From positions 8,370,001-8,434,000 of the forward strand of contig CAIIXF020000001.1 in assembly GCA_903813345.2 (NCBI GenBank): a stretch of DNA of 64,000 bases. Reading direction: 5' to 3'. This DNA is from Owenia fusiformis (taxonomy: Eukaryota). Below are positions 1 through 64,000 of this stretch, piece by piece. The stretch's first letter is position 1. Every line of letters begins with the position of its first letter. The notes under the pieces are model-generated. The model was given only the letters and a program-made list of their open reading frames with translations. It searched no databases and had not been told where the DNA came from. Both the position numbers and the translations under genes were made by a program.

Positions 1-1958
1 CATTCTTGAATGTGTAATAACAAGTTAACTGACTCATTGAGCTATTGTTTTTATAAACATATCAGCAACATCCTTTTCTTATTTAATCATTAGATTTAGA
101 CTCTTGATTAGAATTATAATCTCATTATTAAAATTAACATTGATATAATTCAAATAAATTCACTAACTACAGGTATTACTTTAATTCTTGTGACTCTTCA
201 AGTCTTTGATGTCTAAGAAATAATAAAATCATGTCTGGACTATATTTTAACATATTGATTACATGTATTTGTATCCTTTTAATACAGCAGACACATCCTG
301 TTATTCTTTAATATTAGTCTCATAATAAGATTAGTCAGTTCAGTCAAAATAATCTTCAGTTTAGAGTAACTAATTTTAAATACTTTGTTTTATATTCATG
401 CAAACTTCTGATCTACCTAAATAGAAAAGTCGAGCATCAATCCCGGGAGCATCATTCATTTGCCTCTAATCCTTATGTCATTTTACTGAAATATTTTGTA
501 AAGAATCTCCCTATGCTTCGATCATACAACATTCTCATATTTGCGATATGCATAATGGAATATTTGAAAGAAGATGCTTAAAACAATTTAGATGCCAGAA
601 TAACAGGTATAGCACTGGCTTATCATGTTCGGTATATCCTAAAATATTTTATGGCAACCATTAACCCTTTTTACCCCTATTAACAATATGGTAATCTTAA
701 ATCATATCAATGTGAATGTCCTGCTTCTCCATAGTTTCATGAACACCTTAACCACACTTTTTCATTATGAGGAGAAACTATGGGAAGATGTTTCTTGGAA
801 CTGTGGAAGAAATACCAGTGGGGTCCACACTTTTATGTGTGTCAAAACAGGTGGCCACAACCACACTTTTACATATCTTGAGTGGTAAAAATGTGGTTAA
901 AAAAGGTCATCTTTTAACCACATGAGGAGAAAACAAGCGTTTTTTCTTAAGGGTGACCCACAAACAATGTAGGTCAGGAGTGCAATAGGTGTGGGGGTAT
1001 TTAGGTGTACTTTAGTACCTTGTGGAGAAGTACAACTAATCTATCTGTCTATTGCATGAAGAACATCTTAAGTACCCCTCACCTATTGCTTAAAAGCACA
1101 TCAAAAATATGCCCATCTACGTGTAGTAAGAGTAACTACAAAATATGCAATAAATGCAGGTTATAGTGTTGGGACTTAAACTAAAAATCCAACTCATGTC
1201 AGAATTGACCTCTAATCTGAATTAGTTAAGAACTGTTTAAACTGACAGCATGCTCAATGTTTTGTTTTCCTGAAGATCTGAAGTTTTGAGTCCTTATTTA
1301 ACAGAACCTTCCCAGGCTATTCATTAAAAGAGACAAAACATCGCCTTTGAGAAATGAACACAAGAACCAAGGTAACATGATTCAAGTCCAATGATGTCAT
1401 AAAGAAAATAAAACAGCAACTAATCTGCATAGTGACTGTAACCATGTAGAACAGCATCCTTATAGTGATGTCATAAGCATTAGAACAACATATTGAAAAT
1501 GACATAATAAACATCTATTGTTTAGAATTTGGAGTTCTTTATGACATCACACTTGTTGTGACCATAGTTACAAACTTTTGTTATTGATACATAATCTGTA
1601 ACTATTTGGATCATTCTGAATCTTGACTTGAAACTGAAAACAGTTCTGGAGACGTTGAGGACAGACAATCAAGAAAAAGATTATCAATAAAAATTAAATT
1701 CGCAAAGTATCTAGGATGCTTTTTGGTCTCGTTATAGAGGTCCATGTGGCCCATATGTTGTTTGGAGAAAAGATAGACGACTCTAAAGAAAAGAAACTAA
1801 AGAAAGGTAAATTGAAATCGTATGACAAAAATTTTGCCAGACACACAAAAATTGGCATTTTATTTTTACAATGTGAGACATATTTCAACACTGTTTCATT
1901 AGCACTGAATAACAACTTGAAAGCCTTCTTATACTCAGAAAAACCTTTACACCTATCC

Positions 1959-2135
1959 CAGGGCTGTCAACTTGGGACCACCTAATATGAGTGACTTACA
2001 AATGTTGGACACCGAAGTCCAAATCTGAACACTTTTGTCCAAATTTTGAACACCTTTGGGCCAAAGTTTGAGCACCTTTGCTAAACTTTTATCACCTCAA
2101 ATTTTTCGCGCTCGCTACGCTCGCGTTGTCATCAA

Positions 2136-2170
<35 letters not shown>

Positions 2171-2446
2171 AGGTACGAAAATTTCCAATGAACATGCGTG
2201 ACATATACGGGATTCGCGTGACAAATCCGAACAAATTGCGTTCGTTTTTTTTCCCACGTTCGTATTTTTACCGTATCATAAACATATTTTGAAAATTTTT
2301 TTACAGGAACATATTTGCGTGACAATTACCAGGTAAAATGCGTATTTGCGTGACATTTTGTGTCACGCAAAAAAAACTGGCGTGACTTCAAATTCTTCAG
2401 CAAATGCGTGACAAATACGCAAATTGCGGGACAGTTGACAGGCCTG
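1959..2446. mobile_element. Non-autonomous TIR element (MITE, CAGG termini) with internal poly-G tract
   Basis: 14-bp TIR CAGGGCTGTCAACT / AGTTGACAGGCCTG (1 mismatch). Flanked by direct repeat CTATCC at 1953-1958 and 2447-2452. Repeated GCGTGACA subterminal motifs. Confidence 0.75.
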
Positions 2447-2994
2447 CTATCCAGTTGAGAATACGGCGTTATGTATTTCAATGTGTCTATGACATACATT
2501 ATTCAGAGAAGGTAATCTTTCCTGTATGATCATGATCATAAACAGACAGTTTACTCGATTCCATTTCATCATAAACTCTTATCATCTTATCTTATCTCAC
2601 TCTCATCTCACTTATTTTCAGACAATATTAAATACCAACTATTGAGAAGTAAACAGAGGTTAGCCAAGTTGACTGAAGTCAACAAAGTCTACAATGAACA
2701 AATCAACAAGCTAAAAGGAGAAATTGATGCTCTTAGAGAATGCATTAATTTCCAAAAGAACCTAATCAACGATAGGCAACAAGAATTTGAACATTTAGAG
2801 TCTGTAAATGGAGTGTGCCACTGCAACGAGTGTATAGAAACTGACATTAAAGCCAATATAAGAGCTGATAGAAGATCTGTGAAGAAGTGTAACACAACAG
2901 AAGAACTCTGGATGGAGTGATGACACAGGCTATTAATGAAACACTCAACTTAGGCCAACCACTGAAGCAGTTATGTTTAACAACTGGATGTAAA

Positions 2995-3416
2995 ATAGAT
3001 TCAGGCGACCTTTATAGGCATCAGAAGAGTGGAGATAGACTCAGGTGACCTATTTATAGGCATCAGATAAGAGTGGAGATAGACTCAGGTGACCTATTTA
3101 TAGGCATCAGATAAGAGTGGAGATAGACTCAGGTGACCTATTTATAGGCATCAGATAAGAGTGGAGATAGACTCAGGTGACCTATTTATAGGCATCAGAT
3201 AAGAGTGGAGATAGACTCAGGTGACCTATTTATAGGCATCAGATAAGAGTGGAGATAGACTCAGGTGACCTATTTATAGGCATCATTTATGAGCAGAGAT
3301 AGACTCGGGTGACCTATTTATAGGCATCATTTATGAGCAGAGATAGACTCGGGTGACCTATTTATAGGCATCATTAATAAGCAGAGATAGACCCGGGTGA
3401 CCTATTCATAGGCACC
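2995..3416. repeat. 44-bp tandem repeat, about 9.5 copies
   Basis: Unit GGAGATAGACTCAGGTGACCTATTTATAGGCATCAGATAAGAGT recurs at 3031, 3075, 3119, 3163, 3207, 3251, with diverged copies at both ends. Confidence 0.95.
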
Positions 3417-4380
3417 AAACAATAGTTCTTGCAATCACATCACTTTTCTTATATGAAGATAATTCTCATTCAATAAATGCATATACTATATGGGAAAATT
3501 ATTTCTTCTTACATAATGCAAGAGATGTGGTGATGTCCCCAGATATTTTTGCAACATGTTTCAAATATTTTTTTGCAAAAAACATCTCAATATTTCATTC
3601 TTTGACAGGCAGACAGAATTTAATAGGGTGGCTTAGCCTTTACCAAAATCAATGATGAGATAAAAACCTACAAAGGATTTGAATTCAAACTTGGACCTCT
3701 CAGATTAAAGTATAGAGTACCTCATCCACTGCAGTGGATTCGCTAGAATTTCTCACAACAGGCTAAATAACTGAAAACAACAGGCAAAATAATGGAAATC
3801 ATAAATTTAACAGGGAAAAGTTGAAAAGCCCCTAAAAACAATAGCTGATTTTGTGAAAACAACTGTTGAAAATCGCCTGTTGCCTGCTGCTAATGAAACC
3901 CCTGCACTGTATAATATATTTAGGTTGTATACAATTGGTGAGGGCCTTGATTTTAATATTATCGATAGCGATAATTTCAGTTTTATCATGGGCTTTCATT
4001 CTTTCAAGAGAGCTTTCATCAAAACGATCGCTTTTTAGTATAGCTAAAACATTTTTGAAATTCGGTTATTTTACTACAAACACAGGCCCCTAGTGAACTA
4101 GGTGAAAAACAATGAACTAAAGCTGAAAGATCGCAATGTTCGCTACTTTGTTCAATTCCGGAAATCTCCAAGGGGCTGCAAATGGCAAATGTTTTAGATT
4201 TAGATTTTATAACCTCAGAATGCTGCCTTCAGTGTCGTGTTTGGCTGAGTTCCACAATGTAACCTACAGTAGTAGTAGTCCAATGGATGACATAGAACAA
4301 ACTGGTAAGTAGACACATGGTAACATCATATCATTTCGTTATTTTAACCATATGAACTGGTTACCAGAATAAGGGATTTG

Positions 4381-4620
4381 ACTCTATATTACGATTTGAA
4401 CATGAAAACTCACCAAAATGTTTCGAATATTCATCATGGTTTGCCATTACTAGGTTAGTATGTATCCAACAGACCGAATGTATTATTATATTGAATATTT
4501 ATTCAGACGAAGGATACAGTCTAATTACTAGGTATTGATCGTGAATATACCCCGGGTGAAATGTTGACTTTGTTTACAGTTTATAGAAGGCGTGAATACA
4601 GTCATGTTCGAATACCTGGT
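4381..4620. repeat. Dispersed repeat fragment (inverted relative of 48155-48560)
   Basis: 4381-4450 is the approximate reverse complement of 48285-48355, and 4572-4617 of 48157-48205. Confidence 0.6.
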
Positions 4621-5565
4621 AATGCTAATTTCATGTGTGCCCTGTAGGTTGAAACATATATAATCCATACTCAAATATTATCGCTAATAGATCTAGCGAA
4701 GTTTATAATTGATAAAAGTGATTTTCCACATGAACAATGGTCACATCAGCTGGAGGTCCATCATATTAGTTCTTGTCATCTAATCCCTGGAACCAATCAT
4801 TGAAGTTTTAAAAGCAGTGGGCTATTCTCTTCACCTCTCCTACCATAGGGAGATTAGACCAGAGAAAGCAATGCAATGAAATCTCCATGGTGGGCGATAA
4901 TAGATAAAAATAGTAAAATACTACTCACTAATTCAGTGGTTGGCCTATATTTTGTTATAAATTCAGGGGGAATTGTTTCCTCTGGTGTCCATAGTCGCCT
5001 GTTGTCGACAGGCATTGTCACAATAATTTTACTTTCCTGAAATAATGTGAATTTGTCTACTTTTGAATATTTTTAACTTTGTAAAACGCTCCCGGATGTA
5101 GGTCAATTAACAAATGTGGTACGAAAGAACAATTATAACCAGATACGATATTGTAACAAAATTTTGAATTTTTTATTTTTTATTTAGTGCTGTGTACTCG
5201 CTATTGTACATTTATTACACTTGATTTGTGTTTCCCATGTGAGATCATTAAGATCGTAACGTGTAGCAATGTTTGCAGTACTTTAGTTGTAGTTACAGGG
5301 GTGAAATAGCGTTTTCATGACTTCGAATTGGGATTTAATTTATGTTGATCGGGTAGTCGATCGGGTACTTTAAATGGAGGTCACTTTTTGGAATTTACTT
5401 CCTGCTTCTTATTCTATCGAACCGAAGTAAAACTAGAGTAAGTAGCGATCAATTACTGTTAGATTTATTAAGTTCCAATTATTATCTTGTTGTGTGAGCA
5501 ATATTAAAGCGGAATATGGCGTCAATAACTTGTTATTTAACTTTGAAATCTTGTTCGTAAAGTGA

Positions 5566-5587
5566 TGACGTCACCAAGCCTATAAAA
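5566..5587 (+). promoter_or_regulatory. Putative LTR promoter: CRE palindrome plus TATA box
   Basis: TGACGTCA at 5566-5573 and TATAAAA at 5581-5587; same motifs at 13319-13340 in the 3' LTR. Confidence 0.6.
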
Positions 5588-5679
5588 GTATTTCGCCGAT
5601 GTAAACTCGGCAGATTACAGCAAGCTTTTGACTGGGACAGAGCTCCGTTCGAAATATTTTGTGATTTCTAACAATTTTG

Positions 5680-6640
5680 ATTTTGTTGGACTTTGACATT
5701 TTCTGTACATGATAACTTCGACTTAGAATGTTTCTGACTGGCACTTGGGAATATTCTCTGACTTTGTTTCTGTTCACATGTACCTGGCTGTAGACGAATC
5801 TACTTGAGGTTAAACTTGGACAAAATCAATTTTGTTGGACTTATGCCTTTTATCTGTAGATGATAACTTAGACTTGGGATATTTTCATACTTTGAAATAT
5901 TCTTTGACTTTGTTTCGTGATACATCTACCTAGTAGGACTTATGCATTTTAGCTGTAGATGATAACCTAGACTTGGAATATTTTCATACTTTGAAATATT
6001 CTTTGACTTTTTTCTGTGATACATCTACCTGGAGTTGGAGTTGTACATTTTTCTGTAGATGATAACTTGGACTTAGAATATTTTAATCAATTTTTAATAT
6101 TCTTTGACTTTGTTCTGTGATACATCTACCTAGTTGGACTTATACATTTTTCTGTAGATGATAACTTGGACTTAGAATATTTTAATCATTTTTAATATTC
6201 TTTGACTTTGTTCTGTGATACATCTACCTGGAGTTGGACTTGTACATTTTTCTGTAGATGCTAACTTGGACTTAGAATATTTTAATCATTTTCAATATTC
6301 TTTGACTTTGTTCTGTGATACATCTACCTGAAGTTGGACTTGTATATTTTGCTGTGGATGCTAACTTGGACTTCGAATATTTTAATCATTTTTAATATTC
6401 TTTGACTTTGTTCTGTGATACATCTACCGGGAGTTGGAGTTGTACATTTTGCTGTAGATGCTAACTTGGACTTAGAATATTTTAATCATTTTAAATATTC
6501 TTTGACTTTGTTCTGTGATACATCTACCTGGAGTTAGACTTATACATTTTAGTCGTTTATACTAACTTGGACTTAGAGTATTTCTTACTCACACTTTGAA
6601 ATATTCTTCGACTTTGTTCTATTTGAAGTTTGACTTAGAT
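5680..6640. repeat. ~98-100-bp AT-rich tandem array inside the 5' LTR (about 8-9 units)
   Basis: Unit approximately GATACATCTACCTGGAGTTGGACTTGTACATTTTTCTGTAGATGCTAACTTGGACTTAGAATATTTTAATCATTTTTAATATTCTTTGACTTTGTTCTGT. Confidence 0.92.
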
Positions 6641-6654
6641 AATTTATTGTGAAA

Positions 6655-9360
6655 CTTCCTCACTGAAGACGTTCCAGTTGACTTTGTCGAACGGACTCAC
6701 TGAGGCTGGGTCTTTATTTCAGCGACTGTCGAACGGACTTCCTGTAGAAGAGGATCCATTGGACTTACCCAGAGGAGGCTACCTGAGGGAGAAGAGGATC
6801 CACTGGACTTAGCTGAAGAGGCTACCTGAGGGAGAAGAGGATCCATTGGACTTAGCCAGAGGAGGCTACCTGAGGGAGAAGAGGATCCACTGGACTTAGC
6901 TGAAGAGGCTACCTGAGGGAGAAGACGTTCCAGTTGACTTTGTCGAACGGACTCACTGAGGCTGGGTCTTTATTTCAGCGACTTTGTCGAACGGACTTCC
7001 TTAGGAAGAGGATCCATTGGACTTAGCCAGAGGCTACCTGAGGGAGAAAAGGATCCATTGGACTAAGCCAGAGGAGGCTACCTGAGGGAGAAGAGGATCC
7101 ACTGGACTTAGCTGAAGAGGCTACCTGAGGGAGAAGAGGATCCATTGGACTTAGCCAGAGGAGGCTACCTGAGGGAGAAGAGGATCCATTGGACTTAGCT
7201 GAAGAGGCTACCTGAGGGAGAAGACGTTCCAGTTGACTTTGTCGAACGGACTCACTGAGGCTGGGTCTTTATTTTAGCGACTTTGTCGAACGGACTTCCT
7301 GAGGAAGGTGATCCATTGGACTTACCCAGAGGAGGCTACCTGAGGGAGAAGAGGATCCACTGGACTTAGCTGAAGAGGCTACCTGAGGGAGAAGAGGATC
7401 CATTGGACTTAGCCGGAGGAGGCTACCTGAGGGAGAAGAGGATCCATTGGACTTCACCGGAAGAGGCTACCTGAGGGAGACGTTCCAGTTGACTTTGTCG
7501 AACGGACTCACTGAGGCTGGGTCTTTATTTTAGCGACTTTGTCGAACGGACTTCCTGAGGAAGGTGATCCATTGGACTTACCCAGAAGAGGCTACCTGAG
7601 GGAGAAGAGGATCCATTGGACTTAGCCAGAGGAGGCTACCTGAGGGAGAAGACGTTCCAATTGACTTTGTCGAACGGACTCACTGAGGCTGGGTCTTTAT
7701 TTTAGCGACTTTGTCGAACGGACTTCCTGAGGAAGGTGATCCATTGGACTTACCCAGAGGAGGCTACCTGAGGGAGAAGAGGATCCACTGGACTTAGCTG
7801 AAGAGGCTACCTGAGGGAGAAGAAGATCCATTGGACTTACCCAGAGGAGGCTACCTGAGGGAGAAGAGGATCCATTGGACTTAGCCAGAGGCTACCTGAG
7901 GGAGAAGAGGATCCATTGGACTTAGCCAGAGGAGGCTACCTGAGGGAGAAGAGGATCCATTGGACTTAGCTGAAGAGGCTACCTGAGGGAGAAGACGTTC
8001 CAGTTGACTTTGTCGAACGGACTCACTGAGGCTGGGTCTTTATTTTAGCGACTTTGTCGAACGGACTTCCTGAGGAAGGTGATCCATTGGACTTACCCAG
8101 AGGAGGCTACCTGAGGGAGAAGAGGATCCACTGGACTTAGCTGAAGAGGCTACCTGAGGGAGAAGAGGATCCATTGGACTTAGCCGGAGGAGGCTACCTG
8201 AGGGAGAAGAGGATCCATTGGACTTCACCGGAAGAGGCTACCTGAGGGAGACGTTCCAGTTGACTTTGTCGAACGGACTCACTGAGGCTGGGTCTTTATT
8301 TTAGCGACTTTGTCGAACGGACTTCCTGAGGAAGGTGATCCATTGGACTTACCCAGAAGAGGCTACCTGAGGGAGAAGAGGATCCATTGGACTTAGCCAG
8401 AGGAGGCTACCTGAGGGAGAAGACGTTCCAGTTGACTTTGTCAAACGGACTCACTGAGGCTGGGTCTTTATTTTAGCGACTTTGTCGAACGGACTTCCTG
8501 AGGAAGGTGATCCATTGGACTTACCCAGAGGAGGCTACCTGAGGGAGAAGAGGATCCACTGGACTTAGCTGAAGAGGCTACCTGAGGGAGAAGAAGATCC
8601 ATTGGACTTACCCAGAGGAGGCTACCTGAGGGAGAAGACGTTCCATTGGACTTAGCCGGAGGAGGCTACCTGAGGGAGAAGAGGGTCCATTGGACTTCAC
8701 TGGAAGAGGCTACCTGAGGGAGACGTTCCAGTTGACTTTGTCGAACGGACTCACTGAGGCTGGGTCTTTATTTTAGCGACTTTGTCGAACGGACTTCCTG
8801 AGGAAGGTGATCCATTGGACTTAGCCAGAGGAGGCTACCTGAGGGAGAAGAGGATCCACTGGACTTAGCTGAAGAGGCTACCTGAGGGAGAAGAGGATCC
8901 ATTGGACTTAGCCAGAGGAGGCTACCTGAGGGAGAAGACGTTCCAGTTGACTTTGTCGAACGGACTCACTGAGGCTGGGTCTTTATTTCAGCGACTTTGT
9001 CGAACGGACTTCCTGAGGAAGGTGATCCATTGGACTAAGCCGGAAGAGGCTACCTGAGGGAGAAGAGGATCTATTGGACTAAGCCGGAGGAGGCTACCTG
9101 AGGGAGAAGAGGATCCACTGGACTAAGCCGGAAGAGGCTACCTGAGGGAGAAGACGTTCCAATTGACTTTGTCGAACGGACTTCCTGAGGAAGGTGATCC
9201 ATTGGACTTAGCCGGAGGAGGCTACCTGAGGGAGAAGAGGATCTATTGGACTTAGCCGGAGCAGGCTACCTGAGGGAGAAGAGGATCCACTAGACTTAGC
9301 CGGAGGAGGCTACCTGAGGGAGAAGAGGATACACTGGACTTAGCCGGAGGAGGCTACCTG
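6655..9360. repeat. Composite purine-rich tandem array inside the 5' LTR (43/44-bp units interspersed with ~85-bp units)
   Basis: Short unit GAGGATCCATTGGACTTAGCCAGAGGAGGCTACCTGAGGGAGAA, roughly 40 copies. Long unit GACGTTCCAGTTGACTTTGTCGAACGGACTCACTGAGGCTGGGTCTTTATTTTAGCGACTTTGTCGAACGGACTTCCTGAGGAAG, about 11 copies. 771-bp higher-order duplication (identical ORFs at 7269 and 8040). Confidence 0.95.
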
Positions 9361-9733
9361 CACGAGACAAGATACTGGTCCTTGTATGGAACTGGATGTT
9401 CTTTTCATCGCTTTGATTGTGTGACTTCAATCCAATCCCACAATTGATGTTTATATGTATAGACTCACAGTGAATAATAATAACAATAACAACAACAACA
9501 ACGAACATTGGTTCTATTCAAGTTTATTGCAAGGACATTTTGCTATTTGATGTACACAATTTTGGGCCTACAGACGCCACAATATATCGTTTGTTGTGTA
9601 ATAAATATAATTGAATGTTCTGTTGAATCTTTGGTGCAAACACATTTAACGTGTGTCACGTAACCCACAAGGTATACAGAGGTCTATTAGTCCACACTAC
9701 CATAATATCCACAAAAGGGCCTAACTGTTACAC

Positions 9734-9752
9734 TGGCGGCAGCGGTGGGATT
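9734..9752 (+). promoter_or_regulatory. Primer-binding site, tRNA-Leu type
   Basis: TGGCGGCAGCGGTGGGATT, 1 nt after the LTR end. Complementary (one mismatch) to the 3' end of eukaryotic tRNA-Leu(AAG/UAG), ...AATCCCACCGCTGCCACCA, as recalled. Confidence 0.8.
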
Positions 9753-9795
9753 GATATTGTTTCCAAAGACGAACCAGAACTAGAGAATTTACAAG

Positions 9796-12468
9796 ATGGA
9801 ACCAGAGATAAGTGGATTACCTGGCAGAGCAAGCACAGGCTATTGGACGGGAGGAGACTTAGGAGATATGGAAACTCCATCCAACCCCATGAGAAGGAAT
9901 AGAAGAAATCCTCCCCCGAGACCACGATTTCCATTGACATCAACTATAATTAGTAGGCCGTCGGAAAAAGCTCAGATAGCCGAAGAGATGAGAGAACTAA
10001 CCATGATAGAAGGACAGCTTAAAGGGAAGATGTCTGTACTAGGTGATATTGCTGATACCCAGCAGAAACAGCTGAATGCCATAACGACAACTCAGCAGAT
10101 ACAGACCAGTAGTATGTCCCAAATAGTGGAACACCTTGCAGAGAGCAAGAATATTCAACAAGACAGCGAGGAAAAGCATGAAAGGCGACTACAAGAGATT
10201 GTGGGAATACAAGAACGCCGCTTACAAGGGATGCAACATCGCATGGAATCTTTCCAGAAGACTATTTGTGATTCTATTGACAAGTTGCACTCTACTTTGA
10301 CCGTTCCTCAAGTTCAGCGCGAAGCCATTTCGAGGTCACAGACCTATAAAGACGTTGGGTACTCTTCAGAGTTTGATGAGAAACCTATGCCAGATCCTGC
10401 AGAGAAATCTCAAAGGCGACCATTCAGATCACCTACAATGCCAATGAGTCACGGTCAAGATTTAGAAGATGCTAATAATCCTGAGTCACTGGCTCCTCAA
10501 CGGAAGCGACCATGGCCGTTACGAAGGCAAGACAGAGTCTTTGTGCCGCATCAAGACCAGACAGACCATAGAGAACCTACAGATCCAACTAAGATATTTG
10601 ATAAGCCAGATGAAGTGAATCGTTCGAGAAGATGGGATGCTTATAAAGAGTTTAGGAGCCAAAGAGAAAGAGATGGACATCTACCTAGAAGTGGTGATCA
10701 GACAGCACCATCTCTGGCTGAGAGAATTGAAGAAGATAACAAATTCTCGGATTTTTATGCCCCTGAACCGAAGATGTCGAAAGATACTAATATACCTGGT
10801 GTTTCTACAGATTTCCTGAAGATGTTCAACAACTTCTGTGATAAGTTGTCTCAAGATGACAGGTCCAAGTCCAAGAGTCGAATTAAGCCTGACACTTTTA
10901 ATGGAACCACTCCATGGCAAGAGTATCGAGCTTACTTTGAAATTTGCTGTAAAGCCAATAGATGGACTTCAGAGGAGAAGAATGAGTACCTGGCCACAAG
11001 TCTGCGAGGTCCAGCTCAGCAGATTGTGTTGGAGTTGGAAGAGGGATACACCTATGAGCAGTTGATCCTAGCTTTGGAGAAGAGGTTTGGGCCTGGAGGT
11101 AAGGCTGAGTTATATGAAGCTGAACTCGTCAGCAGAATAAGAAAACCAAAAGAGTCTCTTGAGGCATTGGGCCAGGACATTCGAAGGCTAACAGCATTGG
11201 CATACCCTGAGATGAGTAGATCAGCCCAAGACCGCCTAGCCAGACGTAGCTTTGAACAAGCTATAATAGAAGAAGACATACGCAGAGCGATCCACGCAAA
11301 AGAATGTACAACTCTGGATAAGGCGATAGAAATTGCTCTGAAGGAAGAGTCCTACTTAGAGTCTGAACGGATTCGGAAAGGACAAAAGCCAAAGTACAGT
11401 AGAGTGAGTGCGGTGCAAGAAAAAGAGAGTGAGTTCAAGCAGATTACCCAGCTGATAGAGAATATCCAGAAAAGTATGCAAGTGGAATGCAGCAAGAACT
11501 TAGAGAAGATAGCGGAGTTAGTGGAACAACAGAAGAAGCCTAAGTCGGAATCAGGGGCAAACCGAATTAGAAAAGTGGAGTGTTTCTACTGCCATAAATT
11601 AGGACATGTTATTGCCAACTGTTACACTAGAAAATGTGCAGAAAAAATCAAGGAAGCTAAAGAGAGGCAGAGTCAAGTTGCTACAGTAAGGTTCCAATCG
11701 CTACAAGGGAAGGATGTCAAATCTTCCAGAGATACTAAGAGGATAGTGGCTTCTGGAAAAGTTTGTGACATGAATGTTGATTTCCTTGTAGACTCGGGTG
11801 CAGTTAGTAGTATATTGAGTTTACGGATCTACAGAGAGATCCCTGAAGACGTAAGACCCGAGCTTGAGCCACAAAAGAGGATCATTTTGCAAGCTGGCGG
11901 AGAACCTTTAGCTGTTGCAGGTGTTATACACGTTGACGTACACATAGATGATCATAAACAAAATTTAGAAGTATTCGTGGCTGACATTGAGTTTGATGGA
12001 ATTCTCGGTAGCGACTATTTAGCAGCTTCAAGGGCAATATTGGACTATGGCAAATGTTCAATGACTTTTGGACCAGAGAGTCCTAGTGCTGCTCAGATAG
12101 TTAGAGATACCAAACCGTCAACCAATCTGAAGAGTGAAACCCAGAACAAGCAGATTCTTGGAAAAAGAGCAGCCAACCCTTCAGAGAAAGTGACTCATCG
12201 ACCAATAGCATCCAAGAGGAGGACCTTGGATTTACCAGATGGTCACCCGTTTCATGAGCAGCGATATGACAGAGACAGGAGATTGAACAAAGTCCCTGGA
12301 CACCGAGATAACGACCAAAGTACTTCGAGTCATGAAGGCATGCCAAGTACTTATCAAGTGAAGGTGCCTTTGGCTAGAATATATCGAGGAAGATATCAGA
12401 GGCCTCGGCAGAGGAGCGAGATAGATGATAACTGGAGGAAGGGTTCCTGGAACCAAAGAGCAACTTAG
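9796..12468 (+). CDS. gag: Gag-protease polyprotein (890 aa); no RT, RNase H or integrase
   Basis: Gypsy capsid-like segment KPDTFNGTTPWQEYRAYFEICCKANRWTSEEKNEYLATSLRG. CCHC knuckle CFYCHKLGHVIANC. Aspartic protease FLVDSGA...ILGSDYL. No YxDD or DDE motifs and only ~440 bp remain before the 3' LTR. Confidence 0.93.
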   Translation: MEPEISGLPGRASTGYWTGGDLGDMETPSNPMRRNRRNPPPRPRFPLTSTIISRPSEKAQIAEEMRELTMIEGQLKGKMSVLGDIADTQQKQLNAITTTQQIQTSSMSQIVEHLAESKNIQQDSEEKHERRLQEIVGIQERRLQGMQHRMESFQKTICDSIDKLHSTLTVPQVQREAISRSQTYKDVGYSSEFDEKPMPDPAEKSQRRPFRSPTMPMSHGQDLEDANNPESLAPQRKRPWPLRRQDRVFVPHQDQTDHREPTDPTKIFDKPDEVNRSRRWDAYKEFRSQRERDGHLPRSGDQTAPSLAERIEEDNKFSDFYAPEPKMSKDTNIPGVSTDFLKMFNNFCDKLSQDDRSKSKSRIKPDTFNGTTPWQEYRAYFEICCKANRWTSEEKNEYLATSLRGPAQQIVLELEEGYTYEQLILALEKRFGPGGKAELYEAELVSRIRKPKESLEALGQDIRRLTALAYPEMSRSAQDRLARRSFEQAIIEEDIRRAIHAKECTTLDKAIEIALKEESYLESERIRKGQKPKYSRVSAVQEKESEFKQITQLIENIQKSMQVECSKNLEKIAELVEQQKKPKSESGANRIRKVECFYCHKLGHVIANCYTRKCAEKIKEAKERQSQVATVRFQSLQGKDVKSSRDTKRIVASGKVCDMNVDFLVDSGAVSSILSLRIYREIPEDVRPELEPQKRIILQAGGEPLAVAGVIHVDVHIDDHKQNLEVFVADIEFDGILGSDYLAASRAILDYGKCSMTFGPESPSAAQIVRDTKPSTNLKSETQNKQILGKRAANPSEKVTHRPIASKRRTLDLPDGHPFHEQRYDRDRRLNKVPGHRDNDQSTSSHEGMPSTYQVKVPLARIYRGRYQRPRQRSEIDDNWRKGSWNQRAT

Positions 12469-12892
12469 CAGCAGAGTTGTGAGTTAGACATTTTATAGCT
12501 AACTTGTTTGTTAGAGACTTGAAATCGCAAGTCACCCTTAGCCGGAAGTTGCAATTCTTTTGAAAATAGAAGTTTGCATTTCATGTAGTTAGAAATTTTT
12601 GTTTTGGACATTTAACAGTTTTAGGAAACCATAAGATAATGTGTCCAGGATTTTAAAATCTTACATGTACATTGTTTTAGCAATTAGTATTGTTGGTTTG
12701 TACAAATTTTGTAAAGTTTGTTTTTGTAAATTATAGTTAGATTTTCGTGTACATAGTGAGACATTTTGTAAGTTGTACTAGCAACTAGTTGCAAACAATT
12801 GTACAGTTGTATTTCGTTAAGATAGCTAAGTCAGCAAAATTTTGTTATTTTTTTTGTACTTTAAGCTTGGTGTTGTAAACACCAAATTCATT

Positions 12893-12904
12893 GGATTGGA
12901 GGAG
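12893..12904 (+). promoter_or_regulatory. Polypurine-tract-like segment
   Basis: GGATTGGAGGAG directly abuts the TG of the 3' LTR. Confidence 0.6.
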
Positions 12905-15900
12905 TGTAACAAAATTTTGAATTTTTTATTTTTTATTTAGTGCTGTGTACTCGCTATTGTACATTTATTACACTTGATTTGTGTTTCCCATGTGAGATCA
13001 TTAAGATCGTAACGTGTAGCAATGTTTGCAGTACTTTAGTTGTAGTTACAGGGGTGAAATAGCGTTTTCATGACTTCGAATTGGGATTTAATTTATGTTG
13101 ATCAGGTAGTCGATCGGGTACTTTAAATGGAGGTCACTTTTTGGAATTTACTTCCTGCTTCTTATTCTATCGAACCGAAGTAAAACTAGAGTAAGTAGCG
13201 ATCAATTACTGTTAGATTTATTAAGTTCCAATTATTATCTTGTTGTGTGAGCAATATTAAAGCGGAATATGGCGTCAATAACTTGTTATTTAACTTTGAA
13301 ATCTTGTTCGTAAAGTGATGACGTCACCAAGCCTATAAAAGTATTTCGCCGATGTAAACTCGGCAGATTACAGCAAGCTTTTGACTGGGACAGAGCTCCG
13401 TTCGAAATATTTTGTGATTTCTAACAATTTTGATTTTGTTGGACTTTGACATTTTCTGTACATGATAACTTCGACTTAGAATGTTTCTGACTGGCACTTG
13501 GGAATATTCTCTGACTTTGTTTCTGTTCACATGTACCTGGCTGTAGACGAATCTACTTGAGGTTAAACTTGGACAAAATCAATTTTGTTGGACTTATGCC
13601 TTTTATCTGTAGATGATAACTTAGACTTGGGATATTTTCATACTTTGAAATATTCTTTGACTTTGTTTCGTGATACATCTACCTAGTAGGACTTATGCAT
13701 TTTAGCTGTAGATGATAACCTAGACTTGGAATATTTTCATACTTTGAAATATTCTTTGACTTTTTTCTGTGATACATCTACCTGGAGTTGGAGTTGTACA
13801 TTTTTCTGTAGATGATAACTTAGACTTGGAATATTTTCATACTTCGAAATATTCTTTGACTTTGTTCTGTGATACATCTACCTGGAGTTGGACTTGTACA
13901 TTTTGCTGTAGATGATAACTTGGACTTAGAATATTTTAATCAATTTTTAATATTCTTTGACTTTGTTCTGTGATACATCTACCTAGTTGGACTTATACAT
14001 TTTTCTGTAGATGATAACTTGGACTTAGAATATTTTAATCATTTTTAATATTCTTTGACTTTGTTCTGTGATACATCTACCTGGAGTTGGACTTGTACAT
14101 TTTTCTGTAGATGCTAACTTGGACTTAGAATATTTTAATCATTTTCAATATTCTTTGACTTTGTTCTGTGATACATCTACCTGAAGTTGGACTTGTATAT
14201 TTTGCTGTGGATGCTAACTTGGACTTCGAATATTTTAATCATTTTTAATATTCTTTGACTTTGTTCTGTGATACATCTACCGGGAGTTGGAGTTGTACAT
14301 TTTGCTGTAGATGCTAACTTGGACTTAGAATATTTTAATCATTTTAAATATTCTTTGACTTTGTTCTGTGATACATCTACCTGGAGTTAGACTTATACAT
14401 TTTAGTCGTTTATACTAACTTGGACTTAGAGTATTTCTTACTCACACTTTGAAATATTCTTCGACTTTGTTCTATTTGAAGTTTGACTTAGATAATTTAT
14501 TGTGAAACTTCCTCACTGAAGACGTTCCAGTTGACTTTGTCGAACGGACTCACTGAGGCTGGGTCTTTATTTCAGCGACTGTCGAACGGACTTCCTGTAG
14601 AAGAGGATCCATTGGACTTACCCAGAGGAGGCTACCTGAGGGAGAAGAGGATCCACTGGACTTAGCTGAAGAGGCTACCTGAGGGAGAAGAGGATCCATT
14701 GGACTTAGCCAGAGGAGGCTACCTGAGGGAGAAGAGGATCCACTGGACTTAGCTGAAGAGGCTACCTGAGGGAGAAGACGTTCCAGTTGACTTTGTCGAA
14801 CGGACTCACTGAGGCTGGGTCTTTATTTCAGCGACTTTGTCGAACGGACTTCCTTAGGAAGAGGATCCATTGGACTTAGCCAGAGGCTACCTGAGGGAGA
14901 AAAGGATCCATTGGACTAAGCCAGAGGAGGCTACCTGAGGGAGAAGAGGATCCACTGGACTTAGCTGAAGAGGCTACCTGAGGGAGAAGAGGATCCATTG
15001 GACTTAGCCAGAGGAGGCTACCTGAGGGAGAAGAGGATCCATTGGACTTAGCTGAAGAGGCTACCTGAGGGAGAAGACGTTCCAGTTGACTTTGTCGAAC
15101 GGACTCACTGAGGCTGGGTCTTTATTTTAGCGACTTTGTCGAACGGACTTCCTGAGGAAGGTGATCCATTGGACTTACCCAGAGGAGGCTACCTGAGGGA
15201 GAAGAGGATCCACTGGACTTAGCTGAAGAGGCTACCTGAGGGAGAAGAGGATCCATTGGACTTAGCCGGAGGAGGCTACCTGAGGGAGAAGAGGATCCAT
15301 TGGACTTCACCGGAAGAGGCTACCTGAGGGAGACGTTCCAGTTGACTTTGTCGAACGGACTCACTGAGGCTGGGTCTTTATTTTAGCGACTTTGTCGAAC
15401 GGACTTCCTGAGGAAGGTGATCCATTGGACTTACCCAGAAGAGGCTACCTGAGGGAGAAGAGGATCCATTGGACTTAGCCAGAGGAGGCTACCTGAGGGA
15501 GAAGACGTTCCAATTGACTTTGTCGAACGGACTCACTGAGGCTGGGTCTTTATTTTAGCGACTTTGTCGAACGGACTTCCTGAGGAAGGTGATCCATTGG
15601 ACTTACCCAGAGGAGGCTACCTGAGGGAGAAGAGGATCCACTGGACTTAGCTGAAGAGGCTACCTGAGGGAGAAGAAGATCCATTGGACTTACCCAGAGG
15701 AGGCTACCTGAGGGAGAAGAGGATCCATTGGACTTAGCCAGAGGCTACCTGAGGGAGAAGAGGATCCATTGGACTTAGCCAGAGGAGGCTACCTGAGGGA
15801 GAAGAGGATCCATTGGACTTAGCTGAAGAGGCTACCTGAGGGAGAAGACGTTCCAGTTGACTTTGTCGAACGGACTCACTGAGGCTGGGTCTTTATTTTA

Positions 15901-17585
15901 GCGACTTTGTCGAACGGACTTCCTGAGGAAGGTGATCCATTGGACTTACCCAGAGGAGGCTACCTGAGGGAGAAGAGGATCCACTGGACTTAGCTGAAGA
16001 GGCTACCTGAGGGAGAAGAGGATCCATTGGACTTAGCCGGAGGAGGCTACCTGAGGGAGAAGAGGATCCATTGGACTTCACCGGAAGAGGCTACCTGAGG
16101 GAGACGTTCCAGTTGACTTTGTCGAACGGACTCACTGAGGCTGGGTCTTTATTTTAGCGACTTTGTCGAACGGACTTCCTGAGGAAGGTGATCCATTGGA
16201 CTTACCCAGAAGAGGCTACCTGAGGGAGAAGAGGATCCATTGGACTTAGCCAGAGGAGGCTACCTGAGGGAGAAGACGTTCCAGTTGACTTTGTCAAACG
16301 GACTCACTGAGGCTGGGTCTTTATTTTAGCGACTTTGTCGAACGGACTTCCTGAGGAAGGTGATCCATTGGACTTACCCAGAGGAGGCTACCTGAGGGAG
16401 AAGAGGATCCACTGGACTTAGCTGAAGAGGCTACCTGAGGGAGAAGAAGATCCATTGGACTTACCCAGAGGAGGCTACCTGAGGGAGAAGACGTTCCATT
16501 GGACTTAGCCGGAGGAGGCTACCTGAGGGAGAAGAGGGTCCATTGGACTTCACTGGAAGAGGCTACCTGAGGGAGACGTTCCAGTTGACTTTGTCGAACG
16601 GACTCACTGAGGCTGGGTCTTTATTTTAGCGACTTTGTCGAACGGACTTCCTGAGGAAGGTGATCCATTGGACTTAGCCAGAGGAGGCTACCTGAGGGAG
16701 AAGAGGATCCACTGGACTTAGCTGAAGAGGCTACCTGAGGGAGAAGAGGATCCATTGGACTTAGCCAGAGGAGGCTACCTGAGGGAGAAGACGTTCCAGT
16801 TGACTTTGTCGAACGGACTCACTGAGGCTGGGTCTTTATTTCAGCGACTTTGTCGAACGGACTTCCTGAGGAAGGTGATCCATTGGACTAAGCCGGAAGA
16901 GGCTACCTGAGGGAGAAGAGGATCTATTGGACTAAGCCGGAGGAGGCTACCTGAGGGAGAAGAGGATCCACTGGACTAAGCCGGAAGAGGCTACCTGAGG
17001 GAGAAGACGTTCCAATTGACTTTGTCGAACGGACTTCCTGAGGAAGGTGATCCATTGGACTTAGCCGGAGGAGGCTACCTGAGGGAGAAGAGGATCTATT
17101 GGACTTAGCCGGAGCAGGCTACCTGAGGGAGAAGAGGATCCACTAGACTTAGCCGGAGGAGGCTACCTGAGGGAGAAGAGGATACACTGGACTTAGCCGG
17201 AGGAGGCTACCTGCACGAGACAAGATACTGGTCCTTGTATGGAACTGGATGTTCTTTTCATCGCTTTGATTGTGTGACTTCAATCCAATCCCACAATTGA
17301 TGTTTATATGTATAGACTCACAGTGAATAATAATAACAATAACAACAACAACAACGAACATTGGTTCTATTCAAGTTTATTGCAAGGACATTTTGCTATT
17401 TGATGTACACAATTTTGGGCCTACAGACGCCACAATATATCGTTTGTTGTGTAATAAATATAATTGAATGTTCTGTTGAATCTTTGGTGCAAACACATTT
17501 AACGTGTGTCACGTAACCCACAAGGTATACAGAGGTCTATTAGTCCACACTACCATAATATCCACAAAAGGGCCTAACTGTTACA
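12905..17585 (+). repeat. 3' LTR (4681 bp), containing both tandem arrays
   Basis: Copy of the 5' LTR with one extra 100-bp unit (~13810-13910) and a visible substitution (13104 A vs 5351 G). Confidence 0.96.
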
Positions 17586-18225
17586 ATATATTCATATATG
17601 TTGGTTACGATATCAACAGCTCATTGAAATTTAAAGAAATCAAAAGTAATCTCTGATACTTCTAAAAAATTTAATTTAAACTATATTATCCAATGATGCA
17701 AATAATCGTGACGTAGGATTCGAGTTTGTGTATATCACTTTAGTGTCACAAGGATTAAAGGAAACTTGGTGCAGGTAGCTCGAAGTGGAGTTTTGCTATC
17801 TCTTATGTTTCTGCTATTTAGGTTATTTATTAACCTTATGAGTAAGTATTTTTATTATTAACATTGCAACTAAAGTAAATTATTAATGATTGTTGAAATC
17901 TAAAAGTTTATATTTCACTTGAAAATTTGATTTATTGTGAGGGAAGATGTCACAGTCAGAACTCATACTTTCTAAAAACAGAAAAGGTCTACACCCAGAA
18001 ATATGAATCATTTGGAAAATTAACACAGTCCTTATTAAATTGAATAATACAAACTGATGACAGGGACGTGAAAAGTTGTTTATGTGCCACACCCACTCTC
18101 TTTGGAATGTGGCCATGCCGTGAGGGAGGTTTACGCGGTCACGGAAATTATAGTACAGTTGGGGACAAAAATAAATGACAGGTCGATTTTCGATCACCAT
18201 TTCCTAATTATGGTGGTCTGAAAGC

Positions 18226-18696
18226 TAGTGTTGTCGCGATTAATCGATACATCGCGATATACATCGCCAAAGCTGGTTCTGGCGATGCAACGATGTCTGA
18301 AACAAAACATCGATGTTTTTGAAAAAAATAAATTTGCTAAAAATCGCCCTTTCTTATCTTATTTTGACGCAAATTGCTTACCTTTTTTCATGTCTGATTA
18401 CATTTTCCAATGTTTTCTGATATTCTTTCGCTTTATAACTGTTTTAGCTAGTCGAAATGAACCATTAATCTAAAAGAAATTACTTTACTTTCATTTCACC
18501 GTTACTAGAAGTTCCCGGATGTACCACCGTACTCTTATTAATTTGTTCTGTTCGGTATTTTAGTGCATTAGCGTTCGGTATTTTAGTGCACTTTTCTCGA
18601 ACTTTTTCTCGATGTACATCGCGATGTGCATCGATGTTTACTACTGAAAATTGCCGATGTATCGATGTACGATTATGCCACATCGCGACAACACTA
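18226..18696. mobile_element. hAT-type MITE
   Basis: TIR TAGTGTTGTCGCGAT / ATCGCGACAACACTA. Perfect 8-bp TSD CTGAAAGC at 18218-18225 and 18697-18704. ACATCG subterminal repeats. Confidence 0.9.
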
Positions 18697-21600
18697 CTGA
18701 AAGCCCATAATTTCCAATATTGTCTAGATATATATCCCTTAAAATTTGTATATTTTACATTTTGTATAATCTCATCCACTGATGTATGGCCTCTTGTAAA
18801 TTCTCTTATTTTTAACATGGGAAATCCTCACTTCAGCAAATCCACCTGTCATTTATTTATGTCCCCAACTGTATTTAACTTTTTGTCAAAACCAAGACAT
18901 CAGTGATTTGAGATTCCATAAACCCGAACAGGTTGCAAACAATGGCAAGCAAATCATTGAATTGAATAATATTACCTCTACTACCTCTATATAATATTTA
19001 TCTCCTGATAGATACCATATAAAGTAAAACAAGTGTTTGAATTACCCCCATGCTAGTGTTCGGAATTACCCCCTAAAAAATCTCCTGTTTGGATTTACCC
19101 CCCTAAAACACATTGTAGTTAAAGTGGTATAACCCAGATTTTTTGACAATTTATAGGAATTTTTTTCTGTAAATGCATTTTACAGCACCTAATTCACATA
19201 ACATATTTAAAATTATTCTACAGATGTGCTGTACAGCCAAGCTAACTACATTTTTTGATGGGGGTGTTTGGAAATAGACGTATTGACTCTATATATATGC
19301 AGCTTATATGCAACTTCGCACTAGAGTATGCATGATATATTTCTCATGAATTTGAGTTCATATTTCGATTAGTGAAGTAGGGTTATTCTCTGTCAATTCG
19401 CAATTTTGTTTCAATTTTTATGATAAGTTCTTATTAGGAAAGAATAAATCATGTGCGCGAAATGACTGGTTTAAACATGGGCTTTTAATTAGAAATTTGA
19501 AAGCCCATGGTTTAAAATGATCACAATCCGCATGCACGCGCGTGCCATGTTTTTCCAGTCCTTTTTATTGGGCCCTTTATTGTTCTATGGGAATTTGTAT
19601 TTTTTGGTACGAGATAAATCTTTACCCGTGAATCATTACTAGTATGTCCACGGGATGTCATCGCCTGATTTGGTCAATGTTAGGGAGCAGGTCGTTTTTA
19701 CAATAAATTTCAATATTTTCACACAAAATATTTTTTTACTGAAAAACTGCTCATTCGCAGAGAAAATGTACTAGCACATGCAATGACAATGTCAATCACG
19801 CTTCTGTACTAAATTCGGCGGAAGTCTTTTATAATCTAATACGAAGTTACTAAAAGAGGCGCGAACGCCCTACACTCAAAATGATCGTTTTTCCATTATA
19901 ACTTTTTAACGTAATTTAACGAAGGCTTCTAATTATTATCCAAGATAGTCTAAATACCGATTAAAATATTTCTTACTTCAAACAGATACGCCGTCTTTTA
20001 TTCAATTTTTTAAAAAATAATAAAAAATAACTCTTGTCAATGTTAGGGAGCAGTCAATGTTAGGGAGCAAAATGATTTTATCAGAATATTAAAAATGTAG
20101 CAAATGGCCATTTAAAATATGTATGGCATTTATAAACTGAACAATTTTGTTTGTATGATTATTTGATACCCTTTGGGGAGGAAAGCGTTAAAATTGTAAG
20201 AAAATCATTGAAAAGGTTATTTTGCATTTTTTATTTTCAGCTAAATCCTGTTTACGTTCGTTTTAGAAATATTTAGATGCGAACCATTCCTTCTTTATTC
20301 GTTGACCTCTAACTGTAAATGAATGGATGTATCGTTATATACACTTTTTGATGATGTCATCAGTTCACAATCCTAAATTGTGGATGATAAATTATCTGAA
20401 CTGATATATAGGCTTGAGAAATCTCCGACATCCTTCAGTTCTATGATTTGATATTTTCCTAGTATTAAAGTAAGAGAGTTAGTCTCGCACTTATCTTTAC
20501 GACCGGGTATCACCTGATAGCTGGCACAAACGCTATGAAGGGCTCATTGCGCAGTTACATGTATGATAGTAGATTTTTACACGTATACTTCAATTTGTCA
20601 ATACTCAGACAATGCAGTATATAACCGATCTCTGTTATATGTGTACCACTTGCTAATGATACTCTAAAGCCCGGTATACACCAATGGGACAAGTTGGGAC
20701 CTCCATAGACTTAACATGGCGTGGGACCTAGTGGGACCTTTTGGGATTTTGCCCCATGAAGTCCGTGGGAATCAATGGGACTCCGTCGGATTTCGCCCCA
20801 CTGCATTGTTTGCTCCGCCACATTGATCATACTTATTTTTTATTATTTAAAAAAATTAAAGAAAGGTGTACCTGTTTGAAGTAAAAAATATTTCAATATG
20901 TACTGAGATTATCCATGATAATAATTAACTTTCCTTCGTCAAAAATCTTTGAGAGTCCATTTTCTGCAGATAACAAAAATGCAAAACAATTTTTTTTATC
21001 GATTTTGTTAAATTTTGTTAAGGCAAGGGGTTTAAAATAATCATTCAAACAATATTGTTTAGTTTATAAATGCCATACATATTTTAAATGGCCATTTGCT
21101 ACATTTTTAATATTCTGATGTTGGTGAGTTGAGTAACATAAACCAAAAAGGCTAAAAACAGTTATCATACACTCCTTTGTATGTTGAAGGACAATTTGAA
21201 AATGATTGATTTTGGTGTATAGCAGGTTGGGCATGTCTTCTGATTGGGGGAGAATGCTGGCTGGTCGGGTTATAATCTGCAGTAATTCAAAATTTAAGCC
21301 AGGGTAAATAATAGATTTTTTCAACCAGCAAATTGACCTTCAAAGAACTCGAGCATGTATGATTCATTAAACTAATTTTGTAACTAATCATTTTAATTGA
21401 TAGCTATGGAATTCCAGTAAACTTAAAATTGCAAAATAAAATCATATAACAACAGCTACATTTTTAGGGATCTCATAGCACCAAAAATTGGAAAACATTT
21501 TCAAAACAATTTCAAAATCTTTGAATTATGAAATAGCAGAACCACATGTCTAAATTCTTATTTTATGCCTTAATGGATATTCTAAATGTGGTTTAGAAAT

Positions 21601-22281
21601 AAATAACAAGTATCATTCACTTTCAGTTTTATCAACATTTGCATAGTTGTGTGAGTTCACTATATTTATGTCGCAGGTTTATTTTGTGGTGAAATAATTG
21701 CTTTTTATAAGAGGGAGTGTATTGATCAGCAGTTATGCTGTATTCATTCACTTTTTCACACAGTATGTTTAAATTTTGTTTAATATTTTGCCTCATGGTT
21801 CACTCTTTTAGTTTTTAACTATAATAGACAGGCAATGGTAATTGAAATATATACGAGTATTCAGATATGTTGACATAAACATCTGAGTTTATTAATGTAG
21901 AAGCCTCATTCATTTGTTTACAGTTATCATATTTTATCTAATGATATGACAACTTTTATGTTTCAGATTAGGCTATTAACCTGCGTTAATCCCACAAGTG
22001 GACAATCAACTTAGACAATGGAACAATGAACATAGTGTAAAACACTTCACTTCAACGGAGAATCAAGTACCTGCACTCCCATATTCTAGAAATTCATATT
22101 CATTTCAACTTTTGAAGTTTGGATTTCAATGTAAATACAAGTGACACCATTGCTGTTTCATAGAAATGGAAACACATGGCGTGTTAACCTATGATTCATT
22201 CACTTCAACAAATGCATGGATCTATATGTGAGATTTGAAATTGGATTTTACGTTTTCTGTTTTTCCACATGATATTTGAAG

Positions 22282-25200
22282 ATGGAGGCAGGTACAGGAG
22301 AAATAGATGATCTTGCCGCTCTTAGTAGTCTCAGCGAACCCCTTCTCCTAGATGAGATAAGGATAAGATACAGCAAAGATATAATATACGTGAGTTACAA
22401 TAATCTGTTTGTATTTGTGGGATATATACATGTTTAGGGAGATCGTTGTATATAAATGTATAATGTATAAGTGTTTCACATTAAGTAGATGTTAAGGAAA
22501 TATATAGTTGTATTTTGTATTCCTTATTTAGATGTGATTGCATGGCATATTGCTAATATTGACCATAGGATACAGTCAAGCCTGTGTATTTGGGATAACC
22601 GTTCTCCCAACACAGGTTTTACTGGAGTGTTATAGCAAGTTATAGCAAAGTTATTTTCATTGAATAATCATCTTGAAGGAACATGATTTAATCCTGATGC
22701 ACTATTGATTTACATAATTCATGGGAAGGGGCAGACGGGAATACTAATTTGAACAATAATGAAAATAATTGAAAAAATTATTTTCTCCCAAAACAGGTTT
22801 TACTGTAGTGTTTAAACAAGTTATAGCAAAGTTATTTTCACTGAATAATCATCTTGAAGGAATATGATTTAATCCGTATTTATTTACATAGTTCATGGAA
22901 GGGGAAGGGAATTTTATTGTCATTTAGAGGTGTTAGATGGGATTTACTTCAATTTGCTTTACTCAATCATTTTATTTTAATTTGAATATGAAGAGAATTT
23001 GTATTTAAAAAGAAATCCTGAAGGATCACAATTTTTAGGACTGAGTGAATTTCAAACTACAGTACATGTAGTCAAATTGACATCATGCTTTGAGATCACC
23101 TAATAAACCAGAAATTGCATGAAGGGCGTTGTTTTTAAAAAGTTGTATCAGGTTAGATAAAAGCATTTCCCTATGATTCTATTTTTATGATTATTTATGT
23201 GACGTTTGATGTAGCTTTGAGGGTTTATACTGCCCTTTATCACCATTACATCCAAAAATTATCAAAAAACAAATTTGGTTAGATGCAATTACAGAAAACA
23301 GTGTTAGCCAGGATTCATAAATTGTGCCGTATTGCCTTTGCTATTTCTTCACATTGCAGTTATTGTTGTGATTTGTGACTTTGATAACCAATGCTTTACA
23401 TTTTGCATGTTGTTTCTGCATGGCTTTTTGACTTTTGTGTATTCTAGACCTACATTGGTGACATTCTAGTCGCAGTCAACCCATATAAACGACTGCCTAT
23501 ATATGGGCCAGAAATTTCTGAGAAATACAGCAATATTAAAGTAAGACAGCATCATTTGCCCCATCTCTATGCTATATCTGATCAAGCCTACCAGAAGCTA
23601 TGCAAGACAGGGGCAAGTCAGTGTTGTGTGGTCAGCGGGGAGTCTGGTGCAGGTAAATGGGACAAGGTTTAAATTATGTACTGTAAAACCTGTAATAAGT
23701 GAGCTTGAGAAATATTTGAATTTAGATATCGTAAACAGCTTACTATACAGGTATGTACATTCAAAACATATTACTGTACAGTGTACTTTGATAAAACTAA
23801 ATTGTCTGTTTTATAGATTGACCCATGTTTTTCATTTTGAATGATTGATACCTTCAGATTAGTAATAGTGTAAATACTTAAGTAGTAATTTCACCCTTGC
23901 ATGGTTTTATCTAATACTTTATTGTGAGTTCTATATTAAGGTAGCTTGCCTTGAATGTTTATATCAATTGTTCAGCAAAAACTTATCATTATGACAGAGG
24001 GGTTAATATTGATGGAGAAGATGAGTTTAAAATATTATTTTGAAAGTCTGAATTGAGATGAAAAGCAGTTTAGATCATCTACATTTCCGCATTTAATGTC
24101 TCGGGATTAAGAAACATCAAGGGTTCCATCAAATCTAAAAAATGTAGAAACAAATATATATATTTTTTTAATATGCTTTGAATGGCCAAACTGACCAGAG
24201 GAAGTACAATAACACAACATAAATCGTCCACTCCTCTTATTCAAGGATCTGGATCTGATTTAATGTTATTGAAGTCAATATCATATTTGGAAGACAAAGA
24301 CTTAGAAAATCAGAATTTTATTCAATCATTTGCTGAAGAGTTGTCAAAAGTCATGTTGTTATTATCAATATATTTTCGGGTTATTTTCTCAGGAAATGTT
24401 GAATATGCCACTATGAAACAATTTATCGGACCACATTTTCAATATATTCCAAATTACAGGTAAAACTGAAAGTACAAAACTCCTAGTGAAACACATTGTG
24501 AATACACTATGCAACCAGAAGGACACCAGCCTCCATGAACAGATTGTAGAGGTAATTAAACCACACTAGATATTACATGTTCTCTGGCATTGATATTCTT
24601 CAATACTTCCCTAGCCATTCTGTTAAATTAAATTGTTGCATTAAAATGTGGTTAATTGTTGTTTAGGGGCGGGGTCAAAATATCAATGTTCATATGGAGA
24701 CGAAAGTAATTTCGTTTGGACAACAACCCCCTCACCCCCCCTCTAGACGAAAGCTTAGGTCACTTCAAAAAAACATTGATTTTCAGTGACTGTCAATTGA
24801 TTTGGAACCCGGGTTATTATTACGGTGAATTAACACACGTTCGCAATTTAAAGGCAGAATCAGATCTATAGGGGGAGACAAAATTACAAGCAACGTGCAT
24901 AATTGACCTACCAATCTATTCCTTACAATCTCAAATACAATATCTCCCAAAAGATTCACAATATGCTATAAATTGGCGAACTTATTAATGATTCAAAGTG
25001 CAAAAATGGATGAAAAATGTTTAAATTCTCCCAAATAATAAGAATGGTAACCATTCTTATAGAAAAATAATACATTATTGTAAAAATCTTTTGTTTTCCT
25101 TGAATAAAGTATGTACTTTTGTGATTTTTAGAAAATAGACATGACAAGGAATGACATGAGCCAAAAATATTCTAAACTTGAAACAATTTTTTGTTTAGCC

Positions 25201-28200
25201 TGCTCGCTATCTCTGATTCTCTCTTTAACTGCATTGAACTCTTCAAAAGGAGGAGGGAAAAGTACGGAATTTATTTGAAAAATGATCAAATTATCGTCTT
25301 TATCTACCAATATTTTGGACATATCACACAAAAAAGCTCACGAACTATTGAAAACAAGCCTTTTTATCAGAACATAGCGCCAGAAAAAGTGGGTAAGTCC
25401 GATTATTTTTTGTATATCAGATCCGAATTATTGATGTTTTTTTTGGTCAACGAAAGTGCCCAAAAACCCCCTCCCCCCCTCGCGAAAGTACTTTCGTCTC
25501 CATATGAACATCGATATTTTGACCCCGCCCCTTAGTAAGTTAATTACTTCAGCATAAAAAATGAAGACAAATAAATAGAAATAGGTTCTGATTTATCAAG
25601 ATATAATAATAACAAAACCTTTTTTGTAGGTGAACCCTCTTTTGGAGGCATTTGGTAATGCACGTACTGTTATGAATGATAACTCAAGTAGATTCGGCAA
25701 GTTCATTGAGCTGAAGTTTACACCCGGGGGAGAGGTCATTGGAGGTATGTGATTATGCAACAGTGTAGAATTTGTATATCAATTTTTACTGCCAACTTTA
25801 TTAAATGCAGTGTCAGGTTATTTAGTATTTTTGTTACCAACAAAAATATTTTATCCCAAACAATTTCTGTTAATTGATAATCAGTAATTAAATGTTCTTT
25901 TGCCATAAGAGAGTTTTTGCAGCCATGGGGATGTATAAATGTATGCACCATATATTGTACGTACAATATTATGATGACCTTTCAGCCAGGATAGATGACT
26001 ACCTACTGGAGAAGTCACGTGTAGTCCACCAGGGTCCTGGAGAAAGAAACTTCCATGTGTTTTACTACATGTTTGCTGGAATGTCCAAAAAAGAATTGAA
26101 CGATCTTCTCTTAGGGAAGCCTGAGAAACATAGGTACATTTTATTCTCCTACTTGGGGGAGGACCTTACCATTTGAAGAAAATAGGCTTTATATATATCC
26201 AAGGGAAAATGTTATGGGTATAAATGAAAATCAAGTATTTTGTTGTAATAGTTTAAAATGTGCTTTATGTGTTAACAGCTAATGTGCTTTCATAGTGCCT
26301 GATTAAAAACATTTGTCTCATTTTTAAGAAAATTATACCACTTTTGATAAATAGAAAAGTGATAACATTCTCTATGAACGCATACAGCACTTTAGGTTAT
26401 TGTTTTATTTGTAGGTTCCTGAAGCCGCGGGATGGAAGTGCAGTTTACACATCTGAGTTAGATTTCTTCTATAACAAAGACATGTATAGAAAGCTGACTG
26501 AGATAATGGAACTAGTTGGTTTCACAGAACAAGACCGCAAAATGATCTTTGCACTCCTGGCTGCCATATTGTATGTGGGCGATATCCAGTTTGAGAAGGA
26601 TCCTGACACTGATGGGGTTTACATTGTAGATGAATATCCCCTTGATGTCGGTAAGTTAACTTTACTATCATGTATCCATGCTCATGATATACAGGCCCGT
26701 CAGATGGGGGGGTGCGATGGGTGCGACCGCACCCCCCTTTGACACCTCCCCCAAAAAAATTAAATTTTTTTTTTTTTAAATATTGAAAAATATTTTTTTG
26801 TACTTTTTTTTCATCATCTCATACACTTTTAAAGTGCCCAGAAAGCATCAAATAACATCTTAAAATTGTAAAATTTTCTACAGGGAGTGGGCCACCCCTC
26901 ACACCCCCCTCAATACAATGGAAAAGTTCTGAATTTATTTTATGTATTGTCTCAGACACTTTTAAAGTGCCCAAGTGCCCACACATCATCACATAGCTCC
27001 TTGATATAGTCAATGTTTCTGGGGGACTAACACTTGCTCCCCTTCGTGATCCCCATCCCACCTCCCTCTGGCACCCTCGCCCCCCTTGACACCCCTCCAA
27101 AAAATTGAAAAAATTGTGATTTTCTCAATTTTTTAATTCACTCATACACTTTGAAAGTGCCCAGAGAGCACTAAATAGCATTTTAAAATTGTAAAATTTT
27201 CTAGGGGGAGTGGGCCACCCCTCACACCCCAAAAAACAATTGAAAAGTTCTGAATTTATTTTATGTATCATCTCAGACACATGTAAAGTGCCCAGACATC
27301 ATCAAATAGCTCCTTGATATAGTCAATGATTCTGGGAGACTAACACTTACTCGCCCTCTTGCATCCCCATCCCACCTCCCCCTTTGACATCCCCCAAAAT
27401 ATTGTGACTTTTTCAAATTTTTTATCGAGTCATACACTTCGAACGTGCCCAGGAAGCACCAAATAGCATCTTAAAATTGTAAAATTTTCCAGGGAAGTAG
27501 GCCACCCCTCACATCCCCAACAAAACAATTGACAAAAATTCTTAATTTATTTCATGCATTGTCTCAGACACTTTTAAAATGCCAAGACTTCATCAAATAG
27601 CACCTTGATATGGTCAATGTTTCTGGGGGCAGATATGGGGACACACACTTGCTCCCCCTCTGGCACCCTAATCCCACTTCCCCTCTGGCATCCCCTTTGA
27701 CACCCCCTAAAATTGAAAAAATGTAATTGTTTTTCAATTTTTTTTTCGATTGACTCATACACTTTAAAAGTGCCCAGAAGCACCAAATATCATCTTAAAA
27801 TTGCAAAATTTTCTGGAAGAGTTGGCCACCCCTCACACTCCCCACAAAACAAAAAACAATTGAGAAAATTCTGAATTTCATGTATTGTCTCAGACATTTT
27901 TAAAGTGCCCAGACATCATCAAATGGCACCTTGATATGGTCATTGTTTCTTGGGGCAACCCCTTGCTCCCCCTCTGGCACTCCAACCCACTTCACTCTCT
28001 CATTCTCTTTGACATCCCCAAAAATAATTTGAAAAAAAATTCACATTTTATTGACTCATTCACTTTAAAAGTGCCCAGAAAGCACCAAATGGCATCTCAA
28101 AAGTGTAAAATTTTCTAGGGGGAGTGGGTCACTCCTCAAAAGTTTGGAAGTTGCATTTGTTAATTTTAAACACTTTAAGAGTGCCTAAAAGTCACCAAGT

Positions 28201-31200
28201 GACATAATGAAATCATAAAAAACATAAAAATTTCTGGCAGCCCACTCCAAAAACTAAAGCATTCATTTACTCAAACACATTAAAAGTGCTCAGAATTAAC
28301 CAGACAGCATCTTGAATTAGTAAAATTTTCCTTGCTGCCCCCCTAAGAAGAAATTGATTGAAAAAATCTGAATTTCTTATCAATAGATTCTATTCCAATT
28401 AAAACACCTTGAAAGGGTCCAGAAATCACTAAATGTGATCTTGAACTGGTAAAAGTTCTAGTAAGCTTACACCCTCCCCCTATTCTAGTGTTTCTCCAAA
28501 TTTCTCATACAATATTAAATATTGTAATATTAATATTATATTTAGTCTTAAAACAATACGTAAACAATAAAATACTACAAAATATAGGGAGTAACCGACC
28601 CCCCCCCCCTTTTGACTTACGCAATTTGATTTACGCGGCAAAAAAATTGACAATTTTATTTTCTCTTTAGTTAAAACCGCACCCCCCTTGGAGAAAAGTG
28701 TCTTACGGGCCTGATATATTAGATATCAGAACAGAAAGACAGTGAGGATTCTACCAGTTGATATCCTCACTGTACTTCAGGGTTACGGCACGATCAGTTT
28801 TTTTATAGTTTAAAAATTATTCAAGTTGATACATATCAATTTTTAGAACTAGTCACTTGATCATGCATTTTTAACACTGAGCATGGTAATGACTTATCCT
28901 TGCCAAATCATGCATATTGTATTTCAATATGTTTTGTTTCTATTTCAGTTGCCGATCTACTAGGGCTATACCCAGAGGAGCTAGCGAGGATATTGATATC
29001 AAATCTTGCCATAATTAGAGGTAGGTTTTCCTGTTTGGAAGTATGGGAGTAAATTTAATGATTAAAAGGATAATACAAAATTGTTTGCTGTTTCTGAGCT
29101 GCATGCTGATGACACTATGAAGGATTTCCCATTTAAATTGTAGTGGTGCAATGTTGTCAGAAGAATTGTATACAAAAAAAAGTTGCTTACATAATGTCTT
29201 GAATCAGTAGTTTATAATTTGTATAAACGTCATAGCGTCTATATCAAAATGTAAGCAGGCTCATATTGTGATAACCCTGTGGATATATTACTGTGACAGT
29301 TTGTTTTGAACTGTTTATATTTGAAGTAGAATGATATTGATTTAATACATGAAAATGATATTGAGATGTGTCTGCTGGTGTCTGTATAGTCATTTTAACC
29401 AGTTAGGTCTCAAACCTTCAAAATGACTACTTGTGATGTTACAATTATATTTATATGAGATGTCCACTACTGAACACACTTTAATTTGTTGTAATTCTAG
29501 GAGAAAGGATAGTCAGTATGAAGAATCTCTACCAAGCCAGTGATGGCCGTGACGCACTTGCCAAATCCTTATATGGTCGTCTTTTTGACTGGATCGTCAG
29601 GCAGATAAATATTAAATTGAAACCTGAGCATGCTGCAAGGTATGGAAGCATTTTGATTTGTCATTATTGTCAATATAAGCCTAACTTGTCATTGTGTTAT
29701 GTTATATGTTTAAGTACAATAAGTTTAGGAAATATTCAAAGTATACGAAACTGTATTTAGATTTGAAATGTATATTCATTTTGTTCAGCTGGACAGAATC
29801 TTGTTTCATGAAATTATGATTATTTGTATGAACTTCATGCATTAAAACTTCAATTTTTAAATTTCAGTGCTTCAGCACAGATAGGCATTCTAGACATAGC
29901 TGGATTTGAGAACTTTCCCCATAACAGCTTTGAGCAACTGTGTATTAATGTTGCCAATGAACAGCTGCAGTTTTATTTCAACCAACACATCTTCACATGG
30001 GAGCTGGATGAGTATGCTAAAGAAGGAGTCAAGGGAGAAAAGATTAAGTTTGTCAATAACCGCCCACTTCTGGATTTATTTCTAGAGGTAAGTTAGGTTT
30101 TTTTCTATATAGCATGGGTTTCCCGGCAAAGTACCAATGCATTATGGGTAATGAGGTTATGTACTCCGTAATATTGGTGTATATCTGAGAAAATATTTAT
30201 GAAGTATGGAAGAAGGAGCTGTTAGATTGTGTTACTTTGTGTGTTATATCATAGTTTGGGATATCGGAATCTTGAGCTATGACTAATTGAGCTTTTGGGT
30301 GTTTTTTGCTGCACATTGTCATCCTTGCACTACATTTAGTCAAATCAGGGAAGATGGTTTTTGTATTAAACTAAGTGGCACTTGTGCTCACATACTAACA
30401 ATATTTGCTCAACCTGGCCGAACAGTAAAGACTGGATATCTCGTGTGATTTTAAATTGAAACTACAGCGTCCTGACCAATGTCTGTGGTGGTGAATTAGG
30501 ATGTTAATTATGATTTAATTTTTTCTGATGATGAAGTATACAGAACAAAAACTTAAACAAATGAAATAAAGTATTTCAGAATTTTATTCAGAAATAAAAA
30601 AAGTTAAATAAAAAAATTCACTAGCAGTTTCTCGGTTGAATGTTAGCCCATAAGAAATGATGTGAGATTTGAATGTCCATTGCTTGAAATGCTAGAAGTT
30701 CAGTGACCTTGAATCTAATATGGATGATATGGTTGTATGTCAGGCTTAGTGCCTCTTTGTGACACAGACACCTGCGTATTCATCAAAGACAAGTCCGTAA
30801 GGGCAGGGACGGGCAAGGGCTTTTCCAGAGGCATCACACTGCCAGAAACAGCTTTCGTCAGAGTGCTTGAAGTGGAATTTCTGGGCAGGGGCCTGGTATG
30901 CGTTGTAGCTATTGTGCCTGTTGTAGCTATCATGTCCGTAGCTTGGCTGGGCAACGTATGTCTCAGCTGGGTAGTAGCTCTTGGGGCATGTGAAGTAGCT
31001 CTGGTAGGTGGTGGCACATTTCTTGCAAGTGTTGTACATGTAGGAGCCGTATCCATAGCTAGTACAGTGGCTGTAGCTGGTGGTCTCATAAGAGCTGTAG
31101 CTGCTGTGGCTGTTGTAGCTTGGGGCTTTGTAGCTGTCTTGACTCTTGTAGCTTGGGGCTTTGTAGCTCTCTTGACTCTTGTAGCTTGGGGCTTTGTAGC

Positions 31201-34200
31201 TGTCTTGACTCTTGTAGCTTGGGGCTTTGTAGCTGTCATGTCTGTTGTAGTGGTAGGTTTCCTTGTAGTAGCCATCATTCCTCTGGTAGGGGTTGGTGGG
31301 GTACTTGGGGTCATATGATTCACTGGAATTAAAGAAATTAAATCTTTTAGAAGTGGATGATTTAAAAAATAAGGTTTTTCATAGAATTGGGAATAAATAT
31401 GGGGAAGCCTTGCAGAAGGATTGGTGGCCTAGCAATGGTAATGGTTATTTCAGTCACCTTGCTGAACAAATAAGATATAGAACATAAATTGATAAGTTGT
31501 TTATTTGAAATAAAAGTAGATTTAAAGGCTGTATGTTATAAGTTTAACTACTGAATTGTTGATTTACTTGGATAGTTTAAGCTTCGAGTGATCCTGGCAG
31601 CCAATTCAAATATTCATTAATTTGAATTACACCTATAAAGATATTCTTCAGATTAATATTTTTATAAAGCAATATCGGATAAATGTTACATTACAAATGT
31701 CCCTTTTCATCAGTTCATGATAATTTAATTGTGTAAAAGAGGCATTCTCTCACATTTAATTGCATTCTTTTACTCTCATTATTCTTGTGTGGCAGTTGAT
31801 TAAGTGCATTTTAACTTTGTAAATTTGATAGTGCCCTGAAGTGACTTTTATAATGCTACAATATAATGGCACCACTCTGTAACCTCTGATCTCCAAGTGT
31901 CACTATTTTGTGCATAGAATATATTTTTATTCATACTGTCATTCTCATAGACCTGTCAGTATGCATATGATAAATTATGTGGCAAGTGGAATGCAAAAAT
32001 GTCTGATGACTTTTTTATTTAGTACCTTCATTACAAATAAGTTTGTTTATTTCTCTGTCAGATCCATAACCAAATGGATTTTGTTAAAAACCTGAATTCC
32101 AAAACATATGGGAAGGATTTAAGCTTTATTTTTTTAAATGTTGCATCAATGGTATTTCATTTAAAATATGGTTGACATGGTTGTCTGTTTTTCATAAAAG
32201 TTCAAGTGGAACTTCATTATTTGAGATAAAAATTCTTTATAGCTACATATATGAAATCTTCCTATGTTAAAAAAAATAATTAAATAAAAAAGATTGTAAA
32301 ATCAAATTCACCATACAATAATGACCAGCTTAAATATTGATGCTTGAAAAAGATAAAACCCAAATTGAAACAAAAGTTACTATACAATAAAATACATATT
32401 ACTTACGTGGCATATTCACTGGCCATTGCCACGGCAACGCATCCCAACAAAGCTACAAGTACAGTCTGCATGTTGATTGTCTGTGTTGTCAAGCTAAGAT
32501 AGATTGATATTTTCTGGAGAGCTCATTTGGCTTTTATACCCTAATCTAACTACCCAGGTGTTACCACAGGCTGAATATGTGACCAGAATAGTTTTGATCA
32601 TTTAATTAAAAATAAGTCAAGTCACATACAATACTGTACACATAAGTATTTTCTCAGTTTACAATTTACATTTTTATATATTCAAAGGAAATTTTGACTT
32701 TAGTTCTGTCTAATATATTTGGTGCATATATTATTGCTATAAACACTATTGTATTTTATAGAAAGTATAATAGTTCTAGAAATAGTATAATAGTTCTAGA
32801 AATAAGAAAAATATATGTTAGCAATAATGGATAACAATCAAGGTTACAGTTGTGAACTCTAGGTTTAAGCTATGTGTTCATTTTTCAGAATAGTACTACG
32901 GGGGAATATTTTGAATATATTCTCTCTAAAATGTCAAGAAGAGTCGAAATTACATTTCATCGGTGTTTGGACTTTATTTCCATGCATTTATCGTCATGTT
33001 CTCCGATTAGTGAGAGTTTTAGAACAGGAAATCTTTGAATTCTTCGTTTTATTACATAACAACTTCTCGAAGTATCAATTACATGCAATTAATATGATTT
33101 GAATTAAGTGATGTGACATGTGTTATGCCCAGGGACATCACCTGTGCTCATTATTGTGCAGACTTGTGTAGTGAGCGCTCAGAGAAAATCTTCATTACCT
33201 TGTTTTATCTGATATTGCGTACAAATGGGAAGGAAAACATGTGCATTAATGTTTAAGATAAATACAGGAGTATTAGGCTGTTTTAGGGGTCCTTGTGTTT
33301 GCTCTGTATAGAGCTATCACTTCAACAATACCACTCTCTCATTTCTCTCGTGTGCTGTTTAACCTCATGAAATGGTGCTGATTAGACATCAAATGTCCCT
33401 ATACTGTATATACATGAACATTTCATTAAAAAATATTTCAGAGGTTTTTCTATCAAAAATCATATTTTAGGTTTTGAATGGATAAACAATAAAAGAGGTT
33501 GAAAAACTTGAGACTGGTTTCTCTTGCAAAACAATCATGTCCCTAATTGCCAGACATGCCAAGCACTGCAATTCTAAAAACTCTGAATGTCTTACCTATG
33601 TTTACCCCATGTTTATGAATCCATTTGCAATCATGTATTATTTTGGTATTTCAGAAACCATTGGGTTTGTTCTCCTTACTGGATGAGGAGAGTAAGTTCC
33701 CCAAGGGATCAGAGCAGTCACTGTTAGAGAAGCTTCAGAAACACCTGGGCAAGAAGCAAGCATTTAAAGCATCTCGCTCAAGCCATGATCTGAGGTTTAC
33801 CATAGAGCATTATGCAGGAGAGGTGGGTGTTTCATATGTTTGATGTAAACTGTATAATGTATACTTGTGGTGCCAATGGTCTTTAAATATGCAATTTTAT
33901 ATTTACAAATCGCATAGATTTCTTTTGTTTTACCATTATATTGTCTTCGGTATTTTTGTTTAACCATTAGTGAACAGTTGCCTTCAGTACTTACTTATCT
34001 CAAAGAACAATTTTTATTTTTCAGATACATAATGAATCTTTGGATGTAGACAGGAAAACCTTAGGTCATAAGATCAACCCCAATACAATATTTCAATATT
34101 ATAAAACACCATTTTGACCTATCAGTCTATAATTGATACACTTTGACCTCAAGTTTATTGCGACCATAAATTAGCAACTACATTCCAGCCATATCCGGCA

Positions 34201-37200
34201 TTTGAATTTTATGATTATTTTGAAATTCATCAATTTCAAAAATTATTATTCTTGCAAAATATATTTCAATTTCAGGTGAATTATGACATGCATGCTTTCC
34301 TGGAGAAGAATCGTGACACACTAGGGGTGAATATAGTTGAGTGTATGCAGAATAGTGACAGTCAGATCGTAGCTGATTTATTTACTCCAAATGGATCATT
34401 TGAAACCAAGTAAGACATGATTTTAGATTTCCAGGTTTTAGATTTAAAAAGTTTTTACAAAAATTAGCTAAATTGTGACAAGTGAATGATTTTATGTCTT
34501 TTACTTATTTTTTAATAATAAATAATACATTTTTTTCAAAAGATAAGATTTATCTTTGTCACAATTAATACTTCTTAATATACATACTGTTTTAAATTCA
34601 AAAATAATTTTATTGTGAAAACAAAATTCACCTTGTATTTATATATTTGTATGGTTGTGTGTATTATTTGTAGCAACAATTCAATGCAGAGAACTAGAAA
34701 GTCAGTGCTCTACTGTAAAGCTCCAGATCCAAAACGGTTTGAAAGTTTGTCAAGAAAAGCAGCAAAAAAATTGCTCAAAGAAAAGTAAGTTTTAATTTCA
34801 ACTGCTTATTAGACGAGTACATATTCTGCCAAGATGTTTTATTAGTTATTTTATTGGTGAATGGTGAATAGGGCCATGTTGCTACTTTATATCACCAGCA
34901 TTCCTGGTGGTTATAAAGTCTTCAGATCACATTCTTTAAGGAGAATATGAAAGTCAGATTGTATTTTGAAAAAAACTGAACAATATATTTTTAAGAATAC
35001 AACACAACCCCAAAAATTTGGATTTAGAAAACTGCACAACCCAAGAAATTTGGATTTCAAATAATCAATTTTGTAGAAATCCCAATAGTATGCATTGGGG
35101 GGAGGGCTACAATATTTGTATCCAAAACTTAACCTAGCATATTATGTTTATACTGAATAATGTAATGAGTTTGTATTTTAGAGCTAAGCATTCCGGTGCA
35201 CCTGATTCAGCAGTACAGAAAACAGTCAGTGCCTATTTCACAGTAAGTAAAACTTTAACATTTGTTTAATGAAAATTATTGTCTATATTGTATAGTGTTA
35301 TTAATTCAGTACTACAGGCCTTGTTGTAGAGAAAGCTCATAGTGTAAATTCACTTTATTATTAGGCTTTAACTTTTTTAATAACTACTTTATTGCTTCTT
35401 GTAGAGTTCCCTGACTGAACTGATGAGGAAATTGCTGGAAGCTGAGCCACAGTTTATTAGGTCAGTTCATGTATATACAACTTGTATATCGCCAGAAATA
35501 CAGACTGCTGGACTTATTCAGTTTTAGTTCACACCATGGATCAAATTTTTTTGTTTTATGCACAACAGTGAATTTAGTAGTTTCTTCTTGGGATATGTGT
35601 TTTATTTTTGTAACATTTAGAGTATTTAGTTGATCTTTATCTTGAATGAAGAAGTAAAAATGTATGAATATGTTTTGTTATTTATTAATATATTTTTAGG
35701 TGTATAAAACCAAACACTGATCAAAGACCAAACATATTTGACTCCCGAATAATCCTCCAACAGTTGCGTTACACTGGGGTTCTAGAAACAGTGAGGATTA
35801 GACGGATGGGCTTCCCTACACGCTTGCCTCTGGAGGTGTTTGTAAAGCGCTACAGAATTATTGCATTTTCTTTCACTGGTCACGTGGAGCCCTCACACGG
35901 CAACTGTCGCAGAATCATAAACAAAGCGAACCTTCACAATTGTGAGATTGGAAAGAATAAGGTGAGCTTTATAATGACATATTGCCAGTGATACTACAGT
36001 GAAACCTGTATAATCTGAACAGTTCTGAATGCCGATGGGACCAGTCAAAAGTATTTGGATTAGCAGGTATTCACATTTCAAGGTTTTTTATAGGTCAATG
36101 GAAGATAAGAAATTTGGTACCAAGCAAAAGTGTTCACATTGAGAAGTAATCGAATTAGATACATGTTTGGATATACAGGTTTCATTGTATTATGTAATCA
36201 CAGGCCTGTTATAAGTGCTAGACCAGGATGTTTATTCTGAATCTAGTACTATATATACAGAGATAATCTTTGTACTTTCACATAAACATACCACTTGACT
36301 GTGCAATACAGTATCTTGTTGTGTTGTAATAATTCTTGGAACCCTTCTAAGATAGCACTTTGTCCTGGCAAACTTAGATAGTTTAACTGCTAAAGACGTT
36401 ATTGTATCACCACGCTTGTTAATAATAGAAACACCTTGATAAATGGTTTTAAATCAATTACCACTTCATACATTGGAAATGATAGTATTTGTGTGATAAG
36501 GAGGGAACTTCAGCTTTCTTAGAAAATCTCATCCATTCTATGATATGTAAACATTTTATCTCATATAATTATCAACAATTGTGAAAGAATGAAGTTAATT
36601 TTGTTTGAGGTGGGTAATGAGTGAGGAGTGCTAATTATTTAATACTCAAGTGAAGGACATATCAACATTTTTAAATTTCTCTATATGAGGGGAGGGGAGC
36701 AAACCATAAAAAATTCATTTCTCCACAACTGTTGATTAATGGACACAATCCCTAAAATAAAGTATGTTTAATCTCTGTTATTTTCTTGGAATTTTACAGG
36801 TGTTCCTGAAATACTGGCACAATGAGCAACTTGACCTTTGTCTGGACAGGGTCATTAAAGACATTGTATTTGTGCAGTCATATGTGAGGGGATTCCTGGC
36901 TAGGAAACGTATAAAAGTTATCTTAGCTAACGTGCACAGGTCGAAGAGTCTGTTGTCAACATTCATGGTGATGTTATCTCAGGATACAGAGAGGTTGTTT
37001 TATACAATGAATTCACAAAGAGAGCATGATGCAGCGAGACATGAACGAGAGGTAACGATTGCAGCTTTTCTTTATTTTTAAACGTACATGTTCAGTAAAT
37101 ATATATATCTTTTATTGACTCTTAGAATGTCATGGTATGACACATTAGTCAGTCTCATTAAACGTGAGTAAGTGGAACACCTTTTGTACCTCTAAAAAGT

Positions 37201-40200
37201 GTTCCTCTTGGAGATGTTCCACTTCCAGTTACATTTAAAATTAAGTCAGGATTTGATTCCTTGATGCACATGAAAAATAGAAAATTTGTATAAGTACCTT
37301 TTTATTGATAGGTCATAGGACTCTGAAAAGTGTTTCACATATTGATCTTAAAGATGTGTTTCACTTGACAGAATTTTACTGAGCATTTTCATTTCGTTAC
37401 AATATTACAGAATCACATGTTTAAGATCTGACAAATGGCATGCAATTTTGTTCTTTAGGTTGAAAGACAGCAAGAAGAGGAAAGACAGGCTGAGGTGAAA
37501 CGTCGTCAACGAGGTCAATTCCGTTATGGCCTAGACACACCCAGAGACTCCATCTATCACTTAGGCCAGCAAGTACCAAACTATAAAGCCCCAGAGGAAC
37601 CTCTTGCTGACTACACAATAGACCCTAAAAGAGCCACTAAACCAAATGGTTTTATTAAGAAGCCAACATCTGGTTATGATGGCTATGAAAGACCTGTTGT
37701 GAAACAGAATATAAAACGAAAACCAACAAAGCATGATCCAAAGTAAGACACTGATTTTGACTGAAATATAGTCACATTCATATTCTGCCTCTTTTTTGTA
37801 TAGTTAGTTTTCTAACCATTTTATCTAATTTCCATGTCGTCAGCCCCCTATTTAGATGTCTTTGTATATCCTTAATATTAAGAATAAGATTTTCCTGTGT
37901 TTCCAGCCACCAATATTTCAGTCATGACACACTTCAATCTAATGCTGGGACAGCCATCTATAATGAAAGTGAATTTGAATACAGTGAATTTGGGCATTAC
38001 AGTAGGGGAAAGGTGGCGCTACCCATTGCACACTTGGCAAATAAACCAAAGCGACTGTCAAATGTTGACTTTTATGATGTAAGTTTCTTTTTTATCAAAT
38101 ATACATGTACAGTATTGTAATCGATTTTCAAGGTATCATCTTACCCATAATAGAACTCAGCTAATTCTATGTTTTATTTCATTATCTCTAAATGTTCATT
38201 CTCCATCTTTAATCAGCAGATCGAAATGAGTAGATAATGCTATCATTATTAAAACATATTTTGTTTGTTTGCCAGGATATACTGCATGAGGCCATCGATA
38301 AATATGGTGAGCTAAGTAGAGATATCTGGAGCAAGATCCTATATGTTGAGAAAGATGCAATACTTGCCAAGTTCTACGTGAATGAAACTGAAGTGCTAAT
38401 AGATGGCAGTGATGTACAATATACCGGTGACACGTGAGTATACAAAACGACTTATTGGTTAATTTGGAACACAAAGATTTGGGGACATTATCACATTATG
38501 TTTGAAATGTGTTTGGGTTTGTGGGTCCATAATTCAAACAAAAATAGATATGACAATCTGATTGAATTGTTACTTTATATGTGTTTAATAATTGATTGTA
38601 TGTAAAACAAAAACATGAAGAGAAAAATGGTTGACCACATGAATTACATATTGTTGTTTTTAGGATTGGACTTGGATCCATTGACAATCCAAACAGAGAT
38701 GAAAAAAGTAAAAAGATCAGGGACTTTATAGGAAGAGTAAGTAAAATGATAGTTCAATCACATGTACAATGGATTCTGATTAAGTGACTGCTTGCTTACC
38801 AGCCAGAAGTTTTCAAATTGAGAGGTTTCCACAATATTGTGCTACTAAGTTGACAAAAGGCCTTCACTGGCTGGAACTGTCTGTTGACCTTGCTGTAGGG
38901 TAAATATGCCAGTTCTTCAACTTGGTCAAAAATGGGGAGAACTGTTCTACCTTTATTGATCATGGTTCCATGATAGTGTAGTATGACCATGAAATATAGG
39001 ATTTGGACCAAGAGGTTATGCCCAGCTTCAAAGGTGGTAGATAGAGAAATACAAAAAAACTTTTAAGAGCTTTAGTTGAAATAGTCAATGGAACCTCCAA
39101 AAAATGTTGCCATAAAAATCCTCACATTTTAAGGTGTTCATCCTGTAGAGTTACAGTAAAACCTGTATATTCAAAAACCTCTCAATATGGTCACTTTTTC
39201 CCAATATTGTTATCTCCCATTGACTCACATATTAAGAAACATTGAATGGAAAAGCATGCATCCAAACTCATGGCCTCTCTTAATGGTGTTTTGATTAGAC
39301 ACAGTTTTCTTCTATTTTCCTTTTGAGGGGCATTTGATGAAATGAGCAACAAGTAGTTTTATTTGAAATGCTACAAATCATTTTGATATGTTCTATATTT
39401 TAGGGACTGATTCTGAAACATGATAATGATGGGAGCATTTGGGCCACGAGGATCTGTAAAAATGATATTATTGTGAAGGGCTATGAGAATCCAGCTCAAC
39501 ACAGTCTCTCGGAGGAAGTTGTACTAGAGATGGGGAGACTGCCCATGAATAAACCAGTGAAGGTACATACTAGACCTTTAGGTCACACATCCTGCAGTGG
39601 ATTTGAAAGTCCACAGTAGTGTATGCTAACTTGCTGTACATTTCTGTAATTTATAAAGTATACATAATTTGAAAAGCAAATCTGTAACATTCCACATCAT
39701 TGCTTGAACTCCAAACTTACAATATTTACATTCTTAATGTGTCCTCCATTGTTAGGTGTTTGACATGAAAGAGTTCAAAAGTCATATGGCCCTCGAGATG
39801 TCAACGAACCAACCAAGGTCACATCGTCTACAACGACAGGCAATTGTTGCCATCAGTTTTGTGCGTAACACTATCGAAGATTTACAGACTCCATGTTGGA
39901 TTTGCATTGTCAATTTTGCTGCATTAGATGCTTTGGAGAATGAAAAAGGTAATGTATTTATTGCACTCCATATGGAAATATCAATAATGTAGAGATCAGT
40001 TACATTAAGTTGTTTTGTCGTTAGCTTCCATATGTCCAGAAATCATTTTGCTGGATTTGAACCTGTGTTCTGCTATTTTTGAATAACCTGTGTTTTGAAT
40101 GACTTTACTTATCAGCAGATACCAAGGAAAGACCAATTTGTGCAAGAATACTTGGCAGTAAACTGAGAAGAGTTTCACTGCGTCTGACATTAATTCAGCC

Positions 40201-41418
40201 ATATATTCATATACAAACTGTCACAACCAAACCAACAAGCATCTAATCTTTGCTCCTTACCTCCCTACTAGATAGTACACTTTATAATTTCAGTATTGAT
40301 GGAGGTACAGAATCTCTCCCATCTGAATCTTAACCGCCCTCAGTCCTCAACTTCACAGAGTAGTCACTCTCAGGATCCACCCCCACAGAGACACAGGTCC
40401 TATGCATACAGGGACTCGCCACAGAGGAGCTCACGTCATCAACGCAATGAACTCAGAAAGCAGGGAAAAGTAGTTGGGGATCATGATGAGTACAGTTGGC
40501 ATGAAAAATATTATGGTAGGTCATAATTGATGCCTTGATGGAATATTTATTTTGGTAAATATTTTTGTTAGTAAAGTGCAATTAATCCTAATGAATTGGT
40601 TTTGATCAATACAAACATGCTCTACTTCAAATCGAAATAATGGAAACCCATCTCATCTGTTTTGAGGGTTAAAACTTTATCTTTGGAATAATCTGGGTAC
40701 ACCAACAACAAAAAAACAACTTAAAAACATCTTGGCTTAACAATCTCAAGATCAGGATACAGGATATATCACTAACTTACGTATCTCCCTAAAGCTCTAC
40801 TGGGCATAAGATATTGCGTTTTATTGGAGGTTACAATCTTCACATTTTGTCCTATTTATTATCTGCTCTTGAGGATATATTATCTAATGACTGCAAATGT
40901 GCTGGAATTTGCCTTGATGAATTCTTATTCTAATACTGAACATGTATAAAATTATCTTATTGAGATATTTGTGTTTAGATTCACCCATGCCTCGCAGGAG
41001 CTTCAAGATGAAGAACTCAAAGATAGAAGAGGAACATGAAGAAGACAGAGCAAGTTACTACAAGGGACCTGGTAATACTTAAGTTTATGATTTTCCATAT
41101 GGCCATTTAATTTCATGAAAAAATATCACTTGATAACTTGTATACCAGTTGTCAGATTTGGTACAAATGTTATGTGCCATCAGCTGCCTTGTTATTTCTG
41201 TCACATAGTCTAGTTCTGATGAAGTATTCCAAAAAACATTTTTTAATTTGTACTTTTATTATGTAATTGCAGATTTTGTGGATTCCCTTGTGCAGGATAG
41301 ACGGCCCTTTAGTTATACAGAGCCATCTGTTGTGCCCCAGGGAAATGCATATGGCAACAAATATAACCCTATCAGAGTAAATTCATCTCCACGCAAGAAC
41401 TGGGCCAAGTTTAAATAG
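22282..41418 (+). CDS. Unconventional myosin: myosin-III-like motor without kinase, IQ motif, Expansion/Rebuf-type MH2 domain; 25 coding exons, about 1292 aa
   Basis: GT-AG exons that join in frame (3879 nt): 22282-22389, 23448-23652, 24460-24551, 25630-25744, 25986-26133, 26415-26650, 28949-29020, 29501-29639, 29868-30087, 33655-33822, 34276-34409, 34674-34784, 35182-35242, 35405-35460, 35700-35961, 36800-37051, 37459-37742, 37907-38078, 38276-38433, 38664-38736, 39404-39562, 39756-39948, 40294-40515, 40979-41071, 41273-41418. Motifs: [13 protein letters not shown]-loop GESGAGKT, switch [11 protein letters not shown], switch [34 protein letters not shown]-like [12 protein letters not shown]. 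Confidence 0.92.
24666..25531. mobile_element. PIF/Harbinger-like MITE in myosin intron 3
   Basis: ~45-bp TIR GGGGCGGGGTCAAAATATC(A/G)ATGTTCATATGGAGACGAAAGTA; 3-bp TSD TTA on both sides. Confidence 0.85.
26692..28713. mobile_element. Non-autonomous TIR element with internal ~300-bp tandem repeats (myosin intron 6)
   Basis: TIR CAGGCCCGTCAGA / TCTTACGGGCCTG, flanked by ATATA on both sides. Internal units start near 26819, 27141, 27430, 27754 and 28055, each with two AAAGTGCCCAGA-containing halves. Confidence 0.8.
30746..32471 (-). CDS. Nested antisense gene: secreted Tyr/Ser/Lys-rich repeat protein with C-terminal chitin-binding type-2 (CBM14/peritrophin-A-like) module, about 213 aa
   Basis: Exon 1 32471-32407 encodes signal peptide [17 protein letters not shown] and ends at a GTAAGT donor. 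Exon 2 31322-30746 follows a TTCCAG acceptor in frame: [11 protein letters not shown]-like repeats x4, then ...[36 protein letters not shown] (minus strand) at 30583-30588. Confidence 0.88.
32531..32538 (-). promoter_or_regulatory. TATA box of the nested gene
   Basis: TATAAAAG on the minus strand, about 30 nt upstream of an Inr-like TCAATCT (~32505) and about 60 nt upstream of the ATG. Confidence 0.7.
38276..39948 (+). other. MH2 (SMAD-like, Expansion/Rebuf-type) domain exons of the myosin
   Basis: Spliced peptide [103 protein letters not shown]...KPVKVFDMKEF...[30 protein letters not shown] follows the MH2 pattern W..I...E / IDG / NxNR / R..IGRG / KxF / SFV / TPCWI. Confidence 0.85.
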
Positions 41419-44406
41419 ATAATAAAACATGCTTTCAAGGCGACTCAAATATGCAGTTTGGAACTAGATCTTCCAGAGATTTTTAACTTGAAACATTTTA
41501 ATTGTTTCAATATAGCAATTCCATGACATAAACATTTCTCCAGGGTGAATATACATGCCACTTCAATCTAAATGAACTTGTAGAACTCTGGTGAGATACG
41601 ATTGGTCTATTGACCAATGTATATTGGAAAGTAACCATAACTAATGTGTTCTAACAGGGTGACACAGTATTATGTACTACATGTATTTATAAATGTTGTC
41701 TCACGTCAACTGGCACCAATGATATATGTCAAACACAATACAACATTTACTCTAAACAAAACCTTTATGTAACTAATAATATACTGATGGTATTATATGC
41801 TTTCAGAAGTAAGCCAGCAATCCATGTGTAATGAGAAAATGTGCAAATACTTCTATGTGAGTTTAAAATGTATTCAATAGATGTAAATAAGATGTTTCAC
41901 TGTATTTCAATGCTTGTTAAATATTAATATTGTGTTTACTCTGATGCATGTACATTATTTGAACATTTTCCTGAAAATATTTATATACAGATATAAAATG
42001 ATATTTAGGTCATAGTTGTAGACAGTGTAATGTATTTTTTGTTTTATTTAAGAGCAAATATAGCTCCATCTATGTTGTTTATGTACTCTGTGTATATTTT
42101 ATATGAGAGCAAAGAGAGTTCCATGTTTTTTTTTGGTCTTAAAGTTTTAAGGTGAAAGGGAGGATGCAAGCATTTTGACTGCCATCATTTATGAGATGTC
42201 ACAGCAACAAGTGGTGACATATTGTTATAGTCTTCAACTTTTTTGTTGCAGCATTTGAAATTTGGTGTCTGTAACAAATGGCAGGTGGTGTCATTCTGCA
42301 TGTTTTTGCCTTGTAATAATTCTATTTCATCAATGTACCATTCCTGTAGTTGCATCATGACCTTTATATGTATTATTATTAAAATGGTGTAAATTATCCT
42401 CTTGATCAACATAGAAATCATGTTAATGTTAAGATAAAATATTAGATCAGGCAATATTAAATGTGTTATTTATGAATAAGAATGTGGCCATACATATCTT
42501 TTATATTTCCGTTTTGATATCATTTGGAGGCTGGACCTCATGTGATCTTGTGATATTCCAATGTGTTGATTTCGATGTTTGCCTTTGTTATGTTCATTGT
42601 CAGTTATTATGTAAGTTATGTATGTTGTGGTTCATATATGATTTTTATAAATGGTAGCAATGAACAGTGTATGTGTGGTTAACTTCATTTAAAATATGAC
42701 TGATCCATTAACGGGTATTCAACTTTGTTTTGTTTTTAACACACATTTATCACATTTGTCAGGAACTTGATGTTGTGCAGTTTTGTAAGCTATAAATCCA
42801 TTTTGAGACATACACTGCTGATACTTGTAGGTACAATTTTGATTGTGTAAAATACTTGTATTACAATTTATACATTCATGATTTCATAACCATTTTTAAG
42901 TCACCAACATGAAGTGGTGTCATATTGTTATAGCAACTGTTTTTGTAACTGATGTTCGTTGTAAGAGTCAGTATTTGACATAACAAATGGTTACAGTTTT
43001 CTTATTGCAACCATTTTGCTGAGTTGCTAATTTGCAATTACGAACCCTATGTGAACTAATAATAAAAAGTAATATTCAAACACAATTTTATGAACTGTAC
43101 TGTACAATGAAATATACACATGTTAAAGTAATGATATATGATGTTTTGTTATACATGTTATACTTTGAAAGAAGAGTGGGGAGACATTGTTTCAGTGACC
43201 GAAGTCTCAGGTCTGTTCCTTCAGTTAAGAGAATCAAAAACAGCTCTTCCAAAGAACCGGTCTTAAACTAGCTTGTTACACTATTACCTTTTTCAAGATG
43301 CCATATTAAGAATTCAACAAATAGTATAATATAAAATAAAACACAAAAAAAAATTTGCTTCTTAGAAGTTTTTTTATTTTTAGAAAAATTGTTTTTTGTA
43401 TACACACAGTTGTATAAAATGTTTGAGGGGTAAAATATCACTTCTTAATGATCAGTGACAAACAATTTGGGAATAGATTGTCAGCTTTCTAAATGAAAAC
43501 ACTAGGGGAGTTATTGCACTCGTATTACATGTTAATTCACAAACAAACAGTGATTATATTACTATATATAACATTATGATTTGGAGTACTTCATTTATAC
43601 ATGTACATTGTACACTGAACCATTAGTAGAGATAAGAGGAGGAAAATTCTGTAAATGAACAACAATTTGTCAAGATTGAATGATATTCTGTCAAGTAGAG
43701 CACATAATTTAAAAATCTTGATGGTTAATTTCATTGGACGTAGGCCACGATGAGTCATAGTAAAATTAATAACTGAATTCAGTTCAGCTTTGATGGTCTT
43801 AAAATGTAAAAAAATTAATTTCATATATCTTGCATGGGTGCTACCTTACAAACCTGAAATATTTTTTGTTGAATCTTTAATATTTTTATCCAATGTAAAA
43901 CTTCCATTAATATTACACATCCCTGATCACGACAATGTTCCCTCTATTCCTTGGCCTTGGTGCAAAATTCAATTATTATTTAAACATGGACAAAATACAT
44001 ATAACGCAAACTGCCAAAAGAGATCTGAACTCCAATTGTTCAGTTTATAGTAAAATGTAAGTGATCCATCATAAGCACAATAAATCCCTTTTCAATGTGA
44101 TAGCTCACACACAAATAAATAGATATAACATTACTAATGTACATGATATTCATCCGTTCATATTCATTCATTGTAAAAGCGTATATCTGAAAACAGACAT
44201 TGTCACATTAACATTAAACAGGCACATATGGCTTCCTCTTTACACTATAAATAATTGAGGGTGACATCCGCTTTGATGTTATCAATACATGGCATTGTTA
44301 TTCTGGTAAATCAATGTTGGGTTTTATCACACCTCTATCAAACTATTTTTGTTTATTTGCACTCAGATCATTCTCAGATCGCTCACTTTTTGTGTTTGCA
44401 TCCTTT

Positions 44407-47400
44407 TCAGCTTTCAGACTGCTCATTAGTTTTTGCTTCATTATCAGCTTGCTTTATTGTTTCTGGTTCATTTTTGTTTGTATTTGCTTCCTTCTCAGCT
44501 TCCTCTAACTCCGCTAGTTCATCTTCATCAAGTTCATGAATTCTAGCTCCAGGGATTTTACCTGGAATATCAGAGTCTTCTTCCTGGATTCCATCTAGTT
44601 TTGCATCCTCTTCTTCCTCTTGTTTCAGCCTCGCCTCAGCAACAGCTTTTTCAATTTCACGTCTACGTTTAGATTCTCGCACCTTTTTCTTGGCTTCAGT
44701 TTTAGCTGACTCACCAGCATCTGTTCGTTTAACAAGTTCATATTCCACAGCTTTTTCAAGACATGCTTCTGCACATTCTTTAGCTTGTGCCCTCTCTGGT
44801 TCCTGTAGACATGTGATAGCCAGAACAACCTGCAATACAATCAACATTTTGCCAAATGAAATCTGGGTCGGAAGACTTTAGATCTAAAATCTAAGTTCAA
44901 CGAAGTTATTATGAGCTGTCTGACAATTTAAGTTAACCAGTGCTTTCTCAGAGAGAATTATCCAATCACCCGTGTTTGGTAACATATGACCTTGACCTCC
45001 TATGATCTCTCCATAGACCTTCTAGGGACACTGCATGATGTAGATATGCTTGCTGATATCCTCATTTTCTCAGAACTCAAGTTGATCGAATCTCAACAAG
45101 TAGATTATGTGACATTGGGCTTGCTTTTTAGCTGCTTGTTAGCTCTAATTAGCATGTTTGTTGATCCAAGGTTATTATTGCTTTATAGTAAGAAAATGTT
45201 TTTTTTTGAAACTTACCTCAAACATTGAGCTCTCCACCACTTTGAGCGCTAATTCCTTGGAGTGTTCAAATACGTTCATTATGGTGTAGAGTCCCCTGTG
45301 TTGTATGTCAGCATCCTCATTGGCACATACAACTTGGAATATCTCACACCATGATTTAACCTAAAACAGTTTTAATGCAATGTAGCAAACTACAAAACAA
45401 TGGAATTAAAAAAATGCAGATGATGCCTAACAGAGATGTCTCTTAAAATCATTAAAAAAAGTTTAACATCATTTTTGATTTAATAAAAAAAAATCAATAT
45501 ACCACTTTTAGTGATATTCAAGAACCCACATCTGTCTCCTCATACGCCTCTTTAACATGATCTATCAACTAACCTGCAGGATTTTCTCACAGATGACTTT
45601 CTCCCGTGACAACATTGCCAGAGCCCCAGATGCAGCCTTGGCCAGCTTCATGTCATCCACTCCACTGTATAGCACCAGCAACTTAACCCTGTCATTTTCC
45701 CCCAGGTAGAGATTAAATACCTGTAAATGGCAGATTTGTTACCAGGTATATACAATGTCTATTGAGTGACCTATTACTGTTAGAAAGACAATGACCAAAT
45801 CATTAAAACGCTGAAACTTTTCTTCACTTCTGAAGAATTTGAGCATTAATAGGATTGGAATATTTATTGGTTTTTGTTTCATAGATACTAATGTATTCAT
45901 GTCCGGCTTAGATTTTTAAATAATAAATTAACTTATTCAAACAATTTACAAGATCATTATTTCTCTTATTGGAAGAACTATAATAATTTGAATGACTGAT
46001 CTGAAATATACTTTTTATTTTAGCTTACATGTATTTATTAACTATTGATTGAGAATGATAGTTGTGAAATCAATGGAAAGTCATTTGCCTACCTCCTCAG
46101 TGAGAATCATATTGCACATGCACTCAGTGGCAGCCCTACGTATCATCTCATGTTCCTCATACATATAGCCCTCTATTGTGGCCACTCCCCCCTCAGACAC
46201 AATACGTTTCCTGGCTGTATCATTCAGTGATGCGATGTTTGTGAGACACATGAGAGCCTCAAAGTTCTGCAGGCCCTGGTTGTCTGGGTGGAGGAGATGT
46301 ATCATAGGACGGACAACCTCAACACACTACAGGAGAAAAATAACATGTTTTTGTTATGCAACAATAGATTACTGTTTTCACTATAAATGTTGCATGTAAC
46401 TATATGTAAGCAATAGTTTACTACCTATATGTGCCAAATGTGCCTTTATAAATACTCGGGTGAGTAAATATATTAAATAGAAATACTAAAAGGAGTGAGT
46501 CTGACCCAAGGGTCCATATGAAGAAATAGGGATATATATCAATGAATTGCACACTAGATGTACTTACCCTCTGTCCAGGGAAGGCTATATCAGGGTTCAT
46601 TGTGATGCCAATCTTAGCAAGACTCTGGGCAGCTAGGATCTTCCCTACATCTGTTCCCTCCAGAGACAGATTGATCAGGGCCTAAAAATACAATTGCTGA
46701 ATATCAGCTTCCAGGGAACACGATTGCATGTATAAAACATAGAAGAACCATAATTTGTAAAGAAAATTTAGAGAATTTATCTTATCGCTTCATTCGTGTA
46801 GGATATAAATTCGGCTTATGTCATATGTGCAACTGTAAATCGTATAGGACCAATTTGTGAATTCTGTTTGCTGATGTTTTATTTCTCTATGTTTGTCTAT
46901 ATTTTTACTATGAAACCATTATTCATATTCTAGAGACTTCCTACCTTGACTGCTCCTTGTTGAACTAACAGACCTCTGTTCTCTTCATAGTATGAAACTG
47001 CCAGGAAGGCACGTGACAACAACTCCTTGGAACTAGCACTGTCTGTTTTACTAAGAGCCACAAGTGCATTCCCTATGCCTGCCTTCACTAGTTTTGCAAC
47101 ACGCTTATCAACATACTCGGATTTGTCCTACAAAATAAAAGACAATGTACATCTACATGTATTGCATCAAATCTTCAATTAAAACTGCAACCATTTGTTT
47201 TTAAAGAAAGATAATATCATAGCTTAGCTAGCTGTTTCGATCAAATTTTCCAAAAGAGGTACATACTGGTGCATGCAATTCAGATGATATTTTAAATTTT
47301 CCCAGCAATGGATGAATTTTTGGAAATTTTTTACTGAGTGTATCATGAACAAGTCTGCAAAATATAGACGATATGTCACAAATTATTCTAGTATTGTCAA

Positions 47401-50400
47401 ATTTAATACAGTATGTCAAAATATCCTATATCAATGAAAATGTCACTTATCCAAAAAAGTGAGCCACTTTTTGACAAGTATTTTCTAAGCAAATAATTAA
47501 CCAAATTCAAAATGAATTTTTTACAAAGTGGACAAAGAGTATCATCAGCAATTCTTATAAATATGAAAGAGATCAGTTACATATCATGCGAGTGCAAATT
47601 CAAAACATTACCTTTTCGTGTTCCTCTGGTACATGTTGTTTGGCATACTTGGCAAGTTCCAACATCTCTGGCATAATATCCTGTTTGTCATAGCTGTTTG
47701 TACAGTTGACAAACACTTGGGCTGCTGGGTAGAGGATTCCTTTATCAGAATGCTATAGAAGAGATCAACATAAAGTACATTAACAGAAATGCATCAATGC
47801 GATGCTTTCAAAATAAGCTCAAATTTCAGAAACTCAGCTCTGACATCCTTTTAAAGCAGATGCCTATTATAAGTAGATACTAACCTATAATAGTATCAAT
47901 AACATGAATAGAACATGAAATCTAGAGGTGGAATATATCCAGCTGATGTATCATTATCGTACCTTTGCAAGATCCATGAGAGAATGTAGAGCAGGAGTGT
48001 CATCCACTAGGTCTTCCTTGACATCTGCATCCAAGGTAAGGTATGCAAGGCCCTCTGTGGCCCACTTACGCAGATCAACATCTTTACTGGGATTCTTTAA
48101 GTATCTAAACAAAACAACATCATGTTCACTATACTGTACATTTCTATTATGTATTGGTTATTCGAACATGACTATATTCACGCCGTCTATAAACTGTAAA
48201 CAAAGCCAATATTTCAGCTGGGTTATATTCAAGATCAATAACCCAATTAACACGTGTAATGTGTGATGTCATAATGGTGGGTCATAGTAATGGCGATCCA
48301 TGATGAATATTCGAAACAATTTGGTGAGTTTTCATGTTCGAATCATAATATAGACCTCAGAGCAGGGGTAATATCGTCGAATACACCCCTTGGGGCTAGG
48401 CACAAAAGCTTTCGAACCCCTCACTCCCTTCGGTCGTTCGGGGTACAGAAAACGTTTGTACCTAGCCCTGCAGGGTGTATTCGACGATATAACCCCTGCT
48501 TTTCGGTCTATATTTCTTTATTCAAATATTATACGTGATGTCACAATAGCTAGAACAATTGATTTTCTGGTCTATAATGGAGTATGTATGACTGCTAAAA
48601 TTCATAAATCCAATAAGTTGTGTTTCTTGTCTGTTTACCATATTAGAATCGTAACAAAGACCTCGATTTTGGGTCATATTTGGGTCATATATCACACCAT
48701 GAATCATAAAATCTCAGCCTTTACTAATTAAATATGAAAAATCCAATATAGAGTCAATTACAGGATGTTATTGTACACAATTTTTCAATTCTAGGTTTAA
48801 ACAGATATGATAGATAAATTTCCAGGATAGACAAAGCGTATATACAACTCCTTAAATGCAGAGTTGCAACCCATCTCCTTAAATGCAGAGTTGCAACCCA
48901 TCGATGTTGTTAAAAGTTACTAGCCATGTGTTTCTAGTCCTTAGGATTCATCCAATTTATGGAACTCAATTCAGTTTAAGAATTTTTTAAATATCATTAC
49001 CAAGATTTATTCAAAAAATTATATTACTCACTTTCTACAAGCTTTTGCTAGTGTCGTATTGGATCCATCTGCAAATGACCTCATACTGACATCAGTGCCC
49101 CCTATTGAGCCTAGCTTACACAATCCCTGTAAAACACATATAAGATGTTTACATAATCAAGAAACCTGTTCTAACATGTTCTAAGAGATTGTTAAACTCT
49201 TATGATCCTGGTTCTATTATTTTGCAATTCTTACTGATCAATAACGATCATAAAATTCAAGAAAAATTGAAGAAAAATATCATGTATTTAATGGTCCCTT
49301 TTCCAGAAGCTTGAAAATCTTTCATATAACTTACCACAAGGGCTCTGACTTTGATTGTTTCATTTTCCGTCTGATAGAGTTTCTTGAGAATCGGGACAGC
49401 CTGTTTAATTATACCACTGGACTTCTGCTTCTTGGAGGTTGAGTGAACCATTGCTTCTATGGCAACTTTCTGCAAAACAAAATATGATTTATGTACGACA
49501 GTGTCATGATTGGCATCATTTTTATATATAAGGTAGGCTTATTTGAATCAGTTTAATTTGGATCATACAAATAGCCTTGGATACTGATACCATACACTAC
49601 TAGGCCTAAAATCCACTCCACTTGACCTACCTAAAATTAGTGGTGGTATAAGATTTAAACAGTAGTATCACAAAACACAATCCATTTAAAACTACATGTG
49701 CCTTACAGAATGGTCTAAAATGGTCTAAATATGTACCTGGAAAAGTGTGTTTTCAGAGCCTGCCATGGCTAGCATTATCTCTAGTACCCCCTCTCTACTG
49801 AGGATATGGTTCCCTATGTCGAATGGTCCCTGAAGAAGAGCTGTTACTGCTTTCACTGCCTCAACTTGTGACTCTATGTTCTTATCTGTAAAGTTATCTC
49901 TGAAACAACAAGCTTGATATTACTAATACTGTTAACTAAAATATACTGTACATGCATATAATATTGAGATTTGTGATAATTCACATAAAATACATACTTA
50001 GTACAACAGGGCATACTAAGCATGTAATCCGCCAGAACCCACGGATGATTCAAAAAGGTATTCGTGACATTGAGAGATGAGTCAATCTATGTGTAGAGAA
50101 ATGGTGGTCATGTGAAGGGGTATAGAATATAATCTTTCACTTACGTAAAATAGGCATCAACTTTTTCTCTGTATATTTCTCTCTCTTTGTCTGCCAGCAT
50201 ATCATCATAGAGTTTCTGCAATGCTACGGATGCGTGCATCTGTGAGTTGTCGGTCACTGGCATAGTTTTGTATTCCTTAATACAACCAGCAATCTCCATA
50301 AGCTTATAGAGACCCTCAGTGTACTCGATGAATGTACGGGTCCATCCAACACCTCCTTGACGCGCCACAAATTTGATAAGAATTTCAAGTAAGGAGTCAC

Positions 50401-52597
50401 GCCCACATCCAGATATCTTGCTACTGGTTAAAATACCAATAATAGCATTGAAGATTTCATTTATCATCTTTTGCTCCTCATCCTCTGAAACAGATATCAA
50501 TCAGTATGCATATTTTAAACTTAACGAAGACAGGATTTTCAAATGTAACTCAAAAAGAATGTCACGTCACATACCCATTTTGAATGCTTTAAATGGTCTA
50601 AGATGTCTGTCAACCTTCTTCTTGCGCTCATGGGCTTCTTTCTCCTCATTGTACTTGCTCACTCCACTGATAGATTTGATGAGGTTCTGTAGAAAGTAGG
50701 CCCCTGCTGTGGAAATATCTTCATCAGGCACACCAATTCCCAACAGAATCTTTTGCATCCCTAACTTGGTCAATATCTCAATGGACTGAAAGAAACAAAA
50801 GTTCATTGTGCATTGTGATAAAAATCTACAATATTTACGCTTTTATTTTCCACTGTACTATTGGGTGGGTTTCACATTTTTACAAACTCAAAAGTTCTTA
50901 TTTTACATTCTTTGATATTTATTATTTTAGATTGATATAACTTTCAAATTCCAATCACCAAGGCAATTTTACACACATGAATAAATGCACTGATTAAAAA
51001 TTGAATATCAGACTTAAATTTTCCTAGAGCTCACTTCAGGTTCTGATCACATTATGCATGCTGTGCTTATTTCGAAGATTTTAATACGGATTCCACTTTC
51101 TGACAAAGGACTGCACTTTTAATCAAGTGACTCAATCAGAAGCATTTCTCAACTAGATCTCAAGCTCTCTGGGACAAATGAGAACTTGATAATCATTAAA
51201 ACCTCTATTGGAATATCAGAATCCAAACTGGCGAGCACAGCCAATTTAAGATACATTGCCAATATAGGTCATGTTGCTGAGGTGTTGTCAAATTTTCATA
51301 TTGGGTTCACTTACTCTTTCTTTGTTCTCCTTAGTAAGACACTGAAGTACCCTAACAGCAGCTAAAGCCAAGGATTTGTCCTTTATACTCAATAGTTCTA
51401 TGATCTTGGGAATACCACCAGCTTTTACTATCTTCTCAGCACCTGATTCCTCTCTAGCAAGAACTATCAGGTTATTAGCAGCCTACAATTGTAAAGTGTA
51501 GTGATGTACAGTAAATGATAGAATGTTTGAAGAAATTAGTGATAATTTAGTTTTGGTATAAACAGACCAATCTGCACTTTTTTCCTTTACTACACTAAAG
51601 ACAGATTGTAAGCACAGAGAAAATAATACTTTGTTTGCATCATGCTGATGACATATTTATTTCATATGATGAAGTATTTACAAGATGTGAAAATTTTGAT
51701 TATGATTGCATTCTGGTATACATGTTTCCAATTATCAAAATAGTATTTTCAGTAGTTATACAAAGTTCAGTATTGACAAGGTAACCTAATCAGTTAATTT
51801 CATAGACAGTAATACATATTACAAGTAATATTATCCCAGTATAAAGGTTTGATGGCATTAAGCTACTGGCAAACAGCTTCCTTACTTGTATTCGTTTTTC
51901 ATTATCTCCTGACGAGTGGTTAAAGACGAGATCAAACATTTGAGATACTTTGCTGTCAAGGCTCGCAACTTTTGAAGTCTTCTGTTGAATGACCATTGTG
52001 AGTTGACGTAAGATTGGTTGAATTGCAGCATTCTTAGGGTCTACATTGAGTAGCTGTCTGGCATCTTTGTACGCATCTTCATACTTTTCTAGGTGTTGGT
52101 ATGCTTGACAGCGTCTGAACAGAGCTTTTGGGTCATTTGGAGATATCTCTAACGCTGAAAGTAGAAAGTCATTAGAGAATCTAAATAAGATGTATTGTAT
52201 CTAGACAACAAACTCTCCTTTCTCACTTAAGGGAGAAACTTTCCTATCCATAGCCTTCAACTTTAGAAAAAACATAGCTTCTCCCTTGAGGGGAGCCATA
52301 ACAGTTTCTCATATAACATACCCACTTGTCAAATGTAGTAACATTTAATAATTGAATGAAAAATTGTACATGTACATTAAAATGCTTGCTTTTACCTGAA
52401 GTTGTATCCTCTATAGCTGCACTGTATTTCTCAAGTTTCAAGTGACAGGCAGCTTTGTTCTTGAAATATGTTGCCTTTTCTTTGTCACCTTCTTCACTCA
52501 AAGATAAGGCCTTTGCGTAGCAAGTCAGGGCATCCTCATATTTGCCCTGCTTGAAATATGTGTTCCCTTCCTCCTTCAACTCCTTTGGTTCTGGCAT
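44407..52597 (-). CDS. unc-45: UNC-45 myosin chaperone (TPR + central + UCS domains), 16 coding exons, about 1036 aa
   Basis: Exons join in frame (3111 nt): 52597-52396, 52154-51886, 51482-51315, 50785-50575, 50484-50145, 49899-49737, 49469-49335, 49126-49032, 48104-47963, 47752-47612, 47127-46945, 46681-46568, 46326-46093, 45720-45574, 45360-45217, 44829-44407. [17 protein letters not shown]...[15 protein letters not shown] motifs [27 protein letters not shown]-like, [15 protein letters not shown]. Confidence 0.95.
48155..48560. mobile_element. Palindromic non-autonomous element in an unc-45 intron
   Basis: Long imperfect inverted repeat 48348-48513 (ATATAGACC...AGCAGGGGTAATATCGTCGAATACACCC / GGGTGTATTCGACGATATAACCCCTGCT...GGTCTATAT). 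Related sequence at 4381-4620. Confidence 0.65.
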
Positions 52598-52994
52598 TTT
52601 TATCTGAAAGTCATGAAATGCATAAGTTAATCTCATTCTTACAGTGGATGGTGCATTTAGTGTTAAAGTACAGCAAAGAATAAAACTTGTGATTTGTTAG
52701 AAGTAGACTTTCACTTACAGTAGAAATGTCCATTTGCTTGTTCTGAAGGGGATGATACATACATTTACTAGCAAAATCATTGGCAGATAACCTTAATAAA
52801 AACTCAACGATTATCATGAAATGAAGTCAGAACTTACTGTTGGGCTTCTCAGGAAATAGGCATGACATGGGAAGCCAAATATATTGTAAAGTTAAAATTC
52901 TTTAGAGGAGCTTTAACTTGTCTTTTTGCACCTTTAAAGGCACTTCTGTATGGAAGTTTCCTTGGTTTGGATATTCATATTGAATAATTTACAC

Positions 52995-53733
52995 AAAGGA
53001 GTGATATCGATATGGTGAACCTTTTGGACACACATTTCTCTTAAACCAGTAATCAAAACATTCTGAAAATGTTACACATCGTCAATTTAATGGTCATCTT
53101 TTGGATGGTAACACTATAATTTAAAATATATATAAATACTTTTTTCTATATCGTTTTAGAAAACACTTCAGACACTCCTTTTGTTATTGGTATCATATGT
53201 TCGGAATGAAATGAAACATCTATCCGAACCTCATTGGAACAAAACGACATAAACACGACGTGTTTAGGTCTCTCAATATTGTAATTGTACAAAGGAAAGT
53301 TTGGTTGATTTTAAAAAAGAAATCTTGTTAATGAAATAAAAGGTTTATCTTAATTTCTATCTATTTTGGGGGGTTTTGTTTTAAGTTTTTGCATACTTTT
53401 TGTTAAATCAACCAAACTTTCTTTTGTATAACTACAATATTAAGAGGTATAAGGAAATGTTGTATATGCTATTTTGTTCCAACAAGGTTCGGAAAGACAT
53501 TTTATTTCATTCCCAAGAATTGGTAGAAAGGAACAAAAAACAATTGCACTAAAAAAACAAAAAATGTTAAAAAAAACAGCTATATAAAATATATATAAAT
53601 AATTTTTGCATAAATTGTTGCCAATCAGTCAACATTACATAAAGGACTGTGTTTTTTTACAGAATGTTTTCAATAATTGGTTTAAGAGAAAAACATTGTT
53701 GAATTCAGTTCACCATATCGATACCTATCCTTT
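52995..53733. mobile_element. Degenerate foldback/MITE-like element
   Basis: Nested inverted arms: ATCGATATGGTGAAC / GTTCACCATATCGAT, CTCTTAAACCA / TGGTTTAAGAG, AAAGTTTGGTTGATTT / AAATCAACCAAACTTT. Confidence 0.7.
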
Positions 53734-54594
53734 ATAATGTAGAAAATATAATCTCAATCTCCATTAAAGTTTAGTGATCTGCCCATTTTAGTAGCAGGTA
53801 AAATATTTTCTGTACAATATGTTAGAAAGGATAATTCATTTTCCATGATATTCTAGCATGGGGTTTTATAGGGGGATATATTGTGAGAATCTACTTGAAC
53901 TAGAAATAACATGTTTAAGAAATTAGTATGGAGATTTCAAATCGCTTTGAAAAAATCAACATTTGATGTACTTGTATATTTCTTAGTTTTGCAAAGAAAT
54001 CTATAAAAACAAAAAATTCAGTGATTCCTTTTTTATACACATCAGGCACGTAACCAGGCGTACGCAAGGGTACGCAGTTGCGTACACCCTAAATGATGGA
54101 GCAAAATAATAAATTGTTATAAAAAATAAAAAAAGTAAAGCAAAATATTTTGTTTCATGATCTTTTCTGGACTACCTCTCTTCAAGACTCCTGACAAGTA
54201 CCATTTTTCCATTCTGGTTGCATCACAAACAACGTATACAATAATAAATAGTTATCACTTACCAGCGCAATAATTAGATATTACACTTTATCACATACTA
54301 TGTAAAATTCCAGTAATCTGATTGGTTGGTTACCATGTGAGTTTTCCCGTCTCACACGGCCGTCTCACACGTTACTAGAGGCAACCAGTGATGACGTTTC
54401 ATATTTTAAAAGAAAACAGTATGACGTCATATTACTTCACAAGAAAGTATGAATGCAACGGTATGACGTCATATTATTTCAAAGCGAAATTTCAAAACAC
54501 ACAAAAATGGTAATAGTTACCGTGAGTACAGAGTACTGAACTGAGTCATACTGTCCAAATCAAAATGCTTCATTATTCCTAGACATGTGATAAA

Positions 54595-54745
54595 ATCGTC
54601 ATCACACGTTTCAGCTTATGTGATACAGGAAATATTCCACTCGGGTAACAATGTATCACCACTCAAGCTTCGCTTTCGTGGATGATACAGTATTACCTTT
54701 CGTGGAATATTTCCTGTATCACATGCTGAAACGTGTGATAACTGA
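54595..54745. repeat. Palindromic core of a non-autonomous element
   Basis: ATCACACGTTTCAGC..ATGTGATACAGGAAATATTCCAC ... GTGGAATATTTCCTGTATCACATGCTGAAACGTGTGAT. Confidence 0.7.
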
Positions 54746-55029
54746 TAGTATAGCATACTTACCTGGATATTACTATGATTCACTGTGATGATTTTCACAT
54801 CCATTTCATTGATAGTAAAACTGAAGTCGATTATGATTGTCTGCTTTTGTCAATTGTAAAAGTTGTGAGTCAGTTCAAACAAGAAACAACAAAGATCAGC
54901 TGATCGACAAATCAATCGAATCCATGCATTTTCGCATGGAGAGTAATTAGGTGAGGAGCTAGTGAAGTTAGCTAACTGGAGGAAATAACAAGTAGTGTTT
55001 TGGGTAAAACAGGTAGCAAATCGCTACCT

Positions 55030-55913
55030 TAGCAATGCTAATTTCCAGGCCTGACTATCACACTAAACTAGTTCTCACTACATTCTCAAAAACGGTCTTA
55101 AACTGTGTACGAACTGATTCGATGTACTAAGAACCATTTAGAGTCTATTTACAAACTTCATACGCGAATGGGTAGGTTCTCCGGAACTCAGAGCATGTTC
55201 AAATTTTCTGATGGTCGTCACATACTGTAAATAGAACAGATAACAACGTACTTAAGACAAATTGGACGTACTACGAACGGAACTGTTGTATGTACTTAAA
55301 CCCGAGTAGGGACGTTTTTAGAACGAAATTAATTGTTCGAAGATGAATTGAGAATGAGGTAGAACTAATTGCAAACAGGTCTAAACTGATTACGGATGTA
55401 GAAAGACTGCATATGAACATGTCTATTGAATCCCCATGATATGAACACATCAAAGGAGTTGCCATTACATTCTTAAAAACATTGCCGAACTATTCAAACG
55501 GAATGAACGTAGCTGCAACTTTCTATTTACAAACTTCATGGACGTGCTCGAATGAAGAAGGTGATTTAGAATTTTGAATCATTTCAAAATTTGATGGTGA
55601 CCATGCTGTTCTTTGATTAGATTGTGCATAGCACCCATGGATTGTGTGACAATGTACTTCAAATGAGATGACCTACTAGACTAGGAACGTAATTGCAGCA
55701 CTTCGACCCTACAAGGGACGAATTGATCAGGCCTATCAATTGCAGAACGTGTACATACTGACATGGTACGACCTGAATGTACTGCGAATAAAATAAACGT
55801 ATTGAAGATTGTTTATGAAAGAAGAACCATATTTCCCCAGATTTAGCCTGTTTTACAGCTTTTTATATGACTGGAAAGAAAGGTTGAGAACTAGTTTGGT
55901 GTGATAGGTGGGT
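55030..55913. mobile_element. Non-autonomous DNA transposon copy A (same family as 57866-58673)
   Basis: TIR CTATCACAC(T/C)AAACTAGTTCTC / GAGAACTAGTTTGGTGTGATAG; internal sequence collinear with copy B. Confidence 0.8.
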
Positions 55914-56785
55914 TAGGTCTAAAATCAAAAAATTCCGGGGGCAGCCGATTGCCCCCAAACACCCTAATTTTACTAGGCCTTCGGCCTCGCGTACCTGCTA
56001 TCAAAATCCTGGTTACGCCGCTACATTTTACAAAACAAATCTTCTTGCCAGTCTTTTATAGGTTCATTACTGCACTCTTTGTGCAAAACTGAAAGACTTA
56101 CCTTATCGTCGAGATGTGCTTTTTTCATAGCATCTCTTTGTTATAACACAGACAAATCTTTGAAATAATCTTACCTTCATATCAGTGCTTATAGTAAAGT
56201 TGATTCCCTAAATCATGAAACTGTCACTTTGCACTTCTTCAGTGCGAGTTCAGTCCCAACTACAAATCTACAACTTGTTTCAAATAAAGATATAGGCCCA
56301 AACTCCAATATTGTATCCAAGATATGAATATTGCAGTATAGTTTCTAGAGTCATCTAGAAACTTCTGGCACATAAATATTCACATACAACCAATCAAGGT
56401 GCTATTTTTACACTGGCTTAGTTCAGCTGGGGAAATAAGATCCGATTCACAGGCATTTGGGTTATTTTTAGACCAAGGGTTTATCGATACCACGCCGTGT
56501 TATCGGATTAGATTTCTCTTTTTGAATACATCCTATGCAATCTATAAATACTTAAAAGACAAAATTTATACTTACTGTATTGATAAATTGCTTTAAAGGT
56601 AGATAATTTCAACGAGAAATGATGAAGAAAGTTTAAAACTTTTTTCGGTTTTGGGCATCTGCACGATGGCGTTTAATCCTCAAATGTGATTGGCTGATAT
56701 TTGGCATTTAAACGAAAGCGAAAGTAGGTCCCCATTTATAAAAAAAATCGGTCCCAGTGAATATTTTCCTGGTTTGCATAAATAA

Positions 56786-57272
56786 GGGCTATGTACTCGG
56801 AGGTTTTGGATATGGAGTTTATCCAGAGGGATATATGTATATCTCACGAGGGATAAACCCGGGGATAAACCATAGTCAGCACCATCTATCTAATATCATT
56901 TAGTCTAATAAGAATATTGAAGACAGTGCTCACTGTGGAATAAACCCCATTGCCAAAATGACCGTACATAACCGCTTTATCCTATACACTGTTGAGTTTT
57001 CTAAACAAAAGTTTTTCACATTTTTTCAAAATTTATTTACAATTTGTCTTTTTTAACTTCTATTTTTCAAAGCGGGAAGATATGCCCTGGAGTGGGAGAT
57101 ATGGCGGGAGATATGAAGGTTGGAAACCTCAAAATCAGGATACGGGATATATCTTACCAACTTATCTTCCTAAAACTCTACTTGACATAAGTACATTTCG
57201 GTGGTCCCTCAGCTAGATATGCATATATCCCTCTGGATAAACCCATATCCAAAACTTCCCAGTGCACAGCCC
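56786..57272. mobile_element. Harbinger-like MITE
   Basis: ~55-bp imperfect TIR GGGCT..GTACT.GGAGGTTTTGGATATGG..TTTATCCAGAGGGATATATG; TAA/TTA flanks. Confidence 0.75.
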
Positions 57273-57865
57273 TTATGTATCTACAGCCGTGACCCCGTCT
57301 GCGTAATTACAATTCATGCGAATTATGTCACCATAATGATAAAAAGATGAGGACGGGATTTCGGACCTTCTTCCCCTAGGATAGATGTACATGTAAGATG
57401 TAAATGTATTCATGGGAGGCAATATGGAGTATATTTTTACAGGAATATATTTTCAATTATCTTTTTGGAACAATTTTTTTGTCCCATTGACATGGTAGTA
57501 TTATATATAGCTGGCAATAAATTCAGTGGTTTTATTAGAACAATATTTTCCTTCGAGTGTTGTCCCCACGATAGTTAAAAATCCAACTCTTAAACACTAT
57601 GGATTAGGACCTCACCTTGTCAGTTCTTTTAAAAATGCCTAGGCTTATTTTGTAAAAAGAGGATCTTATTTTGCTCAGTTTGAATATATCAAACGTTTCA
57701 TCTCCAATATATTTAAAACAACTTCTGAAAATGCGTATGGGATGGGGATTGAAATGCGATAAAGTTAAAAACCACACATCCCATGTTATTTTCCCATAGG
57801 TAAAACATCCATTGTTTTTAGCATAATTTTGGTCATCGAAATTTGATCTTCAAAACTAGATCTTA

Positions 57866-58673
57866 CCCTACTATCACACCAAACTAGTTCTCACTACGTT
57901 CTCGAAAACGGGCTTCAACTGTGTACGAACGGACTGGACCTACTAAGAACCGTTTGGGATCTATTTACAAACTTCATCGAACGTACTCGAACGGGTAGGT
58001 CCTCTAGAACTTAGACAATGCTCAAAATGTACTCGTGGTCGTCACGTTCTACAATTAGAACGAGTGACAACGTACTAACGACGAGCTGGACGTACTACGA
58101 ACGGAACCGTCGTACTTCAATCCTAAAAGGGACGTTTTAACAACGAGTTGAACTGTCTGAGGACGTGTTGAGAACGAGGTAGAACTAATTGCAAACGGGT
58201 TTAAACTGATTAAGAACGTATTTAACACTGCTTATGAACGAGTTAGCAAAAATATAGCTATCACACCAAACAAGTTGCCACTGCGTTCTTCAAAACTGGT
58301 TTGAAACTGTGTGCGAATGGAATGAACGTAGCTGCAACTTTCTAAGGTCTATTTACGAACTTTATGAACGTTCTCAGACGGGAATGTGATTTTAGAATTT
58401 TGAGTCGATTCAAAGTTCGATGGCGACCATGCCGTTCTGTAATCAGGTCATGTTGACCTTCTAGACTAAGGGACGCGTTCTACGACGTTGTACACCGACG
58501 TGGTGCGACCTGAACGAACTGCGAACGAGATGGACGTATTGAAGACTGTTTAAGGACGAAGAAGCTAATTATTTCAGACATATTTCCCGACCACAGCCAG
58601 ATTGAGCCCGTTTTACGACGTTTTCGTAGGACTGGCAAGAACGGGTAAGAACTAGTTTGGTGTGATAGGGGGG
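57866..58673. mobile_element. Non-autonomous DNA transposon copy B, inserted into an older repeat
   Basis: TIR CCCTACTATCACACCAAACTAGTTCT / AGAACTAGTTTGGTGTGATAGGGGGG. It interrupts a repeat whose intact inverted copy lies at 63500-63880. Confidence 0.8.
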
Positions 58674-59773
58674 TAAAGTCTCAATACCATTCTTCTTTTG
58701 AAGTAGTTTAAGACCGTATTGAATAATTTTGTCATGCAATAAAAATTGAAAAAGAACATCTCTTTTGGGTAAATAGGTTCAACATTTTGAAAAAATGTTG
58801 ACATGGAGTCCCTATTCATAATTTCTTCGAATTATTCGATTGATATTTTTATTATCCTTGAGAATTTACTTGAAAGATAATATATTGTGTTAATGAGAAA
58901 TGTCATATTTAAATTGAAAAAGCACTCATGGTGACAGATATGACCGTCTAAAAGCACTTGCCATACTACACCTGGTCCTTTTATGTATGTTCCAATGATC
59001 AATCAAGCCCGTTCGAAGTGTGATCGTTGGGGGCGACCGCCTCCCAGATTTTTAGAGATTTGTATTTAATTATGCAAATGTGGCAAATGCGGATATGCCC
59101 AAAATGTGCCGGAGAGGGTCTAATTTTTCTGTTGCATGCAGACGCCCCTCCTTGCGTCACTCTGCACTGTTGACGCTTTGCGTGGCGTCCCCCTCTTCAG
59201 CTCTTGGGAAATTCTTGAGATGAGCCTGTCAATCATGCCAATATTAAACACATAAGTTGAAAGCCCTGAATTCATTCATGAAATTGAAACGTATAGAATT
59301 GTTGTAATTCAGAAAGTGCACTGATTTTTGAAATGCTAAATGTTCCTTGACTACATTCGAACTCAATTTTCACATTCACCGTTGATAAAACGTCTGAAAA
59401 TATAACCTATTTCTGCTAATTTTTGGTGAGACAGTCACTAAACAACGTTCTTATAAAATACAAAATATAGAAATGACAATGGGTTTTGCAAGTCCGTTTT
59501 GTAAGTGACAGAAAATTCAGAGAGAGAGGATGCATTTCAAACTGGGCAGACTAAATGATTATCTGGACCATTATGATATAAATGTGCTAAACACATGATT
59601 TGCATATACAGGGTGTCCTGAAAGTATAGGACCCTCCCCTTAGACAGACATATACCAATGCCTCCAATGCCATATATCAGTTTAAAGCTTATACAAATTA
59701 AAATTGATTTGCCAAGTATCATGGTTCAACTCACAAATGGGAAATAGTTACAGGCATTTCAAAATGACCGCGG

Positions 59774-60246
59774 GTTGTTTGTAGAATGAATCGGATGAGT
59801 TTTTTCCATGTATTTCGCTTGTGATATAAACCAAAACAACCCAATAAGGTGTGTATTATTAATGATTAACTTTCCCATTATCTCAAAATCTGCTTTGTAC
59901 TGTACCATTGGCTTACTATGGGAAATTTCTCAAAGAGAAAATTGTAGGGATTAAGGAATGGGCACCACTTACACAATTTGAGAAATTATTGGCAGGCATG
60001 AAACCAGCATTTATATTATTCAAAGGTTTTCGTAATCAATGATCCCGAGCACTTTGAAGTTTGGATAATAAAAATACCTTGGTGTTATCCATAGATAATC
60101 CTTGAAAATGAGAAATATGTATTTTGGGGATTATCTGGTGCAATTTTATAGTCAATATAATGTTTTAAAGTGTATTGATGTTTTTTAGATGAAAAACACA
60201 CGCAAAATGCATGAAAAAACTCCCCCGATTCATTCTACAAACAACT
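59774..60246. mobile_element. Degenerate MITE-like element
   Basis: Inverted arms GTTGTTTGTAGAATGAATCGG..GAGTTTTTTCCATG / CATGAAAAAACTC..CCGATTCATTCTACAAACAAC. Confidence 0.65.
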
Positions 60247-60641
60247 CACAGTTTTTTAGTTTTTGACCATTTAAGTTCTTTTTATATATGATCTTAAATG
60301 CCGTTCAAACAGGGGTGTAGCATTTTGTAACGCTCATAAAACCTTTTTAAGGCATTTTAGAAGAGTTTCCTTGGAGTATCTGCCCTCGTCGTCCTCTTTT
60401 TCCAACTCAATATACATCTTTGACGACAGCCCCCATATTTTCAGTCAAATACAAAACATGCTCTGATATTAGACATTCATTTTTTCATTTATTTGAAAGC
60501 TTGAGTTACAACTACTATTGAGTGTGATGGTTATCTGGTTATACGTATCCATTGCCCGTGATGTCTTTACAATACTGAAATCATTAACAGAGCTTTTATT
60601 TTATTTATCCTCCCTTCTTAATTCTCTTGTTTAAACAGTTA

Positions 60642-63440
60642 CTACAATGGTTTTATCTGTGCTGCAACTACGAAGTCATCTTCCACCTTTGTGAAGTATG
60701 CTTTCCCCTCATATTCAAAGTTCTTGGCAGGAACTCTAACAATTGTCTTCCATCCAAACTCTAATTCAGCTAGTGCCTGCAAATAGGAAGCAAAAAAACA
60801 TATCATAGATCAATTACTAAGTTCACATTTCACGACCCAGCAAAGGAAGTTGACTTACAGCTGGTTCACTCTAGACAACATAATATCAAACGATTCAAAA
60901 GATCCCAAAGTTAGCTGTCCTTAATTTGAATGTATTACTTACTATAGTCACGGGGTGTGTGTTGACTGTTATAAGACCAGTGTATCCCAAACTCCTTGCA
61001 ACCCGCATTGTTTCCACCTCGAGCATATGTATCAGTCGGATATTCTCAGCATCAGAAACGTATTTTGCAGTGGCCACCGAACCTGACCATAGCCACTTAC
61101 CACCAAGCTCAGCAATTACCTTCCTTGCTGGTTCCTCAGCTTGCATTACCAAAGCAGCTATAGGATACAGTAATTCTGGTTCAACTGCAACTTCGTAGTC
61201 GAGTTCAGAGCTGAGTAGCATTCCAGCAGCAACAACTTTACCAGTGACTCTGTTTACGACTCCCATGGAAATATTATCTTGTTCCAAAATTGGCCAGAAT
61301 GTTTTCAAGTGATGCATGTATTGCTCAAATGTACATCCAACATCAATGATTAGCAAATCTTTTCTAATGAAGGCATCGGAGAGAACGACCATCGCTTGTT
61401 CTTTATAGTTGGCATCTGTACAGATGTTGACTAATTCATATGTATCAGTATCTATGACAGACGCTGTGGCATTGTTGTCTTTCTTTTGCCTCAATTTTTC
61501 AATTAGATCCTGAAGACTGGATGAGCCTAGAAAATCTGCAACCGTTAGCAAGACTCCTTTCGATTTCATATCAGCTATTGTGTACATAGCGTTTGCTGAT
61601 GTCCCTCCATTCTGAAAGAAATCTTTTGTGATTATGAGGTTGGCCACGGGAACTTCGATGATCTTTGCAACAGACTCCAATACATTCATACCAAACAGTC
61701 TTGTTTGTATTGGTTTAGTATCGTATTGCTTTCTACGACTGTTGTTTCATTAAACTTGTTTTCATACATCGCCTTCAATGCCATTCGGTCAATTTTCCCG
61801 GCAATTGCTTGAATAGGAAATTTGTCAATCTTCTCAAAGTGCGGCATCATGTAGGTTGGAAGATATTGTGAGCAGAATTCAGAAACTGATTCAACGCTGG
61901 CTTCTCTTTCCGGCATAGCAGTGTAGAAAGTTACTAACGTTATCATACCACTGACAGAGTTATGCACTATAGTTATGGCCTGATCAACCCCAGGGTGACT
62001 CTGCATGACACTTTCAATTTCTAAAATATTTACTCTGTATCCCCGGATTTTCACCTGAAAATCTCTTCGACCTTGGTAAAATATCCTCCCATCGACTATC
62101 TTAGCAAAATCTCCCACTCTGAACAGAAATTCATGGCCTTCGCTTGGTAGGATTGTATTTTTGACAAACATGTTCATTCTGCTTATTTCAGTATAGCCAG
62201 TTGTTAAGCAACCTCCACTGCAGAGCACTTCCCCAGTCTCACCCTTTGGTACTGGCTGTAAGTTCTCATCAACGATATACACATTCGAATTGTATGTTGG
62301 GACTCCAATAGACATAATGTTGTCATTCATTTTTTTCTCAGCATCTTCCAACGATGAAAAAATATCGATGGTAGTATCACCCGCTGTCTCCGTGGAGCCA
62401 TAACCGTTAATGAGGGTGTGCCCATCAGAGAAATAACTGAAGAAATCTCGAACGAGAACAGTTGATACAACCTCACCTCCGAGGATGATAAATTTGAGAT
62501 GGGACAGGCGATTTTTGATTGGATGCATATTGAGACAGACCAACATATTTCGCAAAAGGACCGGAACACAGGCTAGTCTAGTGATGTTATATTGCTCAAT
62601 TGCTTTGATCAACATCTCGGGATCTTGTTTCATTGCCCTTGGCAAAATAATCAAGGGTCGTCCCTTCAGTAACCATGTGTACATTTCCCTAATTGAATCC
62701 ACAAACAACAAGTCTAACAAGGCACATCCAGTCTCATCTTGTTTGAATGGGGTTTTATCCCAGTAGTAATTGATTATGTTCAGCTGACTGGCATGGGTCA
62801 GCTTCACTCCTTTAGGGGTGCCGGTGCTTCCCGAGGTGAACAGTGTGCAAATCAGTGGATTTTCCCCCGTAAGACCACTCTTCATCAGGGCAAAATCAGC
62901 ATCAGTCAAGTTGGTATCTTCAACAGTTGTACAAGAGTCAGCTTCAATTTCATCAAGTATCGAGTCTATGTTTAACACAGGGACTGCTTGGATGGTCGGA
63001 TTGTTAGCATTAGATCCACATGCAAATATGCAAATCGGTTTGCATTCATCCATTATGTACTGCAAACGTTTTGGAGGAAAGACAGAACTCATAGGGGCAT
63101 ATGCACTTCCAAGTTTCAGTATGCTCATCAAAGCGATCACTCGTCTTGCACTGGGTTCCATAAACACGGATATTGTTTTGTCGGGGGAATTCAATGCATC
63201 TATACCGTTATCCACCATTCGTTTCAGTACAATTCGAGCAACCATATTTGCCCTTTTGTTGAGCCGTCCAAAGGTCAGAGTTTCCTCCCCAAATTGGACA
63301 GCCATTTGATTTTCAATTGGTTCCATTCCATTTGATGTATCAATTGTGCCTTTAACAGTGTTTTCAAATACTTTATGAATGAAGTCACCGCCGTTATCAT
63401 TCTCCTCTCCCCTAAGAATACTAAGTGGTCGTTCAGACAT
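60642..63440 (-). CDS. ebony: Ebony-type NRPS-like beta-alanyl-biogenic-amine synthase (A-T-AANAT-like domains), interrupted by a frameshift near 61689
   Basis: Start MSERPLSILRG directly after a TTGCAG acceptor. A-domain motifs FTSGSTGTPKG, FVDS, NGYGSTE, GRRDFQVKIRG, AGKIDR. T domain DFFQNGGTS. C-terminal domain ...VNTHPVTI|ALAELEFGWKT across intron 60942-60777; last exon 60776-60642. The fused product would be about 877 aa, close to insect Ebony length. May be a pseudogene allele or an assembly error. Confidence 0.85.
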
Positions 63441-63499
63441 CTGCAAACATAAGAATGGCATATGCACTGTTTGAACTTAAAGTATAAAGTGGGCATAAA

Positions 63500-63880
63500 C
63501 ACAGTGGTTTTTATTAAAACAATATGTTTTCTTTCAAGTGAAGTACCCATGATGATAAAAATATCAATTGAACAATTCGAAAAATTTTGAATAGGGACCC
63601 CATGACAACATTTTTTCAAAATATTGAACCTATTTAATCAAAAGAGAATCTTCCTTTTCTGATTTTTATTGCATGAAAAGATTATTCAACAAGGGGTCTA
63701 AAACATCCTCAAAAATATAAAGGTAATTGAGAGTCTAGTTTTGAAGTTATCAATTTTCGATGACCAAAATTATGCTGAAAACAATGGATAGCACGAGTTT
63801 TCCCTATGGGAAAAAATAACATGGGATATGTGGTTTTAACTTTAATGCATTTCAATACCCATCCCCTTTTCAAAAATTGT
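63500..63880. repeat. Dispersed repeat, inverted copy of 57700-57865 joined to 58674-58910
   Basis: For example ATGACCAAAATTATGCT (63760) vs AGCATAATTTTGGTCAT (57820), and TTGAACCTATTTA vs TAAATAGGTTCAA (58770). Confidence 0.75.
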
Positions 63881-63882
63881 TA

Positions 63883-63923
<41 letters not shown>

Positions 63924-64000
63924 TCAAGTAATAATTTAATACAATTCAAGTACAAGCTTCATTAAATACAAGTAGTTCTTTCATATAGATATATGTACTA

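Follow-up and report, generated by a model that had tools for sequence, protein, structure and literature searches.

Tandem arrays carrying a recurrent sense-strand motif in the predicted R region of giant-LTR Ty3/Gypsy elements of Owenia fusiformis

Why would a single long terminal repeat (LTR) hold some forty copies of one short unit, and which feature of these units, if any, has been kept by selection? The question is raised by a 64,000-nt stretch of Owenia fusiformis DNA (contig CAIIXF020000001.1, positions 8,370,001 to 8,434,000; hereafter the window), in which a first-pass annotation made from the letters alone had described about 40 hairpins with GA-type loops and proposed that they form a multivalent protein-binding RNA scaffold.

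The array belongs to a retrotransposon whose features are collected in Table 1. The hallmarks of Ty3/Gypsy elements (Metaviridae) are all present, namely a TG...CA LTR pair, a target-site duplication, a primer-binding site (PBS), which we take to be of the tRNA-Leu type, and a polypurine tract. The sole long open reading frame (ORF) is assigned to Gag and aspartic protease by weak Pfam hits, and Pfam detects no reverse transcriptase (RT), RNase H or integrase in the element. The two LTRs differ by only one substitution and one 100-bp unit and the insertion is therefore very young, making this a very young, Gag-protease-only Ty3/Gypsy element. Target duplications at loci L001-L008, L021-L023 and L055-L059 read ATAT, ATAC or GTAT, a strong preference for insertion at RTAY. 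Elsewhere in the window lie a 44-bp tandem repeat unrelated to the array (2995-3414), a diverged repeat of ~320 bp (26778-28138) and, on the minus strand, two open frames, 283 and 596 aa long (60895-63476).

Table 1. Features of the array-bearing element, in window coordinates.
Feature	Position	Strand	Basis or remark
LTR retrotransposon	5152-17585	+	LTR pair and 4-bp target-site duplication ATAT
5' target-site duplication ATAT	5148..5151	+	3' copy at 17586-17589
5' LTR, 4,581 bp, TGTAACA...TGTTACA	5152..9732	+	
U3 (predicted)	5152..5610	+	Origin: Gag-protease 'B' lineage
CRE-like TGACGTCA (5566-5573) and TATA box TATAAAA (5581)	5566..5587	+	Sequence
Predicted transcription start	~5611	+	From TATA position
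U3(B)/R(A) recombination junction	5623..5629	+	~12-18 nt past predicted transcription start
Tandem array of about eight 100-bp units; contains RACTTWG sites, short upstream ORFs	5834..6620	+	
The array: 42 short units of 41-44 nt, 10 long units, 46 sites of RACTTWG, no ATG	6655..9360	+	
Broken copy of 68-codon single-pass membrane-protein ORF	9386..9424	+	Frame stops after 12 codons
Candidate polyadenylation signals AATATA (9581-9586) and AATAAA (9600-9605)	9581..9605	+	
Primer-binding site	9734..9751	+	Single difference from each of the 20 listed relatives
Sole long ORF (894 aa between stops), encoding Gag with a CCHC knuckle plus aspartic protease	9784..12468	+	
Polypurine tract	12893..12904	+	Sequence
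3' LTR, 4,681 bp, with identical array at 14508-17213	12905..17585	+	

The layout described for the array was largely borne out. Where about 40 short units had been noted, 42 of the GGCTACCTG type were counted; the array is free of plus-strand ATG, as claimed, and recurs unchanged in the 3' LTR (2,706 nt, offset 7853). Each of the ten long units has one TTTATT, i.e. the minus-strand AATAAA reported for them, and the three stems named for these units were found 8, 9 and 9 times; the CRE-like and TATA sequences upstream and the plus-strand AATAAA downstream are likewise in place. The arms said to typify most short units apply to part of them, with TAGCC in 16 and TAGCT in 10 of the 42 and TACCC (9), TAAGCC (4) or CACYG (3) elsewhere. 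The last upstream ATG in the window, at 6458, leaves an AUG-free stretch of 2.9 kb ahead of the small ORF discussed below. A count of 40 hairpins reflects the ordinary tandem duplication of a single seed, and an assembly artefact is unlikely, given that 23 LTRs differ in unit numbers and variants. A splice-acceptor-like TCTTTATTTYAG also occurs in each long unit (6693-8991; 10 copies), its TTTATT being the minus-strand AATAAA; a branch-like CTCAC precedes this acceptor by ~23 nt, and in most cases a donor-like AAG/GTGAT follows it after 30 nt (9 in all). An acceptor-like TTTYCAG recurs in the units of L024 and L030. The sparse RNA reads show no splice joint.

The GA-loop hairpin itself did not survive as a conserved structure. 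Local folding gave mean core-pair probabilities of 0.47 for TAGCC, 0.58 for TAGCT and 0.42 for AAGCC arms, and 0.00 for TACCC and CACYG arms; instead of about 40 hairpins, at most 30 of the 42 units form the core stem, roughly half of the time, and the arms of the other 12 are unpaired in context. The stability of the units is at chance level: relative to shuffles, single short units gave z = -0.22, +0.20 and -0.63, a long unit +0.54 and a 474-nt stretch -0.02. Covariation lends the stem no support either, an outcome that the first-pass annotation had itself named as counting against it. No two-sided change was found over 478 units from 16 loci, and 65 distinct variants, diverged copies included, contained 0 vs 2.5 cells in shuffles, with 441 of 500 shuffles reaching the covariation score (two of 67 sequences were removed from this alignment, A2, as off-register, and the 5-nt-loop class is absent from it and included in the 478-unit set). 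Types of change that break the stem outnumber those that keep a pair by 19 to 5. All five pairs are possible in 382 of the 478 units and all five wobble changes occur; the loops are A-rich in the diverged copies L045 and L049, and a homologous sister unit has kept the 5' arm and not the 3' arm. The GA-loop hairpins thus show no sign of selection and are rejected as the functional unit of the array. A search of Rfam 15 for a ribozyme or other known noncoding RNA was negative, as no family matched the array at the gathering threshold (four matches, best E 3.7, all far below).

As the first-pass annotation had required of a functional array, it is common among mobile copies. All 23 LTR ends that are at least 96% identical to the window LTR (the A-type set) carry it, with 5-50 short and 1-11 long units, and unit copy number, which varies tenfold, differs between the two LTRs of one element. 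Carriers include both LTRs of autonomous gag-pol copies as well as solo LTRs, so that a restriction to pol-less copies is rejected and the suggestion that the array is a device of a pol-less competitor fails. Many relatives are found in the 500-Mb genome, some with ORFs of ~2,700 aa. In one autonomous relative, L043, the Pfam order is PR-RT-RH-IN, the PDB entries that match best are 4ol8 and the Ty3-G Gag-Pol entry 7q5b, and the RT is closest to Ty3 among solved structures; sequence-search matches reach ~63% identity and are mostly unnamed. The L043 polyprotein extends ~600 aa beyond the integrase domains (L043:4740-6612), a part that contains low-complexity repeats and has no match in Pfam.

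The window element is a mosaic of two lineages. Its R start, arrays, U5 and the 5' half of gag match an autonomous lineage, A (78-100%), and its nucleocapsid-protease part, 3' UTR and U3 match a Gag-protease lineage, B (81-92%), the U3 being 81-89% identical to L010, L011 and L032 and without a match to autonomous A copies. In soybean, LTRs are reportedly swapped between non-autonomous and autonomous elements. For Onsen, recombination during first-strand transfer within R has been described to yield such mosaic LTRs, so that the A/B make-up is as expected (PMC5668417). The junction near the U3/R border and the autonomous relatives in the genome fit this kind of exchange, but the transferred R-U5 piece would here be ~4 kb. 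Two copies with both LTRs, L007 and L008, enclose only ~240 bp of gag end and 3' UTR, a LARD-like structure with the array intact. At L012-L018 and L020, ~500 bp of B-type U3, TATA box and R start lie inside another dispersed repeat with GGTCGAAGGT units, and the rest of the LTR is absent.

Several observations place the array downstream of the transcription start and probably in R. A TATA-like box is located at the corresponding place in 21 LTRs, several of them with non-homologous U3; the junctions of differing U3s with the common R start 25 and 42 nt past the TATA box, and homology to two other autonomous copies bearing a third U3 begins at 5606. No AATAAA or ATTAAA occurs between the TATA box and 9600, and the AATATA at 9581-9586 is common to most families, in most of which it lies 120-190 nt from the LTR end. 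The array is thus most likely contained in a very long R of ~4 kb and would be present at both ends of the RNA. Of the original placement in a ~4-kb R, the position downstream of the TATA box stands, and the boundaries of R are predicted ones. RNA reads over 9361-9501 lean to the strand of the gag reads in all three raw runs (depth 7.8/0.66, 3.2/0.57 and 2.0/0). At low depth, three raw RNA runs and one contig set revealed over 9361-13586 neither a transcription start nor a polyA pile-up, nor any splice joint leading into the ORF, the 79-105 reads per run coming mostly from other copies and showing no pile-up of ends; polyA-tailed genomic copies were not found. A near-palindromic ACATTTAACGTGT at ~9640-9660, some 90 nt before the LTR ends, is conserved in most families and is a candidate U5 stem. 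Retroviral R regions measure 11-150 bp (PMC3601003), and in plants the rice element Retrosat2 has an LTR of >3.2 kb with an annotated R of ~2 kb, its U5 being conserved and its U3 and R not (PMC3485330). In the account given there, the R of this plant element contains only seven short CTTTTT repeats, whereas the R predicted here, in an animal, reaches up to ~4 kb and is mostly array.

In related families the LTR measures 2.3-4.9 kb, and the corresponding interval is occupied by arrays whose units are 28 to 234 bp long. The GA hairpin is not among the features common to them; a short motif, RACTT(A/T)G, is. On the sense strand after the TATA box, this motif (RACTTWG) reaches 9.7-23.0 per kb in 20 of 21 LTRs (4.3 in the last, L030). 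In U3 it is missing from 16 of the 21 and occurs at 1.4-2.3 per kb in the remaining five, and its density is 0-1.6 per kb in gag and 0.21 per kb in 51.5 kb of flanking window. A de novo comparison of 6-mers ranked ACTTAG as the top shared word, at least 5-fold enriched in 8 of 9 groups, and ACTTTG third (7 of 9). With tandem copies collapsed, 10 representative LTRs retained 80 sense vs 6 antisense sites where 10.5 were expected, counts that are not independent, as the motif was identified post hoc in related families, whose 44-nt and 91-nt units have partial homology. In the same collapsed set, one-mismatch variants numbered 128 vs 125.6 expected and exact motifs were in ~8-fold excess. Nine of ten loci added later have the same sense enrichment, and one decayed copy has only 4 sites. 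The 21-LTR set omits L028 and L029, whose LTR bounds were not found by the rule used; counted apart, these two more distant relatives show no such enrichment, having 0 and 3 sites over 3 kb. L028 has a 2-kb purine-rich array of 26-30-bp units before the PBS (L028:5194-7217), with no RACTTWG. In the window array, 16 of the 42 short units have neither motif nor stem, and among 161 distinct units the motif positions are no less variable than others.

The array is best explained as a variable-number tandem repeat in the predicted ~4-kb R of a giant-LTR Ty3/Gypsy clade, whose units would grow and shrink via misaligned template switching during reverse transcription and via unequal exchange between LTRs. 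What selection would retain is the short motif in high copy number, rather than the GA hairpin, thereby maintaining a multivalent platform for one protein at both RNA ends. To this reading, i.e. slippage in a very long R that amplifies units and selection that keeps many copies of a short motif binding one protein on the RNA, we give about an even chance. Of the scaffold originally proposed, multivalent binding stays plausible, and the GA-loop hairpin is lost as its unit. The binder may be a host RNA-binding protein that serves stability, export or translation across the long leader; it is slightly favoured over Gag because the B-type LTR sits on Gags that are ~60% alike over a 50-residue capsid stretch. 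Of the candidate binders, HNF4, tailless, hnRNP A1, GLD-1, miR-252 and U1 mimicry would each fit part of the motif only.

At least some of these arrays appear to have been shaped as RNA, because in the sister family B the motif is part of a 20-bp stem that is favoured on the sense strand (z = -3.9, -2.7 and -2.9 vs -1.0, -2.2 and -0.2 in antisense) and covaries. Two-sided changes occur at 5 of the 20 pairs, 91.4% of cells are paired and 0 of 500 shuffles reach the covariation score, which is inflated by relatedness and by a search pattern that pre-selects part of the 3' arm (alignment A1; 5 of 40 matches, off-register or unrelated, were removed beforehand). The partner arm has been kept as a G-U-tolerant pairing partner and not as a second copy of the site. 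A base-paired motif in B units is awkward for a single-strand binder.

Alternatively, the motif might be a DNA site, multimerised as an enhancer or insulator downstream of the promoter as known from the 5' UTRs of the Drosophila elements gypsy and ZAM, a reading which we hold to be unlikely. Its single orientation can arise from head-to-tail duplication alone, and the reverse complement of RACTTWG presumably resembles HNF4/nuclear-receptor half-sites. Gypsy-type arrays downstream of the transcription start act as insulators or enhancers, and kilobase-long repeats of the gypsy insulator, the Mag lineage and non-autonomous Culex elements have been proposed to be regulatory (PMC3286476). The present arrays are like these tandem cis-elements in their kilobase size, their position downstream of a promoter and their variability between families; as described in that source, however, the latter lie in 5' or 3' UTRs between the LTRs, whereas the arrays here are inside the LTR, hence present twice, and share one sense motif across families (PMC3286476). 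With the gypsy-type insulator or enhancer array, only the position downstream of a TATA box is in common. The near-absence of the motif from U3, the sense-only bias that persists once redundancy in R is removed (80 vs 6) and the character of the partner arm in B units all argue against a DNA site.

Neutral satellite growth is another reading of low probability. The long R would then be a recombination-prone sink in which any unit amplifies, and the motif an ancestral relic or a template-switch hot spot. This would accommodate the tenfold variation in copy number, also between the LTRs of one element, the many variants without motif or stem in the window array and the partial homology between units of different families. 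Yet neutral decay does not predict an ~8-fold excess of exact motifs without any excess of one-mismatch variants, and the presence of the array in 23 of 23 LTRs of the window type and the two-sided changes in the B stem also argue against neutral growth.

Directly behind the array, families A, B and E have an ORF of 67-68 aa, which the proposal of a stand-alone lncRNA overlooks. A hydrophobic helix occupies the N-terminal part of the small protein, three of its cysteines are invariant, its linker is acidic and rich in proline, and its C-terminus is conserved; AlphaFold2 predicts a helix at residues 3-42 and an unstructured tail (mean pLDDT 66.9). A genome search returned 60 matches, 57 of them free of stops over at least 62 of 68 codons. 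Copies from different families are 51-59% identical, and dN/dS is 0.09-0.42 in 8 of 10 pairs, the other two being saturated; judged by these substitution patterns, the small ORF is under purifying selection. No such frame exists in families C, D, F and G and in some B copies. No homologs were detected at E <= 0.001 among 1.84 billion representatives, and matches to TMEM52 and other generic single-pass proteins (Pfam, Atlas) were sub-threshold or generic and not taken as homology. Of the 23 A-type LTRs, 16 retain an open 68-codon frame (lacking its ATG in at least one), one has an altered frame, and in six, both window LTRs included, the frame ends after 12 codons. Since broken copies, the window element among them, have still inserted, the product is not needed in cis, and it appears to act in trans. 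RNA reads at this spot come from copies of the unbroken type. Upstream of the ORF, AUG is depleted in A and B (8-13 vs 31-75 expected) and not in E (48/46 and 91/74).

Small (63-107 aa), single-pass membrane proteins termed sORF2/FAST-like have been described in MDG1-group insect retrotransposons (PMC11952523). The ORF studied here is like them in size, in its single helix, in purifying selection, in its sense orientation upstream of gag and in belonging to env-less Gypsy elements (PMC11952523). Their N-myristoylation motif MGxxxS/T is missing, however, as all 10 aligned copies begin M-E-L-D, and so are the ~30-residue ectodomain and the juxtamembrane polybasic region, the hydrophobic stretch starting at ~residue 5 and being followed by few basic residues. 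Other differences are the conserved cysteines followed by acidic and proline-rich residues, and the location inside the LTR, which places the ORF twice in each element and also in solo LTRs. In a quite unlikely but more far-reaching scenario, the LTR would serve the clade as a second gene: a transcript with both ends in the ~4-kb R would use the motif-multimer leader to recruit a host RNA-binding protein that localises or helps to translate the message for the 68-aa protein, a membrane protein of a new kind, which might be an env-independent, non-FAST exit or entry factor or an antagonist of host defence, supplied in trans even from solo LTRs.

A cluster of m6A sites, marking the RNA or driving cap-independent translation of the downstream ORF, is very improbable. 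DRACH is the m6A consensus; the array has 62 GGACT (GGACU in RNA), and 0.95 and 0.85 of 79 non-redundant sites agree with D and R at motif positions -2 and -1. DRACH density is, however, not consistently raised, with 14.5-26.9 per kb in B-family R vs 20.7 in the background and 23-35 in gag, so that some families are above background and others at or below it; moreover, the U(A/U)G tail is kept though methylation would not require it, and the motif is paired in B stems.

Retroviral psi hairpins of the HIV-1 SL3 type have a short stem and a purine-rich loop and lie in the unique leader. A short purine-loop stem can also be drawn in the units studied here, next to a Gag with a CCHC knuckle, but it shows no covariation, has chance-level stability and lies upstream of the PBS, in R. 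The idea that ~40 GA-loop hairpins bind the nucleocapsid of Gag, giving a pol-less element an edge over its helper, agrees with the pairing potential of the units, the CCHC knuckle and co-packaging with relatives, as judged by the mosaic make-up, but it is largely refuted by the lack of covariation; the chance-level folding, the excess of stem-breaking change types, the A-rich loops in diverged copies and the same array in autonomous helpers also count against it, and a signal in R would probably mark LTR-only transcripts too; we accord it hardly any credence.

Precedents exist singly for Gypsy tandem arrays, for a long R in a plant element (PMC3485330) and, in insect elements without env, for small membrane ORFs. 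A literature search, mainly of open-access papers, mostly at listing level and without Repbase, returned no report of the motif in retrotransposons, of the clade or of an LTR-encoded membrane ORF in such elements, and the combination inside an animal LTR, with one motif across families, seems to be without a report in the literature searched. Surveys with an upper limit of 1,500 bp for the LTR (e.g. PMC6238403) would miss such elements. If the reading favoured here is true, an animal Gypsy clade would reverse-transcribe and transfer an R more than 10 times longer than retroviral ones, a short RNA motif would be kept in dozens of copies despite the turnover of the units bearing it, and a selected membrane micro-protein would be encoded within the LTR itself.

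What the first reader, a model, noticed from the sequence alone, without database searches (positions are those of the whole stretch)
22282..63440. Candidate chitin-secretion and sclerotization neighbourhood: myosin-Exp/Reb-MH2, nested chitin-binding Tyr-rich protein, unc-45, ebony
Seen: four consecutive genes within 41 kb. Established: Drosophila Expansion/Rebuf MH2 proteins are required with chitin synthase (Kkv) for chitin deposition; many lophotrochozoan chitin synthases carry a myosin motor; CBM14 binds chitin; Tyr/DOPA-rich proteins and N-beta-alanyl-catecholamines (Ebony product) are tanning substrates; UNC-45 folds myosin heads. Inference: the locus may be a co-expressed module for building hard chitinous structures (chaetae, radula, jaw, periostracum), combining actin-guided chitin extrusion, a matrix protein, a cross-linker and a motor chaperone. 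Chance adjacency is possible, especially for the broadly expressed unc-45.
Basis: partly seen in the sequence, partly recalled or inferred. Interest (0 to 1): 0.8.

Follow-up and report, generated by a model that had tools for sequence, protein, structure and literature searches.

The report
Four neighbouring annelid genes, one Expansion-like myosin
Four real genes sit side by side in a bristle-worm genome, but nothing shows that they work as a unit; the interesting one is a myosin motor whose tail is the same domain that fruit flies need to export chitin.

Summary
The window is Owenia fusiformis DNA. The region 22282-63440 carries four genes:
- a 25-exon myosin with a C-terminal MH2 domain (+ strand);
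- a two-exon gene for a secreted Tyr/Ser/Lys-rich protein with a marginal CBM14 match, antisense in a myosin intron;
- unc-45;
- an ebony-type A-T-amine-selecting synthetase.

The MH2 is of the Expansion/Rebuf N-alpha-MH2 kind. Its best solved relative is Drosophila Expansion (E 1.2e-33, against about 2e-9 for Smads). A confident model matches that structure at 1.7 A and includes the extra N-terminal helix.

The fused architecture is in print (class-80 and lophotrochozoan "orphan" myosins). Named examples found here come from sponges, cnidarians, ambulacrarians and lophotrochozoans. All seven named proteins with an N-terminal, motor-less MH2 are ecdysozoan. Trees place the Exp/Reb clade with the lophotrochozoan myosin tails, but an AU test does not reject the alternative (p 0.13).

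Indirect evidence leans against it. The genes share no promoter, unc-45 is a general myosin chaperone, and flatworm ebony-type enzymes make a reproductive signal. Chance adjacency is the most likely explanation.

The parts
22282..41418 (+). Myosin with an N-alpha-MH2 tail: 25 coding exon blocks, 1292 aa, identical to the named Owenia fusiformis protein P0001
22282..35964 (+). Exons of the motor domain (residues 1-710). P-loop GESGAGKT at 100, switch [10 protein letters not shown] at 151 and switch II DIAGFE at 381 are intact. The IQ motif follows at residue 734, in the next exon
   Evidence: Pfam Myosin_head 9-713, E 1.5e-212; motifs located (motif definitions recalled)
38061..39947 (+). Exons of the N-alpha-MH2 domain (residues about 940-1139), including the helix that precedes the beta-sandwich
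   Evidence: Sequence match to Expansion 4r9p, E 1.2e-33; AF2 model pLDDT 89.9 with helix 41-56 of the 251-aa stretch; Foldseek top hit 4r9p, TM 0.89, rmsd 1.7 A
39948..41418 (+). Three last coding exons (residues 1140-1292) and the introns between them: a Ser/Arg/Gln-rich tail with no recognised domain
   Evidence: no similarity to Expansion outside the MH2
30746..32471 (-). Nested two-exon gene, 213 aa. Exon 1 (32471-32407) encodes a signal-peptide-like start, with a TATAAAAG box upstream. Exon 2 (31322-30746) encodes a Tyr 17% / Ser 15% / Lys 8% protein with four decapeptide repeats and a C-terminal four-Cys CBM14-like motif
44407..52597 (-). unc-45: TPR exons at the 5' end, UNC45-central and ARM-like exons, and an acidic/Lys-rich C-terminal extension
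60642..63440 (-). ebony-type single-module synthetase: adenylation domain, carrier domain and an Ebony-like C-terminal domain. ORF1 (63440-61686) and ORF2 (61746-60895) are in different frames. The 3' end is either 60895 or a further exon near 60642-60776

Best explanation
The region holds four genuine, unrelated genes of the annelid Owenia fusiformis, and their adjacency is most likely coincidental.

The biologically notable gene is the myosin. Its tail is an N-alpha-MH2 domain of the same subfamily as Drosophila Expansion/Rebuf. In flies this domain is needed for the chitin synthase Kkv to translocate chitin out of the cell. So outside Ecdysozoa the Exp/Reb domain is carried by a myosin III-like motor.

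Most likely mechanism (inferred, about 40%): the motor walks on or anchors to apical actin such as microvilli. It thereby places the N-alpha-MH2 module at the apical membrane, which is the job that the non-MH2 part of Exp/Reb does in flies. There the module licenses chitin-synthase output.

The other three genes:
- The nested gene encodes a secreted Tyr-rich, probably chitin-associated matrix or cement protein.
- unc-45 is the general myosin chaperone.
- The ebony-type enzyme couples beta-alanine (assumed) to a biogenic amine; which amine is unknown.
For: Gene identities.

Exp/Reb kinship of the MH2:
- Best solved relative is Expansion 4r9p, E 1.2e-33. Its alignment covers the 18 residues upstream of where Smad MH2 alignments begin. 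Smads score E 2e-9 or worse.
- The AF2 model (pLDDT 89.9) has a helix before the sandwich. Its best fold match is 4r9p (TM 0.89, rmsd 1.7 A), against Smads at TM 0.58-0.83 and rmsd 3.1-6.2 A.
- P0150, confirmed as an Expansion orthologue (E 5.4e-155 to 4r9p), aligns to the tail at 32% identity, E 1e-32.

Distribution:
- 48 of the 120 listed relatives carry Myosin_head plus MH2. The named ones are brachiopod, chiton, bivalve, annelid, echinoderm, hemichordate and sponge.
- Cluster look-ups add fused forms from cnidarians and gastropods.
- All 7 named proteins with an N-terminal MH2 and no motor are ecdysozoan: Varroa, Blomia, Trichuris, Drosophila, Priapulus, Auanema, Romanomermis.

Trees:
- The split {sponges + Ambulacraria} | {lophotrochozoan fused + ecdysozoan standalone} has SH-aLRT 98 in the 108-row quick tree. 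It has 89/96 in the 48-row careful tree.

Literature:
- Lophotrochozoan MH2-tailed orphan myosins group with or beside the class-36 chitin-synthase myosins (PMC5583752; passages).

Chance adjacency: the genes are convergent or tandem with spacers of 3 kb and 8 kb, and belong to four unrelated families.
Against: - No synteny or expression test could be run, so 'coincidental' rests on priors and gene orientation only.
- The AU test does not reject a tree in which Exp/Reb lies outside the bilaterian myosin-tail clade (p 0.132, lnL difference 13.4). No Smad outgroup was available, so the root is assumed from the species tree.
- Sponge, Monosiga and some annelid rows are long branches.
- The fused myosin occurs in echinoderms and hemichordates, which are not known for chitin (recalled; searches found no statement either way). 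This argues for a role not tied to chitin.
- In flies no physical Kkv-Reb interaction was found (PMC9894549).
- The tail shares nothing with Expansion outside the MH2.
Confidence: 0.6

Rival explanations
1. One reading: all four genes form a co-regulated neighbourhood. It would combine actin-guided chitin export (myosin-MH2), a matrix protein (nested gene), a cross-linker supply (ebony) and a motor chaperone (unc-45) for chaetae or other hard parts.
For: - The MH2 is truly Exp/Reb-like.
- The nested protein has a signal-peptide-like start, is Tyr-rich and passes the CBM_14 cut-off.
- The ebony-type enzyme has the Ebony C-terminal domain.
- All four lie within 41 kb.
Against: - There is no shared promoter; spacers are 3 kb and 8 kb and the myosin and unc-45 are convergent.
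- unc-45 acts on myosins generally (established knowledge).
- Spiralian ebony-type enzymes studied so far make a beta-alanyl-tryptamine signal in gonadal niche cells or neurons (PMC11214079).
- N-beta-alanyl-catecholamine tanning is known to me from arthropods only (recalled).
- Multi-family functional clusters are rare in animal genomes (established knowledge).
- Neither linkage nor expression could be examined.
Confidence: 0.08
2. Partial link only: the host myosin-MH2 gene and the nested secreted CBM14-like gene are co-expressed in chitin-secreting epithelia, for example by sharing an open chromatin domain. unc-45 and ebony are bystanders.
For: - The nested gene lies antisense in intron 9 of the host, with its own TATA box.
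- Both genes have independent sequence links to chitin biology.
Against: - Nested genes are commonly unrelated to their hosts (established knowledge).
- The CBM14 match is marginal: 23.3 against 22.1 bits, profile positions 16-48 of 53, and 4 of the usual 6 cysteines.
- The Atlas scores of 0.77-0.78 are below the tool's trust level.
- A Tyr/Lys decapeptide protein could equally be tube cement or adhesive (recalled analogy to mussel and sabellariid cement proteins).
Confidence: 0.15
3. The myosin-MH2 has no role in chitin. It is an ancient myosin III-like motor whose MH2 tail is a general protein-binding cargo or signalling module. Exp/Reb acquired their chitin role only in Ecdysozoa.
For: - The architecture predates animals: it is reported in Salpingoeca rosetta and Oscarella (PMC3942036; passages).
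- It occurs in echinoderms, hemichordates, cnidarians and sponges.
- The nearest other motors are myosin III, SH2-tailed myosin III-like and myosin XVI.
- The AU test leaves Exp/Reb's position open.
Against: - Choanoflagellates, sponges, cnidarians and lophotrochozoans all have chitin synthases (PMC3942024; passages). The distribution therefore largely overlaps chitin synthesis.
- The motor's reported closest relatives include the chitin-synthase myosins (PMC5583752).
- Identity to Expansion across the whole N-alpha-MH2, helix included, is 32% by BLASTP against the Expansion orthologue P0150.
Confidence: 0.35

Closest known systems
Drosophila Expansion / Rebuf (N-alpha-MH2 proteins; PDB 4r9p)
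   Same: The MH2 domain with its extra N-terminal helix: E 1.2e-33 by sequence, TM 0.89 and rmsd 1.7 A by fold. It is far closer than any Smad MH2.
   Different: In Exp/Reb the domain is N-terminal and followed by a long region with the CM2 localisation motif. Here it is C-terminal to a full myosin motor, IQ motif and charged linker, and nothing outside the MH2 is similar. A role in chitin export is untested here.
Class-80 myosins and lophotrochozoan MH2-tailed 'orphan' myosins (Kollmar and Muhlhausen 2017, PMC5583752); myosin III-like + MH2 (Sebe-Pedros et al. 2014, PMC3942036)
   Same: Same architecture: motor plus C-terminal MH2. Ambulacrarian and lophotrochozoan proteins with this architecture are the top full-length relatives.
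   Different: Those papers treat the tail as a generic Smad-type MH2. In the passages and term counts seen, neither mentions Rebuf or the Expansion protein. Class membership of the lophotrochozoan forms is left open by the authors.
Class-36 / CS-MD chitin synthases with an N-terminal myosin motor (lophotrochozoans)
   Same: According to PMC5583752 the MH2-tailed lophotrochozoan motors are sister to, or mixed with, these motors. PMC3942036 puts both in the myosin III-like/XVI group.
   Different: There is no chitin synthase or transmembrane region here. The motor relationship was not re-tested, because no class-36 sequence could be fetched.
Drosophila Ebony and flatworm Sm-NRPS / planarian nrps
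   Same: Single A-T module plus an Ebony-type C-terminal domain in place of a condensation domain.
   Different: Substrates are unknown. The coding frame changes between the A and T domains. Known roles differ by lineage: cuticle tanning and transmitter recycling in flies, a reproductive signal in flatworms.
UNC-45 (TPR-central-UCS myosin chaperone; PDB 4i2w, 3now)
   Same: TPR repeats, UNC45-central domain and ARM-like repeats in the expected order.
   Different: It has a long acidic/Lys-rich C-terminal extension. No gene model was built exon by exon.
Peritrophin-A (CBM14) chitin-binding proteins; Tyr/Lys decapeptide adhesive proteins of mussels and tube worms (the latter recalled)
   Same: The C-terminal Cys motif passes the Pfam CBM_14 cut-off. 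The protein has a signal-peptide-like start and tandem Tyr/Lys/Ser/Pro decapeptides.
   Different: Only 33 of the 53 profile positions are matched and only 4 cysteines fall in the match. The repeat resemblance to cement proteins is an analogy from memory, not a test.

Membership tests
Myosin superfamily | Full-length motor domain with intact nucleotide-binding motifs | tested here: met
   Myosin_head 9-713 of a 679-position profile, E 1.5e-212. P-loop, switch I and switch II are present (motif definitions recalled).
Class-80 / MH2-tailed orphan myosins | C-terminal MH2 domain behind the motor | tested here: met
   MH2 at 962-1127, E 8.4e-27. 48 of the 120 listed relatives share the architecture.
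Class-80 / MH2-tailed orphan myosins | Motor-domain phylogeny placing it in class 80 or beside class 36 | not tested
   No labelled class-80 or class-36 reference set could be fetched. This rests on PMC5583752 passages only.
Exp/Reb N-alpha-MH2 family | MH2 closer to Expansion than to Smads | tested here: met
   E 1.2e-33 against 2e-9. TM 0.89 at rmsd 1.7 A against TM 0.58-0.83 at rmsd 3.1-6.2 A.
Exp/Reb N-alpha-MH2 family | Additional alpha-helix directly preceding the canonical MH2 | tested here: met
   Predicted helix at 41-56 of the stretch, in blocks with mean pLDDT of about 96. The segment aligns with Expansion residues 39-56.
Exp/Reb N-alpha-MH2 family | Domain at the N-terminus of a motor-less protein with the CM2 motif downstream | tested here: not met
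   The domain is C-terminal to a myosin. BLASTP against the Expansion orthologue P0150 finds no similarity outside the MH2.
Exp/Reb N-alpha-MH2 family | Required together with chitin synthase for extracellular chitin deposition | not testable with these tools
   Needs knock-down or rescue experiments.
CBM14 (peritrophin-A) | Pfam gathering score | tested here: met
   23.3 bits against a cut-off of 22.1, E 7.3e-5. This is marginal.
CBM14 (peritrophin-A) | Complete six-cysteine domain (pattern recalled) | tested here: not met
   The match covers profile positions 16-48 of 53 and holds 4 cysteines. The AF2 model was unusable, pLDDT 45.7.
UNC-45 | TPR + central + UCS/ARM order | tested here: met
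   TPR_1 E 2.1e-13. UNC45-central pieces at E 7.8e-8 and 3.2e-6, and weak Arm hits. Solved UNC-45 at E 3.6e-11.
Ebony-type synthetase | A domain, carrier domain, and Ebony C-terminal amine-selecting domain instead of a condensation domain | tested here: met
   AMP-binding E 3.3e-61 and PP-binding E 5.1e-5. The only solved match of the C-terminal part is Ebony 6dym, E 3.9e-9.
Ebony-type synthetase | One uninterrupted coding sequence; beta-alanine specificity | tested here: inconclusive
   The frame changes between the A and T domains. A candidate 68-nt GT-AG intron (61767-61700) would join them; otherwise there is a 1-nt indel. The specificity code was not examined.
Co-regulated gene neighbourhood | Linkage conserved across phyla | not testable with these tools
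   No eukaryote genomes are held. Earlier-findings look-ups were empty.
Co-regulated gene neighbourhood | Co-expression | not testable with these tools
   No run is on record as RNA.
Co-regulated gene neighbourhood | Shared promoter or head-to-head arrangement | tested here: not met
   The myosin and unc-45 are convergent, 2988 bp between stops. ebony and unc-45 are in tandem about 8 kb apart. The nested gene has its own TATA box.

The most novel reading that the evidence does not exclude
Expansion/Rebuf, the cofactor that lets insect chitin synthase export chitin, is the motor-less ecdysozoan descendant of an ancient myosin. In sponges, cnidarians, ambulacrarians and lophotrochozoans the same N-alpha-MH2 module still rides on a myosin III-like motor. 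That motor is related to the one fused to lophotrochozoan chitin synthases. Enzyme and cofactor would then both be positioned on apical actin (microvilli), which would help explain how chaetae, shells and radulae are sculpted. In Owenia a secreted chitin-binding Tyr-rich matrix gene nested in this myosin would be co-expressed with it.
Probability: 0.2. Interest if true: 0.75.

Novelty: new member of a known kind. Interest (0 to 1): 0.42.

Why it matters
If the myosin tail works like Exp/Reb, chitin biologists gain a handle on how chitin export is positioned in animals outside insects. It would also explain why the N-alpha-MH2 domain needs an apical-targeting partner.

It would correct the printed view that Exp/Reb is restricted to protostomes, or to arthropods and nematodes (PMC4388265, PMC9894549). 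The same subfamily of MH2 is found here on myosins of sponges, cnidarians and deuterostomes.

The four-gene "module" would matter only if conserved linkage or co-expression were shown. At present it is an untested story built on a probably coincidental neighbourhood.

Tried and rejected
- Whole-genome access: none is held.
- Earlier-findings look-ups: five, all empty or irrelevant. The one hit was an unrelated giant-virus myosin.
- Word-index search for short proteins related to the MH2 region: 590 candidates, none at E <= 1e-5. This is a limit of the word index. The exhaustive search found many such proteins.
- Sequencing runs: no RNA holder listed; 12 coded runs of 3 studies, with shares 0.10-0.30.
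So there is no expression or splice evidence.
- AF2 on the nested protein alone: pLDDT 45.7, not used for fold search.
- Putative last ebony exon against solved structures: no Ebony match.
- Chitin synthase in echinoderms or hemichordates: searched in PMC3942024, PMC10216261 and two library searches; no statement found.
- Chaetogenesis and radula papers (PMC11091046, PMC11149249, PMC5995198): the terms MH2, ebony and unc-45 do not occur in their main texts. 'Myosin' was absent from the first two. In the third, 'myosin motor domain' occurs only for the chitin synthase fusion. Supplements were not opened.
- Owenia chaetae / chitin synthase literature search: nothing on these genes.
- AU test of Exp/Reb outside the bilaterian myosin-tail clade: not rejected, p 0.132.

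Full report
**What the window is.** A tail exon of the + strand gene matched one public protein at 98% identity: P0001, "unnamed protein product [Owenia fusiformis]", 1292 aa, with precomputed Pfam MH2 and Myosin_head. All 1292 residues of P0001 are encoded in the window in 25 blocks from 22282 to 41415. 1290 match exactly and 2 lie on split codons (first mapped by tblastn). The window is therefore Owenia fusiformis DNA, and this gene is already annotated, though unnamed.

**Gene 1, myosin with an MH2 tail (22282-41418, +).**
- Pfam gives Myosin_head 9-713 (E 1.5e-212), a weak IQ match, and MH2 962-1127 (E 8.4e-27).
- P-loop, switch I and switch II are intact, so the motor looks active.
- A 251-residue stretch around the MH2 was searched against solved structures. 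The best match is 4r9p, the N-terminal N-alpha-MH2 domain of Drosophila Expansion, at E 1.2e-33.
- That alignment begins 18 residues before the point where Smad MH2 alignments begin. Smad/Mad MH2 domains follow at E 2e-9 and worse.
- An AlphaFold2 model built on a 40-sequence alignment (A1) has mean pLDDT 89.9 and a helix at 41-56 ahead of the beta-sandwich.
- Foldseek ranks 4r9p first (E 6.3e-24, TM 0.89, rmsd 1.7 A). Smads follow at TM 0.58-0.83 and rmsd 3.1-6.2 A.

**What is already in print about this architecture.**
- Kollmar and Muhlhausen 2017 (PMC5583752; passages read) define class-80 myosins with a C-terminal MH2, so far restricted to echinoderms and hemichordates.
- They note lophotrochozoan "orphans" with the same architecture. 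[quoted passage not shown]
- Sebe-Pedros et al. 2014 (PMC3942036; passages) report myosin III-like + MH2 in Salpingoeca rosetta and Oscarella carmela. They place the annelid and mollusc chitin-synthase myosins in the related class XVI.
- In what I saw, neither paper links the tail to Expansion/Rebuf. 'Rebuf' occurs 0 times in both (table).
- The Expansion structure paper (PMC4388265; passages and section 3.1) contains 'myosin' 0 times and states that Exp/Reb are restricted to protostomes.
- De Giorgio et al. 2023 (PMC9894549; passages) contains 'myosin' 0 times. It says Exp orthologues are known from arthropods and nematodes.
- Library searches found no other paper. "Rebuf + Expansion + lophotrochozoa" returned 0 papers. 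"MH2 + myosin + chitin synthase" returned only the two myosin papers.
- So, within that library, the architecture is known but its assignment to the Exp/Reb subfamily is not in print.

**Distribution found here.**
- Of the 120 listed full-length relatives of P0001 (8000 candidates scored), 48 carry Myosin_head plus MH2.
- The named ones are from a brachiopod, a chiton, many bivalves, annelids, echinoderms, hemichordates and sponges. None is ecdysozoan or chordate.
- The next-best motors are SH2-tailed myosin III-like, myosin III and myosin XVI.
- An exhaustive search with the MH2 stretch found 451 representatives at E <= 1e-3, 184 at <= 1e-10 and 18 at <= 1e-30.
- By BLASTP against the two halves of P0001, the 285 proteins then stored split into 63 motor+MH2, 149 MH2 only, 71 motor only and 2 neither. 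Many of the "MH2 only" proteins are fragments.
- I looked up 29 distinct representatives by cluster; 20 returned an organism name.
- The fused form also occurs in cnidarians (Rhopilema, Hydractinia) and gastropods (Patella, Haliotis, Aplysia, Batillaria, Littorina).
- All 7 named proteins with an N-terminal MH2 and no motor are ecdysozoan: Varroa, Blomia, Trichuris, Drosophila rhopaloa, Priapulus (partial), Auanema, Romanomermis.
- The four named motor-less non-ecdysozoan entries are short or split gene models. Helobdella 170489 sits next to the motor-only model 170488, both on a 3.5-Mb scaffold. Solemya has separate motor and MH2 models, both on a 185-Mb contig. The others are Ridgeia (321 aa) and Monosiga (512 aa).
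- P0150 is an Expansion orthologue (E 5.4e-155 to 4r9p).

**Trees of the MH2 domain.**
- The 108-row quick tree used 24 named rows plus every representative covering at least 175 of 201 query positions; shorter hits were dropped. Rooted on sponges, it gives the order sponges, Ambulacraria, then a protostome group (SH-aLRT 98). In that group the motor-less clade (SH-aLRT 96) is nested among lophotrochozoan myosin tails.
- The 48-row careful tree used rows I chose: the named rows plus a sample of unnamed standalone ones. It keeps the split {sponges + Ambulacraria} | {the rest} at 89/96 and the ecdysozoan clade at 99/90.
- Against this reading, an AU test of the alternative does not reject it. 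Holding the lophotrochozoan and ambulacrarian tails together as one clade, with Exp/Reb outside, gives p 0.132 and a lnL difference of 13.4.
- No Smad outgroup was available, and several rows are long branches; Monosiga is pulled next to Owenia.
- The reading [quoted passage not shown] is favoured by topology and by taxon distribution, but it is not proven.

**Likely mechanism (inferred).**
- In Drosophila the N-alpha-MH2 is required for Kkv-dependent chitin translocation. Alone it is inactive and cytoplasmic. Apical localisation is supplied by other parts of Exp/Reb, including the CM2 motif (PMC9894549).
- The Owenia protein shares nothing with Expansion outside the MH2. It has a motor where Exp/Reb has its localisation region.
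- The simplest hypothesis is that the motor delivers or anchors the N-alpha-MH2 at apical actin. In annelid chaetoblasts, chitin is released around dynamic microvilli (abstract of PMC4705615 in the listing).
- I put this at about 40%. The main objections are the presence of the fused myosin in echinoderms and hemichordates, which are not known for chitin (recalled; I found no source either way), and its pre-metazoan origin.

**Gene 2, nested gene (32471-30746, -).**
- A scan of the intron for start-codon exons with a hydrophobic stretch, a GT donor and the right phase gave one candidate. It is 32471-32407, encoding [21 protein letters not shown], with donor CAC|GTAAGT.
- Joined to the acceptor at 31323/31322, it gives an open 213-codon frame. 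A TATAAAAG box lies about 65 nt upstream of the ATG.
- After removal of 17 N-terminal residues (my own cleavage-site estimate; no prediction tool was run), the protein is 17.3% Tyr, 15.3% Ser and 8.2% Lys. It has four (D/E)[10 protein letters not shown] repeats.
- Its C-terminus matches CBM_14 at 23.3 bits (cut-off 22.1), over profile positions 16-48 of 53, with four cysteines.
- The Atlas's three best feature hits are all CBM_14 clusters, but at scores of 0.77-0.78, which the tool itself rates as leads only.
- A single-sequence fold was unusable.
- "Secreted Tyr-rich protein, probably chitin-associated" is reasonable. A tube-cement or adhesive role is equally open.

**Gene 3, unc-45 (52597-44407, -).** It has TPR repeats (E 2.1e-13), UNC45-central pieces (E 7.8e-8 and 3.2e-6) and ARM-like pieces. 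It matches solved C. elegans and Drosophila UNC-45 at E 3.6e-11 and 3.4e-8. Its stop lies 2988 bp from the myosin's stop, on the opposite strand.

**Gene 4, ebony-type synthetase (63440 to 60895 or 60642, -).**
- It has AMP-binding (E 3.3e-61) and PP-binding domains. Its C-terminal part has Drosophila Ebony as its only solved match (E 3.9e-9).
- The A-domain ORF and the carrier-domain ORF are in different frames and overlap by about 60 nt.
- A 68-nt GT-AG intron (61767-61700) would join them in frame. Otherwise there is a 1-nt indel, either real or an assembly error.
- The 3' exon is unresolved.
- Ebony/Sm-NRPS-type A domains are already reported from annelids (PMC10531068; passages).
- In planarians and schistosomes this enzyme makes beta-alanyl-tryptamine, a reproductive signal (PMC11214079; passages). 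A tanning role in an annelid is therefore an assumption carried over from insects.

**The neighbourhood claim.**
- The chaetogenesis and radula papers I opened do not mention MH2, ebony or unc-45 in their main text. Their supplements were not opened and might hold gene lists that bear on this.
- What can be said from the sequence: the four genes have separate promoters and mixed orientations. They belong to four unrelated families. Two of them have well-documented roles unrelated to chitin.
- I therefore rate a four-gene module at under 10%, a host/nested-gene link at about 15%, and coincidence as the default.

**Verdict.** The module interpretation is untested and unlikely. One component is a worthwhile, testable lead: a myosin carrying the Exp/Reb N-alpha-MH2 domain, widespread outside Ecdysozoa. 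Its architecture is known, but its link to the chitin-export cofactor appears not to have been drawn.

Noticed in passing
window 5152-17400: Retroelement-like structure. Two long direct copies (for example 5152-5451 = 12905-13204 at 100%, spacing 7753) flank an 894-codon ORF (9784-12468). The ORF has a gag-like region, a zinc knuckle and an aspartyl protease, but no reverse transcriptase or integrase. Each copy holds internal tandem arrays with periods near 100 and 87-300 nt. Described only.
   Followed up: partly
window 61686-61767: The ebony-type gene changes reading frame between the adenylation and carrier domains. Either a very short (68-nt) GT-AG intron with a poor pyrimidine tract or a one-base indel would explain it.
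   Followed up: partly
P0045 / P0193 (Helobdella), P0047 / P0121 (Solemya), P0042 (Capitella): In several public annotations the myosin-MH2 gene seems split into a motor-only model and an MH2-only model. The Helobdella locus numbers are consecutive (170488/170489). This may be why Exp/Reb-like proteins were reported from annelids and molluscs as stand-alone proteins.
   Followed up: partly
P0226 (Monosiga brevicollis, 512 aa): A choanoflagellate MH2-domain protein is among the relatives of the Owenia tail (E 6.5e-17). Its model shows no motor. It behaves as a very long branch in the trees.
   Followed up: no
window 26650-28947 (myosin intron) and 55200-58900 (between unc-45 and ebony): Dispersed repeated elements: similar short ORF fragments recur on both strands (for example 55271-55489 and 58055-58231; 55891-56055 and 58652-58831). 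They are probably transposon remnants.
   Followed up: no
window 44407-44877: unc-45 ends in a long Glu/Lys-rich extension of about 100 residues beyond the ARM-like region. It has no Pfam match.
   Followed up: no
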